Below are positions 1-64,000 of a stretch of 64,000 nucleotides of DNA, one piece after another. The notes beneath the pieces were generated by a model. It was given only the letters and a program-made list of their open reading frames with translations. It was not told the origin of the DNA and searched no databases. Location of the stretch: contig CAWKCK010000017.1 of assembly GCA_963848135.1 (NCBI GenBank), positions 248,001 to 312,000 on the forward strand, written 5' to 3'. Within the stretch, counting starts at the first letter, position 1, and each line of letters begins with the position of its first letter. The DNA is from an uncultured delta proteobacterium. Its GTDB lineage: Bacteria; Desulfobacterota; Desulfobacteria; Desulfobacterales; SG8-13. A program made the position numbers and the translations under genes.

Positions 1-1058
1 TCTATCAGTAGGCTTGCAAATGTGTGCCGTAAATCATGGAATCTGATCCGTTCAATTTTGGCCTCTATAAGTGCCGTATTGAAATAGCGACTGACGACAT
101 TATTATGATTTAGAGGCTGTCCGGCCTCGTTCGGGAAAATGAGATCAAGATCATTTGGTAGACAGGCCAACTTCCCTTTTTTCAATTCGGCTATCATCGC
201 CGGTCCCAGGTCAATTTTACGGTTCGATGTTTCGGTTTTTACATCGTACCATTCTTGATTGTTAAAGGTTCTCTGGATATGAACCTGGCTATTTTCCCAA
301 TCCATATCAGACCATTTCCAACCAAATAGTTCCCCTTGCCGAGCCCCGCTGAAAATTGCCAGCCTAAAAAGCGTATTGTATTTTTGATCCGTAACGGCTT
401 TGAGCAAGGCATTGATTTTATCGGGAGTTAAAACTTCGATTGTATCCTCTTTCTTGTTCCCTCTTGGCCGTTCAGCATCTGAAAACGGGTTGTAGGAAAG
501 GTACTTGTGTCTTGCTGCATATTTAAAAATCTGACCCACTGATACCTGAACTTTCCTGATCGTTCCTATCGGCATTTCCTTAGCCTGCCTGTCAGTGATC
601 CACTTTTCAATCATGGCAATTGTGATTCGATTGATTTTCAAATCTTCAAATTCAGAAAAATGATTGAGAGTGTGACCTTCGTATACGGACCAGGTTGAAG
701 ATCTTATGTTCGGCTTTTTGTGTTTTAGCCATTCTTTAGCAACCTCGGGAAAAGTTGGAATCTTGGTTTCAGAAATGTAGATCCCCCTTGTAAGTTGATC
801 CTCGATTTCTCTAAGTTTTTCTTTTGCTTTTTTTAGGGTTGCTCCCTTCTTTAAGGATTTTCGTATCCTTTTCCCCCGATTATCATAATAATCGAGGACA
901 TAACCGGTGATCAAGATATCGAAAGCGACCTCTTTTCTTGGATCTGCCACCCAATTGACAACATCCGCTGAAATCAATTTCCTATTAAGTTCAACAAAGC
1001 GATAGAAGCGAGGATCAGGCTCAGCCGATGGCACATCAAGAAAGTCCGGATTTTTCAT
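1..1058 (-). CDS. Tyrosine recombinase/integrase (phage/ICE type), 3' end outside window
   Basis: Manual translation (absent from ORF track): ...YVLDYYDNRGKRIRKS...LAIFSGARQGELFGLKWSDMD...IRFHDLRHTFASLLI, containing the catalytic R and HxxR motifs. Frame is open from ATG 1058 to the window edge. Confidence 0.9.
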   Translation of the reverse strand, partial: MKNPDFLDVPSAEPDPRFYRFVELNRKLISADVVNWVADPRKEVAFDILITGYVLDYYDNRGKRIRKSLKKGATLKKAKEKLREIEDQLTRGIYISETKIPTFPEVAKEWLKHKKPNIRSSTWSVYEGHTLNHFSEFEDLKINRITIAMIEKWITDRQAKEMPIGTIRKVQVSVGQIFKYAARHKYLSYNPFSDAERPRGNKKEDTIEVLTPDKINALLKAVTDQKYNTLFRLAIFSGARQGELFGWKWSDMDWENSQVHIQRTFNNQEWYDVKTETSNRKIDLGPAMIAELKKGKLACLPNDLDLIFPNEAGQPLNHNNVVSRYFNTALIEAKIERIRFHDLRHTFASLLI

Positions 1059-1198
1059 GTTGTTGATTCTTTTTACTAAAACGATCAGAGGCGATGTGGC
1101 GTATGCCCCGGTACGCACGATTAATAATAAATAGCCAAGTGAGATCGGTGTGAGCAATTGTCGGATATATATTTCACCCTGAACAGGGGCATAGGTAA

Positions 1199-2822
1199 GG
1201 CCAACTGAATAACGTATAAATGCTTGTTAATATTTCTAAATTATGCTATTTCGGTTGCAAAAAGTGCACGGAAAACAAGCCATTTCACCGAAATTCCTTG
1301 CTCCAATGCGCCGGAGATTATGTACAGACACAATGAAAAACAGCTGAAATTTGTCGAGTTTCACCTGCCATTCGGCGGCAAATTACTAGCGGATAATCGC
1401 TGGGTCCGTTTGGCAGAGATGATTCCCTGGCACGAGTTCGAAGAGAAATACTGCCGGAATTTTACCGGCAGCGGTCAAGGACCACCGGCACTTTCAGTGT
1501 GCATGGCCTTGGCGGCACTGATTATTAAAGAGCGTCTGGGGCTCACCGACGAGGAGTGCGTGGAGCAGATCCGGGAGAACCCCTATCTGCAGTATTTTTG
1601 TGGGTTGCAGCAATTTACTACCGAGCAACCCTTTCATCCCACCATGCTAGTGCATTTTCGAAAACGCTTTTCCGTCGATGTTCTCAAGCATGTCAATGAG
1701 GTCATTGTCACCAGGGCCTCTGAGAGCATCAAAGAAGATGATGACGATGATGATCAGCCACAAGGCCCATCCAACAAGGGCAAGCTGGTGCTCGATGCGA
1801 CTTGCGTCCCGGCTGACATCACCTATCCGACTGACTTGAAGCTTCTGAACGCCGCCCGGCAGAAGAGCGAGCAGGTCATCGAGGTGCTGCATAAAAGCCG
1901 TGGTCGAGGTTTTAAGAAGCCTCGAACCTATCGAGTAAAAACCAGAAAAGCCTACCTTGCTGTGGCCAAAAGCAGGAGAGTCGGCGGCCGAAAACTTCGT
2001 AAAGCACTCCGGGGTCAGTTGGGCTATCTGCACCGCAACCTGGCAAGCATTGACAAGCTATCTGAGTCAACAGGGCTTAGGGTTCTGAACCGACGACAAT
2101 ATAAAGATCTATTGGTGGTCAGCGAGCTCTACCGTCAGCAACGCTGGATGTATGAGAATCGCATCCGTCGGATCGGCGATCGTATCGTGAGCATCAGCCA
2201 ACCGCATGTGCGGCCGATAAAAAGAGGCAAGGCCGGAAGCGATACCGAGTTCGGCCCCAAATTGTCTGTAAACCTGGTAGAGGGCTACGGGTTTGTGGAT
2301 CGATGCAGTTGGGACAACTTCAACGAAAGTGTAGACCTGAAAGACCAGGTAGAAGCCTACAAGAGGCGTTTCGGGGTTTATCCGAAGTCGGTGCATGCGG
2401 ATCGCATCTACCGCACGCGAGACAATCTTCGCTATTGCAAGAAACACCGCATCCGGTTGTCGGGTCCGAGATGGGGAAGACCGCCGAAGGTGACCGCAGA
2501 GAATGCCGCCCGGCTTAAGGCCGGAGCCGTTCAGGCACGGCAGGATGAACTGGATCGGATACCGATAGAGGGCAAGTTCGGCCAGGGTAAACGGCGTTTT
2601 GGTATCGGCCGGTTGATGACCAAGCTGGCATCTACCAGTGAAACGGCGATCGCACTGTGCTTTTTGGTGATGAACCTGGAGAAATGGCTGGCTGCCATTT
2701 TTTTGTGCCTGTTTTTCAAAGAGCAGAAATCAGTTTTACTACGTTATATAACCAGTTTTTTACTTCATATATATTCAGGGAAAACTATGGCCGCCGCAAG
2801 AACCTGAATTGTTCAGGAAACC
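1199..2822 (+). mobile_element. IS5-family insertion sequence
   Basis: Transposase flanked by imperfect terminal inverted repeats GGCCAACTGAATAAC (1199-1213) and ATTGTTCAGGAAACC (2808-2822); no clean target duplication seen. Confidence 0.75.
1320..2807 (+). CDS. IS5-family DDE transposase
   Basis: NRWVRLAEMIPW, IRENPYLQYFCG, LVLDATC, HADRIY, RIPIEGKFGQGKR motifs; likely start ATG 1320 after GGAG. Confidence 0.92.
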   Translation: MYRHNEKQLKFVEFHLPFGGKLLADNRWVRLAEMIPWHEFEEKYCRNFTGSGQGPPALSVCMALAALIIKERLGLTDEECVEQIRENPYLQYFCGLQQFTTEQPFHPTMLVHFRKRFSVDVLKHVNEVIVTRASESIKEDDDDDDQPQGPSNKGKLVLDATCVPADITYPTDLKLLNAARQKSEQVIEVLHKSRGRGFKKPRTYRVKTRKAYLAVAKSRRVGGRKLRKALRGQLGYLHRNLASIDKLSESTGLRVLNRRQYKDLLVVSELYRQQRWMYENRIRRIGDRIVSISQPHVRPIKRGKAGSDTEFGPKLSVNLVEGYGFVDRCSWDNFNESVDLKDQVEAYKRRFGVYPKSVHADRIYRTRDNLRYCKKHRIRLSGPRWGRPPKVTAENAARLKAGAVQARQDELDRIPIEGKFGQGKRRFGIGRLMTKLASTSETAIALCFLVMNLEKWLAAIFLCLFFKEQKSVLLRYITSFLLHIYSGKTMAAART

Positions 2823-2846
2823 CTATTTAAATAGGAGGGGTTACAC

Positions 2847-2951
2847 GTGAGAGTTTTCCAAGTTGAAGGTGCTTGGTCACTGGAAAACCTGCGCATTAAC
2901 ACACGACCAGATCCGCAACCTGGAGCTGGCCAGGTGCGGCACGTAGCCTAA
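2847..2951 (+). pseudogene. N-terminal remnant of a medium-chain (zinc-type/quinone) oxidoreductase
   Basis: GGAGG RBS, then GTG: MRVFQVEGAWSLENLRINTRPDPQPGAGQVRHVA*. Resembles an MDR N-terminus (RPDPQPGxGQV) and stops after 34 aa. Confidence 0.5.
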
Positions 2952-2960
2952 GCCCGAAAG

Positions 2961-5521
2961 TTGAGCCAAATTATGAATATAACTAAAAGAGTAAACGTGT
3001 TTGAAAAATCGGTAAAGAATATATTTTCTGTTTACAACAGTTTATTCCTGAATCTTCCTTTTCGGAAGATCGATAATATCGGAATGCTTATTCCCTTATT
3101 GCACCATGTCTGTAAACAAGGTCTCGACACCGGCAGTGAACCACTCGAAATCCTGGATTCTTTTTTCAAGATTCATGCAAATATTGAATCTGAAAAAGAA
3201 AAAATCGATTTTATGTTTCGCGTTGTTCAGTATGTCGAGCGGCAGGTGGTCCTTTACGACAGTGTAGAAGACGCCGCTTTTGCACAACTGCTTCAGACGG
3301 GTGATCATTTGTCCCTCAGAGATTGCAATCATCTGTTGGCGGGCAATAAAAACACGTGTAAATTGTCAGAAAATCTATCCTGTTTTAATGTGCGGATCGT
3401 ATTTACCGCGCATCCAACGCAGTTTTATTCTGCTTCGGTATTGGATATCATCAGCAATTTGAGATCACTGATCGATGAAAACGATATCGATGAAATTGAT
3501 CTCGCATTACAACAACTGGGATTGACCTCCTTGATAAACAGCAGGAAACCGACTCCCTTTGATGAAGCCAAGAATATCATCTATTTTCTTCGGAATGTGT
3601 ATTACGATGCCGTCGGTGAGTTGTATTCCTATATCAGGAAAAATACTCAGGACAGACATTTTGATTGTCCCGATATCATTCAGCTTGGATTCTGGCCCGG
3701 CGGAGACAGGGACGGCAATCCCTTTGTCACCTGGGAAACAACCCGGGATGTGGCCGATGAACTGCGCATGACCTTGATGAAATGCTATTACCAGGACTTG
3801 AAAGATTTAGAGAAAAAACTGACCTTCAGGAAGGTAGAAGATATTGTCGAAAAACTGAAGACCAGGCTTTACGTGACCATGTTCGATCCGGCAGAAACGA
3901 TCCGGTATGGAGAGATAGTAGACCCACTGCACCTTATAAAAGCGTCGCTTATAGACAAGTACAACAGTCTATATCTTCGAAGAACTGGAAAACCTTATCG
4001 ATAAAGTCAATATATTCAAAACACATTTCGCGACGCTCGATATCAGGCAAAACCACAGCGTTCACAAACAAGCCATCCAGGAAATTCTTAAAAGAGAAAA
4101 CCTGATCGACATCAGCCTGGAGGAACTGGGAAATGATGAATTGATTGCGATACTCCTCCGTAAAGACATTTCCGTTAATCCGGATCAGTTTGAAGACGAG
4201 ATTGTAAAGGATACGCTTCGAACCATCCGGCAAATGAAGTCCATACAGAGCAAGAATGGCGAAGAAGGCTGCAACAGATATATCATCAGCAACTCCGAAG
4301 ATATTTTCGCGGTCCTTTTTGTATACAGCCTTTTCAGGTGGTGTTGTTGGGGAAAAGAGGAATTGCCTGTGGATATCATACCGCTATTCGAGTCCATGCA
4401 AGGCATGGCGAACGCTGATTCGATCATGCAGGAACTCTTTAACCTGCCGGAATACCGATCGCACATAAATCATCGCCGGAACAAACAGACCATCATGTTG
4501 GGGTTCTCCGACGGAACAAAGGATGGCGGATACCTTCAGGCCAACTGGTCTATCTACAAAACAAAAGAGAAATTATCGGCTGTTTGTGATGCGTTCGGCA
4601 TCAAAGCCATATTTTTTGATGGCCGGGGCGGTCCACCGGCACGAGGTGGGGGTAAAACACATCGTTTCTATGCTTCACAAAGCCCCAAAATAGCCAATCA
4701 TGCCATTCAATTGACCATACAAGGTCAGACGATTACCAGTATGTATGGGACGAAAGCACATTTTATCCACAACTGCGAGCAACTGCTCACCGCTGGATTG
4801 TCCAACAGTTTGTTTGAAAAAGAAAATACCATCTCCGAAAAATCAAGAAAATTGATAGAGACCATGGCCTATTTGAGTTTCGAGAAGTACACGGCCCTTA
4901 AACTTCACAAAATGTTTATTCCCTATCTGGAGAACAAAAGCACGTTAAAGTATTATGCTAAAACCAATATCGGTAGCAGGCCGGCTAAAAGAGGTGATAA
5001 TAAAAAACTGGAATTAAAAGATTTGAGGGCCATTGCTTTTGTGGGCTCCTGGAGCCAGCTGAAACAGAATGTTCCTGGTTACTACGGTATCGGAACGGCC
5101 CTGCAGTCCCTGGTAAATGATGGCCGGGCGGAGGATTTAAAAGATATTATTTAGAAACGTGCCATTCTTTAAGACACTCATCCTGAACAGCATGATGTCG
5201 TTATCCAAATGTTATTTTGAATTGACGGGTTATATTGCCAAAGATAAAGAATACAAGGAGTTCTGGGAAATGCTGTTTGAGGAATATAAATTGTCAAAAA
5301 AAATGGTGCTGCTCATATCCGGATACAGCATGTTGATGGAAGAAGAACCCGTATCGAGGAGATCGATTGAAATCAGGGAACAAATCGTTTTGCCCTTGCT
5401 AATGATCCAGCAATATGCATTGCAGAAAATAGAAGCCCATTCCAGGCAGCGGGCCGTTTATGAGAAAATCGTCGAGCGGTCATTATATGGCAACATCAAT
5501 GCGAGCAGGAATTCTGCCTAA
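2961..5521 (+). CDS. ppc: Phosphoenolpyruvate carboxylase (two +1 frameshifts at ~3977 and ~5140, possibly sequencing errors)
   Basis: VFTAHPT, GGDRDGNP, MLGFSDGTKDGG, GRGGPPARGGG, LRAI..VGSWSQ and C-terminal RNSA across three ORFs that join if one base is removed at each site. Confidence 0.92.
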
Positions 5522-5563
5522 TTTCAACCGGATGCAAAGACCGACCATAGGAAAAACGATTAT

Positions 5564-6565
5564 ATGGCTTTGAGACTAGCACATATCTACCTTCCAAAAG
5601 AATTCTCAGGTTCTCTTGATGACTTGAAGGAGAAGTTCAGCATCATTGAACATTACGAAATTGAAGAGAAGAATTGGATGGAGGTTAAGCTCCTTATAGA
5701 CGCAGAATTGGTCGAACCGGTACTCGACTTTATTGAGAACAGATATGGTCTTCAGGATGGTTTTCGTGTAATAATCACTCCGGTCGAAGCGGTTATTCCC
5801 CGTTTGAAAATTGACGAAAAAGCCAAGTCAGAAGAATCGATTGAGCAAAGCGAGAAAGAAGCGACGCGCATCTACCGTGAGGAATTGTACGAGGACATCA
5901 ACAGCGTTTCCTCCGGTGGCCGTACATTTATCTTGTTGGTAATTCTTTCCTCTTTTGTGGCTGCGATCGGTTTGCTGCGGGGCAACGTTGCTATCATCAT
6001 TGGAGCTATGGTCATTGCTCCACTACTGGGACCGAATATGGGGTTGGCACTGGCGGCAACCCTGGGTGATTCCGCACTGGCGAAACGATCTACCAGAACC
6101 AACATTACGGGGATTGTTATTGCCTTGAGTATCGCGATAGCCCTCGGGTGGTTTGCCAGCACCGATATCTCCAATCCGGAAATTTCCTCCCGCCTGCATG
6201 TAAGCTACGCAGACTTTATTCTTGCGCTCGCATCGGGGGCAGCGGGAGCACTCACTTTTACCTCAGGCGTTTCTGGAAGCTTGATCGGTGTGATGGTGGC
6301 TGTTGCGTTGCTACCACCGCTAATGGTATTCGGTATTCTTATAGGTGATGGGCAATTCCAGGCTAGTCTGAACGCCCTATTGTTGTTAGCCACTAATTTG
6401 GTCTGCGTTAATATTTCCGGTGTTGCTATGTTTCTATATCAAGGGGTTCGTCCCAACAGTTGGTGGGAGGCGAAAAAAGCGAAAAAGCAAACGCGGGTCG
6501 CAATTACGGTATGGGTAGCTTTGTTGGCCATCCTTGGTATTTTAATCCGCATGGATTTCGGATAA
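5564..6565 (+). CDS. TIGR00341/DUF389 family membrane protein
   Basis: AIIIGAMVIAPLLGP and GVMVAVALLPPL motifs, multiple TM segments. Confidence 0.88.
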   Translation: MALRLAHIYLPKEFSGSLDDLKEKFSIIEHYEIEEKNWMEVKLLIDAELVEPVLDFIENRYGLQDGFRVIITPVEAVIPRLKIDEKAKSEESIEQSEKEATRIYREELYEDINSVSSGGRTFILLVILSSFVAAIGLLRGNVAIIIGAMVIAPLLGPNMGLALAATLGDSALAKRSTRTNITGIVIALSIAIALGWFASTDISNPEISSRLHVSYADFILALASGAAGALTFTSGVSGSLIGVMVAVALLPPLMVFGILIGDGQFQASLNALLLLATNLVCVNISGVAMFLYQGVRPNSWWEAKKAKKQTRVAITVWVALLAILGILIRMDFG

Positions 6566-6612
6566 TCCTTTGTAATCGGATGAAACCTTCAGATTTGATT
6601 GGTACAAAATAA

Positions 6613-7809
6613 ATGATATGGCTATTCTCAAAAATGGTTCGTTTTTCGATTGTTGCTATGATTGTCCAATTAGTAGTGGGAAGTCAGGCTGTTGCAGGGA
6701 TAACTGCTGTTGGTTCGTCAAGTGGTGGCTATTCTAAAGGGGATGTCGTTCTACTAACAACCTACATCCTAATGGCACTGGTTTTTTCTTTTCTCTGTAG
6801 TGTGGCCGAAGCGGTTCTACTGAGCATCACCCCGTCTTATATCGCAGAGCTTCAGGGCAGAAAACCAAAACTTGCAGCATTGTTGAAAAAATTGAAGCAA
6901 GACAATGTGGACAAGTCTCTCGCCGCAATTTTAACCTTAAACACTATTGCTCATACAGTAGGTGCCATCGGCTCTGGATCTAAAGCAACAGTGGTTTTCG
7001 GTAGTGCCTGGTTCGGTTTGTTTTCAGCCTTAATGACTCTGATGATTCTGTTCCTGTCAGAAATCATCCCCAAGACCATCGGTGCCATGCACTGGCGCTC
7101 TTTAGCCGGTCTTACAGCACAATTTGTACATATTTTGATATGGGTGTTGTATCCATTAATATGGATTTCTGAATTTCTAACCCGGCTTATAGCCCGTGGC
7201 AAAACTACTCACGTATTCAGTCGTGAGGAGTTCATCGCCATGGCCGATATTGGAGAACAAACCGGAAAAATCGATCAGAATGAATCACGAATTATCCAGA
7301 ATTTGTTCCGGTTCGGTTCTCTTACCTCCGCCGATATCATGACACCGCGAACGGTTATTTCAAGCTTTCCACAGAGTATGACAGTCTCCGAAGCTTCGGC
7401 TATCAAGCCATCCGTGACATTCTCCCGCATACCTATTTATCAAACGGATATAGACCATATTACAGGTTTTATTCTTAGGGACGATCTTTTACATTTTAAA
7501 GTAGGTGATCGCGGTGGGGCCACACTGGAAACACTAAAACGGGATATACAATCAGTGCCTGGCAACATGTCTCTATCAGCATTACTTGAATTTTTCCTCA
7601 ACCAACGCCAACACATTGCCATCGTAGTTGATGAGTACGGAGGAACAAAAGGTCTTGTGACTATGGAAGATGTTGTTGAAACTCTCTTGGGTATGGAAAT
7701 TGTTGATGAAATGGATCAGGCCGAAGACATGCAAGCACTGGCGCGTCAACAATGGGAAAAGCGGGCAAAGGCACACAGTTTAAAAGAGATTGCCGACAAT
7801 AAGGATTAA
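6613..7809 (+). CDS. CNNM (DUF21)-CBS domain protein, CorB/hemolysin-like
   Basis: SFLCSVAEA, AILTLNTIAHTVGA, SEIIPKTIG, DIMTPR, FSRIPIY, VVDEYGG. Confidence 0.9.
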   Translation: MIWLFSKMVRFSIVAMIVQLVVGSQAVAGITAVGSSSGGYSKGDVVLLTTYILMALVFSFLCSVAEAVLLSITPSYIAELQGRKPKLAALLKKLKQDNVDKSLAAILTLNTIAHTVGAIGSGSKATVVFGSAWFGLFSALMTLMILFLSEIIPKTIGAMHWRSLAGLTAQFVHILIWVLYPLIWISEFLTRLIARGKTTHVFSREEFIAMADIGEQTGKIDQNESRIIQNLFRFGSLTSADIMTPRTVISSFPQSMTVSEASAIKPSVTFSRIPIYQTDIDHITGFILRDDLLHFKVGDRGGATLETLKRDIQSVPGNMSLSALLEFFLNQRQHIAIVVDEYGGTKGLVTMEDVVETLLGMEIVDEMDQAEDMQALARQQWEKRAKAHSLKEIADNKD

Positions 7810-8095
7810 TCCAATCTTTCTTTCTCTCCTGCTTCTGGCTTTTTCTATTTTGTTTATCGGGTGTGGTGGCAGCAGCTATGGTGAAGCTGAGACTAAGGAA
7901 CTCGTCAGTGTAAGTGGCTATGTGCACGATATTAACGGCAATCCTGTATCAGGTGCAGCGGTATCCATTTCAAGCGACCCTTTTACATTTTTTACCAATG
8001 CAGAAGGCTATTTTTCAGCCGAGGTTGAAGCCGGGACCCGGGGAGTAACGCACTTAGTTGTACTGAATAGAAACGTAAATAAAAAGAAGGCGTGA
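7790..8095 (+). CDS. Putative lipoprotein with carboxypeptidase-regulatory-like domain (probably truncated)
   Basis: Lipobox-like FIGC, then VSGYVHDINGNPVSGAAV...TNAEGYF. Confidence 0.55.
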   Translation: MPTIRINPIFLSLLLLAFSILFIGCGGSSYGEAETKELVSVSGYVHDINGNPVSGAAVSISSDPFTFFTNAEGYFSAEVEAGTRGVTHLVVLNRNVNKKKA

Positions 8096-8135
8096 ATTGA
8101 ATGCTGAGATCACAACTTAAAAGCTAATCTGGTTA

Positions 8136-8651
8136 TTGTCCAGCCGGCTGTTGACCATCGCTATCCTGTTGACGGTTGCCGGCTGTGCCAGCACTTCAAC
8201 AATGAAGCCGGTGCCAGAGGAACTGATTTCACAGGTCGGGATAGAAGGAATTCCGGAGGCCCGCTTCTGGGCAGATGAGTGGCCTAAATTCTCTCTGGAG
8301 ACATTCGAAACTTATACCGATACTGATTTTCGGAAACATTTTTCGGGGATCTACAAGAAAGCTCACAACTACCTGGCAATCTCGGGCGGTGGTCCAAACG
8401 GAGCTTTTGGCGCCGGACTCTTTGCAGGGTGGACCGCATCCGGGACTCGGCCTGAGTTCAGCATGGTGACCGGGATCAGCACCGGAGCACTAACAGCGCC
8501 TTTTGCCTTTCTCGGACCGGACTATGACGACGAACTCAAGGAAGGGTTCGACCCGGTGTACATGGGTAAGCTATATGAGCTCGGATACCAGATGGCAATT
8601 AAGGGGTATCCATGGGCCAAGGCCCCACCGGGTTTCATCAAGGGCGACTAG
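8136..8651 (+). pseudogene. Patatin-like phospholipase lipoprotein with large in-frame internal deletion
   Basis: Lipobox VAGC, LAISGGGPNGAFGAG, GISTG, then a direct jump to the C-terminal FDPVYMGKLYELGY...YPW; the catalytic DGG region is missing. Confidence 0.75.
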
Positions 8652-9727
8652 CAAGTACATGAGTTGGATCCAGCATTTTGCCAAAATCGGTTCCATTTCT
8701 CTTTTTGCATCAGCTGTGTTTTTCGTAATAGCCAACCTATGATCTATTTTTTCATCACAACGCGCTGGAGAATAGATGGGTAAACGCTGGCGCTTCCCGC
8801 GTCTCAGCTCAACTGTTATTTAAAATATCTGCTATTTATATTGAGTGCAAGTTTTTCAGAATAGATTCACATAGCCATTCCCTATTTTCAGTGGAGAAAT
8901 TGCCATTTTCCTGTTTGGCTTCCTACCTGCCGTAGCAGGGTGTCTCGGCACCGTTCCTTACGGTCGCCTGCCCCCACTTACGCGCCTCACGAGCCGGGTG
9001 CGTTACTCGTGGCTACCCATAAAGGGATTAAAAATATTCAATGAGCAGGTGGTTAATTAGCCCTAATCAGATTATCGCGTCCTACTAAAATTCTGTGTCG
9101 TAATCTCAGAATCGGGGAGTCATGTTCGGTTTTCTTTCAACTATGTGCTGCAACGATAGACCGCCCCCCCCAGTACTAAATTCTCTTTCTGACCAGTATT
9201 TAATCCTCTCTACACCACTGAAACTGACGAATCATTCATCTACTCAGCCAATGATTACAAAGGAGTCCCATTCTCATATATTCCCTCCCTACCTGGTGTG
9301 CCGCCCGCCCCCTAGGTACCATAAAAATCAAAAACTATCGTCCTCGTCTCTTCGCTATGCATGACTAGTCTCATTAGTAAAATGGATGATAAATTCTCAG
9401 GTGCCATGAAGCACTCATCTTCCCCACCATGGCGGCCCGTCTGGCTGACTGATCGCCGCCTTCCTTTGTAAACCAGGCAGCGTTTTATATAACCTGCATC
9501 CCTGAAAGCTTATTTTACCTGAAATATATTGGCACATATAGTATAGTTGCTTATTGACAAACACAATATATTGATTGTATGAGAAAGGACAGAAATAAAA
9601 AAATCTGTACCGATACTAATATCAGCTTTCAATAGTTTGAATGGTATCGTAGACAACCAAATGAGGTACTGACAACTATATCCGAAGGCCTAACAATGAT
9701 CATTTATGGACTATAAAATTATGACTT

Positions 9728-9767
9728 AAGTCCCGTTTCTTGAACATGTGAAACGGGGCTTTTTTTT
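9728..9767 (+). terminator. Rho-independent terminator
   Basis: AAGTCCCGTTTC/GAAACGGGGCTT stem followed by a T run. Confidence 0.8.
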
Positions 9768-9818
9768 GAGAAAAAAATCTGCAGAAATAGTGGGATAGAG
9801 CCCTACAAAAAGAAAGGG

Positions 9819-10217
9819 TTGATAATGGGAATTATGAAAAAGGGGTATTTTTTAATAATACTCGATAATGACAAAAGGCTCTTGGCTCTGTACTCAAATG
9901 AATGCCTGCTATGCAGCGAATGTGCTCAGAAAATTGGTCATGATTCCTGGAAACCTGATAAAAAATTTATATTAAGGTGGCTTAAGCCTCAGTTTGATGG
10001 ACTTTTAGAAAATTCTTATGCTTGGTGCGATAAATGTGGAAAAACCCTGTGGGACAATAATGAAAACCCACTGCTAAAAGATATCGACGATGACACAAAA
10101 ATTGATGGCTGGCGCGATGAACTGGACGAAGGTGATGAGGAATGGTTCGATGAGCTCTTACAGGATTCGGAAGCCACAATAATTATGAACTTCACTCCAA
10201 AGAGAAAGCCCGAGTAA
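9819..10217 (+). CDS. Hypothetical protein with two CxxC motifs and acidic tail
   Basis: 132-aa ORF, CLLCSEC and CDKC; purine-rich RBS. Confidence 0.55.
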   Translation: MIMGIMKKGYFLIILDNDKRLLALYSNECLLCSECAQKIGHDSWKPDKKFILRWLKPQFDGLLENSYAWCDKCGKTLWDNNENPLLKDIDDDTKIDGWRDELDEGDEEWFDELLQDSEATIIMNFTPKRKPE

Positions 10218-10315
10218 ACAGATTAACCCAAACCACTATTCGCATATATTTGACCTGCCTTTCCAAATGAAATAGTTTCGCTATCAGGGCGTGCTTCGTC
10301 ACTACTCCTCCATTT

Positions 10316-10352
10316 GAGGCGATCCGTCAGACAAACGGGTCGCCTTCTTTAT
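10316..10352 (+). terminator. Probable terminator hairpin
   Basis: AGGCGATCCGT/ACGGGTCGCCT stem followed by TCTTT. Confidence 0.55.
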
Positions 10353-10503
10353 GAAAAAGTATGCCGAATTGTTATAATAATATGAAACTAATTTCACAAA
10401 AACAATCTTTTCGGGTGATGCATTATAAGGATTTTATTTATGATTATAGAATGTTAAACACCAAACACATTCTGGCATTGTATATGCAGATTGCAGATTC
10501 AAC

Positions 10504-10575
10504 GGAGATGTCTCAGTTGGGAGAGCACGACGTTTGGCATCGAGTTCGGAGGGCCGAACCCTCCCATCTCCTCCA
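10504..10575 (+). pseudogene. Degenerate tRNA-Ala(GGC)-like sequence
   Basis: Acceptor GGAGATG/CATCTCC plus TCCA; D arm CTCAGTTGGGAGAG; TGGCA anticodon loop; T stem GGAGG/CCTCC with mutated loop GCCGAAC. Confidence 0.7.
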
Positions 10576-10690
10576 AAATATTTCTTTGTTCCCATTTGAC
10601 TCTAACTACTCTGCAGAAATCTTATCTATCCGGAGGTAATAAAACCGGCACCATGGGCCTGATTTCTTTCTTTTTCCCAGGCGACTGCCC

Positions 10691-10819
10691 CTATTCCCTC
10701 CGGATTGTATGTTTGTCTCCTTTTTTCTTTTTAACAAGAAAGGCAACTATCAAGACAGGGCCCACAAAGAGAGCAATGCCAAGCACCGTTACCAATACAT
10801 AATTGATGATTGTATCCAT
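10691..10819 (-). CDS. Small single-pass membrane protein (42 aa)
   Basis: MDTIINYVLVTVLGIALFVGPVLIVAFLVKKKKGDKHTIRRE*: hydrophobic helix followed by a basic stop-transfer; below the ORF-track cutoff. Confidence 0.55.
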   Translation of the reverse strand: MDTIINYVLVTVLGIALFVGPVLIVAFLVKKKKGDKHTIRRE

Positions 10820-10983
10820 CGCTGCCCTATCCCCCGTATTTCAATCAAACTCGAATATCCATTCAAAACATCCTGTCATCGCATCGTGCATTAATCATAT
10901 TCGTGAAAATATCCCCTATTGCGCATTGAACTTACAACTGCAGCAATTATAATTATAATATAATTGAATCGCAAAGGTGCTAC

Positions 10984-11178
10984 ATGAAATTAATAGTTTG
11001 TGAATGCGGTGGCTCTCCTCAAGTAACACACAGTTTAGAAGAAGACCTGTATGTCGTTTCTTGCCCTCAATGTAACAGCTCTACGCCTGAATACAGCGAT
11101 TTCAATGACGCACAGCGAATGTGGAACAACTGGTGTTGGAGATTGGGATATTGCGTTCCAGAAGACGCCATGGCATAA
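10984..11178 (+). CDS. Small zinc-ribbon protein (Lar-like)
   Basis: CECGG...CPQC...AQRMWN pattern; AAGG RBS. Confidence 0.6.
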   Translation: MKLIVCECGGSPQVTHSLEEDLYVVSCPQCNSSTPEYSDFNDAQRMWNNWCWRLGYCVPEDAMA

Positions 11179-11532
11179 CCACCAGTAATAGATAAGAACC
11201 GAATCCCTGGCAGGTATGAAACCATTGGCAATTTAGCCAGGCTTCTGCGATACCATAAGGCCAAGAAATACCCCAAACGCCTGGTGATAAAAGGATTCAG
11301 GCCCTGTCTCTCAAACCAGAGCGGCGGGTCTTTTCTTTTAGATATGACCGGAAAGATATCGGAATCGTGAATCGGGCAAGCCGGCTATCTCACGGACCGG
11401 GTGAGATGAGAAGAGAACAAACGAGAGCTAAATCACTACAAACAGGTGAATAGACTGCGGACCTGAAGCAATTCAGGAACCAATTTTACGGTCGCACCGG
11501 AGACTTATTGTCATCACAGTTTAATATACATA

Positions 11533-11727
11533 GGTTGAGCGGTTCAACGTTCATAGTTCCCAGTCAAAGTTCCATAACTGGTCTCTGATAATCGTATTAT
11601 GCCTCAATTCGTTGGAATTCCATGTTTCAGCCAAAAGGTGAAAACGGCCAATCCAAACAATGGCGTTTAAAGTTTAAGAAATCAGAACACTATAACCTTT
11701 GAACCCTTAACTCTGAACCTGGAACCG
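11533..11727. repeat. Inverted arrays of degenerate heptamer repeats (GTTCA.. / ..TGAAC)
   Basis: GGTTGAGCGGTTCAACGTTCATAGTTC at 11533-11559 and TAACCTT TGAACCC TTAACTC TGAACCT GGAACCG at 11693-11727. Confidence 0.55.
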
Positions 11728-11890
11728 ATCAGTTTAAGTTATATTATCCCTTGTCCAGATGAAAAATATCTCCTTCACAAAGAATTCTCTTGTGGCAAAG
11801 CATCGGCGTCGAAACGAATAGATGACGGCTATTGTTGGTTACCGTCAGACACCGCAGTAGCCTAGCGCATGCAGTCATGTCTGTTAATTT

Positions 11891-12091
11891 TCAACCGGGA
11901 ATTCTTTTAATGGTACCGTTGGCAATCAACCCTTGGAACTGCTCGAGCAATTTTTGCTCCATCGCATCGATTTTTGAATCTGCGTTAGCCGTTGCGAGAA
12001 TTTCATCATACTCGGAACTCGTGATTTCACAATCTGAGATCGCTTTTTTTATTACATCAGCGAGTTTTTGACCGGTTTCACCTGATTTCAT
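11891..12091 (-). CDS. Small hypothetical protein
   Basis: 66 aa from MKSGETG, preceded by GGGGGAG RBS. Confidence 0.7.
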   Translation of the reverse strand: MKSGETGQKLADVIKKAISDCEITSSEYDEILATANADSKIDAMEQKLLEQFQGLIANGTIKRIPG

Positions 12092-12600
12092 AAGATCTCC
12101 CCCCATCATTTCAAGTTATAACGAACATTATTAGATTTTTCATCTGCACTTTTAACCCAGTCGACCCTTGAAGTCAATTACATCCTTTATGCAACCATAT
12201 CAACCAAATATCGGATAATAATCTTTAAAAAAGAAACATTACAGGGACCAATATGGCCTCTGCATCACCCAAGTTGGGCATTTCATATTTTCGAAATATG
12301 AAAATAAACAATAAAAATAAGGAATTCTACCCATCAGAATTTCAAAAATATAAAACCTTACCGGATTTCCAGTTTCACCGCATCGATGGCGTCAAATGAC
12401 GTCCCGCATAGTTTACTATAGCGGAACGACATTTTCCTTTTACCTGCGGTAAGCTTGAAAATCGCTCAATTTGGGTATCATTAAATAAGAAGCAGAATTT
12501 AGCAAACTCAGAAATAAAGAAAAACAAGTGGAATTGAAATTTTTTTCAAACGGTAAAACTAACCGGTTCAGACCCAGCACCGCCTTCCAGATTGCAAAAG

Positions 12601-13089
12601 TTAACCGAACATGTAAAACCCGAGAGCCTTGTCCGAGGGATTTGAGGGGTGCATGGAGAGGAAGGCGACGCCCAGTTCGGCCTTGTCGATCTTCTTGATT
12701 TCAACTTCCTTCTTGATCAGGGAGTGGTTGGCGTCATCGAGGGAAAATTCGATCACCAGCCGGTCGCCGATGGCAAAGCCACCTTTGTCATTCAGCTTGA
12801 GCTTCAATCCGGTGCGGGAGAGATCGATCACCGTCATATACCCCTTGCCCCGCGGCCGTCCATTGACCAGGTGGGTGAAAGTGCCGGGCAGGTTCACCGC
12901 CTTGCGGTACTGCTGTCGCCTCTCAATGGTGGCCCGGTATTTGTTCCCGCACCGCTTACAGGTGACCCGCACACTGACGGCTTTCTCCAGCCCCTTGTGT
13001 TCGGTAATACTAACGATACGGGGGTGCTGGCACTCAGGACAGGTGAAAGTAATCATCTGTTTGCTGGTAATATACACTTTCTGGGACAT
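12601..13089 (-). CDS. Zinc-ribbon + PilZ domain protein
   Basis: CPEC/CKRC, then RxxxR (RQQYR) and DLSRTG. Confidence 0.85.
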   Translation of the reverse strand: MSQKVYITSKQMITFTCPECQHPRIVSITEHKGLEKAVSVRVTCKRCGNKYRATIERRQQYRKAVNLPGTFTHLVNGRPRGKGYMTVIDLSRTGLKLKLNDKGGFAIGDRLVIEFSLDDANHSLIKKEVEIKKIDKAELGVAFLSMHPSNPSDKALGFYMFG

Positions 13090-13443
13090 GCGGCTTCCGT
13101 GTGGTAGAGTATCGATATTAAAAGTGTCTGGCGATTAACGATAACCGATTTCGTTCAAAATGAGGATTCAAACAGAAATCTCCCAACGTTGAAAGAATGA
13201 CTTACTGAGCACTTATAACTATAGGCCAAAATTCGATAAAAATCAAATATCTTATCCACTTATCCCGGACATGCCACCGATTGGTCGATAGGCCCTCTTC
13301 GTCTTTGCGCTTGAAGACTCATCTTTAAAATATTTATAAAATTTTCGGGTTGGCACTTCCGCCCCCCCGTTGGTGAAAAAGTATTCTTGGTTAGCGTGTT
13401 GTCAGAATAAAGTGCCGCCATCCACCGCTTCACTCTCTTTGTC

Positions 13444-13492
13444 GTTTTGGATTTTAGATTCTGGATTTTGGAATGGTGGAATCGTTGCGCTC
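13444..13492. repeat. Short heptamer tandem repeat (GATTTTG-like)
   Basis: GTTTTG GATTTTA GATTCTG GATTTTG GAATGG. Confidence 0.5.
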
Positions 13493-13628
13493 TTTCCTTA
13501 TTTAAATTCCCCGTGAACAGCCGGCAATCATATTGACAGAAACAAAATATTATTATAAGTTATATCTGGCAGTTGCGCTTGGTTTAACCTTCAAGCCCCT
13601 GGAGACCCACCGATAAAGGAATCGTTCT

Positions 13629-14186
13629 ATGGAAGACGCCGACGAGAGAGTAGAATCGTACCGGATCATCACCAAACTTTTCAGTGCCATCGGTAACCTC
13701 AGCGAAGAACAGCAACTGGTGCTTCTCAGGCAACTTATAAAGAACCGCCTTAAAACTCATTTGTTCAAAGCCATCATCGATTTGACCCAAGTTCAACAGC
13801 TCAAACTTCTGCGGCAGCTTGAAAATCTAACGACCTATGATCAGCCGGTCAAAACACTGAGCCTGGACGATGACCAGTCCTTCATGCGCGAGCACAAACG
13901 CAAAGACTGCCTGCTGAACGTGAACTATTCCACAGGCGGAAAGGATTTCAAGGACTACATACTCAACATCAGCACCGTCGGCGTTTTTATAGAGACAGAA
14001 GCGGCCTTCACCACCGACCAGGAAATGGTCCTCACCTTCAAGCTCCCGAATTATCAGCAACCGCTGACTTTGGACGCCAGTGTGACCTGGATCGGTGACA
14101 AAGGCGTCGGCATCAGGTTCACCAACCTGTCACCCTATCAGGAAGAGATCATTCGCTCTTACATCGAAAAAGAAGATTCCGCCTGA
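13629..14186 (+). CDS. PilZ domain protein
   Basis: REHKR and NISTVG motifs, C-terminal GVGIRF. Confidence 0.85.
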   Translation: MEDADERVESYRIITKLFSAIGNLSEEQQLVLLRQLIKNRLKTHLFKAIIDLTQVQQLKLLRQLENLTTYDQPVKTLSLDDDQSFMREHKRKDCLLNVNYSTGGKDFKDYILNISTVGVFIETEAAFTTDQEMVLTFKLPNYQQPLTLDASVTWIGDKGVGIRFTNLSPYQEEIIRSYIEKEDSA

Positions 14187-14420
14187 TTTCTCCGTCTCTC
14201 CCTTTCGGCCTTCCACCGGTTCGATGACCGTTATATCGATTAAAAACTATCCAACCATAAGTTATCATTTAATATATTTTCCATACAATTGCGAACAACT
14301 TGCGTTGGCAGCGGTGAAATGATAAAATTGGTCATACAATCGAACGCGGCATACCGCCGCACCGGCCAAGTATAAGAGGTGGCCGGATTCGCCCGAAACT
14401 TCTCATCAAAAGGATAGGAT

Positions 14421-15284
14421 ATGGATCTCATCTACACGTCCATGTGTGCGCTGGCCCTTCTCGGGGCGACCATTCTTTCATTGGTGGTGTTGGTAAAATC
14501 GTTCAAACAAGGCGGTGTGCTAACCGGTATTCTCGGGCTCATGACCGGGGGACTGTACACCTATGTGTGGGGGTGGCTCAAGTCGAAACAACTTCAGCTG
14601 ACGAAACCGATGCTGTTGTGGTCAGTGTGTATGATTCTGGCCGGAGCCCTGGTTTATATGACAAGCCCGGCCAAACTGCTGCAGTCGCTTCCCGACGAGG
14701 GTGGACTGGGGCTGTTGTCCCAAAACCTCAAAAAGATTATCGCAGATAAAAACACAAACAAACCGGTGGCCCGAAAAGTGAGAAAACGGATCACCGCAAA
14801 AAAACCAAGCCCCAATGACAGCCTGAAGAATGCGGATTGGAACACCCGCGCGGTTTCGCTATGGCAGAAGGCCCGGTATACGGATTCGCAGAAAGCCGTC
14901 ACGTTTCTTCAAAAGGCAATTCATGAGAATCCAGCGTTTGCCGAGGCATACAACAACCGCGGCAACGCCTATCGCGACATGAAAGATTATGCCAAGGCCA
15001 TACAGGACTACAACAAGGCGATCAGCCTGGCCCCCAACCTGGAGCAGACCTACAACAACCGGGGTAACATCTATTTCGATCAGCGCAACTACCAGATGGC
15101 CATCAGAGATTACAACAAGGCCTTATCCTTGAATGCCGACTACCCCCTGGCCTACCTGAACCGCGGGCTTGCCTATCACAAGTTGAGAAATGACGACCTC
15201 GCCTGTCGTGATTTCGTCCGGGCCTGCGAGCTCGGCGAATGTGACGGAGTCCAATGGGGCAAGAAAACCCAAACCTGCCAATGA
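14421..15284 (+). CDS. Membrane-anchored TPR protein
   Basis: N-terminal TM helices; repeated AYNNRG..Y....Y..AI.DYNKAI. Confidence 0.9.
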   Translation: MDLIYTSMCALALLGATILSLVVLVKSFKQGGVLTGILGLMTGGLYTYVWGWLKSKQLQLTKPMLLWSVCMILAGALVYMTSPAKLLQSLPDEGGLGLLSQNLKKIIADKNTNKPVARKVRKRITAKKPSPNDSLKNADWNTRAVSLWQKARYTDSQKAVTFLQKAIHENPAFAEAYNNRGNAYRDMKDYAKAIQDYNKAISLAPNLEQTYNNRGNIYFDQRNYQMAIRDYNKALSLNADYPLAYLNRGLAYHKLRNDDLACRDFVRACELGECDGVQWGKKTQTCQ

Positions 15285-15412
15285 TCATCGCCAGGCTGTG
15301 GTTATCGGGACGAACCGGCAACCGCAGATCGATCAAAGTCAAATGACGGGAAGCCGGTTTCGAAAACCGGTTTCCCATTTTTATGTCTCGACCCGCCTCC
15401 CCTGCCCGGCCG

Positions 15413-16093
15413 TCAACGGCACGCCACCGAACCATCCCCATCCCGGGACGCTCCGGTCGTTATATGAATAAACGCCGCTTCCAGGGCCGTGCGTTGTTGT
15501 TTTACCCGATCGACGCTCCGTTCGAATGTCCCCCTCAACGACACTGGCACCCTTCTCATCCGCGCCGCCTGGGTCGGACAGACGTACCAGGTACAGACCC
15601 AGGGACGCATGATGCGCGGCAGCCGGCAGCCCCGGTGGCCCAAGTATCGACAGCGATCACCCGGGACGGACAACGCCTGGCTGTCGGGGATCTCGCTACC
15701 GCACAGGTGCATGAAAAGCAGGTCTTTGAAGTCGAACCATGCCCAGGCTTTCTCGCAGCAGGGGTCCGGGCAGAGCCGGCAGGTTGAAAGGCAGAGCCGG
15801 TCGGCCGTGAAAAAAAGAGATTTCAGATGATCGGCCAGCCGGAGGGCGAGGGCCCGGGTGGGGATGAAGAAAGGGTCGTGGCGTTGGATGAGGCGACTGA
15901 TGGCCTGGTTGACGGCCCGCCATTCCGCCGGGTTTGACCATGGGGCCGTGACCGCTTCACACGGCGTGTTCGGGCGGGTCGAGACCGTAATGCACCCGGC
16001 CGGTGCCGGCCGCCGGGCCGCATCACGGCGTTCAGGCACCTGTTGAAACGATTCCCAAGTACACCGTTCCGTGATTTTCATTCCGGCATTCAA
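15413..16093 (-). CDS. Cys-cluster protein (YkgJ/CxxCxxCC-like)
   Basis: CRLCPDPCC, CRYLGHRGCRL...RPWVCTWYVC. Confidence 0.65.
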   Translation of the reverse strand: MNAGMKITERCTWESFQQVPERRDAARRPAPAGCITVSTRPNTPCEAVTAPWSNPAEWRAVNQAISRLIQRHDPFFIPTRALALRLADHLKSLFFTADRLCLSTCRLCPDPCCEKAWAWFDFKDLLFMHLCGSEIPDSQALSVPGDRCRYLGHRGCRLPRIMRPWVCTWYVCPTQAARMRRVPVSLRGTFERSVDRVKQQRTALEAAFIHITTGASRDGDGSVACR

Positions 16094-16120
16094 AAACGAC
16101 GGATTCCGTCAAAAAAAGTA

Positions 16121-18610
16121 TCAGCCGCACTTGTTGAACCCGCAAAAGTGGCATATCATGCACCCTTCTTCGAAGCTGACCGTCTGGCCACACTCGGGGC
16201 AGGTTTCTCCCAACAGGGCGTTTTTCCGGTTGGCCCGACCGCCGGTATTGTCTTCGGTCAGATACCGTTTTTCGAGAACCCTGGCGATGGCATCCGGAAT
16301 GGACAGGACCAGGCCACCCTGTTGAAATACCGGATGCTCGCCGCCGATGCCTTTGAGTTGATCGACGATGGCATTCACCTTGACGCCGGCCCTGAGCGCC
16401 AAGGACACCAGACGACCGATGGCCTCGGTCTTAGCGGTAGTTGATCGGCCCGATTTGCCGATGGTGGCGAAAACTTCGAACGGCTGTCCACCGTATTCCG
16501 TTACGGTGACATAGAGTTGCCCCAGACCTGTCTTGGTCTTGGTGGTGAAACCCTCCAGAGTGTCGGGGCGCTCTTTGACGGCGGTCATAAAACCGCTGCC
16601 TTTGATTTCCTTTTCGGAAAAGGAGAGCACCTGATTCTCCTTGCTGCCGTCCCTGTAAATGGTTACCCCTTTGCATCCGAGTTCGTAAGCCAGATTGTAA
16701 ACCTTCAACACATCCGCCGTTGTGGCATCCCGGGGCAGATTGACGGTTTTGGATACGGCATTGTCCGTATATTTCTGGAACGCCGCCTGCATCCGGACGT
16801 GCCACTCCGGTTCAACGTCATGGGCGGTAACAAAGGTTTTACGCACCTCTTCCGGAACGTCTTCCAGGTGCGCAATGCTCCCCTTCTTGGCTATCCGGCT
16901 CATCAGCTCCGGGCTGTAGAAACCCTGCTCACGGGCCACACGTTCGAAATGAGGATTGACCTCGATCAACTCGTCGTTGTCCATGACCCGTCGGACAAAA
17001 CTTAAGGCAAACAGGGGTTCGATACCGCTGGAGCACCCGGCGATAATGCTCAACGTGCCCGTGGGGGCGATGGTGGTGACAGTCGCATTTCTATACTGGC
17101 TGCCATTTCGATCTTTATAAACGCTATTGCCGAAGTTTTCGAAAACCCCGCGGGTTTTTGCCAGTTCGCTTGACGCCGAATGTGCTTCGGTCTGAATAAA
17201 CGACATGACTTCTTCGGCGATTTTCAGTGCCTCTTCGGAATGGTACGGCACACCGAGTTCAAAAAGAATATCGGCAAATCCCATCACCCCGAGCCCGATC
17301 TTGCGGTTGCCTTTGACCATGGCGGTGATTTCCGGCAACGGGTATTGCGACATATCGATGGTGTTGTCCAGAAAACGGACGGCCAGCCAGGTGATTTCCT
17401 TGAGCCTCTCGTAGTCGACGGCCGGCGCCCCGTCTTTTTGGGTAACGAATTTCGCCAGGTTAATAGAGCCGAGGTTGCAGGCTTCAAATGGGAGTAGGGG
17501 CTGCTCGCCGCAGGGATTGGTGCTTTCTATCTCACCGATACCCGGCGTGGGATTGTCGCGGTTGATCCGATCCAGAAAGATAACGCCCGGGTCACCATTT
17601 TCCCATGCCTGCTCGACGAGATGGAGGTAGACCTCGGCCGCGTTCAGTTCATCGACCTTATTGCCCTCCCTGGGATCAATCAGGTCATAGGTTGACAGCA
17701 ACTTGACCGATTCCATGAAGTCATCCGTTACACCAACCGATATGTTGAAATTGTTCAGATCGTGATGCTTTTTTTTGCAGGAGATAAAATCAAGAATGTC
17801 CGGATGATCGACCCGCAGGATCGACATGTTGGCCCCCCGCCGGGTACCACCCTGTTTGACCTGTTCAGTGGCGGTATTGAAAATTTTCATAAAGGAGACC
17901 GGCCCGGAGGCCACACCACCGGTGCTGCCGACCCGACTGTCTTTGGCACGCAACCGCGAAAAGGAGAAACCGGTGCCACCGCCGGACTTGTGGATCATCG
18001 CCGCATTTTTCAGGGCAGAAAAAATCCCATCCAGACTGTCATCGACCGGCAACACGAAGCAGGCGGCCAGTTGACCCAATCGGCGTCCGGCATTCATCAG
18101 CGTCGGAGAGTTCGGCAGAAAGTAAAATTCCGTCATCATCCGGTAGAAAAGGCCCTCCATTAATTCCACCTGATCTTCTCCACCATAGTTTTTTTCCGAC
18201 TGAGCGATGTGATGTGCGACCCGCCTGAACATCTCCTGTGGCGTTTCGATCACATTCCCATTGATGTCCTTTTTCAGATATCGCCTCTCCAGGACGGTCC
18301 GGGCATTGTCGGTTAAAACCAATTCGTTTTTGACAAAAATTGATTTGTCGAGGTGAACCGAAGATGTCGAAGGAACACCGAATTCACCCATCTTGGCCCC
18401 GATCAGTTTTTCTATGACACCTGAATTAATGGTATCCTGCTCCATTTTGGCAATCTCCTCACGCATAAATCGACTGATGGCAATGGCTTGTTCGCTGTTG
18501 ATCGGGTTCTGCCTGGTCAGCAGGTCCGAAAACCGGTGGTCATCCCAGCGGTATTCTCCCAAATCAAACCGTCCGTCTGCGGTAACCAATACTTTAGCTT
18601 GTTGGCCCAT
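16121..18610 (-). CDS. nrdJ: Class II adenosylcobalamin-dependent ribonucleotide reductase
   Basis: [39 protein letters not shown]-terminal TSCPD-like domain and CPEC...CHFC zinc ribbon. Confidence 0.97.
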
Positions 18611-18789
18611 CTATCTTCTCTCCTAATAGTCTATCTCATCTGTCTATGCGTTGCCGTTCTATGGTCGGGGTATCACGATGCGCGAACATGAAGTCAGAAA
18701 AGCGGCCGCCGGTCGATACCATTCGCAGTCGGGGAGCAAAAATCGTGGATACGACGCCATCAATCGTAAAAGCAGGAAAAATCTTTATC

Positions 18790-18836
18790 ACACAACATAT
18801 AGTGCGTCAATAATATTCTATAACTATATCTGGATC
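18790..18836 (-). promoter_or_regulatory. Tandem NrdR boxes overlapping the nrdJ promoter
   Basis: GCACTATATGTTGTGT (minus strand, 18805-18790) and TAACTATATCTGGATC (18821-18836), starts 31 bp apart; -35-like TTGACG at 18810-18805. Confidence 0.8.
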
Positions 18837-18902
18837 CGAATCGGTTTGGTCACCGCTTAGCCGAGGGACTTCAAATGATTCCATCGATAGGATGGTCAAT
18901 GA

Positions 18903-19613
18903 TTAAAATCGTCTGGAAGCGACCGGCGCCGGCCTGCTCGCATTACGATCGAGGCCTTGGTTTGGAAAGAAGCCTAAAACGAAAATTGTTATATTGCCTT
19001 GCCAGATGTCGACTTGCCGAACGACGGTGAGGCGATGCCTGGCGGCCAGGTTCTCGAGACCGTGGCTGGACATAAACTGGCGATAATTAACATAATGAGC
19101 ACCGCCGGCGATAAACTCAACACTGAAACTCAGCCAGCGAAGAATCAGGCCGACGGGAGACCTCACCGGCCGCCAAGCATAGTCCATAACCAGCAGATGT
19201 CCATCATCGACAAGAACGCGGCGTGTTTCATCGAGCACCGCAGATCGGATAGCCGGTGCCATTTCGTGCAGCGCCATGGTCATCAGAACGAGATCAAATG
19301 CCCCGCTTCGAAAAGGCAACCGGCTGGCATCTCCCCGGGCGAGGAAAAACCGTCCGGTGAGCTTCTTGGCAGCCTCTATCAACATCGACGGTGAGCGATC
19401 AAGCCCAAACGCTGCGGCGCCGCAGCGCACATATCGACCTAAATGCGAACCGGTACCGCAACCGACATCCAATACGCGGCTGTTTTTCCGTGGTGGTAGG
19501 ATTTTTTCGGCCTCAGTCCTCACATTTTTCAGAAATGGTTCAACCAGGGTATCGTACCACCCGGCGAACTTGCGGTAGGGATCTGAGTCGATTGACTTAT
19601 CGGTCCAAAGCAT
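18903..19613 (-). CDS. Class I SAM-dependent methyltransferase
   Basis: VLDVGCGTG, GDASRLPF, FDLV. Confidence 0.9.
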   Translation of the reverse strand: MLWTDKSIDSDPYRKFAGWYDTLVEPFLKNVRTEAEKILPPRKNSRVLDVGCGTGSHLGRYVRCGAAAFGLDRSPSMLIEAAKKLTGRFFLARGDASRLPFRSGAFDLVLMTMALHEMAPAIRSAVLDETRRVLVDDGHLLVMDYAWRPVRSPVGLILRWLSFSVEFIAGGAHYVNYRQFMSSHGLENLAARHRLTVVRQVDIWQGNITIFVLGFFPNQGLDRNASRPAPVASRRF

Positions 19614-19646
19614 TTTATACCGCCTTTAAATCCGCCTTATGATCTG

Positions 19647-19690
19647 GGATTCAATGACCTCCGACAAAACCGGGGGTTTACAGATGATCG
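19647..19690. repeat. Solo IS200/IS605-type palindromic end (REP-like)
   Basis: GGATTCAATGACCTCCGACAAAACCGGGGGTTTACAGATGAT; its halves match the two ends of the 41100-41393 element. Confidence 0.6.
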
Positions 19691-19730
19691 TTACCGCATC
19701 AACTGTCATCCATATTATCTGAAACTCAAT

Positions 19731-20615
19731 ATGATTAAAACGAGGGACAATTGGATCTATCTTCGAGACGGTCGACGGCTGGGCTACCTGTCGTGCGGTG
19801 ATGAGACCGGCCACCCCGTCTTTTACTGCCATGGATTTCCAGGCTCACGGTTGGAAGTGCTAATAGCGGACCGGATGGCCGCTTGTCATTCCATTCGGCT
19901 GATCGGTATTGATCGGCCGGGATACGGACTCTCGGATACCGCCCCTGGCCGGAGCCTGATCAGTTGGTCCGATGATCTTGCGCAACTGGCCGATCACCTG
20001 GGTGCCAGCCGGTTCTCCGTTCTCGGAGTTTCCGGCGGTGGACCTTATGCCGTGGCCTGCGCGTTCATGTTGCCGTCGCGATTGTCGTCAGTTGAGCTGA
20101 TATGCGGCCTGGCGCCAATCGATACCGCCGGAATCCTGAGTGGAATGACCTTGATCAACCGCTGCGGCTTGCGGTTGTCTGCCGAAGCGTCGTCTTTATT
20201 ACATACAGTACTTGCACCGATATCGATCCTGCTCAGAAAAAAACCGGCCGTCGCCTTGTCAATTATGGCCGCCAGAGCCAAACAACCGGACCGCTCATTT
20301 TTACGCCGGGGTGATATTCACAACGTGCTCTGCACGACATTTCGGGAAGCAATGCGTAACGGAGCGACGGGGGCCGTCAGCGATCTGCGGCTTTACGGCA
20401 CTGCATGGGGATTTCGATTGGATAGAATTCGGGTGCCGATCGACCTCTGGCACGGGGAGAAAGATCGCATTGTACCGGTGGCCATGGGCCGCTGGTTGGC
20501 AGCCGCCATTCCCGGCTGTCAGGCCAGGTTTTTACCTGAACACGGGCACTTCTCGCTGATCCTGGAGGGAATGCCGTCCATATTGGGCCAAATTGCTGCC
20601 CGCAACCGGATCTGA
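19731..20615 (+). CDS. Alpha/beta hydrolase
   Basis: HGFPGSR, DRPGYG, GVSGGG nucleophile elbow, WHGEKD, GH. Confidence 0.92.
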   Translation: MIKTRDNWIYLRDGRRLGYLSCGDETGHPVFYCHGFPGSRLEVLIADRMAACHSIRLIGIDRPGYGLSDTAPGRSLISWSDDLAQLADHLGASRFSVLGVSGGGPYAVACAFMLPSRLSSVELICGLAPIDTAGILSGMTLINRCGLRLSAEASSLLHTVLAPISILLRKKPAVALSIMAARAKQPDRSFLRRGDIHNVLCTTFREAMRNGATGAVSDLRLYGTAWGFRLDRIRVPIDLWHGEKDRIVPVAMGRWLAAAIPGCQARFLPEHGHFSLILEGMPSILGQIAARNRI

Positions 20616-20831
20616 TGCCCTCTTCAGCGATCAGCGGTTCACCGGATGCCATAATCCAGAAATAATGTTAGAGAATCAACAGCGCCTATACCGATCCCGT
20701 GCCCCCCGGCTTTAACGCTGTGCCTTCTCAACGTGGCCTAACGCAATCAGGTAGTGCCCGCTAACACTCCTGATCACCCCTTTATCCCCATTTAAAGATT
20801 TATTAGAAAAACACCCCGAATGCGGGGGTAT

Positions 20832-21488
20832 CTAATTTTGAGCAGCGAGAACCCCGCTTTTTGGTGTAAGCGCACTTACCGGACAAGACTCAATACAGGC
20901 GCGGCATTGACCACATGCCTGACGAACGTCACCGGATCGCCCGAAAAAACCGATCACGGTGCCGAATCCGCGTTTGGTGAACGTCAGTTCGGACCGATTG
21001 CCAGATCTTCGGCAGACATCCACACACCGGCCGCAAAGCACACAACGATTGGGATAGTAATCGAGGCAGGGATGCACAGTGTCGATCGCGGGTTCCTTCA
21101 ACCGGCGAGGAAACGGCTTGGGCGTCAAGCCGACCTTTAGAAACACGGCAATATTCTGCAGGATGCACTGGCGATTAGCGGGGCAGTTTTTACAATCGAC
21201 GTCGTGGACCGACAGTAGCAGCCTGAAAGCCGTTACCTGCAGTTGCCGGACCGATGGAGTATCGGTTCTGACTGCCATGCCGTCACGAACCGTAACGCAG
21301 CAGGACGCCACCGGCTGATCATTGCCTTCAATTTCAACGAAGCACAAGCGGCAGCAAGCCGCAGGACTTTCACTCTCTTCCAGATAGCACAGGTTGGGAA
21401 TAAAATGCCCGTTGTCCAGGCAGGCTTTCAGCAACGGCGTGCCGGCCTCCGTTTCAATCCGCTTCTGGTCAACCTCGATCGTCACCAT
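20832..21488 (-). CDS. NuoG/HoxU-like Fe-S subunit without catalytic domain
   Basis: IPNLC...CCRLCFVE...C, HxxxCxxC, CVLCGRC, CGQCRAC..CP. Confidence 0.85.
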   Translation of the reverse strand: MVTIEVDQKRIETEAGTPLLKACLDNGHFIPNLCYLEESESPAACCRLCFVEIEGNDQPVASCCVTVRDGMAVRTDTPSVRQLQVTAFRLLLSVHDVDCKNCPANRQCILQNIAVFLKVGLTPKPFPRRLKEPAIDTVHPCLDYYPNRCVLCGRCVDVCRRSGNRSELTFTKRGFGTVIGFFGRSGDVRQACGQCRACIESCPVSALTPKSGVLAAQN

Positions 21489-21529
21489 TGCGGCGCCTTT
21501 CTGTTGTTAGATATTATCCGACATTCGGG

Positions 21530-23461
21530 TTAAATTTCTTCCTTCGGCGATTCCGGACCCCGCTCGACGATCGGTGCCAGCTCCGGCGGTGACACCCTCA
21601 TCACGGCACGGTATTCCGGTGGGCATACAACCATGCACTCGCCACATTTGACGCACAGGGACTGATCAATGCCTTTCTTACGGTTTCGGGTGGTGAAGAC
21701 CGCATCGACCGGACAACATCCCTCACAGACATCGCAACCGCGGGCACAGCGGTCAAGGTCGATGTAAAATGCGATTAACGGACGGCAGACCATTCCGGGG
21801 CAGCGTTTGTCCTGCAGATGGGCAAGATAATCGTCGCTAAAGTACTTGAGGGACGTCAACACCGGGTTAGGGGCTGTTTTACCCAATCCGCACAGGGAAC
21901 CGTCCCGAATATCTTCGGCCAACTTCTGCAGCAGCGGTAGGTCCGATTTTTGCCCCTCACCTTCTGTCATACGCTCCAACATTTCCAGCAGGTGTTGTGT
22001 CCCGATGCGACAGAAGGTGCACTTTCCGCAGGATTCATTTCGAGTAAAATCGAGAAAAAAGCGTGAGACGTCCACCAGGCATGCATCTTCGTCCATGACC
22101 ACCATACCCCCCGAACCCATCATCGCTCCCGCTGCCTTCAATGAGTCGAAATCAATTGGGGTGTCGAGATAACTTTCCGGCAGACAGCCCCCCGAAGGCC
22201 CTCCGATCTGAACCGCTTTGAAATTTTTCTGGTTCGGTATCCCGCCGCAGATATCGAAAATCAACGTCCGCAGGGTTACCCCCATGGGAATCTCCACCAG
22301 ACCGGGATGGATCACATTGCCGACAATCGAGAAAATGGCCGTTCCAGGGCTGTCGGGGGTACCGATTTTCTTGAACCAATCGGTCCCGTTTTCAAGAATG
22401 GGCGGCACGCAGGCCAGGGTTTTGACATTGTTGATCACCGTTGGTTTCCCTCCCAGCCCGGATTGGACCGGAAATGGGGGCCTGTGCTGTGGCATGCCGC
22501 GATAACCCTCAATGGATTGTATCAGAGCGGTTTCTTCGCCGCACACAAAGGCCCCGGATCCCTCGAACACTTCGATTTCGAGATCGAAAGAACTACCGAG
22601 GATCCTCTGGCCCAGTAATCCTTGATCTTTAGCCTGCCGAATGGCATTGCGAACAATCTGCACGGCCAGGGGGTACTCAGCCCGCACATAGACAATCCCC
22701 CTTGAAGCTCCCACGGCATAGGCACAGACAATCATCCCCTCGAGCACCTGATGGGGATTGCTTTCCAATATCGTGCGGTCCATGTAAGCGCCAGGATCTC
22801 CCTCATCGGCGTTGCAGATAACGACTTTTTCGTCGCCTTCGACCTGATAGGCCTTCTCCCATTTGATCCCAGTAGGAAAGCCAGCGCCCCCGCGTCCTCT
22901 GAGACCGGAACGTTTGATGTCGGCAACAACATCCCCGGGGGGCCGATCCAGAGCCGAAACCATGGACGCATACCCCCCATCGGCGATGTATTCATAGATG
23001 TCTTCAGGATCGATGCGACCGCATCTCTCCATGACCAGCCGCTTTTCCTGGTTGAACCGTGGAAATTCCATGACCGACGGGATCAATTCATTTTCCACGG
23101 TGGCGCCGAGGATGTGCTCCAAACGCGGGTCACCACCTTCCAGAAACAATTTTGTCAACATCGTCGCTTTGCCGGGATTGACCTCGGGGTAAAAAATCGG
23201 CGGAAAACCGGATTCCGGATGGTCGATAACGACAACCGGTTCCGCATAACAATGCCCGACGCACCCGATGGTGTGAATGCGCGCCTTGATTCCTCTCGCT
23301 TCCAAAGCCTGTTCGAAAGCCACTTTGGTTTCCAGAGCACCGGCCGCAATGCCGCAAGTGGCCATGCCGATATGAATTTTCGGTACCGGGTCGTCCCTGA
23401 AGGCCAACTGTCGTTTCCGGGCTTCCGCCCGAATTGCGTCAAAGGCTTGTATTGTCGTCAT
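21530..23461 (-). CDS. NuoF/HydB-like NADH- and FMN-binding subunit
   Basis: GLRGRGGAGFPTG, CNADEGDPG, GAFVCGEETAL, GGPSGG, ESCGKCTFCR; N-terminal Trx-like [2Fe-2S] and C-terminal 2x[4Fe-4S] domains. Confidence 0.93.
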   Translation of the reverse strand: MTTIQAFDAIRAEARKRQLAFRDDPVPKIHIGMATCGIAAGALETKVAFEQALEARGIKARIHTIGCVGHCYAEPVVVIDHPESGFPPIFYPEVNPGKATMLTKLFLEGGDPRLEHILGATVENELIPSVMEFPRFNQEKRLVMERCGRIDPEDIYEYIADGGYASMVSALDRPPGDVVADIKRSGLRGRGGAGFPTGIKWEKAYQVEGDEKVVICNADEGDPGAYMDRTILESNPHQVLEGMIVCAYAVGASRGIVYVRAEYPLAVQIVRNAIRQAKDQGLLGQRILGSSFDLEIEVFEGSGAFVCGEETALIQSIEGYRGMPQHRPPFPVQSGLGGKPTVINNVKTLACVPPILENGTDWFKKIGTPDSPGTAIFSIVGNVIHPGLVEIPMGVTLRTLIFDICGGIPNQKNFKAVQIGGPSGGCLPESYLDTPIDFDSLKAAGAMMGSGGMVVMDEDACLVDVSRFFLDFTRNESCGKCTFCRIGTQHLLEMLERMTEGEGQKSDLPLLQKLAEDIRDGSLCGLGKTAPNPVLTSLKYFSDDYLAHLQDKRCPGMVCRPLIAFYIDLDRCARGCDVCEGCCPVDAVFTTRNRKKGIDQSLCVKCGECMVVCPPEYRAVMRVSPPELAPIVERGPESPKEEI

Positions 23462-23608
23462 CGCAGTTTATACCGCTTCTAAAAATAAAATCCGAAAAAA
23501 CGGACCGAATTATTGACAACCTTCATATATCTCTCCGTTCCGGACCGCATGAAATATTCGAGACTAAAAGGTACAAGCCTGTGGCGGCATCGATTTATTT
23601 CCCATTTG

Positions 23609-24766
23609 TCATGAAGTGGCACGGCCAGACGGCGGCCCGGCATCTGACGGCAACCGGAAGGTGAATGTGGACCCGGCATCCTTACGCGATTGGACGTCGA
23701 TTTCACCGCCGTGCCGTTCAATAATTTTTTTAGTCATCATCAAACCGATACCCGTACCCCGGGTGCCTTTGGTGCTGAAAAAACCCTGGAAAATTTTTGC
23801 CGTTACGGCATTGTCCATACCGCTACCGGTATCGGATACCCGGTATTCCGCCCCCCACCCCGGTGCGGATTTGGTCTGAATGTGCACGCTGTGATTTTGG
23901 CCGGACGGACGAATGCCTTCGCAGGCATCGAATGCGTTGGCCAGAAGGTTCAAGATACACCGCTGAATCGCTTCAGCATCGAACCAAAACGGTGCTAACG
24001 CCTCGAGTTCAACGGTCAACGTGATATTGCCATCAGCCGCCCGCGAACCTGCCGCCGCCACGGCTTCTCTGACGGGCAAATTGGGATCACAAAGTTCGGT
24101 ATGTAACTCAGCGTATTTCCCATAGTTTAGCAGGTCGAGAGAAAGGCTGCGGATTTTGTCCACATTGCCTTTGACCATCTCCCAGCCCTCTAAAAGATAC
24201 TTCTTGTCGTCGCGCTCGATGCCCTGGCCGAGAACGAAAATCCCCCCTCTCAGGCCACCGGCAATGTTTTTAATGGTGTGAGAAAGACCGGCAACAGTTT
24301 GGCCGATAGCCGCCATCCGTTCCGCTTCGATTAGTTTGCGGGCCTTTATTTCCACCAACCTTTCAAGATGCACGGTATACTCTCTGATCTGATTGCGCAT
24401 CGTGATTCGTTCCCGGGCACGACGGAGTGCAATCTGCAATATTTCGTCGTCGATGGGTTTGGTGACAAAATCGGTGGCATCGTGTTTAAGGCTCTGGATT
24501 GCCAGTTCCATATCACCCTGGCCGGTAAAGACAATGACTTCCGTATCGCTATTTTTCTGTTTGATTTTTTGCAGCAGGGTGATGCCGTCCATGTCCGGCA
24601 TCTTGATATCCGTCAGGACAATCTGTGGGTTAACCTCATCGAACTTTCGTAGTGCGTCTTCACCGCAACTGGCGGAGTGCACCGTGTACCCCTGATCGGC
24701 CAAGGACAGTCCCAGGACCTTACGGATCCCCGCTTCGTCATCGACCAGTAAAATCGTCTCAGTCAT
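23609..24766 (-). CDS. Hybrid receiver-histidine kinase
   Basis: LLVDDE..TDIKMP receiver; SHTIKN H-box; GTGIGL ATPase motif. Confidence 0.92.
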   Translation of the reverse strand: MTETILLVDDEAGIRKVLGLSLADQGYTVHSASCGEDALRKFDEVNPQIVLTDIKMPDMDGITLLQKIKQKNSDTEVIVFTGQGDMELAIQSLKHDATDFVTKPIDDEILQIALRRARERITMRNQIREYTVHLERLVEIKARKLIEAERMAAIGQTVAGLSHTIKNIAGGLRGGIFVLGQGIERDDKKYLLEGWEMVKGNVDKIRSLSLDLLNYGKYAELHTELCDPNLPVREAVAAAGSRAADGNITLTVELEALAPFWFDAEAIQRCILNLLANAFDACEGIRPSGQNHSVHIQTKSAPGWGAEYRVSDTGSGMDNAVTAKIFQGFFSTKGTRGTGIGLMMTKKIIERHGGEIDVQSRKDAGSTFTFRLPSDAGPPSGRATS

Positions 24767-24789
24767 CGCTGGCTCTCTGCCGCTCGGCC

Positions 24790-27063
24790 TCACGTATTTT
24801 TGATCGGAATCGAAATCGCAAAGCAGGTGCCTTGGGGTTCATTTTCCGACACCCGAATGTTTCCGCCAAAATCCTTTATGATTCCATAACTTATGGAAAG
24901 CCCCAAGCCGGTCCCCTTACCGACCTCCTTGGTCGTGAAGAACGGCTCGAAGATCTTATCTACAATGGATGGCGGGATGCCGATACCGGTGTCACAGACG
25001 TCGACAATGACCTTATTGTGTTCAGATTGGGTGCGCAAGAATATTTTTTTATCAAATGCTTGTGGATCTTCCTTTTCCAACCGATCCATAATCGCATCGC
25101 GCGCATTGATCAACAGGTTGATGAACACTTGCTCGAGGCGGTCCGGATCGACCATGACCTGAGGCAGATCTTCCTGAAGCGCCCAGGCGGTGTCGATACC
25201 CCGAACCTTCAACTGTTGACTAAAAATTTCGAAGGCCTTTATGATAATCTGGTTGATCTGGACGCTCTCCAATCCCAGGTCAGATTTGCGCCCGAACTGA
25301 CGCAGGTGGTTGATTATCTTGCTGGCCCGGTCCACATGGCTGTCTATTTCCTCGGCCATTGTTTTAAGGATGTCTTCCTTTATCGGCTCTTTTTTCTTCA
25401 CCTTTCTGATAAAGAAGTTACTGGCGGTTTTGATGACCGAAAGCGGCTGGTTCAATTCATGGGCCACTCCCGTGGCCATTTCACCGAGGGTGGCCATCTT
25501 GCTGGCCTGAATCAGTTGTTGTTCCGTTTCGAGTCGTTTGGTGATATCGCTGGTAGTTACCAGGAGCACTTTTTTTCCGGGATATTCCGATGGCGAAATG
25601 CGGATATTGACAAAAAGGGTCTTGCCGTCGTTTGTGCGCTGTTTCACCTGGCTGATAATCGAGGCCGATTTCAGATTGCGGGCGATACGAGCGCGGTCCT
25701 CATCGGTGAACAGATCCAGAAAAGAACGCGTGGTCATATGCGCCTTGTCGCAACCATAGACGACCTTTACGCTGTCATTGCAGTCAAGTACCTCAAGTGT
25801 GTCCCTATCGAGAACGAAAACCGGATTGGGTATGTTGTTAAAGATGGCGTGGTACTTCTTTTCGGATTCCTCCAGTTTTTCTTCCAGTTGCTTGCGGGGA
25901 GTTATATCCAGGTTCATTTCCATTGCAGCAACGATTTCGCCTTCAGAGTTTCGGATCGGGGATGTTTGCACCAGCCAGTGGGTCGGGTTACCGTCCTTAC
26001 CGACCCCTGTTTCTTCGCTCGTATGGGAAAACCCATCCTCGAAAGTCCGTTCCACCGGACAGACAACGCATTTTTCCTCTCGACCTTTGTAAACCTTATA
26101 GCAGTAATCGCCTTCGTGCGGATCGAAGCTTTCGGCAAATTTCCGATTGTAACGCATCAATTTATAATCCCGGTTCTGGACCGTGACGAAACAGGGCACC
26201 ATTTCGAATAATGTCTGGTATTCATCCCGCTGCCGATTCAACTCCGACTGCTTCTGCCCGATTTCTTGACTCATCTGGTTGATCACCCGGGCCAATTGCC
26301 CCACCTCGTTGTTGGTGGGGATATCAATTTTACTGCTGTAATCGCCCTGATGTATTCGTCGGGTCCCCTCCATCAGACGATTTATCGGCTGCTTGACGAA
26401 CCTGAATACGAAGATGAAAATGATGGCCGAAGTAATCAAAAACATGGTCAGGGCCAAGCCGAAGAGTCCCTTTTCAAAAAAGAATATTTCACGATCCAGG
26501 TCCTCCAGGGAAACAACGACATCCAAGGCGCCGAGAATTTTTTTATTTTCCGGGTGAAAGTGACAATCAGATGTGGAACAGCCAGGTTCATTGTAGATCG
26601 GGCTGATTATACCGATCTGGCGAATACCGTCCGGTGAGGAGAAAATCCGCGTACGTTGTTTCAAATCGACGCTTATCAGCGGCGGTTCGGCACGGTGACA
26701 GATGTCGCAGGCTTCGGCTTTGATATTTGTCCCTTGATCGAGTTCTTCGGCTCGGTTGGAAAATTTAATCTGGCCGGCCTTATTGTAGATACGGATATTC
26801 TTGATTTCTTTCTGACGGCCGATGTTATTGATGATTTGGTTGATTTCATCACGAGAGTTGAGCATCATGGCATAATGCGTGCCCAGTTTGATCGTGTTGC
26901 TGAGCCGATCCGACCCGATCGCCACTTCCCCTTTTAACCGCTCTTTCTGGTAAGTAACGCTGAAATATGACCATGTGGCAACGCTGGCCAATAAAGTCAA
27001 CCCGACGGTGACGATCAGATTGGTCACCAGACTGTGTCGGAGATCGCGGATAAACTTGAACAT
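24790..27063 (-). CDS. Membrane sensor histidine kinase: periplasmic heme-c motifs, HAMP, 2 PAS
   Basis: [37 protein letters not shown]. Confidence 0.92.
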
Positions 27064-27618
27064 GGTCTCCTGCCCGTGTACTTGGTTAAGTCAGACGGTG
27101 ATTTTATACCGCTCTTTAACAATAATTTCCGAATACGGATCGTATTTTTGACAATCACGACATAGACTGCCCATCTGCACCCGCTGCGGGACTCAATTGA
27201 TCCGATTTTAAACAAATCCTCAATCTTCCAGCACTCATCCCCCGGTGTGGTCAACCAGATCCCAGAATATGGTGCTGTACTGAAGTTATTGAAATTACTA
27301 TTAAGATTATTTATTGTCAAGATATGTGGCTATATAATTTGATTTCCGGCAGGTCCACGGACTAAACGGTGACCTGTATTCGGCAGGGTGTATCCGGGCA
27401 GGCGATATGGGTACGTGGCGGCGGCACGATGAATGGAGGAATCAGAGGGCCGGGAACGGCGATCGCACGGGTGTATGCTGAGACGTTCCCCCGGAACCCT
27501 ATTACGGTCATTTCACCAGGTGAAGACTTTCACGGTCCCAGACCGCTCACAGCTATCCACTTACAGCCTTGAATATCGACAGGCATAGGAAGCCTTCTTT
27601 CGACCTGAAATCTACGGA

Positions 27619-29586
27619 CTATACGCAACGGCTGCCGTCCAATTTTTTTTTCATCAATTTCTTGGCGGATTCAGGCAGTATTTTCGGCAGTGTCACTCGA
27701 AAAAGCGAACCCTCCCCCGGTTTGGATTCGACATGAATACTTCCGCCATGCTGATGAATGATAAGGTTGGAAATATACAGCCCCAGTCCGGTGCCCTCAT
27801 GTCCTTTGGATGAGAAAAATAGCGTGAACATATTCTCACGGATATTTTCGTCCATACCGATACCGTTATCGCGGATCTCAAAAATGATGTGCTCGCTGTT
27901 ATCAGGCGCGACCCGAAAAACAATCCGGGGCGATGCGGCGGGCCGATCAGCCAGGGTGGCTTCGACAGCATTGTCAAAAATGTTGATCAGGGCCGTACGC
28001 ACAACGCCGACGTCGATCTCGATTTCTCCTGCCGATGGTGCGATATCCTTAACAAACGCCACCCCCTGATGCACGATCTTATGTTCAATCATCAAGCACA
28101 CATCTTCGGCAAAACTCTGCACATCGACCACTTCCCATCGCAAATCCCTTTCCTTGGCATAGTATAGAATGTTCAGGACCATGTTGCGGATGCGGTCGAC
28201 CGTCAACTGGACGATGCCCCATCCCTCTGTAACCTTCTCCTGGTCCCCACCGGCGTTGCCGCTGTTAATCATATACAAGCCGCCATCCAACCCGGTTAGA
28301 AGTCCCTTGATGCCGTGGGATATGGAACTGATCAAAAATCCCAGGGAAGTAAGGCGGTCCTGCAGCTGGCGTATCTGGGTAATATTGGTTGACATCTCCA
28401 TAACCTGAATGATGTCGCCGGCGGCATTGCGGATCGGAGCCGTCCAAACCAGCACGTTATACTGTATTCCGGATTCGGCGGTGACGACCATTTCGGCTTG
28501 ATGGGACCGGCCGTCGGCAAAAGTTTTTGCCACAGGGCATTTGGGGCATGGCTCCGTGCGGTGCTTATATGTTGCGAAACAGTGGGATCCGATCTTATCT
28601 CCAAAATCTTCTTTGAAGCGCCGATTCGTGGCGGTTAATCGATACTGCCGATCTTGAACCGATATGTAGCACGGAACCTCGTCGAACAACATCTCGTAGC
28701 GCTGCTGTGTGGCACGTAGTTCTTCCTGAAGGCGATTGACCTCGGAAATATCGGCGGCAATTTCGAGCACCAGTTCCAACTCACCTTTGCCGTTGCGGAT
28801 CGGCGCCGTGTGGATGATCACCGGCAGTTCACTGCCGTCCAGGTAGCGCACTTTTTCTTTGGCCCTTTGCCCGCTGCCATTGGCAAAAGTTCTGGCAACA
28901 GGGCAGTCCTTCGCCTCTCCCGAACCAGAAACGAAAATCTCCCAAGAGTTAGACCCGACTTTGTCGCCCAGGTACTCCCGGTAGAGCTGGTTGGTCTCCA
29001 AGATTTTCAAATCCCTGTTGTGTATCGAGACAAAGCACGGCATTTCATTGAAATATCGGATGCCGCCCTCCAGATCACCGGCAATGCCGCGAATGGCGGC
29101 ATAGAGGCCTTCCACCGCTTGCCCGACGGCAACCTGCCGCTCTGCTTGCACAAGTTTGGCCGATTGTTCTTTGACGAGGGTCTCGAGGTTTTCGGTGTAC
29201 TCCCGCAACATTTCCCGCATGCCGATTCTCTCGTTTGCTCTCTTTAGGGCAATTTCAAGAACATCGTCATTAATGGGTTTGGTTACGAAATCGGTGGCAT
29301 CATGCTGCAGGCTTTTGATGGCCAAGTCCATGTCGCCGTGCCCGGTAATCATAATGACTTCGGTATCCGGATTTTTCAATTTGATGTTTTTCAAAAGGGT
29401 AATACCGTCGATACCCGGCATTTTGATGTCGGTAAGTACGATCGCGGGGTCATGCTGAGCATATAACTTCAGGGCCTGTTCACCATTTTCAGCCGTGAGG
29501 ACGTCATACCCGATGTCGGTCAGAGAAATACCGAGGACCTTGCGAATTCCCTCTTCGTCATCGACAAGTAGAATCTTCTTTTTCAT
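27619..29586 (-). CDS. Hybrid receiver-PAS-PAS-histidine kinase
   Basis: Receiver, PAS domains with CPV motifs, SHGIKG, GTGLGL. Confidence 0.92.
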   Translation of the reverse strand: MKKKILLVDDEEGIRKVLGISLTDIGYDVLTAENGEQALKLYAQHDPAIVLTDIKMPGIDGITLLKNIKLKNPDTEVIMITGHGDMDLAIKSLQHDATDFVTKPINDDVLEIALKRANERIGMREMLREYTENLETLVKEQSAKLVQAERQVAVGQAVEGLYAAIRGIAGDLEGGIRYFNEMPCFVSIHNRDLKILETNQLYREYLGDKVGSNSWEIFVSGSGEAKDCPVARTFANGSGQRAKEKVRYLDGSELPVIIHTAPIRNGKGELELVLEIAADISEVNRLQEELRATQQRYEMLFDEVPCYISVQDRQYRLTATNRRFKEDFGDKIGSHCFATYKHRTEPCPKCPVAKTFADGRSHQAEMVVTAESGIQYNVLVWTAPIRNAAGDIIQVMEMSTNITQIRQLQDRLTSLGFLISSISHGIKGLLTGLDGGLYMINSGNAGGDQEKVTEGWGIVQLTVDRIRNMVLNILYYAKERDLRWEVVDVQSFAEDVCLMIEHKIVHQGVAFVKDIAPSAGEIEIDVGVVRTALINIFDNAVEATLADRPAASPRIVFRVAPDNSEHIIFEIRDNGIGMDENIRENMFTLFFSSKGHEGTGLGLYISNLIIHQHGGSIHVESKPGEGSLFRVTLPKILPESAKKLMKKKLDGSRCV

Positions 29587-29723
29587 GGCGAATCTGATCA
29601 GAAGCATTCCGAACGGCGATACGGGCACCGTTGGATTTGCTGAAACGTAGAAAATAACTGGGTATTGGCCTGGCTGCCACCGTATCTTGGCATCAGGGGT
29701 GTATGTCAGTCACGCGGCCACTT

Positions 29724-30116
29724 TCAAATCATGTCCGTTACGGCAGCCAGCAATTCTTCCGGTTCGAACGGTTTTTCCAGATAGACGGTCGGGTGGGTTA
29801 CCTCAATGGCCAATTGGACGTTGAGCATGTTGAGGTAGTGGAAAAAGGAGGCCTTCTTGACCGCTGAGAGCATAATCACCGGTATGTCTCTGAGATCGGG
29901 GGCTGTTTTCAGCTGTCGGTACATTTCGGCCCCGCCCTCACCCGGCATCATGACATCCAGAATAATCAAATCAGGATGAATTTCCCGGGCTTTGCGAATC
30001 CCTTCGCGTCCCTCGCGGGTAGCGAAAGGGATATATCCACCGGTCTCAAGAACCGTGGATATATAGATCCGCATGTCCATCTCATCATCGACGACAAGAA
30101 TTTTTTTCTTATCCAT
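29724..30116 (-). CDS. Single-domain response regulator (Rrf1-like position)
   Basis: ILVVDDE, LDVMMP, EKP. Confidence 0.9.
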   Translation of the reverse strand: MDKKKILVVDDEMDMRIYISTVLETGGYIPFATREGREGIRKAREIHPDLIILDVMMPGEGGAEMYRQLKTAPDLRDIPVIMLSAVKKASFFHYLNMLNVQLAIEVTHPTVYLEKPFEPEELLAAVTDMI

Positions 30117-30218
30117 CGTGAGCCTCCATCGGCGCCCGGATTCGGAATCGGGGTATTGTGGCAATGGGTCGGATCCTCATGCACCTGATCCGGCAGCCGG
30201 GTGTGGAGCGCCCGAGTA

Positions 30219-31148
30219 TTACTCCATAACGTCGGTTACCTTGTCCGGGTGATTGACGCTGGCCACGGGGCATGAGGCTCTCAATACGACCTGCTCGACG
30301 GTACTTCCCAGAAGCGCTTCTTCCGGATCGATCTCCCTGGTGTGGTGCGCCATGACGATCAGGTCTCCGTTTACCTGTCTAGCATACTTGAGAATTTCAA
30401 TGTATGGAATTCCTTCCCAAACTTCCACGGAATAGTTGTCGAAGTCCTTCAGTTTTGCCAGATGGCGACCCTCTATTCGTTTGTGCGCCTCGGCGAGCAA
30501 TCTTTCGATTTCGGGCTGAACCTGAACCTGACCGGCACTACCGTACTTGACATCCAGGGCGTGAAATACATGCAGTCTGGCCCCAACTTCCTTGGCGAGT
30601 TTATAGGCCCAAAGGAAAGCATAATCGGATGCTTTAGAAAAGTCGGTTCCCACGACGATGTTGGAGAACAGCTTCCAGCATGTGGTACAGGGTCGACTGA
30701 TAATGACTACCGGACACCGGGCGGCCTTGGCCACCTTCTGCATGGTACTGCCGACCACTGACCGGTAACGCGCCGCCCCAACGTCTTCTTCCCGGGTATG
30801 CGCCCCCATGATAATCATGTCGACATCTTCCTTGCGGGCTTTGCGCAAAATCTCCCGGGGGGGGACGCCCACGACAGCCTCGAGGATGCTGTTTTCGCTG
30901 TCGGCAAGCAAATCCCCATAGGTGTTCTGCATTTCTTCTTTGACCCATTCGGTGTAATCGCCGTTCAGTTGATCGGTCTCTCCGGTTCGAACGTCCGTGA
31001 CAAATTGACTGAAGCCGCGGGTGGGAATTCCCAGTACATGAAACACATAAAGTTTGGCATCCCACTTCAGTTCAAGGTCGAAGGCGACTTTGGCGGCATT
31101 GTCGCATACCGGTGAGGCGGTCGTGGCAAACAGTAATTTTTTAAACAT
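30219..31148 (-). CDS. Tandem universal stress protein
   Basis: Two Usp domains (DMIIMG...GST...CPV; DLIVMA...LGST...CPV). Confidence 0.9.
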   Translation of the reverse strand: MFKKLLFATTASPVCDNAAKVAFDLELKWDAKLYVFHVLGIPTRGFSQFVTDVRTGETDQLNGDYTEWVKEEMQNTYGDLLADSENSILEAVVGVPPREILRKARKEDVDMIIMGAHTREEDVGAARYRSVVGSTMQKVAKAARCPVVIISRPCTTCWKLFSNIVVGTDFSKASDYAFLWAYKLAKEVGARLHVFHALDVKYGSAGQVQVQPEIERLLAEAHKRIEGRHLAKLKDFDNYSVEVWEGIPYIEILKYARQVNGDLIVMAHHTREIDPEEALLGSTVEQVVLRASCPVASVNHPDKVTDVME

Positions 31149-31151
31149 CGC

Positions 31152-31688
31152 TCATCTCCTTAAATCACACGCATCGGGGGTTCCATGAAAGCCAAGTTCC
31201 CATGCTATTCCGTCAATGAATTCGAACAGCGTAAAAATGGTCTCAAATTCAAAAACATCCATCCGGTCTCCGAACACAACGTGCTTCAGTTTACCCAGTT
31301 TCAGCGGCAGATCCAACAATCCCTCCAGTCGAGAGGACCTGATCTCGTTGGTTTCAGCCCCGCATACACCGCTCAGCGAGTGGTAGATTTCCAAGCGCGG
31401 CTCGCCGGGGAATCCGATCATTTCGACTGTTTTTCTGAACTCCAGAAAGTCGAAACCGGCGCCACAACACCCATCGGGAGGGCAAGAATGGTACTGATAT
31501 AGATAGGACGGAAAAAACGCGTTTATTTTTTCCAGCTCGGCATAATGTGCGATTATTCGGAAAAAACTGCGCAGCGTGAAAGCATCCGCCAGTTCAACTT
31601 TGTTGCCCAGATACGCCAATGGTTCCGCGACAACCCGTTGGCGCTCGTCGATGATTGTTCCATCATTCTGCAGCTGGATCGTATTCAT
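31152..31688 (-). CDS. Hypothetical protein in the hmc operon
   Basis: 178-aa ORF co-oriented between hmcF and the Usp gene. Confidence 0.75.
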   Translation of the reverse strand: MNTIQLQNDGTIIDERQRVVAEPLAYLGNKVELADAFTLRSFFRIIAHYAELEKINAFFPSYLYQYHSCPPDGCCGAGFDFLEFRKTVEMIGFPGEPRLEIYHSLSGVCGAETNEIRSSRLEGLLDLPLKLGKLKHVVFGDRMDVFEFETIFTLFEFIDGIAWELGFHGTPDACDLRR

Positions 31689-31783
31689 GATCGTGCCGCT
31701 TTCCGGAAATGAACCCCCGACATTGAACTTCTGCGAACCGCGAGCAGGATTCAGTTGTCGCCTGATGATTTACTGCAACGGTT

Positions 31784-33184
31784 TTACTGCTCTGTCACCT
31801 TCATGTGCTCCGGGACTTCAACCATGCTGATCAGTAAGGGTTTCAAGAAACTCCACCGGATCCCGATCTTGTAGATTTCTTCCAAATCGCGAATCGCGTC
31901 CCAGCAATTGTGGCAAGGAGACACAACCAGTTTGGCGCCGGTGGCCAGTATTTGATCCCGTTTTATCTTCAACCCGATATTGCGTTGGGCGCGGTAGCGA
32001 CCGATACCATTTAATCCGCCGCCGCCGCCGCAACAGAAATTATGCTCCCGGCAGGGCGTCATTTCCCGGAAATCTTCGGCAATATAGCCCATGATTTCGC
32101 GCGCAAAGTCTCCCAGGCCACCGTTGCGGATATAGTTGCAGGAATCCTGGTAAGTGACCGGTTCCTTGATCTTCCTGGCCGGGTCGATCTTAAGCTTACC
32201 CGTTCGCAGGGCCTCGGCAACCCACTCCACATAGTGAAAACTGGGTACCGGCGTTTGTCCGGATTTGAGGCCGGCCCAATAAGGGCCTTCAATGACGGTG
32301 GCCCGGTAGGCATGTCCACATTCGGTAACAACCATTCGTTTAGGTTTCAACCGCTCCATGGCCGCGTAGACACTCTCGACCTGCATCTTGCAGGCCGCCC
32401 AGTCACCGGCAAACATGGCTAAGCTGGTCTCCTCCCATCCCTCGCTGGGTACCGTCCAATTTTCTCCGGCAAGATGAAACAGAATCGCGGCTTCGGCCAG
32501 ATCTTCCGGATAATGCTTTGGTTCGCGTGCATTGACGGTGTAAATGATATCGGCGTTTTCCACATCGACCGGAATGGTTAACCCCGGCCAATCTTCTTCG
32601 TATTCCTCTGCCATCCACTCGCAGGTATCTACCCAGTCCTCTGAGGTGACATCCATTTGGGCCCGGTAAATACGGTGCATGCCGGTTCCGATTTTCATCT
32701 CCCAGGGAGTAAATCCCTGCGAAAAGAGCAATCCGCGCAAATAGCTGAACATGATCCCGGTGTCGATCCCGAAGGGACAATAAACACCGCAACGGGTACA
32801 ACAGGTGCACTTGGAGTAGGCCGTGTCCATGCACATCTGCATGAACGCATTGTCGACTTTGCCTTTACGCCGAATCAATTCTCCCAGTGTCTGCTGGATC
32901 TTGTAAGACGGCACTTGGGTGGGGTCCCGATCGTTGGCCAGAAAATAGAAACAGGACTCGGCACACAACCCGCAATGAGAGCATATGTCGAGCCAGGTCT
33001 TCAGTCGGGATTTGAATGTTTTTTGAATAGTGGCCCAGAGTGCCTCGTCATCGATGTCCAGATGATTCATTTCTTCGTAATATTGTTTGCCGCTTTTATC
33101 TGCCAGCAGTGCGTGCAGCAGTTCTACGGTGTCTACGGTTTTTTTGTTGCAAAGTTTTCCTTCAGGCATTTCTTTTCTCCGCAT
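31784..33184 (-). CDS. hmcF: HmcF, cytoplasmic Fe-S/CCG (HdrD/DsrK-like) subunit
   Basis: [30 protein letters not shown]...CCGGGGG...PCHNC; operon order. Confidence 0.9.
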
Positions 33185-33202
33185 CGTCTTTGTTTGCTAC
33201 TT

Positions 33203-33892
33203 TTACCAGGCCAAACCTTTACCCTTCATACCGCCACGCTTGATACCGTAATCCATCCCCAGTTGTGCCCGGCTGGTGAAGAAAAGTATAAAGTGTGAAA
33301 GTTTGGTCAAGGGTATGGCTATCAGTAAAATCTCGCCACAGAGAATGTGAACAACCAGCCAGAACTGGTAGTTTGAGACCTGATAGCGGGCCATCAGACC
33401 GGTTACAAATGGGGCCACCGCAATAGCGATCAGCAGGTAATCATATGGGGTGGTGATAATCCTGACTTCGTTCAGGGAAATTCGCCGCAGGACAAGGAAA
33501 AGGGCTGAAACGATCACGGCAATGGTCAATATGTCCGCGGTGGTCTCCGATAGGGTCGGGAGACTGAACCCCCAACTGCTTTTGAGCATTATATTGTGGC
33601 CCAGAAGAAACACCGGAGTGATCAACACGCCAAAATGAAATAGGAAGACCAGGAAGGTGAACACAGGATTGTTGCGCCAGCTGCGCGAGCCGTAGGGAAA
33701 CAGCCAGAAACCGATAGACCGCACCGCCCCCTTGATACCGTATCGCATGTGCGGTCGATAGGCCACACGGTCCAGCTGCCAGTTCAGGCCTTTTATGTAC
33801 CAGACAGTGCGGGCAATCAGGCCGATGAAAAAGGTTAGAAACGCGATCCATGCCAGCGGGCCGGTGACAATGTCGTACATGGGAAACTCCAT
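33203..33892 (-). CDS. hmcE: HmcE, NarI-type membrane cytochrome b
   Basis: TM helices with FH, GH, HIL and SH heme-ligand candidates; operon order. Confidence 0.88.
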   Translation of the reverse strand: MEFPMYDIVTGPLAWIAFLTFFIGLIARTVWYIKGLNWQLDRVAYRPHMRYGIKGAVRSIGFWLFPYGSRSWRNNPVFTFLVFLFHFGVLITPVFLLGHNIMLKSSWGFSLPTLSETTADILTIAVIVSALFLVLRRISLNEVRIITTPYDYLLIAIAVAPFVTGLMARYQVSNYQFWLVVHILCGEILLIAIPLTKLSHFILFFTSRAQLGMDYGIKRGGMKGKGLAW

Positions 33893-34012
33893 AATGTCGA
33901 TTTAAGGTCTATGCATAAGCGGAATTAGAAACCTGGTTTCCGTCTTCCTCACGCCGTATCTGTTAAAACCGAAATTGCCGGGACCAAAAAATCCGGGCGT
34001 GTCTCGATCCAA

Positions 34013-34144
34013 TCAGTCGTCATCCTGACCGGACAGGAAGAACCAGAATCCCGTTATACCGATCAGAGCGGTCACAATCAGAATATAGGTAATGCTTTCC
34101 GTGCGTAACATGAATTCGTGTAAAGTGTGTATAGTCGATTCCAT
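34013..34144 (-). CDS. hmcD: HmcD, small membrane subunit (43 aa)
   Basis: MESTIHTLHEFMLRTESITYILIVTALIGITGFWFFLSGQDDD*; AAGGA RBS; lies between hmcC and hmcE; absent from ORF track. Confidence 0.8.
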   Translation of the reverse strand: MESTIHTLHEFMLRTESITYILIVTALIGITGFWFFLSGQDDD

Positions 34145-34248
34145 TATTTGTCCATCCTTATCAAATGATAGTTCTTAGAATCAGCACCGATTCAATGCTG
34201 CCTTTGTTCAGGAGATAACTCCCGCTAAGACACAGTTCATCAGGCTGG

Positions 34249-35421
34249 TTAGTGGGCCTTTTTGTATCCAGGGTGCTCGTACAGCACCGGCATGCGGGTG
34301 ACGATAAACCTGAAAACGACCACACCGATGGTTACGATGAAAACCGAAATACCGATCTCCATCCAGGACGGAAAATATCTCTCGCTGGAAGGTAAATGAT
34401 AATTAAAAGCAATCAGGCAGACATTGAACCGGTTGACGACAATACCTAGCACTGTCAAGGCGGACGTCCATTTGATCAGCGCCAGGTTTTTATCCCTCAC
34501 GCCGACAGCGTAAAGAAAACACGGAAGGGCCACAAAACCTAATAATTCGACCAGATACCAGGCGCCATAGCCAGTCGACAGGTAATGCCAATTGTTATCA
34601 GCAGCGATTCCGATCACTTTGATGATGAAATAACCAGCCAGAACAAATGATGCAGCCTTGCCGAAACCGAGCGCAACGGAGTCCTTCTCAGCCAAATGTT
34701 CAGGATCCATTTTGTCATTGAAATACCGGTGAGACAGGGTGCTTTCAAATATAACCATTGAAAGTCCGGCAATGATGCTGGACACAAAGAAGTACACCGG
34801 CAAGTAAACCGAATACCAGAGCGGATGCATCTTAGATGGGGCGATAAGAAAAAGGGCCCCCAGAGACGATTGGTGCAGGGTTGATAACACCACACCGAAT
34901 ATTGTCAGCAGCAATGTCAATTTGACGACGATATTGCGGGCCCGTTTCAACCCAAGCCATTCCATTGCAACTGGCGAAAACTCGATGAATAGGACAGTTA
35001 GATAGAGAGCGACGCAGGCAGCGACTTCGAAAAGAAGTGAGGTGGTCCCCCGTTGCATAAGGAACGGATAAGGCAGGCGCCAGGGGCGTCCCACGTCGTA
35101 GTGCAGCGCCAGGACGACCAGGGCGTAACCGAGGAAACCTGTCAAGATGGCGGGTCTCACAGCCGAATGGTATTTTTTAAGACCGAAGATATAGACAGCT
35201 GCCGATGTTACATATCCTCCGGCGGCCAGAGCGACACCAACCAACAGGTCGAAACCGATCCAGATTCCCCAAGGATTGTAGTCCGATAGATTGGTAACGG
35301 ACGCCAATCCGCCGGTAAAGCGCAGCACGGTCAGGATCATTCCGACGATAAGTATGAAGCCTGAGACAATAGTGAAGGGCGTCAAAGGGATTTTGCGGGT
35401 TGAAGCAGTTTCTTCAGCCAT
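34249..35421 (-). CDS. hmcC: HmcC, NrfD/HybB-family membrane subunit
   Basis: [33 protein letters not shown]. Confidence 0.9.
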
Positions 35422-36499
35422 CAGATTCCTCCTTGCTATCAGGCTTGGCGGCTGCTTCACTTTGCGTTTTGGCCGCCTCTTCAAGGGCCTTTTTGACTTG
35501 CAGTTCGATTTCTTTTTCTTTTTCCACCTGGGCCTGTTTCAACGCATTATCCAGATTGGATTTGGCATCCGCTTCGGCCTGTTCTCTCACCGCGTCAATG
35601 GCCTGAGACATTTCGGCTTCGGCGATCTTGTCTTTGCGTTTCGATATGGCATAGATTCCGGTCAGCAGAACGGGCCACATTCCCACGACGATCGGTACAG
35701 CACTCAAGGCCCCTTTGGTGAGCAGCGGTGCGGGTATATTCCCTAAATCCTCGCGCATTCCGATCTCCTGAAATGGCGTGCCGGAGAGGTAAAGCCAGCT
35801 CGTTCCGCCCATTTCGGTTTCCCCGTAAATGTGGTCCACGTAGCGGCCGGGATGTTGTTGGATGCGTTCCCTGGCAAACCGGAGCAAATCTTTGCGTTTC
35901 CCGAAGGTGAGCGCTTCTGTGGGACAGCTCTCCACGCATCCCGGAAGGAGCCCTTTGGTGATCCGCGGGTGGCAGAGTGTGCATTTGGTTACACTGGGTG
36001 TCAGGGCTTTGTCGTACTCGTAGCTCGGAATTTCGAACGGACACGCAATCATACAATAGCGGCAGCCCACGCAGACCGACTCGTCGTATGTCACAGCACC
36101 GGTCGGTGTCTTGGTAAACGCTCTTACGAAACAAGCAGAGGCGCAAGCCGGTTCAAGACAATGATTGCATTGAATCTTCCGATATACCGGCCCCCCGACA
36201 TCCGGCGTTCCGGCATACCGATTGACGACGGTATAGGCCCCGGCCTGTGTTCGTCGCGGCGTCTCCATAACAGAGAGGTCGTCGAAAGCCTTATCCGGCA
36301 CCGGTAATTCGTTTACTTTGTTGCAGCCCTCCTCACACTTCCGACACCCGATGCAGAGCGTGTTGTCAAACAGCACACCGCTGCTGTCCGGGTAACCGGT
36401 AAAATGCTTGTTGGATGCTGCGCTGGCATTTCCCCCTACGGTTACGCCGAGACCGGCTGAACCCAGCCACCCGAGGAACTTTCTTCTTGAAATCGACAT
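35414..36499 (-). CDS. hmcB: HmcB, Tat-exported 4x[4Fe-4S] protein
   Basis: SRRKFL Tat motif; CIGCRKC, CNHC..PACASAC, CVGCRYC, CTLC..C. Confidence 0.92.
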
Positions 36500-36573
36500 A
36501 AACTTACCCCTACGGCTTTAATATCCTGGTTAACGGTTCCTCCCGTAATATGACACAAGCATTGCAGACAAAT

Positions 36574-38184
36574 TTATTTCTTTTCATGGCAGGCCGTACA
36601 ATCCGTGGCGGCTGGTTTTTCAATCCCCATGCGTGTATGACACCCAATGCACTGCTGGTGATAGGCCGCCATCAGACCCGGTCGAACCGGTTGCCTTTCA
36701 ACAAACGGCTGGCCGTGACAACTACCACACTGGGGCGGTTTCTCAGCAATAATGCTGTTGTGGTGACACCCCTGGCAAAGGGTGCCGGCCTCACCATGAA
36801 ACGTAAGCGCCAGTTGGCTGCCTTCAATCTTTTTCTCGAGCGCCTGCACTATTTTGCGATGGGGCATCTTTGCTTTTTGGAACTGATTCGTCAGAATCCC
36901 GATATCAACTATTTCGGGAATCTTATCCGCCGGGTAGGCGGTGGGTGGTTTTTTCCTGGTTTCCAGCATAAGGGCGGCCAGCTCGTCCGGCTTCTGTGCC
37001 GACCCATCGGTAACCGGCATTGGCTCCATATGACAGCTAAGACAAGCACTGGCGTTTCTATCACCGGAAAGTTTTAGATAGATATTCTCGTGACAACCGG
37101 CACATTCAGGTTGGGCTTTCTGGTTGTTATGGCAGCCGATGCAACTCTGAGAAGCATTTGTCTGGTGCATTGACTGTTCGAGCTGTACCCGTTTTCCTTT
37201 TTCATCCCCATTAAGGGTATGGCAGCTGACGCACGCTTTCAAATTGGCGTGGTGGCACACGCGGCAGGTGCTATTATATTGCTCGTGGTCCTTATGGTTG
37301 AACGGCACCTGCTTCATGAGGGTGTCGTCCTTCGGATTCGGCTGCGGCTCATTCTCCTGCAACCTTTTAACGAACACCACATTGGGCTGATTGACTTCCA
37401 TCCGGGGAACATCTTTGACGACTTCGATAAGTTTCTGTTGTTCGCGTCCATGACACCGGCTGCACTCGTTCGGCCCGCTGGTCTGGTTTTCCGCCAACCG
37501 CTGCTCGTGGCACCCAATACAGGCCTGGTGAAAAGCCGGACGGGCGGCAATGCGGTTGTCCACCTTGGTTTCGCCGTGACAGTAACGGCACGAACCTTCC
37601 TCACCCTTAACGTACTCGAGGGCCTTTTTCTGCTCGTTGTATACGTGGTGGCACTTTTCGCATTTCTTATCAAGGGTCTTGGTGTGCCGGTAGTGAAGGG
37701 ATTTGTCCATCCCCATGGGCTGTCGGTCGGAAACCACTGTCGGTTTCATCCGATGGCAAGCGCCACAGGTAATCGGTCCGCTCTTGCGGCCTTCTGCTGC
37801 CGTTTCCGTATGGCAGGTAATGCACCCCTCATGGTACACTTCCATGACGGTTTGCGGGTCGCTGTCTTCGATCCTTTTGAATTTGTAAGAGCGGCGCCCT
37901 TTATCATCGGCAGGATGGCAGGCGTTGCAGTCCTGTTTTTGCTGCAGCAGGGCCTCCGTATGTTTGTCGTGCAAAAAAACAACCGGAGGTCTTTCAAGAC
38001 TGCCGAAGGTTTTCATCGTGTCGATCATGACCATATCGGCCCGCATGGTTTCAATTGCGTCCGGTTCTTCGGGCACCCCTTGAACGCCCTGTACCCCAAA
38101 ATTCAGGATCAAGACCGATAGAAATGCAATCGCCCCCAAAAATCCGCCTTTTCGTAACAGCGCTTTCCCATTCTTCATGTTCAA
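36574..38184 (-). CDS. hmcA: HmcA, 16-heme high-molecular-weight cytochrome c
   Basis: Signal peptide; 16 CXXCH motifs counted. Confidence 0.95.
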   Translation of the reverse strand: MNMKNGKALLRKGGFLGAIAFLSVLILNFGVQGVQGVPEEPDAIETMRADMVMIDTMKTFGSLERPPVVFLHDKHTEALLQQKQDCNACHPADDKGRRSYKFKRIEDSDPQTVMEVYHEGCITCHTETAAEGRKSGPITCGACHRMKPTVVSDRQPMGMDKSLHYRHTKTLDKKCEKCHHVYNEQKKALEYVKGEEGSCRYCHGETKVDNRIAARPAFHQACIGCHEQRLAENQTSGPNECSRCHGREQQKLIEVVKDVPRMEVNQPNVVFVKRLQENEPQPNPKDDTLMKQVPFNHKDHEQYNSTCRVCHHANLKACVSCHTLNGDEKGKRVQLEQSMHQTNASQSCIGCHNNQKAQPECAGCHENIYLKLSGDRNASACLSCHMEPMPVTDGSAQKPDELAALMLETRKKPPTAYPADKIPEIVDIGILTNQFQKAKMPHRKIVQALEKKIEGSQLALTFHGEAGTLCQGCHHNSIIAEKPPQCGSCHGQPFVERQPVRPGLMAAYHQQCIGCHTRMGIEKPAATDCTACHEKK

Positions 38185-38232
38185 ATTCCTTGACCGTTGT
38201 CCGTCTCTGGTTCTGAAGTTGAGGTTCAGATG

Positions 38233-38670
38233 CTACGCCAACAGCGTATCCGATCGTTTCTCGTATTTAATCAGATCCGCAAAGGTCGTCTCATCATAAA
38301 TTTTGAAGATGGCTCTGTTTACTTTTTTCCACATGGGCACGAACGCGCAGTCGCATTCGAACGGGCATTCCTTCTTTGACATGCAACTGATATTGTGAAC
38401 GGGATCTTCCTCGGCCTGCATGAAGCGGAGAACGTCACCGACGGTAATCCTCTCTGGAGACTGCAGCAGGTAGTAACCGCCATGGTAACCCCGCTTCGAA
38501 TCGACAAACCCGCTCCCCTTAAGTTGGCCGAGGATCACTTCTAAGAAGCGTAAAGGGATTGCCTGTGCCTGCGCGATTTCGGAAATTTTTTTGGGCCCCT
38601 CGCCTTCGTGTTTAGCCAGTTCAAGTAGGGCTCTCAAGGCATATTGCTCGCTCTTTTTCGCTCGAATCAT
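38233..38670 (-). CDS. rrf2: Rrf2-family transcriptional regulator
   Basis: YALRALLELA, FLEVIL, SKRGYHGGY; Cys-rich segment CMSKKECPFECDC. Confidence 0.92.
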   Translation of the reverse strand: MIRAKKSEQYALRALLELAKHEGEGPKKISEIAQAQAIPLRFLEVILGQLKGSGFVDSKRGYHGGYYLLQSPERITVGDVLRFMQAEEDPVHNISCMSKKECPFECDCAFVPMWKKVNRAIFKIYDETTFADLIKYEKRSDTLLA

Positions 38671-38679
38671 CGCCTTGCT

Positions 38680-38752
38680 TTCTTGACTAAATAGGTCGGC
38701 TTCTTTCCCGACTCATATAGTCAGGTTAAATGTTCACTTATTTAGTCAAGAA
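38680..38752. promoter_or_regulatory. Three IscR/Rrf2-type operator boxes at 25-bp period
   Basis: CTTGACTAAATAGGTCGGC (38682), CCCGACTCATATAGTCAGG (38707), GTTCACTTATTTAGTCAAG (38732). Confidence 0.78.
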
Positions 38753-39066
38753 AGAGGGACCTTGTCAATCTTTTTTTTGGCCGGTTCGTCATCTATCGAA
38801 TCGATTTTTTTTCTAATGATTACAGCATAATACTATTATCCGCCGTTTGCCGATTGTTCTGTCGCGACGCGAATAAAAACCCTTTGTGCCGGTGATTATT
38901 ACGGGTGGCGCTGAACAGAGTCGCCTTTGGCAACGAAAGCCTATAATTAGAATAAGGCTCCATCTAAAACTACCTCAAGTGCCCGATGGTTGCGAATTCG
39001 ATAAAAAGTGTTAACTTGCCACCAAATGCACTTTTTCTATTCACGTGAGGAATTGGAGGAGTTGTT

Positions 39067-39330
39067 ATGACCGATCAGTGGAAGAAGGAATTGAGCTGTG
39101 CTGAAATATGCGCTTCCTGTAACGGCAAAATAGCCAAACGCGATCAGAGAATCCTATCCGTGTATTCTCACCAACCCATCTGCAGTCATTGCAAGGTTGA
39201 AGAAGAAAAGCGGCAGGATTACGCCAACATGTCAAAGAAGATGATATCGGAATGTATACGATCGACCGGAAAACCATATGGTGACCCTGGAGGGTATTGT
39301 TTTCACCACTTCTGCCCTTATAAATGTTGA
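39067..39330 (+). CDS. Small Cys-rich hypothetical protein
   Basis: GGAGG RBS; CASC, CSHC, YCFHHFCPYKC. Confidence 0.7.
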   Translation: MTDQWKKELSCAEICASCNGKIAKRDQRILSVYSHQPICSHCKVEEEKRQDYANMSKKMISECIRSTGKPYGDPGGYCFHHFCPYKC

Positions 39331-39355
39331 AGAGACGCAAACTACCGAATCACCT

Positions 39356-39892
39356 TTAATCAGAAGCGTCCTGCTGTTTTGCCCGTGCCTGCATCTCTTT
39401 CTCCACCTGAACGCGCAACACCAGCCCTTCCACTTTGCTCGGTGCCATATTGCCATGAATCATATCACCCACCAGCGCAACCGGGGCCAGGGCGCAACAG
39501 CCGACACAGGCAACACGCTCGATGCTGAACTCTCGATCCGGAGTGGTCTCACCCTCCTTTATATCGAGTTTCCGTTCGAAGTTTTCGAGAATGATGTCAG
39601 CACCTTTGACATGGCAGGCTGTTCCCAGACAAACCTTTACCGGGTGCCTTCCGGGCGGATTAAATCTGAACTGGTTATAGAAAGTCGCAACGCCGTAAAC
39701 TTCCGAAGGAGACACCCCCAAATGATCCGCAACCATCACAATGGTCTCCGGGGCCAGGTAGGCGAGCCTTTCTTGGCACATCTGCAGAATGGGAATCAGG
39801 GCCCCCCGGTCTTTCCTGAAACCTGCTAATTGAGATTTCAGATCTTCGAGAATCCGGACCTCTTCAGGACCGAGCTCAACATCCATGGGCAT
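39356..39892 (-). CDS. NuoE/HydC-like [2Fe-2S] subunit
   Basis: GVATFYNQF, VCLGTACHVKG, ACVGCCALAP. Confidence 0.93.
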   Translation of the reverse strand: MPMDVELGPEEVRILEDLKSQLAGFRKDRGALIPILQMCQERLAYLAPETIVMVADHLGVSPSEVYGVATFYNQFRFNPPGRHPVKVCLGTACHVKGADIILENFERKLDIKEGETTPDREFSIERVACVGCCALAPVALVGDMIHGNMAPSKVEGLVLRVQVEKEMQARAKQQDASD

Positions 39893-40012
39893 TCCTTTTC
39901 GGGATCAGAATGTTGCGTAAACGAGGTGCAGTTTGGCGCACCTTTGGGTTGATACCCTTTCGAACCCGGCCATAAAGGGCCGTCAATGTCGATTAATGCG
40001 CACAGGGGGTAT

Positions 40013-40480
40013 TCAAATCTTGTCCAAGGCGCCATAAGCCGCCTGAATCCGGTCACGGAGAAGGAAGCACAACCTTTCCAGGACGTTGAAACCAAGAGTG
40101 GAATTATCGGTCATCAACTCCCTTAGCCTGGCCCCCTGGAGTACGAGAACGGTGGTGGCTTTCTGGCAAATTGCCGTCGACATCACAATGTGTGGTTCGT
40201 TGAGCAAGGTCGACCAGCACCCGAGCACACGACCTTTACCGAGGGTTTCAATGACGATGTTCCCTTTTCGGTTCCCAATTTTCATTGAGCGCTCCAAATG
40301 CACGAGACCCTCGGCGATGATATACAGATGCTCGCCGAAATCTCCCTGCTGAAATAATGGCGAACCGGCTTTACAGGAACGCCCCTCGCAGATGCCGCCA
40401 ATTTTACGGATCTCGCCTTTGCTCAAACCTTTGAAAAACTCGCAGCTTGCCAGAACCTCTTCAATACCCTTTGGTTTCAT
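40013..40480 (-). CDS. Cyclic nucleotide-binding domain protein
   Basis: LFQQGDFGEHLYIIAEG; no HTH domain. Confidence 0.85.
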   Translation of the reverse strand: MKPKGIEEVLASCEFFKGLSKGEIRKIGGICEGRSCKAGSPLFQQGDFGEHLYIIAEGLVHLERSMKIGNRKGNIVIETLGKGRVLGCWSTLLNEPHIVMSTAICQKATTVLVLQGARLRELMTDNSTLGFNVLERLCFLLRDRIQAAYGALDKI

Positions 40481-40941
40481 ACGGCCGCCTCGCTTTCCGG
40501 TTGCGACATCTCACGGGCTTGACGCGCATCGCGGTCATAGAGCTGAATCAACCGGTTGCCAAGCACCTTTGCCAACTGTTGGAAGAATTTCAGGCTACTG
40601 AAATGATCTTTCTCCAGGATCTTTTGGAATTGTCGCCTATCGATCCTCAGCAAAGAAGTCGGTGCCGAGCACACGGCCGAGGCCGTAAAACCTTTGCGGC
40701 CGATCAGGCTCGACCAGCCGAAAATTTCACCGAGTTTACTGCCGGTGTAGACTTCACGACCGTCCTGACCGAGGCGGATTCTTACGCACCCCTGGATGAG
40801 AATGTAAAAATTTTCGGCCGGCTCTTCGGACTGGAAAACCACCTCCCCTTCGGAAAAGGACACTCGGGTGGCTATGGCCATGAGGTCCTTGATGAAATTG
40901 TGGCTGAGACCATGAAAGAGGTCCGCCTGCTTGATGATCAT
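40477..40941 (-). CDS. Cyclic nucleotide-binding domain protein
   Basis: VFQSEEPAENFYILIQG, GEIFGWSSL; GGAGG RBS. Confidence 0.85.
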   Translation of the reverse strand: MIIKQADLFHGLSHNFIKDLMAIATRVSFSEGEVVFQSEEPAENFYILIQGCVRIRLGQDGREVYTGSKLGEIFGWSSLIGRKGFTASAVCSAPTSLLRIDRRQFQKILEKDHFSSLKFFQQLAKVLGNRLIQLYDRDARQAREMSQPESEAAV

Positions 40942-41099
40942 GCCGCACCTCCATACCCCATATTGGTGACTGCTTGATGCTGTTGTCGTGAAGTTGTCTG
41001 GAAAGGCTCCCATTTTTATTATAGTTTCAACCTCTCAATGTCAATTCCTACGTGGTAGCACCGATTATCTGCGCGCGCATTCGGGCGAAACGCATTTGC

Positions 41100-41393
41100 G
41101 GATTCAATGACCTCCGGCAAAGCAGGAGGAATGATTTGTGAACCGCTCAAAGTGGTCTTTTAAAACCACTATTTCGGACAATCAAACGGTCATTGAATGT
41201 AATTTTTTGTAGGAATGAATTATCGACCTTGCCGCAATTAAACTCTTTTTTACTACGCTGGATCTGCTCCATCAACACCAGATCTCTATCTGTTTTTATA
41301 TTTTCATAATAATCATCGTCTCAAATTTTGTTTAACTCCTGGAATTGTCAAACTTTGGAAGTCTCCCCTGCAAAACTGGGGGTTTATCGATGA
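41100..41393 (-). mobile_element. Non-autonomous IS200/IS605-type miniature element
   Basis: End hairpins CCTCCGGCAAAGCAGGAGG with ACCGCTCAAAGTGGT, and CCCCTGCAAAACTGGGGG with TGTCAAACTTTGGAAGTCT; AT-rich interior with no recognisable tnpA. Confidence 0.65.
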
Positions 41394-41810
41394 TTATTAG
41401 GGCGAGAGGTTTCTTGACATCGCGCAATTGAGAAATACTGCCTGATTATAGGTCGCGGGACTGATAGAAATCGAATTCCCATGAACTTGTGGATGTAAAA
41501 ATCGCCATCGATTCAAACAAGGAGAGAACAATGCCCCGTATCGATACGATTCGTCGTGCAGGTAGAGCAGGTTCTTATCTTCTCGGTTGCCCCCCATGGC
41601 GACATTGAGGCTTAGGGGGTGCTTGATATCAATACCCGAGTGCTTACTGTCGATTTATATTCACTTGTGATCGCACCTGTCCGGAATCATTCTGTCCATG
41701 TGACCGGGCCAGTTGGACACCCTTCTCCTGGTATTTGGAACACCGATGACGTCAAGGCAATACCACCGGAAACACAACGACTTTTCTCGTGAGAACTCTG
41801 GTATCTTCAA

Positions 41811-42479
41811 ATGATCAGCCATACCCATCACGGCAAAGGAACGATACATATGAGGCCACAATACCATGATATCCATGATATAATTGATAATGCGGACAAG
41901 GACAGGCGGTCGGGTTTTACTCGCCGGCAAACAGCCCCACCGCCGTTCTCGGGTACAGAGAGGCGCAAGAGAACTGACCGCCGCAACAATTCCTTTAAAC
42001 GCCACAATCCACCAGAAAACAATCCCGCAAGGCAAGGCAAAGCGTTCATCACCCGTGCCTTTCGCTTCTTAGTGGGAAAAGATGGACAAAACGGCACCAA
42101 GGTCAAAAATACCGCGGGACCAGGCCGATTTCAGGAGGAAACCCATCTCATCGACCGGGCTCATGATCGAATCCCTTTTGAAGCCCCGATCAGTATCCAG
42201 GATGGCGATACCTATGACATATTTACCGGTACGCTCTTCAATCATAGCCCGGGAGGTATGTACCTGGAAACTGAAACAGCGCCGAGAATTCATTCTGGTG
42301 TTGTCGTTCACATGCAAAATTACGCTCCCGATGCCGTTGCGCCGGAGAATATCCGTAAATACTACGGCCAGGTGCGCTGGTGCCAAAAACTCTCCGGAAT
42401 GGTCGTCTTCGTAAACTACGGTGTCGGAATCAAACTGTGCAGTGATCTGGATGAGTTTATAAAAACCTTTGGGCTATAG
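41811..42479 (+). CDS. PilZ domain protein
   Basis: RAHDR, NHSPGG, VRWC, YGVGI. Confidence 0.8.
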   Translation: MISHTHHGKGTIHMRPQYHDIHDIIDNADKDRRSGFTRRQTAPPPFSGTERRKRTDRRNNSFKRHNPPENNPARQGKAFITRAFRFLVGKDGQNGTKVKNTAGPGRFQEETHLIDRAHDRIPFEAPISIQDGDTYDIFTGTLFNHSPGGMYLETETAPRIHSGVVVHMQNYAPDAVAPENIRKYYGQVRWCQKLSGMVVFVNYGVGIKLCSDLDEFIKTFGL

Positions 42480-42938
42480 CGCCGCTTTCACGTGCCCGGA
42501 CGGCAGGGGGATTGCCGCTTCGCCTCAAAATGCCCTGGCGATGAAAGCGTCGTTTTGTGACATGTCCGGGCGCTGTATCAAACTCAATCTTAGGGACGAA
42601 TCCTATGCTATGATCAAGTACCGCTTGAGGGATCAAATATTGGGACATTGAAAACATTAGCCACCCAGCGATATCTTCGTCTCGCGGCTGTGCGGGTCCG
42701 AAATATCGGAAGCGCACAGCCGTGAACGTGACACCTCCCAATATATCTTTTAGGGTCCAACCAGATCACCACCGCCCGCCTCCCGAACGCCACCTAAGAT
42801 GGCGGACCATTTCTGAGCAATATGCCCCATGAAACCTGCGGGATATCACCCAATCATGATTGACAAACATAATGCTTGCTCCTGAAATAATAAATTAACA
42901 ATCTGTTATTATTATAAAATATAACTAAAAACGCAATT

Positions 42939-42954
42939 TGGCACACTCCCTGCT
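42939..42954 (+). promoter_or_regulatory. Putative sigma-54 promoter
   Basis: TGGCAC-N5-CTGCT with -24/-12 spacing, about 40 bp before the receiver gene. Confidence 0.55.
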
Positions 42955-42992
42955 AATTGATTACGCCAGAACCATTAAAAGGGAAAATCAAA

Positions 42993-43412
42993 ATGCGAAA
43001 ACTCGAATATTATCGCTTACTCGCCGAATTAAAAATACTTTTAATCGAGCCCGACCTCTTTCTGCGGGATGCTCTTCAGAAAGCTTTTGGAAATATCGGC
43101 TGCCTGGTTGATGTTACGGAATCGGCTGATAAAGGGCTTGAAATCCTTGACAATGACACCTTTGATATCATCATTACCGATATCGATTTGCCGGGATTCG
43201 ACGGTCTCGAGTTTTTCAATCAAGCCGGCTCTAAATGTCAGCGGGCTTTAAAGGTCGTTATTGCCGGCTACGGCGATATAGACCCGGTAAGCACCGCCTG
43301 TGAATTCGGTATCGATCAAATATTCGAAAAACCATTCGCCCTCACCACTGTTCTGGATGCATTAACAGGCCATTTTACAGGTCTGCAGCAACAGATGAGA
43401 GGAACAGGCTGA
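42993..43412 (+). CDS. Response regulator receiver protein
   Basis: ILLIE, ITDIDLPGFDG, EKPF. Confidence 0.85.
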   Translation: MRKLEYYRLLAELKILLIEPDLFLRDALQKAFGNIGCLVDVTESADKGLEILDNDTFDIIITDIDLPGFDGLEFFNQAGSKCQRALKVVIAGYGDIDPVSTACEFGIDQIFEKPFALTTVLDALTGHFTGLQQQMRGTG

Positions 43413-43464
43413 AATTACGCCTTAATTTTATCGAAGACCCCAAAACGGTCAAGAAGGGGTTGCC

Positions 43465-44163
43465 ATGATTACTCAATTACCATTTGATTCGAGTCGAGAG
43501 AAAGAACGCCGAACCCTCAGTGCCCAAGACAGAAGGAAAAACGGCCGTATCTATCATTCCGCCACCGCTGTCATCGAAAGCCTTGATTCGATGCTATCGG
43601 ACAGTGCAATGGTCGTAAACTACAGTAACAGTGGGCTTTATTTTGAATCGGACACGCTGATAACGCCGGGTGCCATTACATACCTGGGCATATTCGATTC
43701 ACCCTACAATCAATCCTCCGCTACGTACGAATGTCATCGAGTGAAAATTATGTGGTGCAAAGACCTCTATCGATCGGACTACAAATTTGGTTACGGCGCG
43801 CGGCACCTCGACCCTATTGGTGCATATACAGGAGTCGTCAGTGAAAAATTATATGACCTCCCCCAATATTTGAAACTCATACTGGCCGACAAAAAGGATG
43901 GTCGGAAACATCCCCGTAAACCCGTATGCAGAAAAGTCCTGTTTACCTCCGGCAATCAGTTCTACGAAGGAACAATTACTGACGTCAGCAAGGGAGGCTT
44001 CTTCATTGCCACGAATGCAAATTTTGTTACCGGCAAGACCGTTAACCTCGTTGTTCCGGGCACTAAGTTTGATGGAGGGGTAATGATCAAGGCAGAAATT
44101 GTCCGCACTACGGCAGCTGGCATCGGAGTCAAGTTGCTCGGGCTCCTCAAAAACAATTGCTGA
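43465..44163 (+). CDS. Tandem PilZ domain protein
   Basis: RKNGR/NYSNSG and RKHPR/DVSKGG. Confidence 0.85.
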   Translation: MITQLPFDSSREKERRTLSAQDRRKNGRIYHSATAVIESLDSMLSDSAMVVNYSNSGLYFESDTLITPGAITYLGIFDSPYNQSSATYECHRVKIMWCKDLYRSDYKFGYGARHLDPIGAYTGVVSEKLYDLPQYLKLILADKKDGRKHPRKPVCRKVLFTSGNQFYEGTITDVSKGGFFIATNANFVTGKTVNLVVPGTKFDGGVMIKAEIVRTTAAGIGVKLLGLLKNNC

Positions 44164-44176
44164 CATATTTTTTCCA

Positions 44177-44854
44177 ATGGTTTCCGTGATCATCCCCACA
44201 CTTAACGAAGAAAAGGCGCTTCGGGCGACTCTCGAAGACCTGTTCCACCAAACAGGGCTGTATGAGGTCATCGTCGTTGATGGGGGCAGCAGCGATCGCA
44301 CCCGTGAAATTGCTGAGGCTGACCCTCGTCTGCGCTTCGTATCTGCTCCCAAAGGAAGGGCGGTGCAAATGAACACCGCAGCACGAATGGCCTGCGGAGA
44401 ATGGCTGCTCTTTTTGCACGCCGATACCCTGCTTCCCAAAAGCGCCATTTGCCGTCTGAACAACCTTGAAAATGACCACACCTATCAGGCGGGAGGATTC
44501 CGGCACAGATTCTCCGGAGTAGACTGGCGTTTGAAGGTGATCTCTGGCTTGGACAACGTCCGAGCCAGATTAACAGGGATTATCTATGGTGATCAGGCGT
44601 TATTTGTCAGGCGGCAGCTGTTTGAGCTCATGAATGGTTTCCCGGAACAACCGGTGCTCGAAGATCTTCTCATATGTAAAAAATTAAAGCGTGTCGTCAG
44701 GCCGGTGCTTCTCGATCAATACGTCATTACCGACGCACGAAAATTTGTCCAGATGGGTATCTGGAGAAGTTTTGCCCGCTGCCTTCTCATTTTGTTGTGC
44801 CATATTCTCCACTTTCCCTTCTTGCCGCAAAGGTTTTTTACCGACATCCGCTGA
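44177..44854 (+). CDS. Family 2 glycosyltransferase (TIGR04283-like)
   Basis: VIIPTLNEE, VVDGGSSD, GRAVQMN, LFLHADT, YGDQALFV, LED. Confidence 0.88.
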   Translation: MVSVIIPTLNEEKALRATLEDLFHQTGLYEVIVVDGGSSDRTREIAEADPRLRFVSAPKGRAVQMNTAARMACGEWLLFLHADTLLPKSAICRLNNLENDHTYQAGGFRHRFSGVDWRLKVISGLDNVRARLTGIIYGDQALFVRRQLFELMNGFPEQPVLEDLLICKKLKRVVRPVLLDQYVITDARKFVQMGIWRSFARCLLILLCHILHFPFLPQRFFTDIR

Positions 44855-45037
44855 GGCCTGTATCGATATATCAATCTTCATCCTTGAAGACGGCCGTGAA
44901 TTGTACTATGGATTATGCGACGGAGTAACCCCGCGGTTTGCATTTCGTTTCGATCCCCGGAAAAACAATTTATCTGCCAGGATGTATACATACGTGAAAA
45001 CCGGGGCAACCTTAATGGCATTCTGCATTCAGGCCAT

Positions 45038-45682
45038 ATGAAAGAAATCTGGATCATCGGTATCGGCCAGTTCGGTTTGCATGCGGTCCTAACTTTAGCC
45101 AATGAACATCCACATGCGCATTTGGTTTTGGTGGACCCCTTTGAAGATAATCTCCTAAGGGCTGCAGGGTCCAATCGCTTTTTGAAAGTCGCGGATGGTG
45201 TCTCATACACCGAAAAAAACCTTCTTTCAGCGGAAAAGGGGCCCGACTGGATCGTTCCCGCCCTTCCGATCCACCTTGCCGCTGAATGGTGCCTGCGGCG
45301 ACACGGCCCGCGGCTGCGTCGATATGCTGTCCCGAATACGCTCGATCCGCATATACCGAATCCGATGCGTGTCTCGGACGGGAATGTCTATACCAGCCAT
45401 GCCACTTTCCGATGCCCAGAAAATTGCTCCGAACCGGAAGATGTCTGCTCGATCACCGCAGAACCGCGCAAGAAAAATATGTTTGAAATCCTCGGGGATC
45501 TGCATCTGCCGCATTTCGAACCCATCGCCATTCGCAGTCACCAACTCGGACCCGGCATCGGCGGTTACCGACCGGCACAATTGTTCGCCCTGGACAAACG
45601 TTTAAACGCAACTCGAGGTGGAATTCTGCTGAGCACGGCCTGCCGCTGTCATGGTGTCACCACCGGTCTCTGGCACGATTAG
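45038..45682 (+). CDS. Rossmann-like NAD-binding protein with Cys-rich C-terminus
   Basis: IIGIGQFG; CPENC..P..C; SHQLGPGIGG; STACRCHGV. Confidence 0.7.
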   Translation: MKEIWIIGIGQFGLHAVLTLANEHPHAHLVLVDPFEDNLLRAAGSNRFLKVADGVSYTEKNLLSAEKGPDWIVPALPIHLAAEWCLRRHGPRLRRYAVPNTLDPHIPNPMRVSDGNVYTSHATFRCPENCSEPEDVCSITAEPRKKNMFEILGDLHLPHFEPIAIRSHQLGPGIGGYRPAQLFALDKRLNATRGGILLSTACRCHGVTTGLWHD

Positions 45683-45827
45683 CCGTCAGCCCAAACCATG
45701 ACCGCAGATTTTGACGAGGCACGACCGGCTGGGGGTATCGATAAACATTGCCGACATAGGGATGTGTTGGAGGCTGGCTTTAACGGCCTGTTAAACGGAA
45801 AGGGGATCAACGGAGAGGCTGGTTTTT

Positions 45828-46133
45828 CTACTTTTTCTCTGCTTCCAGATAGCCATCCAGGCACTTTCTCAGTTCTTCAACACCCGGTATGGTATCAAAT
45901 ACCAGTTCGCCGTCAATGACGATGGATGGCACCGGCATGGGGCGCCCTGCATTTTTAGACAGCTCGGCATATCTCCGGGCACCGCTTAGATTTTTGGTGA
46001 TGACGGTTTCCCATTCGATGTAATTTTCGTAGGCAGGAGCAACTTCAGCGACCACACGGGCCATATACTCACATGGGATTCAGTGGGCCCCCTCGTGCAA
46101 AACTTCAAGGCGTACTTTTTCAGACTTAATCAT
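45828..46133 (-). CDS. Selenocysteine-containing thioredoxin-fold protein (UxxC), 101 aa
   Basis: MIKSEKVRLEVLHEGAH-TGA(46082-46080)-IPCEYMARV...; the TGA aligns with the first Cys of CLPCFYM and CAACGYM in paralogs; hairpin downstream. Confidence 0.85.
46037..46070 (-). promoter_or_regulatory. Candidate SECIS hairpin
   Basis: GAGUA..UGGCC-CGUGU-GGUCG..UGCUC; apical loop begins ~22 nt after UGA. Confidence 0.5.
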
Positions 46134-46142
46134 GGCTTTACC

Positions 46143-46478
46143 TCAGGAATTCAATCCTTTTTCCCGTATCGCCTCTTCGATCGCCTCTTCTAGATCAAAC
46201 ATGGGCGGGATGGCGTCAAATACGAGTTCACCATCCATGAACAGGGAGGGTACCGGAGCGACCCGGCCGTATTTGTGGACATTTTTTTCTCCGAACAACG
46301 AATAGGATAGCTCAAGGAAGCGTTTCTTACCGGTACCTCGCATAAAATCCACTCGTTGGTATCGAATGTACTTCTCATATTTCGGCAATACTTCCCGCAC
46401 TGTTTCATCCATATAAAAGCAAGGCAAGCAATAGTCCGCTTTGTACATGACTTCTATCAATATTTTTGATCGATCCAT
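46143..46478 (-). CDS. Thioredoxin-fold protein (CLPC)
   Basis: DYCLPCFYM, cis-Pro-like VPSLFMDGELVF. Confidence 0.85.
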   Translation of the reverse strand: MDRSKILIEVMYKADYCLPCFYMDETVREVLPKYEKYIRYQRVDFMRGTGKKRFLELSYSLFGEKNVHKYGRVAPVPSLFMDGELVFDAIPPMFDLEEAIEEAIREKGLNS

Positions 46479-46951
46479 CTTGATCTCCGTCTTATTGCCC
46501 GACCTCGCAGAAGGTTGGGGCATTCATTCCGGCCGATATTAAACGGAAGGAATCGGTGTCCTGCGTCATATCAAATGCGGTGAATTTGTTCAACTCGAAT
46601 CTCGGTTATCCGCGCGGGCAGATGGCGAATGGTATGGGTTTGCATGGGGTAAACCGCCGGCATGCGTGGCGTCGAAATGCCCGTATCCGCTACCATCAAA
46701 CACAGTATGGACACTGCGATACCGTGTTGACAACCGGCTCTTATACTCATATAGTGCGCAGGTCAAAATAAATATGTAACATTTTGTAAGAATTATTAAA
46801 TCTTCAGTTCACTGCCATAAAACATTAAATCCCGCGGATTTTTCCACAACGGTAAAGACCAAGCACCGGCAGTGGGATGACGGCAGCGGTCCTTCCTTGA
46901 CCGGTATCACGCGCCATCGGTAAGATCGTATGCCTCCGGTAGAAACAGCCA

Positions 46952-47488
46952 ATGAAAAAAGGGCCTGACATCCACGAGAATGATGACATCCGGCTCTTTG
47001 GCGACCTTTCTGCCATTACGAGAGACGGTCCTCAACTCGACCTTATTCAACAGAGAGTTAAACAGTTTATTCTGAGCTTCGGCAGAAGACCACGAATTCT
47101 GGTCTGTCCTACCGATCCGGGGGCACACAAAAAGAAAATCAATCGCATCGGCTCGATTTTGGCGCAATGGGGTTTCGATGTCGACATCGGCCCATTGCAA
47201 AAATCGCCGGAACAGATTGCTCGTATGGCATTGGAAAACGACGTCCACATGGTCGTCATATTTTGCTCGGAACGACTGATTCATAGGGAAACCACAGAAT
47301 TGCTGAATGCGCTTAAACGCCTGGGCGCGGCCGAAATTCTCGTTGCCGTCTTCGGTTCTACCCCGGAATTCACCAAAAGCTGTGGCAGCCGGTCGAATCG
47401 GGCCGGCAAAGCAACCTTGATGGTATTAAACCCCAGATCAGCCAAAGACGTTATCTTCATGTTGGACAATATTACGCGAAAGAATTGA
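46952..47488 (+). CDS. Stand-alone, degenerate methylmalonyl-CoA-mutase-type cobalamin-binding domain
   Basis: FGRRPRILV...GFDVDIGPLQKSPEQIARMALENDVH; the DxHxxG motif is altered to GAHKKK. Confidence 0.8.
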   Translation: MKKGPDIHENDDIRLFGDLSAITRDGPQLDLIQQRVKQFILSFGRRPRILVCPTDPGAHKKKINRIGSILAQWGFDVDIGPLQKSPEQIARMALENDVHMVVIFCSERLIHRETTELLNALKRLGAAEILVAVFGSTPEFTKSCGSRSNRAGKATLMVLNPRSAKDVIFMLDNITRKN

Positions 47489-47492
47489 TCTC

Positions 47493-48464
47493 ATGGATGC
47501 CCAGTTTTATATCGACGGCGTTTTAGAACGGAATCGGGGCCTCATCGCCAAATCCATAACGTTGATCGAAAGCTCCCTGCCAATCCACCAGGAAACAGCC
47601 CAAACGATCATTGATAGCCTCCTGCCTTACGCCGGAAACGCCATGCGCATCGGTATTACCGGTGTGCCGGGAGTCGGCAAGAGCACCTTCATCGAAAGCT
47701 TCGGCATGATGCTGGTCGCAGAGGGCCACAACGTTGCCGTACTGGCTGTCGATCCGAGTAGTTCGAGAAGCGGCGGCAGTGTTTTGGGAGACAAGACACG
47801 CATGGAAAAACTGTCTATGCATGCGAATGCCTTTATAAGGCCGTCTCCCACCAGTGGCACTCTGGGGGGTGTTGCCAAAAAAACCCGCGAAACCATGATT
47901 GTCTGTGAGGCGGCCGGTTTTGATATTATTCTGGTTGAAACGGTCGGTGTCGGTCAGTCCGAAACGAGTGTGGCATCCATGGTTGATTTCTTCCTGGTGC
48001 TGATGCTGGCCGGAGCGGGCGACGAGCTTCAGGGGATTAAAAAGGGTATATTGGAGTTGGCCGACGCGATAGCGATCAACAAGGCCGATGGTAACAACAT
48101 CGATAGAGCCATGGAGGCCCGCAACGAGTATGCATCAGCGCTGAACTTGATGGAATCGAAATCTTCGGTCTGGGACGTACCGGTTCTGACCTGCAGCGCC
48201 TTAACCAAAGATGGCCTGAACAATATCTGGGCAACCATCCGTGATCATCACCAGAAACTTTCAGCCGCCGGAGAATTGACCGATAAGCGGCAATCTCAAT
48301 CGATCGACTGGATGTGGTCCTTGGTAGAGGAGGGATTGAAAGATCGGTTTTTCAAGGATCCTGATGTTAAAAACCGTTTGCAGAAAACCATCGCTGCCGT
48401 CGAGAATGGTTTGACTTCACCTTCGGCTGCGGCCGGGGAACTGCTGCATTTGCATGGAAAATAA
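47493..48464 (+). CDS. meaB: MeaB/ArgK G-protein chaperone
   Basis: GITGVPGVGKST, AVDPSS, GDKTRM, ETVGVGQSE, GDELQGIKKG, NKAD. Confidence 0.95.
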   Translation: MDAQFYIDGVLERNRGLIAKSITLIESSLPIHQETAQTIIDSLLPYAGNAMRIGITGVPGVGKSTFIESFGMMLVAEGHNVAVLAVDPSSSRSGGSVLGDKTRMEKLSMHANAFIRPSPTSGTLGGVAKKTRETMIVCEAAGFDIILVETVGVGQSETSVASMVDFFLVLMLAGAGDELQGIKKGILELADAIAINKADGNNIDRAMEARNEYASALNLMESKSSVWDVPVLTCSALTKDGLNNIWATIRDHHQKLSAAGELTDKRQSQSIDWMWSLVEEGLKDRFFKDPDVKNRLQKTIAAVENGLTSPSAAAGELLHLHGK

Positions 48465-49301
48465 CAACCATTTTCAAAAATTGACGAACCGTCTCCCAGC
48501 TATCCCTTCCGACTGAGCGCACCGGCGATGATATTCGGCCACGACATCGTCGAAAATGCTGAAATTCTGGCGACACTGGTTGATAATGTCGAAATCGTCC
48601 TGTTTCACACCCCCACCCAAAACAACTATCTATCTCGGCGGGACATTGCCAAGCTGTCTGAGATCAGCCGACAGACCGGGGTGAGCTATACCGTGCATTT
48701 GCCGACGGCGCTCGAAGTCGCTTCAACCGACTACAGGCGCCGTAAAGAGTCCGTCCGACTGGCGAAGGCGCTCATCGAACAAACCCTTGATTTTAAACCC
48801 TTGCATTATATTCTCCATGTTCCCTACTCTCCACCGACTCTGGTGTATGAGCCGGGAATGTATTTCAAACGCATCAGCAGTTCAGCGTGGCAGAACTGGC
48901 TGAGGCGGGCCACCGGCAGCCTGATTGAAATTACTACGGTTATCGGTAAGGCCGCCGAATTACTGCTCGAAAACATCAACTACTCGGTGTGTTATCTCGA
49001 GCCGCTGGTGCAAAAACGGTTTTGTGGCCTCTGCTTGGATGTGGGCCATCTTCTTCTGGGCCAGGAGCCGGTGACTCCTGAAATTGTACGGCATCGCGAA
49101 GTCATTAGGGAAATCCACATTCATGGAGTCAAGGGCCACACTGATCATCACACCTTAAGCATCCTTCCGCAGAAAAGGCTGTCAAAATGGCTGCAGCAAA
49201 TGGCGAATATGGGCTTTTCGGGTATTTGTAATCTGGAAGTGTTCTCCCCGGCCGACCTGAAATCTTCGGTCGATCTTATCGACCAAATAGGGAGGCAGTG
49301 A
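48454..49301 (+). CDS. TIM-barrel AP-endonuclease-2 family protein, CbiR-like cobamide-remodelling phosphodiesterase (probable -1 error at A run 48476-48480)
   Basis: YPFRL, YTVHLP, LLEN, CLDVGHL, IHIHG, DH, LEVF; adjacent to B12-handling genes. Confidence 0.7.
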
Positions 49302-49306
49302 CGGTT

Positions 49307-49591
49307 TTATGAATATTCCGGTTGCGGATCATCGGTGTCGTCGTTATGCTGGAAGGCATATCGGCTCCAGAGCTGGGCGTCCCGACAGCCAAGAACAGTC
49401 GCCGCATCCATATCATTTGTTGCCATCTGATAATTTCCGAGTCGGTAGTGACACACACCTCTCATGAAGTACGCCTCCGCCCGGTTAAAATTGTTTTCGA
49501 TTGCCAGGGTGAATGCGTCAACCGCCTCAGATAGCTTACCGGTGCGGCTTAGTCGGCATCCTATCGCATAAATTTCAGGGGTTGCATTCAC
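49307..49591 (-). CDS. Small TPR protein
   Basis: EAVDAFTLAI..., AEAYFMRGVCHYRLGNY. Confidence 0.75.
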   Translation of the reverse strand: MNATPEIYAIGCRLSRTGKLSEAVDAFTLAIENNFNRAEAYFMRGVCHYRLGNYQMATNDMDAATVLGCRDAQLWSRYAFQHNDDTDDPQPEYS

Positions 49592-49666
49592 GTGTCTATT
49601 GCCGATTCATAATAGGGTCGATGGATGTATTTTGCCAGTTTCGATATAATGAATTCCACAGCGATT

Positions 49667-50455
49667 TCACTTTTTATCCCCCTGGCTTGGGCCATCCAAA
49701 GTCGCTGCCCTTTGGCATTCGCAAATAGACAAATAATCACTCAACCGATCGGCGATCTGCTGGGTGGTCATCACCTTTCCCTTGGAAACGACATTTCCGT
49801 CGATGACCAGACCGGGGGTAACGAAAACCCCCATTTCACGAAAATATGAAATATCGGTCCGCTTTCGAACCAACAACTGGTCACCGTTATCGGATTGGGC
49901 AACCGCCTGGACGACGTTGTCATATAACATGTTGCATTTTTCACATCCGGGGCCCAAAACTTCCACGATGTACTGATGTGGGCTGACGCCCGCGCCGTCG
50001 CCCCAATACGCATGAATCCACTTTCTCACCATCTGGCGGTCGGGCACGCTCCCCTGATGGAGTAAGCGCCCCCCCATCACCAGAGCGGGCGTCATCAGAA
50101 TACCAGCGTTGTATGCGGCGCATTCGCAGGGACGCAACGCCTCGTCCAATGCCGGGGACCACTGGGTCGCGGCCGTTGGGCAGCAGGCCGATTCCCGATC
50201 GGGTCCGTCAATCAAGGCGTGTATCTTCTCCCAGTCGACATCAAGGCCGGCTTTACGGGCGACATCCTTTGCGGTTCCCGGTTCAAGACCGAGAGATGAT
50301 GCAAAATGGCGGGCCTCTTCACTCGTATAGGATAGGTGCCTCACGGTTGCCGGGACACCAGCCGCGGCGACAATGTCCTTTACCATCCGGGTCAGGAAAT
50401 CACAGCGCGGACACGGCGGTTCAGTGCCAATAATCCAGATTTCCCCAGGTGTCAT
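49667..50455 (-). CDS. Two-domain thioredoxin-family protein (MTH895/Thioredoxin_3-like)
   Basis: PPCPRC...MTPALV and VLGPGCEKC...VTPGLVIDG. Confidence 0.85.
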   Translation of the reverse strand: MTPGEIWIIGTEPPCPRCDFLTRMVKDIVAAAGVPATVRHLSYTSEEARHFASSLGLEPGTAKDVARKAGLDVDWEKIHALIDGPDRESACCPTAATQWSPALDEALRPCECAAYNAGILMTPALVMGGRLLHQGSVPDRQMVRKWIHAYWGDGAGVSPHQYIVEVLGPGCEKCNMLYDNVVQAVAQSDNGDQLLVRKRTDISYFREMGVFVTPGLVIDGNVVSKGKVMTTQQIADRLSDYLSICECQRAATLDGPSQGDKK

Positions 50456-50489
50456 CGTCTTTCCTTCTCGCCTCTGGTTGGATGTTCGT

Positions 50490-50738
50490 TCAGTCTTTCA
50501 GCAGCGCAACGATCCGCTCAGTTTTAAATACCTTTCCTTGTGCGACCACCATCCCCTCGATGATCAGGGCCGGGCTGAGCAGCAAACCGTACCGCTCGCG
50601 TATTTCCGGAGCCAGAGCCCACTTCTTTTCCACCGTTGCCTCCAAGCCGACGATGGTGACGGCTTTTTTTGTATGTTCCAACAGATCGTTGCACTGTTCG
50701 CAGGGTGGATCCAGACCAACCACTTCGATATGTATCAT
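50490..50738 (-). CDS. Small thioredoxin-family protein
   Basis: PPCEQC...SPALIIEG..GKV. Confidence 0.85.
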   Translation of the reverse strand: MIHIEVVGLDPPCEQCNDLLEHTKKAVTIVGLEATVEKKWALAPEIRERYGLLLSPALIIEGMVVAQGKVFKTERIVALLKD

Positions 50739-51883
50739 GATCCGAGGTTTTCCTTTTTTCGGTAAGGAGGGTTGGGATAGGCCGGGCTGAAGCACTGCAG
50801 ATCGACGATGTCGATCTGCAGAGACAAAGGTTCCGTCATAGCGTTAAGGGCATCGCGCACAACGGTTTCCAAATCCACCGGTTCCATTTTAACGCGGGCA
50901 TTTATCAGCAGCGTGCCGCCGGATGCCTTCTGGTCGGTCTGCGTGCCAAGGCGAGGATCGGAGTGGAGGTCGGTAAGGTTGGCCCATGTTGATTTGCCGG
51001 CGGAAGTAAACACAAGTTTCAGATGGCCGATGCCGGCATTTCGCTGTCGAAGCGCATCCCGAATCGTCAGCAAAAATCCCAGCATCAGCTCCCCCGGGAG
51101 AATAGGCGCTTTGGACCGGACCTTAACCGCCGCGTTGAGCCAGCCCAGAACCGCCTCGGCCTGCGCATACCGGTCATAGTCGATCTGCCGCAGCACGGTG
51201 TCGGCTCCGGGCCGACCACTGAGAAGGATTTCCAACCAGGTGTGCATGCCCATACCCTGCAGGGCGGATGTGGCGAGAATCTCCTTGCCCGGAAAACGAC
51301 CTCGAATGGCTTTTTGGATACGATCCTTCTCCGATGGTTCTATCAGGTCGCACTTGTTGAGTACGATGAGGTCCGCTTCCTCAAGCTGCTTTTCGAAGAG
51401 GTAGGCCACCTCTTCGGGAAAGGTCGATTCAGTCTCCTTCAAAAGCAGCTCGCGCACGCGATCCGGATCGACCATGGTGGAAAAGGGAGCGAAGGTGAAT
51501 GTGTCCCGGTAATGTATCTTGATGGGATTGGCGACGGCAGCGACAAAATCGGTGCAGCTGCCCACCGGTTCACCCAGGAGAATGTCCGGTTCGTAAATAA
51601 GTATTTTTTCGATCTGATGAATCAAGTCATCGAATTTGCAGCAGAAGCATCCCTCAACCACCTCCTCGATCGGCACATTCAGTTCGGCAAGCATCTGTCG
51701 AACAATGACCGTGTCGGCCAGGTTACCGCTCTGATCGTTGGTGACGATGCCCACGCGCATCCCCCTGCGGATGATGTCCCGGGCCAAGACCCCAAGCGCG
51801 GTGGTCTTGCCCGAGCCAAGGAATCCGCCAACAAAAGTCAGTTTAACCGGTTTGGCTGTGTTCAGCGGTTGGGGAATTTGCAT
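50735..51883 (-). CDS. CobW/COG0523-like GTPase
   Basis: GGFLGSGKTT, TNDQ, GCFCC, EPVGSC, NKCD. Confidence 0.9.
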   Translation of the reverse strand: MQIPQPLNTAKPVKLTFVGGFLGSGKTTALGVLARDIIRRGMRVGIVTNDQSGNLADTVIVRQMLAELNVPIEEVVEGCFCCKFDDLIHQIEKILIYEPDILLGEPVGSCTDFVAAVANPIKIHYRDTFTFAPFSTMVDPDRVRELLLKETESTFPEEVAYLFEKQLEEADLIVLNKCDLIEPSEKDRIQKAIRGRFPGKEILATSALQGMGMHTWLEILLSGRPGADTVLRQIDYDRYAQAEAVLGWLNAAVKVRSKAPILPGELMLGFLLTIRDALRQRNAGIGHLKLVFTSAGKSTWANLTDLHSDPRLGTQTDQKASGGTLLINARVKMEPVDLETVVRDALNAMTEPLSLQIDIVDLQCFSPAYPNPPYRKKENLGS

Positions 51884-52320
51884 GGTGGTCCTCCCTCTGC
51901 CCTGGTCGGTTCCAGAGTCGTCGATAGGTGGGGCAGAACAGCGGTTGGATAGGCGCTGCGGGCCTGATCGAAAAATTTGCCGATCAACGCCATTTGATTG
52001 GTGAGGGTCCCAATCCAGCGCCATAAGCACTCCCCACCGGCATCGGTCAGAAAGTAGCGGCGTTTGGCCGGCCCTTTTACGCCAACGTCCCATTCACTGA
52101 TCACCATTCCCCGTTTCTCCAGTATGTTGAGGTGGCGGTACAGGCCGGCCAGATTCAAACCGGCTTGAGTATCTTCCAGGTAACTGCTGACGATCTTACC
52201 GATTTCATAGCCGTGAATGCCGTTTTGTTTGAACAGGGTCAGCAGAATCCACGGTGCCGCCAGGTTCCGCATGTTTTTGCCCGTGCACGGGCAGTCCCGG
52301 TCGATAGAAGTCATGGGCAC
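51862..52320 (-). CDS. PadR-family regulator with N-terminal CPC motif
   Basis: HGYEI, LYRHL..LE..G, GPAKRRYFLTDAG. Confidence 0.9.
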   Translation of the reverse strand: MPMTSIDRDCPCTGKNMRNLAAPWILLTLFKQNGIHGYEIGKIVSSYLEDTQAGLNLAGLYRHLNILEKRGMVISEWDVGVKGPAKRRYFLTDAGGECLWRWIGTLTNQMALIGKFFDQARSAYPTAVLPHLSTTLEPTRAEGGPPCKFPNR

Positions 52321-52330
52321 AACAATCCAC

Positions 52331-52369
52331 TTTGCTCACATATTCGACAATGTCGAATATGTGAGCAAA
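52331..52369. promoter_or_regulatory. Perfect 39-bp palindrome, probable operator
   Basis: TTTGCTCACATATTCGACA-A-TGTCGAATATGTGAGCAAA directly upstream of the PadR gene. Confidence 0.7.
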
Positions 52370-52463
52370 AAAATGTTTGCCGTGTATCTATATCTCAACA
52401 ATACCATCACCGATTCGTCAGTGCATTCGGTTGCGGTGCTTTTATCTTTCGAGACACCTGTTG

Positions 52464-53381
52464 TCAGCGCCCTGTCAAATAATCGCCGACATACTTGGCA
52501 GCCCGTGCGCCGTCGGCACAGGCAGTGAGAACCTGCCACATGTCCGTATCGCGTACATCACCGGCGGCAAAAAGGCCCGGAAACGAGGTCATGAGTTTGG
52601 TGTCTGTCGTCACGTACCCTTCCGGCGTCTTTTCGACCGGAAGATCGAGAAAAGCGGAATTCGGCCGCCACCCGACTGCCATAAATACGCCATCCACCGG
52701 CAGCTCGTTTTCTTCACCATCTGAAGATCGGATTGTGAGCGCCTCGATCAAGTCAAACCCTGTGATACCGATCACCTCGGTCCGGTCCATTATTACCAGA
52801 TTTTCCTGACCCGCCAAAAGATCGGCATGCGCGGCATCCATGATCAATTTCTCACTGCGGTGAATAAGGTATACTTTATCGGCTATTCTGGCAAGTGTCA
52901 TGGCATGCTGGGCTGCACTGTTGTCACTTCCGATTACAGCCAGTGCGGCATTTTGGTTGCGATACAGCGGGCCGTCGCAGACCGAACAGAAATTAACGCC
53001 TTTTAAATCCGCCTTCGCGGACGGAAGTCTTATGGGTACGCGCCCGGTGGCGATAATGGCGGTCGTGGCCGTATGCACCTGACCATTGACATCGGTCGCC
53101 TGGAATACTCCGTCCCCTTGCCCAAGCGTCTTCAGTCGGGCCATCGTAAAAAATGCGCCTTCGGTTTGGGCTTGTTGAAACAGCTTGACGCCGAATTCGG
53201 TCCCGGCAATGCCACCGATAAATCCGGGATAATTTTCTATCTTTTCGATCATATAAACATTGCCGCCCGGAATGTCGCCAAAAACGATGGTGCTCAAACC
53301 CAAGCGCTGGCCATAAAGCGCGGCCGTCAGTCCAGCCGGTCCAGTACCGATAATAACGATATCATAGTGGTTATCTGGCAT
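52464..53381 (-). CDS. trxB: Thioredoxin reductase family flavoprotein
   Basis: IIGTGPAGLTAA, ENYPG, FCSVCDG, GLFAAGDV; NADPH motif atypical (GSDNSA). Confidence 0.88.
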   Translation of the reverse strand: MPDNHYDIVIIGTGPAGLTAALYGQRLGLSTIVFGDIPGGNVYMIEKIENYPGFIGGIAGTEFGVKLFQQAQTEGAFFTMARLKTLGQGDGVFQATDVNGQVHTATTAIIATGRVPIRLPSAKADLKGVNFCSVCDGPLYRNQNAALAVIGSDNSAAQHAMTLARIADKVYLIHRSEKLIMDAAHADLLAGQENLVIMDRTEVIGITGFDLIEALTIRSSDGEENELPVDGVFMAVGWRPNSAFLDLPVEKTPEGYVTTDTKLMTSFPGLFAAGDVRDTDMWQVLTACADGARAAKYVGDYLTGR

Positions 53382-53492
53382 GTCGTCCCTGAGAATTGAA
53401 AAAAGGTTGGTTTGATATATTGAATTGCAACATTAAACCAAAGGCGTATTCAGGTCTGATCCGGATATCGGAATTCTAAATAAAAACAGCCC

Positions 53493-54524
53493 TTAGTCTG
53501 AATAAGGCTGATAGACGCCCAGACTGACCCAGTTGCCGCTTAGGGTGGCCGCGCCAATGCCGTCCATCGCATCCGGTGGCCCGATGACGACGATGACGTT
53601 TTTGTGCTTGATGCGACCCGGCGGGATCCGGGAGTTCTCGAGCGTCCAATCTCCCATCACGTAGTTAAATATCAGCATGCTACCGTTTGCTTCGACAAAC
53701 CCTTTGGCACGCACGACAGTCGCGGGTAGCGCGTCGGCCATATTTTTGACCTGCTCCAGGTCGTCACCGGTCCACCGGTAGGCCACGGATACCAGAAGAT
53801 CTGGAGGAGTAATCTCCAGGTCGGGGCTATCGAGCAGATCATCGAGAAAACGGTCCAGTTCCTCTTCCGACATGACCACTTCCGGCTTTTGCTCTGTTTT
53901 GCGGATATCCTTGTTGCGCGTGTCGTCAAAGGCAATAGTAAAAAACTTTTCTAAGGGAATGTCGGAATAATTGGTCTCGAAAAATAGCGGATCCGGGTGA
54001 AACTTACGGATTACATCTCTTGTCTTCGCGATAGTCTCTGCCGCAGCGGTGTCGATCTTGTTGATGATGAACACGCTGGAGGAAGCGATCTGCTTCTCCA
54101 GTGACGCGTATACTTCGTATGCATCCAGGAAATGGGCGGCATCGATTATGCAGAACTGCTCCTTGAATTTGAACCGGTTTTCGAAAATGGGCAGTTGGAG
54201 GTCTTTCTTGAGGTCTGAAGGATTGGCCACTCCTGTCGATTCGATCAATAGCACGTCGGGCTTTACATTGGTGTTAAGCGCGTAAAGTCCCTTGATGAAA
54301 TCGGTCTTTACACAGACACAGAAAATGGAGCCCTTGCTGATCTCCATCATATCGATGTCTTCACCCTCGACCAGAGTGCCATCTACCCCGATCTCGCCGA
54401 ATTCGTTCACCAGAAGGGTCAGTCTTTTATCCTTGGGAAATCGGCCGATAATCCGGTTGAGGAATGTGGTTTTGCCGGAACCGAGGAAACCGGTAATCAA
54501 GTAAACTTCAGTAGAATGGGCCAT
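53493..54524 (-). CDS. CobW/COG0523-like GTPase
   Basis: TGFLGSGKTT, NEFGEIGVDG, SIFCVC, ESTGVANP, NKID, RAKG. Confidence 0.92.
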   Translation of the reverse strand: MAHSTEVYLITGFLGSGKTTFLNRIIGRFPKDKRLTLLVNEFGEIGVDGTLVEGEDIDMMEISKGSIFCVCVKTDFIKGLYALNTNVKPDVLLIESTGVANPSDLKKDLQLPIFENRFKFKEQFCIIDAAHFLDAYEVYASLEKQIASSSVFIINKIDTAAAETIAKTRDVIRKFHPDPLFFETNYSDIPLEKFFTIAFDDTRNKDIRKTEQKPEVVMSEEELDRFLDDLLDSPDLEITPPDLLVSVAYRWTGDDLEQVKNMADALPATVVRAKGFVEANGSMLIFNYVMGDWTLENSRIPPGRIKHKNVIVVIGPPDAMDGIGAATLSGNWVSLGVYQPYSD

Positions 54525-54527
54525 GGA

Positions 54528-54773
54528 TTATAACTTCTCCGCTATCTTTTTCTGGATTTCTGCCGTCGGAAGAACCTTGCCGACTGAAATGACTTCTCCA
54601 TCGATGACAAGCCCCGGGGTCACAAATACACCCATTTGAGTGAAGTATTTTATGTCGGTTATTTTTTTGACTTCGATCCCGGCCCCAGCATCGAATTCTG
54701 CCGAAGCCGACACCGCATTTTCATAAAGTTGGTCACACCGTTTGCAGCCTGGGCCCAGCACTTCGACTTTCAT
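54528..54773 (-). CDS. Small thioredoxin-family protein (MTH895-like)
   Basis: MKVEVLGPGCKRC...VTPGLVIDG. Confidence 0.92.
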   Translation of the reverse strand: MKVEVLGPGCKRCDQLYENAVSASAEFDAGAGIEVKKITDIKYFTQMGVFVTPGLVIDGEVISVGKVLPTAEIQKKIAEKL

Positions 54774-54947
54774 TGTTCATCTCCTTGTGAATTCAGGTTC
54801 AGGAGGGTTTCATTGTGCTCAAAACCACAATGCCTGAACGTTACGTTTCCCCTTGTTACACGCTTTTGGGGATATGTGCATCGCGGCCGTCGCAGCAACT
54901 GTTGGTTAACGCGCAACGCAGAAATCGTCTCTTCTGAACTGACCATA

Positions 54948-55274
54948 TTACCCACCAACCAGCACGTTGGCCTGGCCTGCCTTTACAAGCAGTTCTAAGG
55001 GATTTTGGCAGAATTTACAGACACCCAACGGAGAAGACCCTGGGTTGAGTTCATGCCAAAGGACGCCATATCGTTCGGTATCTTCGGCATTGACGCGTTG
55101 GGGCAGGTTGTCAGGTGTTTCGAGCTTGTGGATACGGTCGGACTTTCCGCAATAGGGGCATTTGATACCAAAGAGTGCCATATCTGTCTGGGGAAGGCTG
55201 TTGGTGATGATCAACGTCTTCAGTTGCTCGACGGCAGCATGTCTTTCCACCGTTCTGAACGCTCCTTCATCCAT
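54948..55274 (-). CDS. Hypothetical zinc-binding protein
   Basis: CPYCGKSD...GVCKFC. Confidence 0.7.
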   Translation of the reverse strand: MDEGAFRTVERHAAVEQLKTLIITNSLPQTDMALFGIKCPYCGKSDRIHKLETPDNLPQRVNAEDTERYGVLWHELNPGSSPLGVCKFCQNPLELLVKAGQANVLVGG

Positions 55275-55326
55275 TGAAAGCCCATCCGAGCCCCAGGGGG
55301 GACCCGGATGGTTACATACACTATGG

Positions 55327-55731
55327 TTACTTGACTTTGGAGTCCACTCGGGTCGACTGTCCGGCACCGGCTTTTGCCAGGTTTTCCTGGATCTTGTCGA
55401 ACTCAAAGCCGACCTCCCGAAGCGAAATGATCCGTTGCTTCATCGCTTCGTTGGGGGCTCTTTTGGCCATCTCATCGATGAGCTCCTCGTATTGAGGGAT
55501 GATGCTTTCGAACACGAGGTCCCTTTCGATGCAGATGGTCGGCAAAACTTTGCCTTTGAGCTCGAGGAACTTGCCGATACCGTCTTTGTTCTTGATCGAC
55601 CATTCCTTGTAAACAATCATTTCCTGCACATCTGAGGGCAGGGCGGCAATCGACTCCATCATGTAGCCACAGGCCGCGCACTGCACGCTGTCCAGGGTTA
55701 AAACATCAATGGTAATTTTATCTTCTGCCAT
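55327..55731 (-). CDS. Thioredoxin-fold protein (CAAC)
   Basis: SVQCAACGYM, LPTICI..LVFESIIP; strong AGGAGG RBS. Confidence 0.85.
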   Translation of the reverse strand: MAEDKITIDVLTLDSVQCAACGYMMESIAALPSDVQEMIVYKEWSIKNKDGIGKFLELKGKVLPTICIERDLVFESIIPQYEELIDEMAKRAPNEAMKQRIISLREVGFEFDKIQENLAKAGAGQSTRVDSKVK

Positions 55732-55758
55732 GATCCGAATCCTCCTTTCGCGAATGGT

Positions 55759-56793
55759 TTACCAAGATTCCGGATACTTGGCATAGTACTGATCATACCA
55801 ATCTCTGGCTTCGAGCGCTTGGTCCATATGTTCCACCGGAACATCATAGGGCATGTCTCACCCAGGTGCGAACGTGTATCCGTGCTGACCTCCAGCAGCG
55901 AGACTCACGATGGCATCTTCTCTGGGTGATAGCAGCCCCAGGCTCAGAGCCAGGGTCAACTTCAGGTTGCCACCGAACCCAACGCCGTGTTTGCGGGCCA
56001 GGTCGCGGACAAAGGTCAAGTTGAGTTGCTCGTCGATGGCAAACCCGTGGGTACCGAGTTTGCAGACGTCTTCCATTACCTTGGTGCAGTCGCCGCAGAT
56101 GAAGAACGAGGACGTCTTGCCGGCATCATGTATCGCCTTGATGGCCGGCTGGCAGTTCGGGGTAACGAATTCTTGGAAAGTTTCGGATTTGATTTGAGAG
56201 GCAACCGGGTCGACGATGGCAACGATGTCGCAGCCCATTTCCGCATAAAATTGGGCGGCAAGGGCACCGACTTCACCGGCATATTTGAGTATTTGGTGGG
56301 CGAATTCCTTATGTTTGTACACGTCCGTGAAAATACGCACACCGGCCAGATGGGAGGCCAGGGTCAAAGGGCCGCAGAATAGACCCATCAGCGAACAGTC
56401 GAGTTCTTCAAGCTGGGGTTTGGCAATTTTTGCCGCTTCAAATATCACCGGCCACCGCCCGGAGTCTTTAGTGGGCATCGTCAAACCGGCCTCGGACGGT
56501 GTTTTGCCAGAGCACGGATGCGTGGTGACTGAAGGAACGTTGTCATCCCACCACTTGAGTTCACACCCTACAGAGTTGGCTTCCACTGACAGATCGAACA
56601 GCAGTGGAATACCATCGGCCTTGTAACGTTTGGCCGCGTTGACAACACCTTTTGCAAGGAGTTCGGGGTCTTTGAGCATTTTTTCCGCCGGCTCATTGAT
56701 CAAAAATGCACAATGAACCCCAGCGTACGGTACCCAGGGAGCTTTTTCGGTCCTCTTGCCCCGGTAGGCATCAATCAGCATTTGTTTGGCCAT
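55759..56793 (-). CDS. Selenocysteine-containing MtaA/UroD-family corrinoid methyltransferase, 344 aa
   Basis: DLSVEA, GPLTLA, DPVAS, FICG, GNL, then APG-TGA(55860-55858)-DMPYDVPVEHMDQALEARDWYDQYYAKYPESW*; paralog reads MPGCDL; SECIS-like hairpin follows. Confidence 0.9.
55828..55844 (-). promoter_or_regulatory. SECIS-like hairpin
   Basis: AUGUUCC-GGU-GGAACAU, a perfect 7-bp stem starting after a 13-nt spacer from the UGA. Confidence 0.8.
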
Positions 56794-57035
56794 GAATCTG
56801 TCTCCTTTCAGAATGTCGACATTAAACGCTTTCATTATCCAAGTTACCGTTTTTCTATCTCTCACCTCCCTTCCGAAATAATGGCCTTAAAGTATGATTT
56901 GTGGTTAACAACACGATTCAGCGTTTCCGCAACAACGCGCTGACAATATTAACGCACTATTAAATTTAGAACTGACTTTGTCAAATGAACTCTTTCCGGC
57001 AGCCCTTTTTCATTCAAAACCCGTAAAGGCTTTTT

Positions 57036-57651
57036 TTATTCCAGCAGGATAATTCCATAATAATTAAAGGTCTCACCGGTGCTCGTGGCCACCTTCGATG
57101 AGGTTCCTAAATTCTTGAGCGTGCCGATGACGTCGATGGAAAACGATTCCACCGAGGGCCTTTTTTCCTGGGGAAAGCGGCACTCATCGGGATACGCACA
57201 GGTTTTGCATAGGGCGCAGCATTCACCCACCAGGCTGAACGCTTTGTAATACCCCTCCAAGAAAAGCATCCGCTCAATTCCGATGGTGCCCTTCCAGCAT
57301 TTTACCTGCATGCCGCGCTTGCGTCCGTTATTGCGGTAAAAATCGGCGCAGGTTTTGCTGCCCACCAGTAGCAGCGCGGTGGTATATTCGCTCAGAACCT
57401 TGCGCACCTTTTCGGGACGGGGAGTGGCCGGCGGGCAGCACCAGTTGGTGCTGTAATTCTTGCAGCCATAGCGACACTTCAGGTGCACCCATTCGGACAC
57501 GAGGAGTTTATCGACGCTGAAAGGGAATACAGCATTCAAGCCCGTATTTTTTCCCTTTTTCGAGCAGGCGTTTCAGCAGGTCGTTCGAGATACCTTGGTC
57601 GGTCTTGAATGGGACGACATTTGGTTTTTTCAAATTGATATGGCGGCTCAT
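57036..57651 (-). CDS. DUF2284 metal-binding protein (+1 frameshift at ~57541)
   Basis: KCRYGC..Y..NWCCPP, CALCKTC...C.F...RPSVESFSIDV; upstream frame MSRHINLKK...LLEKGKKYG. Confidence 0.82.
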
Positions 57652-57653
57652 TG

Positions 57654-58016
57654 TCAAGCTTCACTCTCGCTTCCAGGCTGAAATTTAATGCGAACGTCTT
57701 TGGGCAAGGCCATGTCCATGGCGACTTCTACGACTTTCAGAACGGCCGATGGGATCGCACAGGACGGGTGGCAGCCCGATTTTTCAGCCGCAATGTACAC
57801 AGGGTTGCGGGTCAGGGGTAGAAAAAGATCTTTCAAGGTCATCTCGGTCAGACCATCTGCAAGACGCTTGATCTGTTGGCATTCCGAACCCGATATTTCC
57901 ACGATTACTGATCGCTTACCTGTCTTACGGGCCTTGATCGTGCAGGCAAATCCGCAGATCCCAGGATCTGCAGTTATGAAGGCAACTTTCGGCGTATCGG
58001 CAGTGTCGGCGCTCAA
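57654..58016 (-). CDS. DUF6951-like Cys-containing protein
   Basis: DPGICGF, SEC, CHPSCAIP, ALPKDV. Confidence 0.7.
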   Translation of the reverse strand: MSADTADTPKVAFITADPGICGFACTIKARKTGKRSVIVEISGSECQQIKRLADGLTEMTLKDLFLPLTRNPVYIAAEKSGCHPSCAIPSAVLKVVEVAMDMALPKDVRIKFQPGSESEA

Positions 58017-58160
58017 GATAATGTTCCCATCGATCGGCAGCAGCTTTGCGTGAGTGTGGTCAAATAATCGTCTTTATTCTGCGGTTGCAATCCAACGCTG
58101 TGAATAGGAAACCGGACGGGATCCCCGACAGCAATTTCCACCGTCGGGGATCCGGCAAGC

Positions 58161-60223
58161 TTATTGATCGAGAATTTCGTCCGGCACGATGCCGCGCAGA
58201 TGCGGGAATTCATCGGTCATGTGGGGCATCTGCATGGCTTCCATGAATTCCTGCTGGAAGTTGGGCTCCACTGTCAGCTCGATGTATTCCACGTTACGCG
58301 AACACCAATTGGCTTCGACTGCGTTTTTTCACATTCAGCAGGGCCGCACGGCAGCCATCACCGGCCGCATTGCCCACACTCTGGATCATCTCGATCTCAC
58401 AGTCCGGGAACAACCCCATGATCAGCGCCTTGGTGCGATCAACGTGGGTGCCGAAAGCCCCGGCAATTTTGACCTTGTCTAATTTTTCGAGACCCATGCG
58501 CTGGACCATCAGCTTGCAACCGGCATACAGGGCACCCTTGGCCAGCTGAATCTGTCGGATGTCCTTCTGGGTGATGACGATATCCTGATCGATGCTCGAC
58601 TCCTCGGCCCAGGCCAGCACGAACTCAGGCTGGTTGGTGTCCGGGTTTTTCCGAAACCGTGAAAACTCCTTGAGTCCCTTTTTGTTGAAAACGCCGCTCT
58701 TGGTGATGACGCCGCTGGTGTAAAGCTCGGCGAGCACGTCCAGAATCCCCGACCCGCAGATGCCCTTGGCCTTCATCTCTTTCGGCTCGGAGAACTTGCG
58801 CCAGGCATCGCGACCGATAACCTTGTAGTCGACTTCCTTGGTCTCGGGATCGATCTCGATGCGCTCGATAGCCCCGGGAGCCGCGCGCATACCGTAGGAC
58901 AGCTGGGCGCCTTCGAGGGCCGGCCCTGTGGCGCAGGAGGACGAGATCAGCTTGTGCCGGTTGCCCAGCACCAGCTCACCGTTGGTGCCGATGTCGATGA
59001 TCAGCTGGTTTTCCTCGTGCTTGTACGGTTCTTCGGCGATCAACACGCCCACGTTGTCCGCACCGACGAAACCGGCTTCGTTGGGCAGCACGAACATGTA
59101 GGAGGACGGGTTGATGCAGACACCCAGATCGCGGGCCTTGATGTCGATACTGTGGTGGATGACCGGCGGAAACGGCGCCAGTCCCACGTACTCGGGGTTC
59201 AGCCCCAGCAGGATGTGGTGCATGGCCGTATTGAAACCGATGGTGATGTCTTCGACATCTCCGGTCTCCAGCCGCAGATAGGTTTTGCCCTCTTCGGGCA
59301 CTTCCACGTATTCCACCGGGCCCTTCTTCGCCCTTTTTCTTCTTTTTCTTCTTCTTGGGCGGATGGGTGCCGGCCACGGCCTTTTCGACGAGCTCGTTGA
59401 TGCCCTCGATGATGTCGTCACTCATGCGCTTAAGCCCGTCGGGGGTGGTCATGTGGAAGGTAATGCGGGCCATGACGTCCTCACCGTATTTGCACTGGGG
59501 GTTCATCATGGAGACCGTATCGATCACCTCCATCGTGGTCAGGTCACAGAAATAAGCCGCCACGGTCGTGGTCCCCACGTCGATGGCCAGTCCGTAGGCG
59601 TGCTCGACCTTTCCCGGGCGCACACGGATAATCTCTTTGTCGTTCCAGACACTGACGGTTACTGCCCATTTGCCCTCCCGCAGCGCATCGGGAAGTGCAC
59701 GCAAGGTAAAAATGTCGGCGGTCAGGTTTTGCAAGCCGTACTCCTGCTCAAGCCTCCGGCATATGCGTTCGAAGTCGGCCGTCGGTTCCTCGAAAGTGGG
59801 CGGATCGACTTCGACGTAATACAGGCGTATGGCCGGGTTGTGGTCGATGGGGATGTCGCGAGCCGCCTTGCTGACGACCTGTTTACCGGCCCGGGATTCC
59901 TCGGGCACAAAAACCAGCATGTCACCCTGGACTGTGGCCACACACCCCAACCGAAATCCCTTTTCCTTCCGATCGGGGTTGATGAACTTGTCTTCTTCCT
60001 CCTGCCAAGCGCTGCAGTTGGACTTACTGGAAGTGATGCCGTATTTTTCGAAATGGCCTTCCTCCACGCGCACAATGCATTTTCCGCAAACTTTCTTTTC
60101 GCCGCACAACGCTTCGATGTCCACACCCAAAAGCCGTGAGGCTTCAATGAGGTTGACGCCTTTGGGCACTTCACCTCTGCGCCCGGAAGGCTGAAATATC
60201 ACCATTGCCTTATCAGAATCCAT
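58161..60223 (-). CDS. ATP-dependent corrinoid reductive activator (RACo/DUF4445 ASKHA) with N-terminal [2Fe-2S]; +1 frameshifts at ~59320 and ~58320
   Basis: CGEKKVCGKC..RLGC, AIDVGTTT, NPQ..YGEDV, GFVGAD, DIGTNGE, ATGPALEG, GICGSG, ITQKDIRQIQLAKGA, AGAFG, GNAAG; corrected C-terminus ...VEYIEL...FQQEFMEAM...DQ*. Confidence 0.92.
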
Positions 60224-60541
60224 TCGTAACTGCTCCTTATCCGGATTATCAACCGCAGGAGACGGGCTCCCGTGATTATCTACTTGTCATCAGAGAATCA
60301 ACGCACTGCCGATTCTTCCGCTCAAATTACGTCGATCGTGTTTCTCCGTTGCCTATAACTGTACCGCATGAACACCTGCCGCCCGCCGCTTCAAAAGGAA
60401 TGACGGCACCGGTCTTTGCGGATGGGGTCCGGTGGTTGAATTCTGTTGAATCGCCAATCACCGGTGCCGTCTGGGCTGAGGGCGACGATGCTCAAAGATC
60501 CCATCAGCCCAGACATATCACCATAAAGAGTTTGAAGCGGC

Positions 60542-61207
60542 TTATCCTTTATTCCGCATCTCACGCAGCCGGCCGATCATCTTGATACCTTCCGACACCG
60601 CGTTCCCGGCTGATTCGGCGTAACCGTCAGCACCGAACAGGTTGGCGACATCCTTGGTCACCGGAGCACCACCCAGCATGATGGCCACGTTGGGGTTTTT
60701 CTCCTTGATCATCGCGATGACCTTTTTCATGCCCAGCATTGTCGTGGTCATCATCGCACTCATGGCCACCACCTCACTATCGGTACGAAGCTGCTCCTCG
60801 ACAAAATTCTCCAACGGCACATCGCGGCCCAAATCGTGAACCTCCCAGCCGGCCACGTCAAACATCATCTTCACCAGGTTCTTGCCGATGTCGTGCACAT
60901 CGCCCTGGATCGAACCGATGACCACCTGAGCGTTGATCCCGTCTGTCTGCTTGGGCACATGCGGTCGCAAAATGGCCAGTCCTGCATACAGTGCATCGGC
61001 GCACATCAACACTTCGGGCACGAAATATTCGTTTTTATCGTAAAGCTCACCGACAATCTCCATCCCGGCAGCCAGGCCGTCCATAATACCGTCCAATGGG
61101 ACTTGTCCGTCATCCAGCCATGCCTGGGCAGCTTCCTTGACCGTGTCCTCTTCGTACTCGACTACACCGTTTTTCATCTGTTCGATAAGTTCTTCTTTCG
61201 TTGCCAT
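60542..61207 (-). CDS. Methyltransferase corrinoid protein (MtaC/MttC-like)
   Basis: GDVHDIGKNLV (DxHxxG), SAMMTTT, GGAP. Confidence 0.95.
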   Translation of the reverse strand: MATKEELIEQMKNGVVEYEEDTVKEAAQAWLDDGQVPLDGIMDGLAAGMEIVGELYDKNEYFVPEVLMCADALYAGLAILRPHVPKQTDGINAQVVIGSIQGDVHDIGKNLVKMMFDVAGWEVHDLGRDVPLENFVEEQLRTDSEVVAMSAMMTTTMLGMKKVIAMIKEKNPNVAIMLGGAPVTKDVANLFGADGYAESAGNAVSEGIKMIGRLREMRNKG

Positions 61208-61275
61208 TGAATCCTTCTCCTTATTGTTAAATGAAAAGCCCTCTCTCTTGCCAACGGTCCTCGGCGCGAGAATTA

Positions 61276-62328
61276 TTAAAGCCGGCCAACAGCCGGGCTC
61301 GGATTCTTTCCGTACGTGTGGGCCGTGTCCACACAGGCCTTCATGTTTTCATCCTTAATGGCCGGCCACAAGTCGCAACCGGGCATGACAGCGTCCACAC
61401 CACCGTCGATCATGTCCTTAATGTGATCGATAGCAACCTGTTTGGGAGTTTCGGGGTCACAGGTCATCTTGTACGTGTCCACGTTCCCCATGAACAGGAC
61501 ATCCGGCCCCAGGATTTCGCGTCCCTTGCGAACATCACACTTGATGTCGACGGTCAAGCCGTCGGCACCGCATTCGTTCATCATGGCCAACAGCGGTTCG
61601 GTCTGACCGCAGATGTGCAGCAGTTTGGGTGATTTCCAGGCCGCCAGGATTCTGGTCAATCGCGGTTGGATAAACTCTTTAAAGGTCCGCGGGCTCAACA
61701 AATCCGCCGCCACACCGGGTTCGCGCAAAGTGATGTAATCGCAACCGGCCGCCTGAAGCTTCAAACCGATCTTGATGATCATGTCGGTGAGTTTGTCGAG
61801 AACATTGGCCACCATTTCTTTCTGTTTGAAAACTCCTTTGAGCATCAGATCCAATTCCAACATTTGGCCGGCCTGGGTAAACGGACCCAGTTGCCAGCAG
61901 CCGATGGGCAGATCCGGGGCTTCTTTCTTGATGATCTCGATCGCCTTGGGCAGCATCGGCAGACGCCCCAATTCGGTGATGTTTTCCGGAATTTCAACCT
62001 CTTCAAGAGTTGACCAAATTTTATTGGGAATTGTCGGGTAGAGAATATCCTCGGAATCCTCGTACAAACTGATCGTGTTGCCCACGGCTTCAGACTCCAT
62101 GGTCATGTCGTAGGGTATAACCACACAGTCGAAGTTCATCATCTTGGCCGACCAGATGGCTGATTGGGCCATGCGCTCGGCGTCGGTATGAACGGTAGCA
62201 AACTTTAAATTGGCCTTTTCGATACCCGGCATTACCACCATTCCCATACCGCTGAAAAATGGCATGGTGTCGATCGGTTCCTTACGCAGAAGACGCATGA
62301 CGCGTTCCTTGGGTGTCAGTTCCGCCAT
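61276..62328 (-). CDS. MtaA/CmuA (UroD-fold) methylcobamide methyltransferase
   Basis: GPFT, LLSP..F, Zn ligands HICG and PGCD. Confidence 0.9.
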   Translation of the reverse strand: MAELTPKERVMRLLRKEPIDTMPFFSGMGMVVMPGIEKANLKFATVHTDAERMAQSAIWSAKMMNFDCVVIPYDMTMESEAVGNTISLYEDSEDILYPTIPNKIWSTLEEVEIPENITELGRLPMLPKAIEIIKKEAPDLPIGCWQLGPFTQAGQMLELDLMLKGVFKQKEMVANVLDKLTDMIIKIGLKLQAAGCDYITLREPGVAADLLSPRTFKEFIQPRLTRILAAWKSPKLLHICGQTEPLLAMMNECGADGLTVDIKCDVRKGREILGPDVLFMGNVDTYKMTCDPETPKQVAIDHIKDMIDGGVDAVMPGCDLWPAIKDENMKACVDTAHTYGKNPSPAVGRL

Positions 62329-62382
62329 AATGTGACTCCTTTCTCAATGGTACCCAAACGTATAAGTGGGTTAAAACCAGGT

Positions 62383-63339
62383 TTAGGCCAATGACTTCAG
62401 TTGTTCCACGAAATCGGGAAACAGTTTGAACAGTGGGTGATTCGGGTCCTTGGGCAGCTTCTTGGTTTCAGCAAAAGCTGCCGTGGCCAGAAAGGCATCA
62501 GCCTCGGCGACTGCCGGCAGGATGCGTGTGGCACCCGCCATGGGGCCCGAAAATATCATGTCATGAAAGAAGAAGGCTGAAAGGGATTCTAAGGCCGCAT
62601 CGGTAGCCGACCATCCCTTGAAGTCCCACATGTCCTTAAAACGTTTCAAATCCATGTAGGAACCATTGCTCGGAGCGCTGGCCGTCGGAAAGCCCCATTT
62701 CTCTTTGACCATCCGATTGGCGATACCGCAAAACGCCGTGGCCGGCCCATTCATCACCGAGGTGTCGACAAAAATACTTTCGAACTTGGCGCCCACTTTA
62801 TCGATGGCGTCCAGCAGTCTCTGGGTGCCAGTGACGCGTCCGCTCGGCATCTGATCTTCCTGGTCGAATGCCACCAGGAGCACGTGTTTGACGCCGATAT
62901 CGGCAATTTCCTTGATTTCGGTTTCCAGATCCTTCTCCCAGACCGTCAGGCTGTTGTAAAACATACGGTCGAGCAACCCCTTTTCGGCACAATATGCCGC
63001 GCCCGCCAATTTGGGCTTCATCACCCAGGCGTCGATACAAAAAGGCATGCTGCTGACCTCACTGACGAAATCGATAAATGCTTTGAACTCATCACCCGTG
63101 TTGGCGACGATATCCGCCATTCCTGGTACGCCTGTTTCAGCCGTCAGGCGTTCCTGGGTCTTGAGGAGTTCCTCCGCCCGCTTTTCATCGAATCCTTCCT
63201 TGCGCTTGCCGGTAAACACCTTGTCGCCTTTCTGAAAAATCGAGCTGACGCATACGCAGGGGTACTCGCCGGGCTGCCCGCCAAATTTTACCCCACCAAC
63301 CTCGCAAACCTTTTGCTCGGTGCCGATTTGAAACATCAT
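62383..63339 (-). CDS. MtrH-family pterin:corrinoid methyltransferase (MtgA-like)
   Basis: EQKV..VGGVKFGGQPGEYP, SIF, PFCIDA, YNSL, VDT, GFPT..APSN. Confidence 0.88.
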   Translation of the reverse strand: MMFQIGTEQKVCEVGGVKFGGQPGEYPCVCVSSIFQKGDKVFTGKRKEGFDEKRAEELLKTQERLTAETGVPGMADIVANTGDEFKAFIDFVSEVSSMPFCIDAWVMKPKLAGAAYCAEKGLLDRMFYNSLTVWEKDLETEIKEIADIGVKHVLLVAFDQEDQMPSGRVTGTQRLLDAIDKVGAKFESIFVDTSVMNGPATAFCGIANRMVKEKWGFPTASAPSNGSYMDLKRFKDMWDFKGWSATDAALESLSAFFFHDMIFSGPMAGATRILPAVAEADAFLATAAFAETKKLPKDPNHPLFKLFPDFVEQLKSLA

Positions 63340-63736
63340 TTACCTCCTCTGTTCAAAATTTATTACACCTTCCCTACCACGGGAATAAACACTTCGGTCA
63401 TTATGGTAATATTGACAACATCCTTTTATATGAACGGACAGGAGCTGAACATAGTCCAATAGACGATTTTTCATGGGATCACAGATGATTTTGGTCACCT
63501 GGTATGGCCACACTGTAAAACTCTTTTATTGGGCGTGATAATGTTCTATGATGCTTGCAATAAGGGAATTCAACAGCCTGGATTAATTATTTATTTGATT
63601 TGTTTTATCGGTATATTGGGCGATACTCAAAGGTCCCAAATGCCATAGAACGATTCGCGGACTAAACCACAACCTTAGCTATGTAAAAGATAAATTAAAT
63701 AATAACAGATTTTTAAGTTTCAAAAGGTAATGTATT

Positions 63737-64000
63737 ATGAAAGAAAAATTTGCCCACTTGGTCGACAAAGCCATTGAACTGGGTGCCACCGATGCCAAAC
63801 AGATACCGGTCAGCAGCATCGTTTTCGATTCCAGGTCCTATTTGAAATGCCGCTTCGGTTGCAACCGGTGGGGTAAATACTGGACCTGTCCGCCCCATCT
63901 CGAAATTACGCCGGAACGGTTCATGGATGCCTTCGCTCAATACCACCAGGCGATCGTCATCAAATCCTCAGATCCCAAAATCGGGCAGGATGTCAGTGTG
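63737..64000 (+). CDS. DUF2284 metal-binding protein (partial)
   Basis: MKEKFAHLVDKAIELGATDAK...LKCRFGCNRWGKYWTCPPH; runs off the window. Confidence 0.82.
   Translation, partial: MKEKFAHLVDKAIELGATDAKQIPVSSIVFDSRSYLKCRFGCNRWGKYWTCPPHLEITPERFMDAFAQYHQAIVIKSSDPKIGQDVSV

Follow-up and report, generated by a model that had tools for sequence, protein, structure and literature searches.

A putative corrinoid-dependent methyl-transfer operon of Desulfobacterales with a predicted selenoprotein methyltransferase and a thioredoxin-like partner

Which reaction is served by a gene cluster that combines several corrinoid-linked methyltransferases, one of them apparently a selenoprotein, with thioredoxin (Trx)-like proteins and CobW GTPases? 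The question is raised by a stretch of 64,000 nucleotides (hereafter, the window) from an uncultured delta proteobacterium (Desulfobacterales; SG8-13; GCA_963848135.1, CAWKCK010000017.1, positions 248,001-312,000, forward strand). Pfam and NCBIfam profile searches recovered, on the minus strand from 63339 to 49307, every gene listed in a preliminary description of this DNA, all co-oriented (Table 1). The cluster extends ~7 kb past the window end, where a third MtaA-like gene (MtaA3), V4R proteins and a two-component system are found, the PAS histidine kinase and response regulator of the latter being located just beyond the window; the left boundary drawn earlier, 44177, is too generous, as it includes genes foreign to the operon. 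Searches of the window and the flank beyond its end with Pfam and NCBIfam revealed no transporter gene within the operon. Gene order is preserved in up to 57 loci from other genomes, so the grouping exceeds chance. The MeaB/B12-domain/CbiR module also adjoins the cluster in several loci (e.g. L002, L005, L007, L018 and L029), and we only infer that it is linked to the operon. Translation of the nearby HUIPC-family pair gives CLPC in the first gene and an in-frame TGA (HUIPC) in the second. An arsenosugar-type glycosyltransferase (TIGR04283, 219.6 bits) is encoded at 44099-44854. RNA-library contigs of relatives (4 runs, 3 studies) cover most operon genes and, DNA carry-over being possible, hint weakly that the operon may be transcribed there.

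Table 1. Features of the cluster and its surroundings (positions in the window)
Feature	Position	Strand	Evidence	Loci retaining it
MtrH-family methyltransferase	62383..63339	-	PF02007 169 bits	
MtaA1, MtaA-like UroD-fold methyltransferase	61276..62328	-	PF01208 197 bits; His-x-Cys...Cys zinc motif	
Corrinoid (B12-binding) protein	60542..61207	-	PF02310, PF02607; TIGR02370 197.5 bits	
RACo-type ATP-dependent corrinoid reductive activase	58294..60223	-	Fer2, RACo_linker, Raco_middle, RACo_C_ter; two overlapping frames	
DUF6951 Cys-rich protein	57654..58016	-	PF22263 100 bits	41/51
DUF2284 predicted metal-binding protein	57036..57539	-	PF10050 151 bits	34/52
SecMT, predicted selenoprotein UroD-fold methyltransferase	55759..56793	-	translation; one in-frame TGA at 55858-55860	
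SECIS-like hairpin	55824..55849	-	folded; 11 nt past SecMT TGA; GGY loop	
CAAC Trx-fold partner of SecMT	55327..55731	-	weak NF047660 match, 31 bits	
Small protein, two CxxC pairs (zinc-ribbon-like)	54948..55406	-		29/50
MTH895/ArsE-type Trx-like protein, CKRC	54528..54773	-	PF13192; TIGR00412 74.5 bits vs cut-off 62	34/47
CobW1, COG0523/CobW-family GTPase	53493..54524	-	PF02492, PF07683	42/44
TrxR-like flavoprotein, CSVC motif	52464..53381	-	TIGR01292	24/40
PadR-family regulator	51862..52320	-	PF03551	12/40
CobW2, second CobW-family GTPase, CFCC motif	50735..51886	-	PF02492	18/37
Thioredoxin_3 (Trx3b)	50490..50795	-	PF13192, TIGR00412	16/37
Double Thioredoxin_3	49667..50455	-	PF13192, TIGR00412	27/35
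B12-binding domain protein / MeaB GTPase / CbiR cobamide-remodelling phosphodiesterase	46952..49301	+	NF006958 495 bits, NF041277 191 bits	
HUIPC-family Trx-like gene pair	45828..46523	-	NF047660 216 bits, in two stretches	

The methyltransferases of the operon are of three kinds, namely an MtrH-family protein, one or two MtaA-like enzymes with a His-Cys-Cys site and SecMT, and its one corrinoid protein (conserved in 31/37 loci) is accompanied by the RACo activase. Members of the MtrH family transfer methyl groups between corrinoid and pterin. The protein found here falls below model cut-offs (NF002142, 278.5 vs 287; MtgA model, 154.6 vs 550) and is presumed to be a methyl-corrinoid:tetrahydrofolate enzyme; its gene is single-copy in the genome, and one copy is likewise present in each of 5/5 genomes with a window-type cluster. 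MtaA1 scores 213 with TIGR01463 (cut-off 235.4), displays the motifs LLHICGQ and PGCD and has 4AY7 as its closest solved relative (E 2e-47); MtaA is conserved in 24 of 31 loci. Both ordinary MtaA-like proteins, MtaA1 and MtaA3, have the His-Cys-Cys site, which Kountz and Balskus (PMC10418091) tie to sulfur and selenium substrates. The RACo gene named earlier is present but not as an intact frame: compared with L007, two 1-nt insertions, one near 59325 and one near 58321, both in A-runs, break it, and in 8/8 relatives checked the gene is a single open frame of 687-699 aa. If genuine, the frameshifts would leave this strain with a crippled system.

When SecMT is aligned with MtaA, its Sec residue falls on the zinc-ligand Cys of PGCD, and Phe stands in place of the His of HxCG. 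Among the SecMT homologues listed, 117 of 120 stop at the TGA and the other three are full-length Cys forms. Across related loci, the position is TGA in 53/57 and TGC in 1/57, while the remaining three escaped the search pattern, two of them showing one TGA. Over 25 sequences, the SECIS-like hairpin has 86.9% of cells paired, compared with 23.6-62.2% when the partners are slid, as well as compensatory changes at three pairs; it has no match in Rfam. Furthermore, the host genome encodes tRNA-Sec, SelA and SelB. Collectively, the Sec/Cys alignment, the TGA conservation, the conserved hairpin and the Sec machinery argue that SecMT, as predicted from its sequence, is a real selenoprotein. Together with the gene families, this evidence bears out the earlier view that the cluster encodes corrinoid-linked methyl transfer and that one of its UroD-fold methyltransferases is a selenoprotein. 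The predicted structure (pLDDT 97.2) superimposes on MtaA (TM 0.86/0.88 to 4AY7) at 26% identity to 4AY7/4AY8. Its putative metal site consists of Cys233 and Sec312, zinc being assumed from homology. A possible replacement metal ligand in the His-less enzymes is His148; 25 of 28 His-less sequences keep it, and in 35 His-Cys-Cys sequences it is not the most common residue at that position.

In our tree, SecMT is nested within a His-less (Phe-Cys-Cys) clade, and MtaA1 and MtaA3 fall within the His-Cys-Cys clade. The His-less clade is almost always accompanied by a COG0523 GTPase and is coupled to a CA(A/P)C Trx-fold domain, encoded adjacently here and fused in Cys-type relatives. The CAAC gene adjoins SecMT in 51/53 loci, and its product is 69-100% identical between hosts, with the motif IDVLTLDSxQCAACGYMMES invariant in 23 sequences. 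In P0131, P0133, P0134, P0135, P0177, L060 and L063, the methyltransferase itself carries a homologous domain, fused to its C-terminus. The first four proteins align with SecMT at 35-36% identity and P0177 at 33%; all five have the Phe-Cys-Cys site of the SecMT clade, their Trx domains are HUIPC-like and/or of the MTH895 type and include a TLDS..CA(A/P)C motif, and in P0134 the MTH895-type domain is fused to the methyltransferase as well. The new element is the membership of SecMT in a His-less UroD clade whose Cys-type members have a fused CA(A/P)C Trx domain. Since this domain is part of the methyltransferase in the nearest Cys-type relatives, the Trx set most likely serves the predicted Cys-Sec site of SecMT itself, and not, as had been proposed, the recycling or removal of the product.

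The other accessory genes are conserved to different degrees. TrxR, PadR, CobW2 and Trx3b are each found in only 30-60% of loci; the TrxR assignment holds at the level of a TrxR-like gene but not of equivalog identity (TIGR01292, 257 vs cut-off 343). As the preliminary description requires, redoxin and CobW genes accompany SecMT in other genomes (CAAC in 51/53 loci, CobW1 in 42/44). The ArsM/DUF2284 and MbdU selenoprotein models of NCBIfam match the DUF2284 protein through their C-terminal domain. The small protein with two CxxC pairs matched no Pfam or NCBIfam family, and its true start is probably downstream of the ORF start. With five Trx-fold ORFs and a TrxR-like protein, the redox set is large for mere enzyme upkeep, and this count speaks against such a role.

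Of 301 genomes sampled across the order, 45 have a SecMT orthologue. In other Desulfobacterales, the clade holds the second-methyltransferase (MT2) slot, next to MttB, non-Pyl MtmB or UroD enzymes with the His-Cys-Cys site. In 7 loci the genes run corrinoid protein, non-Pyl MtmB, SecMT, CAAC, CobW, with MttB next in 3 of them; locus L059 reads BCCT, MT-Trx, RACo, MttB, and L060 reads UroD, corrinoid protein, MT-Trx, RACo, CobW. Moreover, the genes of SecMT relatives have catabolic MT1 genes and genes for betaine or TRAP transporters as neighbours. MtrH is absent from 5/5 and 3/3 genomes whose clade member holds the MT2 slot. With the clade standing at the expected MT2 position beside MttB or non-Pyl MtmB, the earlier assignment of the Sec enzyme as an MT1 is unsupported. 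Genomes without MtrH nevertheless retain 3-5 pterin-binding (PF00809) proteins, one of which could be the true MT2, SecMT then being a further MT1; and since the window holds both MtrH and SecMT, simply equating SecMT with MT2 would leave one of the two apparently superfluous. The host genome (98.65% complete) contains dsrA and acetyl-CoA synthase, in agreement with the sulfate reducer with a Wood-Ljungdahl pathway described before. MtaB is absent from it, and tblastn with one query each found neither MtmB nor MttB. Within these searches, the reported lack of MtaB and MttB extends to the genome; that of any O-demethylase-type MT1 was loosely put, since UroD-fold enzymes belong to that type; just outside the window, another MtaA-like gene is seen instead of a conventional MT1.

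Overall, we give a probability of roughly 0.55 to a conserved Desulfobacterales operon for corrinoid-dependent methyl transfer, in which the MtaA-like enzymes demethylate the substrate, MtrH passes the methyl group to tetrahydrofolate, SecMT acts on the partner side and the Trx and CobW proteins provide upkeep. The substrates are most likely methylated sulfur or selenium compounds, feeding methyl-tetrahydrofolate. A PAS histidine kinase and a response regulator of its own would control the operon; the MtaA-like enzymes would move the methyl group from a methylated S or Se compound to Co(I), and MtrH would hand it to tetrahydrofolate for oxidation via the Wood-Ljungdahl pathway. SecMT would exchange methyl groups between a soft nucleophile, such as a thiol, selenol or sulfide, and the corrinoid protein. 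Its Cys-Sec pair would form a metal-binding, oxidation-prone site, kept reduced by a chain from the TrxR-like protein via Trx3 to CAAC-Trx and re-loaded with metal by the CobW GTPases.

Alternatively, all UroD-fold enzymes including SecMT might be MT1 for soft-atom methyl compounds (candidates are DMS, methanethiol and methylselenides), with MtrH as the sole MT2 and the Trx set acting on the product. We regard this as unlikely: the Trx-fused relatives reside in quaternary-amine clusters (BCCT, MttB), where a soft-atom product is not expected, and the strict adjacency and high identity of the CAAC protein are those of a fixed enzyme partner. Even so, MtrH is present, is the only one of its family in the genome and tracks the window-type cluster, pterin-binding proteins exist in the MtrH-less genomes, and an operon free of transporters suits a membrane-permeant substrate. 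MtsA-type enzymes, moreover, act as MT1 on thioethers. Demethylation of S and Se compounds by Mlps is also discussed by Kountz and Balskus (PMC10418091).

Less probable still is the reverse direction, in which the operon would carry out in soluble form what Mtr does in methanogens. MtrH would load the corrinoid from methyl-tetrahydrofolate, and the MtaA-like enzymes and SecMT would pass the methyl group to sulfide, selenide or a metalloid, so as to detoxify or volatilise it. MtrH of methanogens does run from pterin to corrinoid, and the Wood-Ljungdahl pathway of the host is a source of methyl-tetrahydrofolate. The fusion of DUF2284 to arsenite methyltransferase in NCBIfam models and the nearby arsenosugar-type glycosyltransferase point the same way, as does ClMlp2, which methylates selenide from methylcobalamin in vitro according to PMC10418091. 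Direction cannot be read from sequence, but the catabolic MT1 and betaine/TRAP transporter genes beside SecMT relatives suit catabolism. The MT2 slot held by the SecMT clade in MtrH-less genomes could also mean that SecMT is the UroD-fold methyl-corrinoid:tetrahydrofolate MT2 missing from Desulfobacterales methylotrophy, its Cys-Sec pair being a redox switch only. This seems quite improbable, as MtrH would become redundant in the window, the strictly conserved soft ligands suit a thiol or selenol better, and we know of no UroD-fold enzyme that uses pterin. In addition, the Cdm paper classes bacterial 'MtaA' MT2 enzymes with MtqA, AcsE and MetH, not with UroD (PMC13222342).

Among known enzymes, Methanosarcina mazei MtaA (4AY7/4AY8) is the best sequence and fold match of both MtaA1 and SecMT, sharing the TIM barrel and the Cys-ligand positions. 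In SecMT, however, Phe replaces the His ligand and Sec the second Cys; scores stay below the curated model cut-offs, and the host is a sulfate reducer, a group for which we know of no coenzyme M use. MtgB-MtgC-MtgA (glycine betaine), CmuA-CmuB and CdmB-CdmC-CdmA (chloromethane) share the arrangement of MT1, corrinoid protein, MT2 to tetrahydrofolate and activase, with an MtrH-like or MtqA-like MT2 and, in Cmu and Cdm, a UroD-fold MT1, but are without selenoprotein, Trx partner and CobW genes. CmuA is fused to its corrinoid domain. CdmB has neither zinc nor Cys ligands, as described in PMC13222342. At the fold level only (TM 0.43-0.64), distant matches include the zinc-thiolate methyltransferases BHMT and MetE, among them 'oxidized' BHMT (1LT7) and 'oxidized' MetE (1XR2). 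The zinc-ligand cysteines of these enzymes form a disulfide with loss of zinc, which may serve as a model for the proposed upkeep role of the Trx partner, although neither BHMT nor MetE contains Sec or a reductase domain of its own. The CAAC partner and the fused domains weakly match the HUIPC-motif family of Trx-like selenoproteins (NF047660, 31-45 bits); the CAAC protein lies below the cut-off of 105 and has Cys, not Sec, and a true HUIPC pair (216 bits) is located 9 kb from its gene. This family is listed in a 2026 review (PMC13188914), which cites Haft and Tolstoy 2025.

The preliminary description, whose author knew of no characterised pathway of this composition, missed the closest prior work, the type 1 mlp clusters of the Kountz and Balskus 2023 preprint (PMC10418091) and the Methanococcus voltae sdm genes cited there. 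By text search, the preprint mentions neither Desulfo- nor MtrH, CobW or a thioredoxin partner. These systems share with our operon several MtaA-like UroD methyltransferases, one corrinoid protein, a RACE/RACo activase, anaerobic hosts, proposed methyl-S/methyl-Se substrates and a strong tie to selenium-using hosts; the clusters are, however, mostly found in Firmicutes, are without a tetrahydrofolate methyltransferase and encode Mlps described as His-Cys-Cys. Compared with them, the operon adds MtrH, the His-less Sec enzyme with a Trx-fold partner dedicated to it, a TrxR-like protein and CobW GTPases, and SecMT, with its predicted Sec at the metal site and its own Trx-like partner, would represent an enzyme type without earlier description.

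The cluster is a corrinoid methyltransferase system with a selenocysteine-bearing, thioredoxin-coupled UroD enzyme. The window covers bases 248001-312000 of contig 17. Between 63339 and 49307 of its minus strand, searches with Pfam and NCBIfam models recovered the complete gene series named in the preliminary description, in the same order (table). The host genome (6.03 Mb, 98.65% complete) encodes dsrA and acetyl-CoA synthase, which supports the earlier view of a sulfate reducer possessing the Wood-Ljungdahl pathway. The window also contains genes for multihaem cytochrome, NrfD and ferredoxin, as is typical of sulfate reducers. No MtaA-partner MtaB was detected in the host genome, nor was MtmB or MttB (tblastn, one query each). 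The genome also carries hgcA (G000:C5:172390-173367; 421 bits, cut-off 275), and mercury methylation by the host is therefore predicted.

Features of the cluster and its surroundings, with the gene series listed in its order on the minus strand. Counts give loci in other genomes with a match (at least 35% identity, same strand) over loci long enough to include the gene at the spacing seen in the window.
Feature	Position	Strand	Loci with match	Remarks
DDE transposase	1224-2807			
PEP carboxylase gene	2961-5521			split into three frames
TIGR04283 glycosyltransferase	44099-44854	+		219.6 bits
255-aa protein	44915-45682	+		no family match
Pair of HUIPC-family Trx-like genes	45828-46523	-		second has in-frame TGA
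B12-binding-domain protein, MeaB, CbiR	46952-49301	+		beside the operon
MtrH-family protein		-	20/31	L021 and L029, counted as misses, have MtrH just past the retrieved flank
MtaA1 (MtaA-like URO-D)	61276-62328	-	24/31	count for MtaA-like gene
Corrinoid protein		-	31/37	
RACo	58294-60223	-	35/46	count for C-terminal part; two overlapping frames
DUF6951 protein		-	41/51	
DUF2284 protein		-	34/52	
SecMT (selenoprotein UroD-fold methyltransferase)	55759-56793	-		one in-frame TGA, 55858-55860
SECIS-like hairpin	55824-55849			
CAAC protein (QCAAC Trx-like)	55327-55731	-	51/53	
Two-CxxC, zinc-ribbon-like protein		-	29/50	no family match
Thioredoxin_3 (MTH895/ArsE type; Trx3)		-	34/47	
CobW GTPase (CobW1)		-	42/44	
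TrxR-like flavoprotein		-	24/40	
PadR		-	12/40	
Second CobW (CobW2)		-	18/37	
Two more Thioredoxin_3 genes		-	27/35 (double Trx3); 16/37 (Trx3b)	one double-domain

The cluster continues beyond the window. Within the next 7 kb are another DUF2284 gene, MtaA3 (the third MtaA-like gene, with 61% identity to MtaA1) and genes for a response regulator, a PAS histidine kinase and two V4R-domain proteins. Further out than the V4R genes, immediately upstream of the sensor genes, a third CobW adjoins an FGE/SUMF1-type gene (L001:8614-9756, i.e. G000:C17:319614-320756) with weak matches to EgtB and to the selenoneine synthase SenA. Relative to the 93%-identical locus L007, RACo is interrupted in the window assembly by two one-base insertions, one near 59325 and one near 58321, each within an A-run. 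Since RACo is a single open frame of 687–699 aa in all eight relatives examined, and since the PEP carboxylase gene of the same window is likewise split, these breaks are probably homopolymer assembly indels rather than true pseudogenes; RACo may nevertheless carry a real frameshift. In-frame TGA codons upstream of Trx3a (three in 35 codons), and many others across 49307-50795, were judged non-coding. At the other end of the window, positions 1-14000, which include the DDE transposase, have a GC content of 0.42–0.47 against 0.49–0.58 elsewhere.

Read through its TGA from the Met at 56793, SecMT is a protein of 344 aa. The U lies in the motif APGUDMP, at the position taken by the Cys of PGCD in MtaA1 and MtaA3 and matching the APGC motif of the solved MtaA structure 4AY7. 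A length of 311 aa, indicating entries cut at the TGA, is shared by 117 of the 120 best-listed database homologues; the other three are full-length Cys forms. Cys forms are represented by P0006, P0053, P0110 and P0124 among the database proteins and by locus L058, and an alignment reveals 33 conserved residues downstream of the TGA. Of 57 related loci in other genomes, 53 have TGA at this position and one, from an Acidobacteriota MAG, has TGC; the search pattern did not match the other three, two of which carry a single TGA within their URO-D match. In L058, the Acidobacteriota MAG with the Cys form, a downstream gene (13134-15092) encodes a MIP (aquaporin-type) channel joined to a CobW GTPase domain. 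The host genome has tRNA-Sec, SelB (374 bits, cut-off 242) and SelA (622 bits, cut-off 268). Furthermore, a SECIS-like hairpin with a GGY loop lies eleven bases past the TGA. In 25 diverse sequences, 86.9% of its cells pair, compared with 23.6–62.2% when the partners are slid; compensatory changes occur at three pairs, with a covariation score equalled in 7 of 500 shuffles, and synonymous positions are near-invariant in the stem and variable farther downstream. An Rfam scan of 44000-64000 (E up to 5) detected neither a SECIS nor any other credible RNA family. Folded as a whole, the 81 nt downstream of the TGA do no better than shuffles (z 0.38), so that the case for the hairpin rests on the alignment test.

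Both MtaA1 (197 bits) and SecMT (160 bits) match the UroD TIM-barrel family PF01208, and the AlphaFold model of SecMT (pLDDT 97.2) has MtaA 4AY7 as its best fold match (TM 0.86/0.88). Both fall below the cut-offs of TIGR01463 (235.4; MtaA1 213, SecMT 126), MtaA_Meth (400; 200 and 105) and MtbA (600; 148 and 87). The zinc-ligand motif His-x-Cys...Cys is present in MtaA1 and MtaA3 (HICG, PGCD) and absent from SecMT (FICG, PGUD), in which Phe occupies the His position of HxCG. Kountz and Balskus (PMC10418091) link the His-Cys-Cys site to sulfur or selenium substrates, not to oxygen. Because both Cys ligands are kept in MtaA1 and MtaA3, an O-demethylase function for these two enzymes was discarded.

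An exhaustive search for SecMT relatives among 1.84 billion representative sequences showed that SecMT and its Cys forms constitute a tight group (at least 62% identity). The next full-length relatives (~28–39%) have Phe (or Leu) in place of His and keep both Cys. Several of the database proteins (P0131, P0133, P0134, P0135 and P0177) are longer, with C-terminal Trx-fold domains recognized by the HUIPC and/or MTH895/ArsE models; the fused domains carry the motif TLDS..CA(A/P)C.YM, plainly the same as in the CAAC protein of the window. Moreover, P0134 has both Trx domain types, arranged in the order of the window genes SecMT, CAAC and Trx3. In a midpoint-rooted FastTree phylogeny, built without named reference enzymes and without L040, L044, L049, L053 and L058, SecMT is nested in the His-less (Phe-Cys-Cys) clade beside P0133; MtaA1 and MtaA3 belong to a separate His-Cys-Cys clade, and a third clade lacks the Cys ligands. 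A candidate replacement ligand is His148, which 25 of 28 His-less sequences share; in the His-Cys-Cys clade, His is not the majority residue at this position.

The MtrH-family protein scores 169 with PF02007 (threshold 22.8), 278.5 with NF002142 (287) and 154.6 with the MtgA equivalog (550). The TrxR-like protein, with a CSVC redox motif, reaches 257 bits with TIGR01292 (cut-off 343). The CAAC protein, at 31 bits against the NF047660 cut-off of 105, is below the HUIPC-family threshold, which the HUIPC pair beside the operon passes (216 bits). The glycosyltransferase near this pair is of the type named for 'arsenosugar biosynthesis' and adjoins the 255-aa protein, which is again found beside the cluster in L002, L005, L018 and L029. 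An arsenic-related role, suggested by this glycosyltransferase and by the ArsE-type naming, was dropped, as nothing else supported it. MeaB GTPase, a stand-alone mutase-type B12-binding domain and CbiR stand beside the operon in several genomes, and this module may supply or remodel cobamide for the corrinoid protein.

By the counts in the table, in particular those for the CAAC protein (69–100% identical between hosts) and CobW1, the redoxin and CobW genes are kept with the methyltransferase across loci, the opposite of what would have weakened the preliminary description. Of 301 genomes sampled from the host's order, Desulfobacterales, 45 have a SecMT orthologue with at least 67% identity, and identity between genera is 67–97%. 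The orthologue's TGA is present in all 45 except one fragment that ends before it, and three more of the 301 genomes have the fused Cys type alone. RNA-library contigs from four libraries of three studies, mostly 85–95% identical, cover TrxR, CobW1, CAAC, SecMT, RACo, the corrinoid protein, MtaA1 and MtrH; one of 1095 nt spans nearly all of SecMT, including the TGA. The RNA runs contain 6–10% of the sampled words and derive from relatives, and per-gene depth was not used. Given possible DNA carry-over, the contigs are a weak sign of transcription.

SecMT and its fused relatives are also found in other contexts. At seven loci (L044, L045, L046, L048, L052, L053 and L055), one of them from the cultured Desulfocicer vacuolatum DSM 3385, the gene order is corrinoid protein, full-length non-Pyl MtmB homologue, SecMT, CAAC and CobW. 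The MtmB homologues (460–472 aa) have no in-frame TAG and in these Desulfobacterales loci are always followed by SecMT, which is 67–76% identical to that of the window. An MttB-family gene comes next in three of the seven, and a GntR/UTRA regulator lies upstream in three. We know of no described function for non-Pyl MtmB homologues in bacteria. A 2026 study (PMC13044021) reports that methanogenesis from tetramethylammonium and choline requires a non-Pyl MtmB homologue. The fused genes were read directly in L060 and L063, and the positions of L059, L061 and L062 come from the 301-genome survey. In L059 (genome G287) the fused Cys-type gene is flanked by a BCCT transporter and RACo, and MttB is close by; L060 has the order DctP, UroD, IclR, corrinoid protein, MT-Trx, RACo, CobW and DUF1638.

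Collectively, these data fix the gene list, the selenocysteine, the Trx fusion and the conserved gene order. To these parts we add a mechanism, to which we assign a probability of about 0.55. MtaA1 and MtaA3, on account of their His-Cys-Cys site, would be the substrate-side enzymes for a methylated sulfur or selenium compound, and MtrH would be the link to tetrahydrofolate. SecMT would carry methyl to or from the corrinoid protein, with a soft nucleophile as the other partner. That a Trx domain is fused or adjacent suggests that the thioredoxin chain serves the Cys-Sec pair of SecMT itself, and the near-constant CobW suggests a metal that must be re-inserted. BHMT and MetE structures are among the distant fold matches of the SecMT model; the oxidized forms of these two enzymes are in a zinc-free state, which provides a model for such Trx upkeep. 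The earlier interpretation is supported as to a corrinoid methyl-transfer system with a Sec UroD enzyme, but not as to redoxins acting on the product, given that the Trx is fused or adjacent to the enzyme.

Other assignments of the UroD-fold enzymes have to be weighed against this mechanism. In the preliminary description all of them were substrate-side methyltransferases (MT1). MtrH is found exactly once in each of five genomes of the window's cluster type and is absent from all five examined genomes of the MtmB-linked type and all three with fused genes; by their gene contexts and this absence, the His-less enzymes thus occupy the position expected of the second methyltransferase (MT2), which moves methyl off the corrinoid protein. 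We consider the all-MT1 model unlikely, and operation of the system in the reverse, methylating direction more doubtful still. The MtrH-less genomes hold three to five pterin-binding proteins each, one of which might be the real MT2, and there is very little probability that SecMT itself is a UroD-fold tetrahydrofolate methyltransferase.

Equally improbable, in our estimate, is that the Cys-Sec pair forms a redox-active selenenylsulfide centre instead of a zinc site, receiving two electrons per methyl through TrxR, Trx3 and CAAC-Trx and acting on an organometal. Methylmercury or methylarsenicals would then be bound on Cys and Sec, Co(I) would take the methyl, and MtrH would pass it to tetrahydrofolate and CO2. 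This alternative would apply to the cluster type of the window, the one type in which MtrH, DUF2284 and the larger redoxin set occur; hgcA is present in the host as well. 'Oxidative demethylation' of methylmercury has been reported for sulfate reducers, and this alternative, if true, would provide its gene basis.

Corrinoid methyltransferase systems power the anaerobic use of methylated compounds, and we know of no earlier case of Sec at a ligand position of a zinc-thiolate-type methyltransferase. If the preferred reading, a Sec enzyme maintained by thioredoxin and CobW, is right, SecMT is a selenoprotein corrinoid methyltransferase and the first such class with a built-in thioredoxin partner. 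The enzyme is not rare, given its presence in 45 of 301 Desulfobacterales genomes, in several genera and in sediment RNA libraries. The wider His-less, Trx-fused clade may also be the missing second methyltransferase with which sulfate reducers break down betaine, methylamines and quaternary amines, an enzyme that Kivenson et al. call uncharacterised (PMC8318568). The MtmB-linked form in the cultured D. vacuolatum makes the question testable. In the literature searched, from which the papers on Haft's HUIPC, MbdU and ArsM/DUF2284 families lay outside, no report of a Sec UroD methyltransferase was found. The text of a 2026 selenoproteome review (PMC13188914) is without MtaA, UroD or 'uroporphyrinogen decarboxylase'; in that of the mlp preprint (PMC10418091), Desulfo-, MtrH and CobW are absent and thioredoxin occurs only among the references.

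Compared with known systems, the cluster differs from the methanogen MtaA and MtsA systems, which have no selenoprotein methyltransferase, Trx partner or CobW genes, and the same holds for MtgBCA, CmuAB and CdmBCA as far as they are described (PMC13222342). The nearest described relatives, type 1 mlp clusters and the sdm genes of M. voltae, likewise have no selenoprotein methyltransferase, Trx partner or CobW. With MtaA1, SecMT and MtaA3 beside a corrinoid protein and RACo, the cluster has the composition that defines type 1 mlp (at least two MtaA-like genes, a corrinoid protein and RACE/RACo). However, type 1 mlp clusters are without a tetrahydrofolate methyltransferase and have His-Cys-Cys sites, whereas the cluster described here has MtrH and, in SecMT, a site without His.

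Follow-up and report, generated by a model that had tools for sequence, protein, structure and literature searches.

A predicted UroD/MtaA-fold selenoprotein, probably a corrinoid-dependent methyltransferase, encoded beside a thioredoxin-like partner in an uncultured delta proteobacterium

The minus strand of a 64,000-nt stretch of DNA from an uncultured delta proteobacterium (the window) carries a gene whose product is very probably a selenoprotein of 344 residues with the UroD/MtaA fold, a predicted corrinoid-dependent methyltransferase with an active-site pair composed of Cys233 and Sec312; this is the best explanation of the evidence as a whole. The names SecMT, for this protein, and Trx134, for its thioredoxin-like partner, were coined in the present analysis. 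Comparison of related loci indicates that UGA codon 312 is almost certainly decoded as selenocysteine, aided by a SECIS hairpin 13–29 nt downstream. A hidden selenoprotein had been proposed at this position in the first-pass annotation, and the proposal is borne out: related loci retain the UGA together with the tail and the hairpin, some homologues have Cys at this codon, and the genome encodes the Sec machinery. The features of the locus are listed in Table 1.

Table 1. Features of the SecMT locus, with positions in the window
Feature	Position	Strand	Basis
SecMT, full gene (344 residues + TAA; UroD-fold corrinoid methyltransferase-like)	55759..56793	-	translation, Pfam URO-D, AlphaFold2, structural match
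SecMT UGA codon 312, read as selenocysteine	55858..55860	-	TGA in genome and metagenome loci; Cys in relatives
SecMT 32-codon C-terminal extension after Sec, last barrel helix	55762..55857	-	pN/pS, Cys forms, model
SECIS core hairpin AUGUUCC-GGU-GGAACAU (7 bp; 3-nt loop, first base G)	55828..55844	-	entropy, pS, compensatory change, MFE
Extended SECIS stem, one bulged base	55823-55849	-	MFE -9.4 to -9.8 kcal/mol
Trx134, 134-residue thioredoxin-like partner, invariant LDSVQCAACGYM motif	55327..55731	-	downstream conservation, fusion
Small conserved ORF, CxxC...CxxC motifs; start probably internal	54948..55406	-	tblastn 38-84% identity, many loci
Thioredoxin_3 / MTH895-ArsE family thioredoxin-like protein	54528..54773	-	Pfam 1.6e-19; TIGR00412 74.5 bits vs cut-off 62
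COG0523 (CobW/ZigA-like) GTPase, putative metallochaperone	53493..54524	-	Pfam cobW 4.4e-39 + CobW_C
Thioredoxin-disulfide reductase-like flavoprotein	52464..53381	-	Pyr_redox_2 3.1e-35; TIGR01292 257 bits, under cut-off 343
Second COG0523 GTPase	50735-52093	-	profile matches
Two further Thioredoxin_3 proteins	50490-50795, 49667-50455	-	profile matches
DUF2284, Cys-rich, just upstream	57036-57539	-	Pfam 3.1e-44; upstream in 44/70 loci
DUF6951, Cys-rich, just upstream	57654-58016	-	Pfam 9.8e-29; upstream in 53/70 loci
Reductive activator RACo, split into two frames	58294-60223	-	Pfam
Corrinoid protein	60542-61207	-	Pfam
Cys paralogue, MtaA type (P0001)	61276-62328	-	Pfam
MtrH-like gene, forming a corrinoid methyl-transfer module (58294..63339) with the three preceding features	62383-63339	-	Pfam

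The ATG of SecMT (56793-56791) is preceded by AGGAGA. As had been noted earlier, the frame runs past the TGA for 32 sense codons (DMPYDVPVEHMDQALEARDWYDQYYAKYPESW) and ends at a TAA (55761-55759); an AAGGAGG ribosome-binding site lies 3′ of this TAA, and the next gene starts with an ATG at 55731. The TGA, which comes directly after ...TFAPG, falls at the position of a Cys in the paralogue P0001 (APG-stop-DM vs MPGCDL), and the alignment agrees with this placement. Codon 312 is TGA in 79 of 80 species genomes, the remaining contig ending before the codon, and in 79 of 80 metagenome contigs, the remaining one (L178) having TGG. Overall, TGA is found in 158/160 loci, and neither TAA nor TAG occurs among them. 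The selenocysteine reading almost certainly extends, on comparative grounds, to about 150 related bacterial sequences. The expected alternation of TGA with Cys is also found: Cys occupies column 312 in the rare homologues P0005, P0052, P0109 and P0123 (62–81% identical), in more distant relatives and in P0001. Among the best 120 database homologues, 117 have been called as genes of precisely 311 residues, ending at the TGA; the other three run to full length and share the tail, with Cys312 in place of Sec. A scan of metagenomes with P0005, a Cys form, returned 79 Sec forms and the TGG variant, and no Cys-form DNA. In a quick tree of 71 Sec forms, four Cys forms and seven outgroups, the SecMT family forms a single clade (SH-aLRT 100); two of the Cys forms are placed near the base and two within Sec clades, on long branches and with support of only 80–89. 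The gene is also present on RNA-library contigs from three studies, and one of the contigs spans the UGA with two differences. These contigs are weak evidence, and for transcription only; DNA carry-over is possible, and depth gives no expression ranking.

The frame beyond codon 312 is conserved in the homologues, in line with the first-pass prediction. Outside the hairpin, the pN/pS of the tail is 0.176 vs 0.165 for the body, with a pS of 0.74 in both; purifying selection is equally strong in the tail and the body. The Pfam URO-D domain (PF01208) matches residues 3–331, spanning the UGA, with an E-value of 8.9e-47 and 160.2 bits against a gathering cut-off of 23.9. The AlphaFold2 model has a mean pLDDT of 96.1 and places a helix at 320–336, with block pLDDT values of 96–97 up to residue 330. 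The comparison shows the last 32 codons behaving as translated sequence, predicted to form the final barrel helix.

The hairpin AUGUUCC-GGU-GGAACAU, reported in the earlier annotation, is present; the loop begins with its G at nucleotide 21 past the UGA, a spacing of 20 nt. Its consensus across relatives is AUGUUCC-GNN-GGAACAU. Synonymous change collapses in the six hairpin codons only (pS 0.046 vs 0.74 elsewhere): at the third codon position, entropy falls to 0 for codons +5 to +8 and to 0.10 for +9, most flanking degenerate codons having roughly 0.6–1.9, and GAT, GTT, CCG and NNG are fixed at the synonymous hairpin sites in 76–77 of 77 unique sequences. A compensatory pair change, U-A to C-G, is found in two loci (L096 and L097). 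Val318 and Glu321, which are encoded within the hairpin, are invariant in Sec forms, save one V318A accompanied by a compensating change; one or the other is substituted in all four Cys forms. This sign of hairpin decay in Cys forms is limited to four protein sequences, since the metagenome scan yielded no Cys-form DNA. No sequence other than the TGG variant has CCA and GAG within the hairpin.

The bacterial SECIS model in the available part of PMC13188914 has a loop of 3–9 nt, a stem of 4–16 bp, a G among the first two loop bases, a distance of 16–37 nt from the UGA and an MFE of -7.5 kcal/mol or lower. The SecMT hairpin agrees with it in loop (G[G/U]N), stem (7 bp), spacing and MFE; for the last, the agreement is that of the extended stem, the 17-mer alone (-6.1 kcal/mol) lying above the threshold. 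The thermodynamic test of a 66-nt fold was not significant (z = -1.25; 24 of 200 shuffles fold as well), and the significance of the hairpin comes from the comparative evidence, not from thermodynamics alone. Bacterial SECIS models in Rfam are few. A scan of positions 48000–64000 against Rfam at E-values up to 1 gave no match, hence neither a SECIS family call nor a riboswitch in the 240-nt gap upstream.

The genome encodes the machinery that the first-pass annotation had suggested checking: SelA (547 bits), SelB (374 bits), SelD (372 bits) and tRNA-Sec (76.5 bits) were all found above cut-offs. The selD and fdhA genes and five flpD genes of the same genome each contain one in-frame TGA. Six of these seven have a downstream hairpin with a loop starting GG, 20–26 nt from the U of the UGA, resembling the SecMT hairpin in loop start and spacing; in flpD5, the fold puts a GUU loop further downstream. 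That UGA312 is an ordinary stop, giving a 311-residue product, and that the hairpin serves the downstream gene as a regulatory or stabilising RNA element, would agree with the public gene calls ending at the UGA (the 117 above, with RefSeq entries WP_246903014.1 and WP_066666435.1) and with a next start codon about 100 nt beyond the hairpin. This explanation is nevertheless extremely improbable: the 32 post-UGA codons evolve as coding sequence, are retained in Cys homologues and belong both to the Pfam domain and to a confidently predicted fold; the codon is TGA, never TAA or TAG, in a column where relatives have Cys; and the genome decodes Sec.

The family assignment made earlier, MtaA, was confirmed in part. 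The best structural match of SecMT is MtaA (4ay8/4ay7; TM 0.88/0.84), and Foldseek ranks MtaA first and UroD structures next. MtaA is also the sole match in a sequence search of the PDB (E-value 2e-25), where HICGN aligns with FICGD and APGCG with APGUD. SecMT is, however, below the curated cut-offs: it scores 125.8 bits vs 235.4 for the NCBIfam MtaA/CmuA model TIGR01463, 105 vs 400 for NF040654 (MtaA) and 87.6 vs 600 for NF041608 (MtbA). The Cys paralogue P0001 likewise falls just under cut-offs (213 vs 235.4; 235.3 vs 244). Fold and gene context point to SecMT being a corrinoid-dependent methyltransferase, probably acting together with the corrinoid protein, RACo activator and MtrH-like methyl-tetrahydrofolate enzyme encoded nearby.

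The Cys of the PGC motif is presumably one zinc ligand, judging from the motif and from what is known of the MtaA structure. Sec312 aligns with this C-terminal Cys in both the paralogue and MtaA (4ay7), as the first-pass annotation had it in placing Sec at a zinc-ligand position; the His of the triad, however, is missing. Phe231 replaces the His of HxC in 140/140 unique Sec forms, and Phe is also found in the closest Cys clades. Cys233 and His322 are invariant. Cys236, the only extra Cys nearby, was considered as a substitute for the lost His and rejected, being present in only 95/140 Sec forms and absent from the Cys form P0109. The zinc sphere of UroD-superfamily S-methyltransferases is His-Cys-Cys, according to the available part of PMC10418091; SecMT has Phe231-x-Cys233 ... 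Sec312 instead. CdmB, described in the part of PMC13222342 available to us, is a UroD-family methyltransferase that needs no zinc. From fold and context, Sec312 and Cys233 may form an active-site chalcogenolate pair, occupying the site of the thiol-activating zinc in MtaA-type enzymes.

Trx134 lies within 500 nt downstream of SecMT in 69 of 71 loci having at least 600 nt of downstream DNA. It shares 44% identity (E-value 2e-20) with the C-terminal domain of P0132, a URO-D fusion protein, and URO-D + Thioredoxin_3 fusions are found among the nearest, Cys-type relatives of SecMT; gene order and fusion together suggest that SecMT and Trx134 are associated. Further downstream are a small CxxC...CxxC ORF with only a faint Zn-ribbon Pfam match (E-value 0.06), a Thioredoxin_3/MTH895-ArsE-type gene (33/53 loci), a COG0523 GTPase gene (44/53) and a thioredoxin reductase-like gene (32/51). 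On the upstream side, a corrinoid protein is encoded within 4.5 kb in 42/47 loci and RACo in 33/47.

The mechanism preferred here, which is held tentatively, with somewhat less than even confidence, is methyl transfer at a metal site kept reduced via Trx134. Cys233, Sec312 and a third ligand replacing the missing His (possibly the invariant His322, Asp254 or Glu255) would form a site for zinc or another soft metal, which a COG0523 GTPase would load. This site would activate a soft S/Se nucleophile or leaving group, such as sulfide, methanethiol, selenide or methylselenol, and the methyl group would then pass to or from the corrinoid. Trx134, through its CxxC motif and fed by the thioredoxin reductase-like enzyme, would hold the Cys/Sec pair reduced. 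The replacement of the His by Phe, the patchy occurrence of Cys236 and the zinc independence of CdmB speak against a zinc site. An exclusively non-redox role for Sec312, as proposed in the first-pass annotation, is unproven and sits uneasily with an obligatory CxxC partner and a TrxR-like gene in the operon.

The same genes bear on a doubtful but possible alternative, in which the selenoprotein uses Sec312–Cys233 as a redox-active selenenylsulfide and not as a metal site. From the TrxR-like enzyme, electrons would reach the Cys/Sec pair by way of the thioredoxin-like proteins and Trx134; methyl transfer would be coupled to a reductive step, or each catalytic cycle would require reduction of the enzyme, as happens in glycine reductase or ArsM. 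The loss of the His ligand in all Sec forms is consistent with this, as are the near-constant presence of Trx134, its fusion to Cys-type relatives, and an operon that encodes, besides the TrxR-like enzyme, four or more additional Thioredoxin_3 proteins. The zinc-ligand cysteines of MetE and BHMT are able to form a disulfide, and the Foldseek matches of SecMT include MetE (1xr2) and BHMT (1lt7) entries titled 'oxidized'. The corrinoid, RACo and MtrH neighbours, on the other hand, suggest straightforward methyl transfer; a role in repair, or in carrying metal or substrate, would suit the thioredoxin-like proteins just as well; and we know of no UroD-fold enzyme that is a reductase.

It is improbable, though consistent with several neighbours, that Cys233, Sec312 and the Trx134 CxxC motif serve to bind a soft metal(loid) substrate (As(III), Hg(II) or Se/Te species) that is methylated from, or demethylated to, the corrinoid, by analogy with ArsM and HgcA. 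The adjoining DUF2284 protein scores on the NCBIfam arsenite methyltransferase/DUF2284 selenoprotein and MbdU models (MbdU, by its model name, is a metal-binding double selenoprotein), and the MTH895/ArsE-family gene and the two COG0523 metallochaperone-like GTPases are nearby. Selenoprotein forms of ArsM and HgcA are listed in PMC13188914 and MtaA-like proteins are linked to methyl-selenium metabolism in PMC10418091, each as far as available. Yet the relevant NCBIfam matches are all far under cut-offs, the case is purely one of context, and annotation of the 49–64 kb part of the window showed no ars, mer or hgc genes.

If the preferred reading of SecMT as a selenium-containing methyltransferase is correct, Sec enters zinc/thiolate-type methyl-transfer chemistry; to our knowledge, no natural zinc-selenolate site has been described. 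Since Sec is preferred over Cys almost totally (158/160 loci), the chalcogen matters for the reaction. A widespread selenoprotein family would be added that every pipeline now truncates, and selenoproteome counts for Desulfobacterota would therefore be too low. The truncation includes RefSeq, where the entries of two cultured species are 311-residue 'uroporphyrinogen decarboxylase family' proteins; as the gene is present in these isolates, Desulfatitalea alkaliphila M08but and Desulfotomaculum copahuensis LMa1, it is directly testable. SecMT and its CxxC partner, fused in Cys relatives, would constitute a two-component module that is not described in the available parts of the MtaA/Mlp literature examined. 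A term look-up in the accessible parts of the selenoprotein lists of PMC9312934 and PMC13188914 found no UroD/PF01208 or MtaA entry, and a full-text literature search turned up no published UroD/MtaA selenoprotein; supplementary selenoproteome tables could hold one. More speculatively, and rather unlikely in this complete form, SecMT may be the enzyme that methylates or demethylates very soft centres in sulfate reducers (methanethiol/sulfide, methylselenol/selenide or a metalloid), the first natural Sec corrinoid methyltransferase, with Sec at the catalytic metal/nucleophile site and in a two-protein unit with Trx134.

Among known systems, the MtaA/MtbA/MtsA methylcobamide:CoM methyltransferases, represented by Methanosarcina mazei MtaA (4ay7/4ay8), share with SecMT the fold (TM 0.88), the xICG and PG[C/U] motifs and, as known here from gene context, clustering with a corrinoid protein and a reductive activator. 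In contrast to them, SecMT is only about 25% identical, has Phe for the triad His and Sec for the C-terminal ligand Cys, is accompanied by an obligatory thioredoxin-like partner and occurs in a bacterial sulfate reducer, not a methanogen. The Mlps of type 1 mlp clusters, as described in the available part of PMC10418091, are MtaA-like proteins of anaerobic bacteria, encoded with a corrinoid protein and RACE/RACo; these clusters comprise Mlp2, Mlp3, a corrinoid protein and RACE, without a tetrahydrofolate methyltransferase, and are found mostly in Firmicutes. Mlps are tied statistically to selenium metabolism, and ClMlp2 moves the methyl group of methylcobalamin to selenide; they are Cys proteins in which the His-Cys-Cys sphere is (almost) invariable. 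By that description, SecMT is set apart by its lack of the His, its Sec, the MtrH-like gene in its cluster and its Desulfobacterota hosts.

The selenoproteins of methyl transfer and metal binding (ArsM, MGMT-like, HgcA and CobW-related proteins), so far as the available parts of PMC9312934 and PMC13188914 describe them, have Sec in place of an active-site or metal(loid)-binding Cys, as SecMT does; they are also similar in having a SECIS directly 3′ of the UGA and rare Cys homologues, but they have other folds and other cofactors (SAM or none). Finally, the folds of glycine, betaine and sarcosine reductases are unrelated to that of SecMT, for which reductive cleavage is not indicated, but these systems resemble it in encoding a Sec enzyme with its own thioredoxin system and in placing Sec–Cys chemistry beside C1/C2-group transfer.

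SecMT, a UroD-fold methyltransferase-like gene (344 residues if UGA312 is read as Sec), is a member of a long minus-strand gene run. The first-pass annotation had described it as a hidden selenoprotein gene, with TGA at the Cys position of a paralogue, a 32-codon frame leading on to a TAA before the next ribosome-binding site, and a hairpin just behind the UGA. All of these elements are present on the minus strand, the hairpin exactly as described; the paralogue, at 61276-62328, has MPGCDL opposite APG-TGA-DM of SecMT.

Features of the SecMT locus and its surroundings
Feature	Position	Strand	Remarks
SecMT ORF start	ATG 56793	minus	AGGAGA ribosome-binding site upstream
UGA codon 312	55860-55858	minus	directly after ...TFAPG
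SECIS hairpin AUGUUCC-GGU-GGAACAU	55844-55828	minus	loop begins 21 nt past UGA
Read-through tail, 32 codons, DMPYDVPVEHMDQALEARDWYDQYYAKYPESW	ends TAA 55761-55759	minus	same frame as ORF
Start of next gene (Trx134, thioredoxin-like, 134 residues)	55731	minus	AAGGAGG before it; 27 nt past SecMT TAA
Unusual thioredoxin-like cluster	49667-55731	minus	Trx134, an MTH895/ArsE-type protein, a 101-residue protein and one with three Thioredoxin_3 stretches
DUF2284 and DUF6951 genes	57036-58016	minus	Cys-rich, uncharacterised
RACo (corrinoid reductive activator) gene	58294-60223	minus	split into overlapping frames 58976-60223 and 58294-59421

Searching 5.8 billion proteins yielded 986 matches. Among the best 120 of these, 117 are gene calls with a length of exactly 311 residues, i.e. 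ended at codon 312; the other three (P0005, P0052 and P0109, 75-81% identical) are full-length proteins with Cys312, whose tail is a clear homologue of the SecMT read-through tail. When prokaryote genomes were scanned, one per species, 80 loci emerged, chiefly from Desulfobacterota, but also from Desulfotomaculum copahuensis, a Delta 1 symbiont associated with Olavius and a MAG with the label Nitrospinaceae. Codon 312, located with a pattern of which the hairpin was not a part, is TGA in 79 of the 80, the contig of the last one stopping short of the site; wherever the contig is long enough, a conserved tail of 29 to 35 codons leads to a stop. A metagenome scan added 80 loci, 79 with TGA and one, L178, with TGG. 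The alternation of Cys and TGA anticipated by the first-pass annotation was found among the homologues, with a conserved hairpin in the TGA forms. In a search of 1.84 billion cluster representatives, SecMT was rather isolated, with one full-length relative at 62% identity (P0123, a Cys form) and the next at 36-39%. In a quick tree, the Sec forms and four Cys forms make up a single clade on a long branch (SH-aLRT 100). One locus on a Desulfosarcina MAG chromosome (L102, 6001-6719) keeps the TGA and the hairpin, and the upstream part of its gene is not translatable in one frame; either a frameshift or a fault of assembly accounts for this break.

Selection statistics were obtained from 71 gap-free sequences. 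The body (codons 1-311) has a pS of 0.73 and a pN/pS of 0.165, and the tail minus the hairpin codons has values of 0.74 and 0.176; the tail evolves as coding sequence, as the body does. The six hairpin codons have a pS of 0.046 and a pN/pS of 0.86; their pN of 0.040 also represents scarcely any change, and therefore the nucleotides are frozen regardless of the effect on the protein. At third positions, codons +5 to +8 have zero entropy and codon +9 has 0.10, with 0.6-1.9 bits at most nearby degenerate codons; GAT (76/76), GTT (76/76), CCG (77/77) and the G in the third position of codon +8 (77/77) are fixed. Two loci (L096 and L097) carry a compensatory stem change from U-A to C-G. Val318 or Glu321 is replaced in all four Cys forms; Glu321 never varies across 140 unique Sec forms, in which Val318 is altered once, to Ala, with a compensating change alongside. 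L178, the TGG (Trp) of which is the only non-TGA codon read in 160 loci, is the sole sequence whose hairpin contains CCA and GAG, and its loop does not start with G; this copy may be decaying or repurposed. The stem compensation, the replacements in Cys forms and the changes in L178 indicate that the constraint on the nucleotides accompanies the UGA, as that of a SECIS should.

The folding energy is -6.1 kcal/mol for the 17-mer and -9.4 to -9.8 kcal/mol for an extended one-bulge stem; the energy of the hairpin region alone is unremarkable (66-nt fold, z = -1.25 against shuffles). The hairpin agrees with all four bacterial SECIS constraints set out in a figure legend of PMC13188914. Rfam gave no family match for it, which is uninformative because Rfam has few bacterial SECIS models.

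The source genome (6.03 Mb, 18 contigs) contains the complete set of Sec genes sought, namely selA (547 bits), selB (374 bits), selD (372 bits) and tRNA-Sec (76.5 bits), each over its curated cut-off. The selD gene (G000:C3:479380-480300) itself carries one in-frame TGA, as do fdhA and five flpD genes; since five of ten FlpD/MvhD-like genes (loci on C5 and C18) carry an in-frame TGA in addition to selD, the organism is selenoprotein-rich. Six of these seven control genes have a hairpin of the same kind as SecMT, with a 3-5 nt loop that opens with GG at a distance of 20-26 nt from the U of the UGA; the exception is flpD5, where folding puts a GUU loop farther downstream. The conserved TGA, selected tail, constrained hairpin, Cys homologues and sel genes bear out the proposed hidden selenoprotein; on this sequence evidence, UGA312 is almost certainly decoded as Sec. 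In metatranscriptomic libraries of three studies, contigs with close relatives of SecMT were found; one (contig X18, record 19, 294 nt, 2 differences) crosses the UGA and extends to the TAA. As such libraries may contain DNA, this hints weakly at transcription and does not bear on translation.

Databases hold the shortened form. RefSeq and UniRef list 311-residue records from two isolates, Desulfatitalea alkaliphila (WP_246903014.1) and Desulfotomaculum copahuensis (WP_066666435.1), as "uroporphyrinogen decarboxylase family protein"; the JGI name is "MtaA/CmuA family methyltransferase". Term look-ups in the selenoprotein tables of reviews of 2022 and 2026 (PMC9312934, PMC13188914) gave no entry for the family, and the 2007 paper on the Olavius symbionts does not list it in its Tables 1 and 2, though a Delta 1 symbiont MAG (L032) has the gene. 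A full-text literature search of main articles found no report of a UroD/MtaA selenoprotein. SecMT is rated as a new Sec family, nearly obligate in its use of Sec, inside an enzyme superfamily already known; its metal site is altered and it has a dedicated partner.

The Pfam URO-D match (residues 3-331) spans the UGA. An AlphaFold2 model based on 31 sequences has a mean pLDDT of 96.1; the tail is modelled as a helix (320-336), with block pLDDT of 96-97 as far as residue 330. The top structural matches are Methanosarcina mazei MtaA (4ay8, TM 0.88; 4ay7, TM 0.84), followed by uroporphyrinogen decarboxylases. MtaA is also the sole PDB sequence match (E 2e-25), with HICGN aligned to FICGD and APGCG to APG-Sec-D. 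Scores against the NCBIfam MtaA/CmuA, MtaA and MtbA models are under every cut-off.

Upstream of SecMT lie, in order, genes for an MtrH-like protein, the MtaA-type Cys paralogue, a corrinoid protein, RACo, DUF6951 and DUF2284, then a 240-nt gap. The RACo break, near 59320-59350, falls in an A/G-rich run coding PKKKKKKKKG, and the halves are in line in related loci; the split may be genuine, as a frameshift, or may stem from an assembly error at the homopolymer. At most loci the two DUF genes separate RACo from SecMT, and two NCBIfam models for double selenoproteins, MbdU and ArsM/DUF2284, give weak scores with DUF2284. SecMT is followed by Trx134, a small CxxC...CxxC ORF, a Thioredoxin_3/ArsE-family protein, a COG0523 GTPase, a thioredoxin reductase-like flavoprotein and, last, a second COG0523 GTPase with two more Thioredoxin_3 proteins; both GTPases and the reductase-like gene share the thioredoxin-like cluster, all downstream of one methyltransferase. 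Among genome loci with sufficient flanking DNA (80 scanned), Trx134 lies within 500 nt downstream in 69/71, a COG0523 GTPase downstream in 44/53, a thioredoxin reductase-like gene downstream in 32/51 and a corrinoid protein within 4.5 kb upstream in 42/47.

Trx134 has an invariant LDSVQCAACGYM motif and shares 44% identity (E 2e-20) with the P0132 C-terminal domain. In P0132 and in P0130, P0133 and P0134, a URO-D domain is naturally fused to one or two Thioredoxin_3 domains; these proteins are 35-36% identical to SecMT in the alignment (36-39% in the cluster-representative search) and, like it, have no zinc-triad His. Such fusions are good evidence that SecMT and Trx134 work together, and gene order and fusion establish the partnership. 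The domain pair was not found in the literature examined.

The proposed placement of Sec at a zinc-ligand position stood in part. Sec aligns with the last Cys of the triad (140/140 unique Sec forms) and the first Cys is kept as Cys233 (140/140), but the site is non-canonical, with Phe231 in place of His (140/140); Phe also occurs there in most of the nearest Cys-type clades. His322, Asp254 and Glu255 are invariant candidate third ligands; the four Cys forms all retain His322, which is Asn in other family members. Cys236, present in only 95/140, was ruled out as a general stand-in for the lost His.

SecMT is very probably a corrinoid methyltransferase with Sec in its catalytic centre, which the Cys233/Sec312 pair would form. 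The pair is tentatively taken as a soft-metal site that would activate an S or Se nucleophile or leaving group, with the COG0523 protein as a putative metal chaperone and the thioredoxin chain holding the pair reduced. That the two residues instead run a catalytic selenenylsulfide cycle is somewhat less likely, and an ArsM-like site that binds a metalloid, suggested by analogy, is improbable. The non-redox role that the first-pass annotation gave Sec is therefore one candidate among several. Methyl-Se or methyl-S substrates would be reasonable candidates, because, according to PMC10418091, an MtaA-like protein of Clostridium ljungdahlii moves methyl from methylcobalamin to selenide, and such MtaA-like clusters are tied to selenium metabolism. 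Where that paper has zinc bound by His-Cys-Cys in UroD-superfamily S-methyltransferases, SecMT has Phe231, Cys233 and Sec312.
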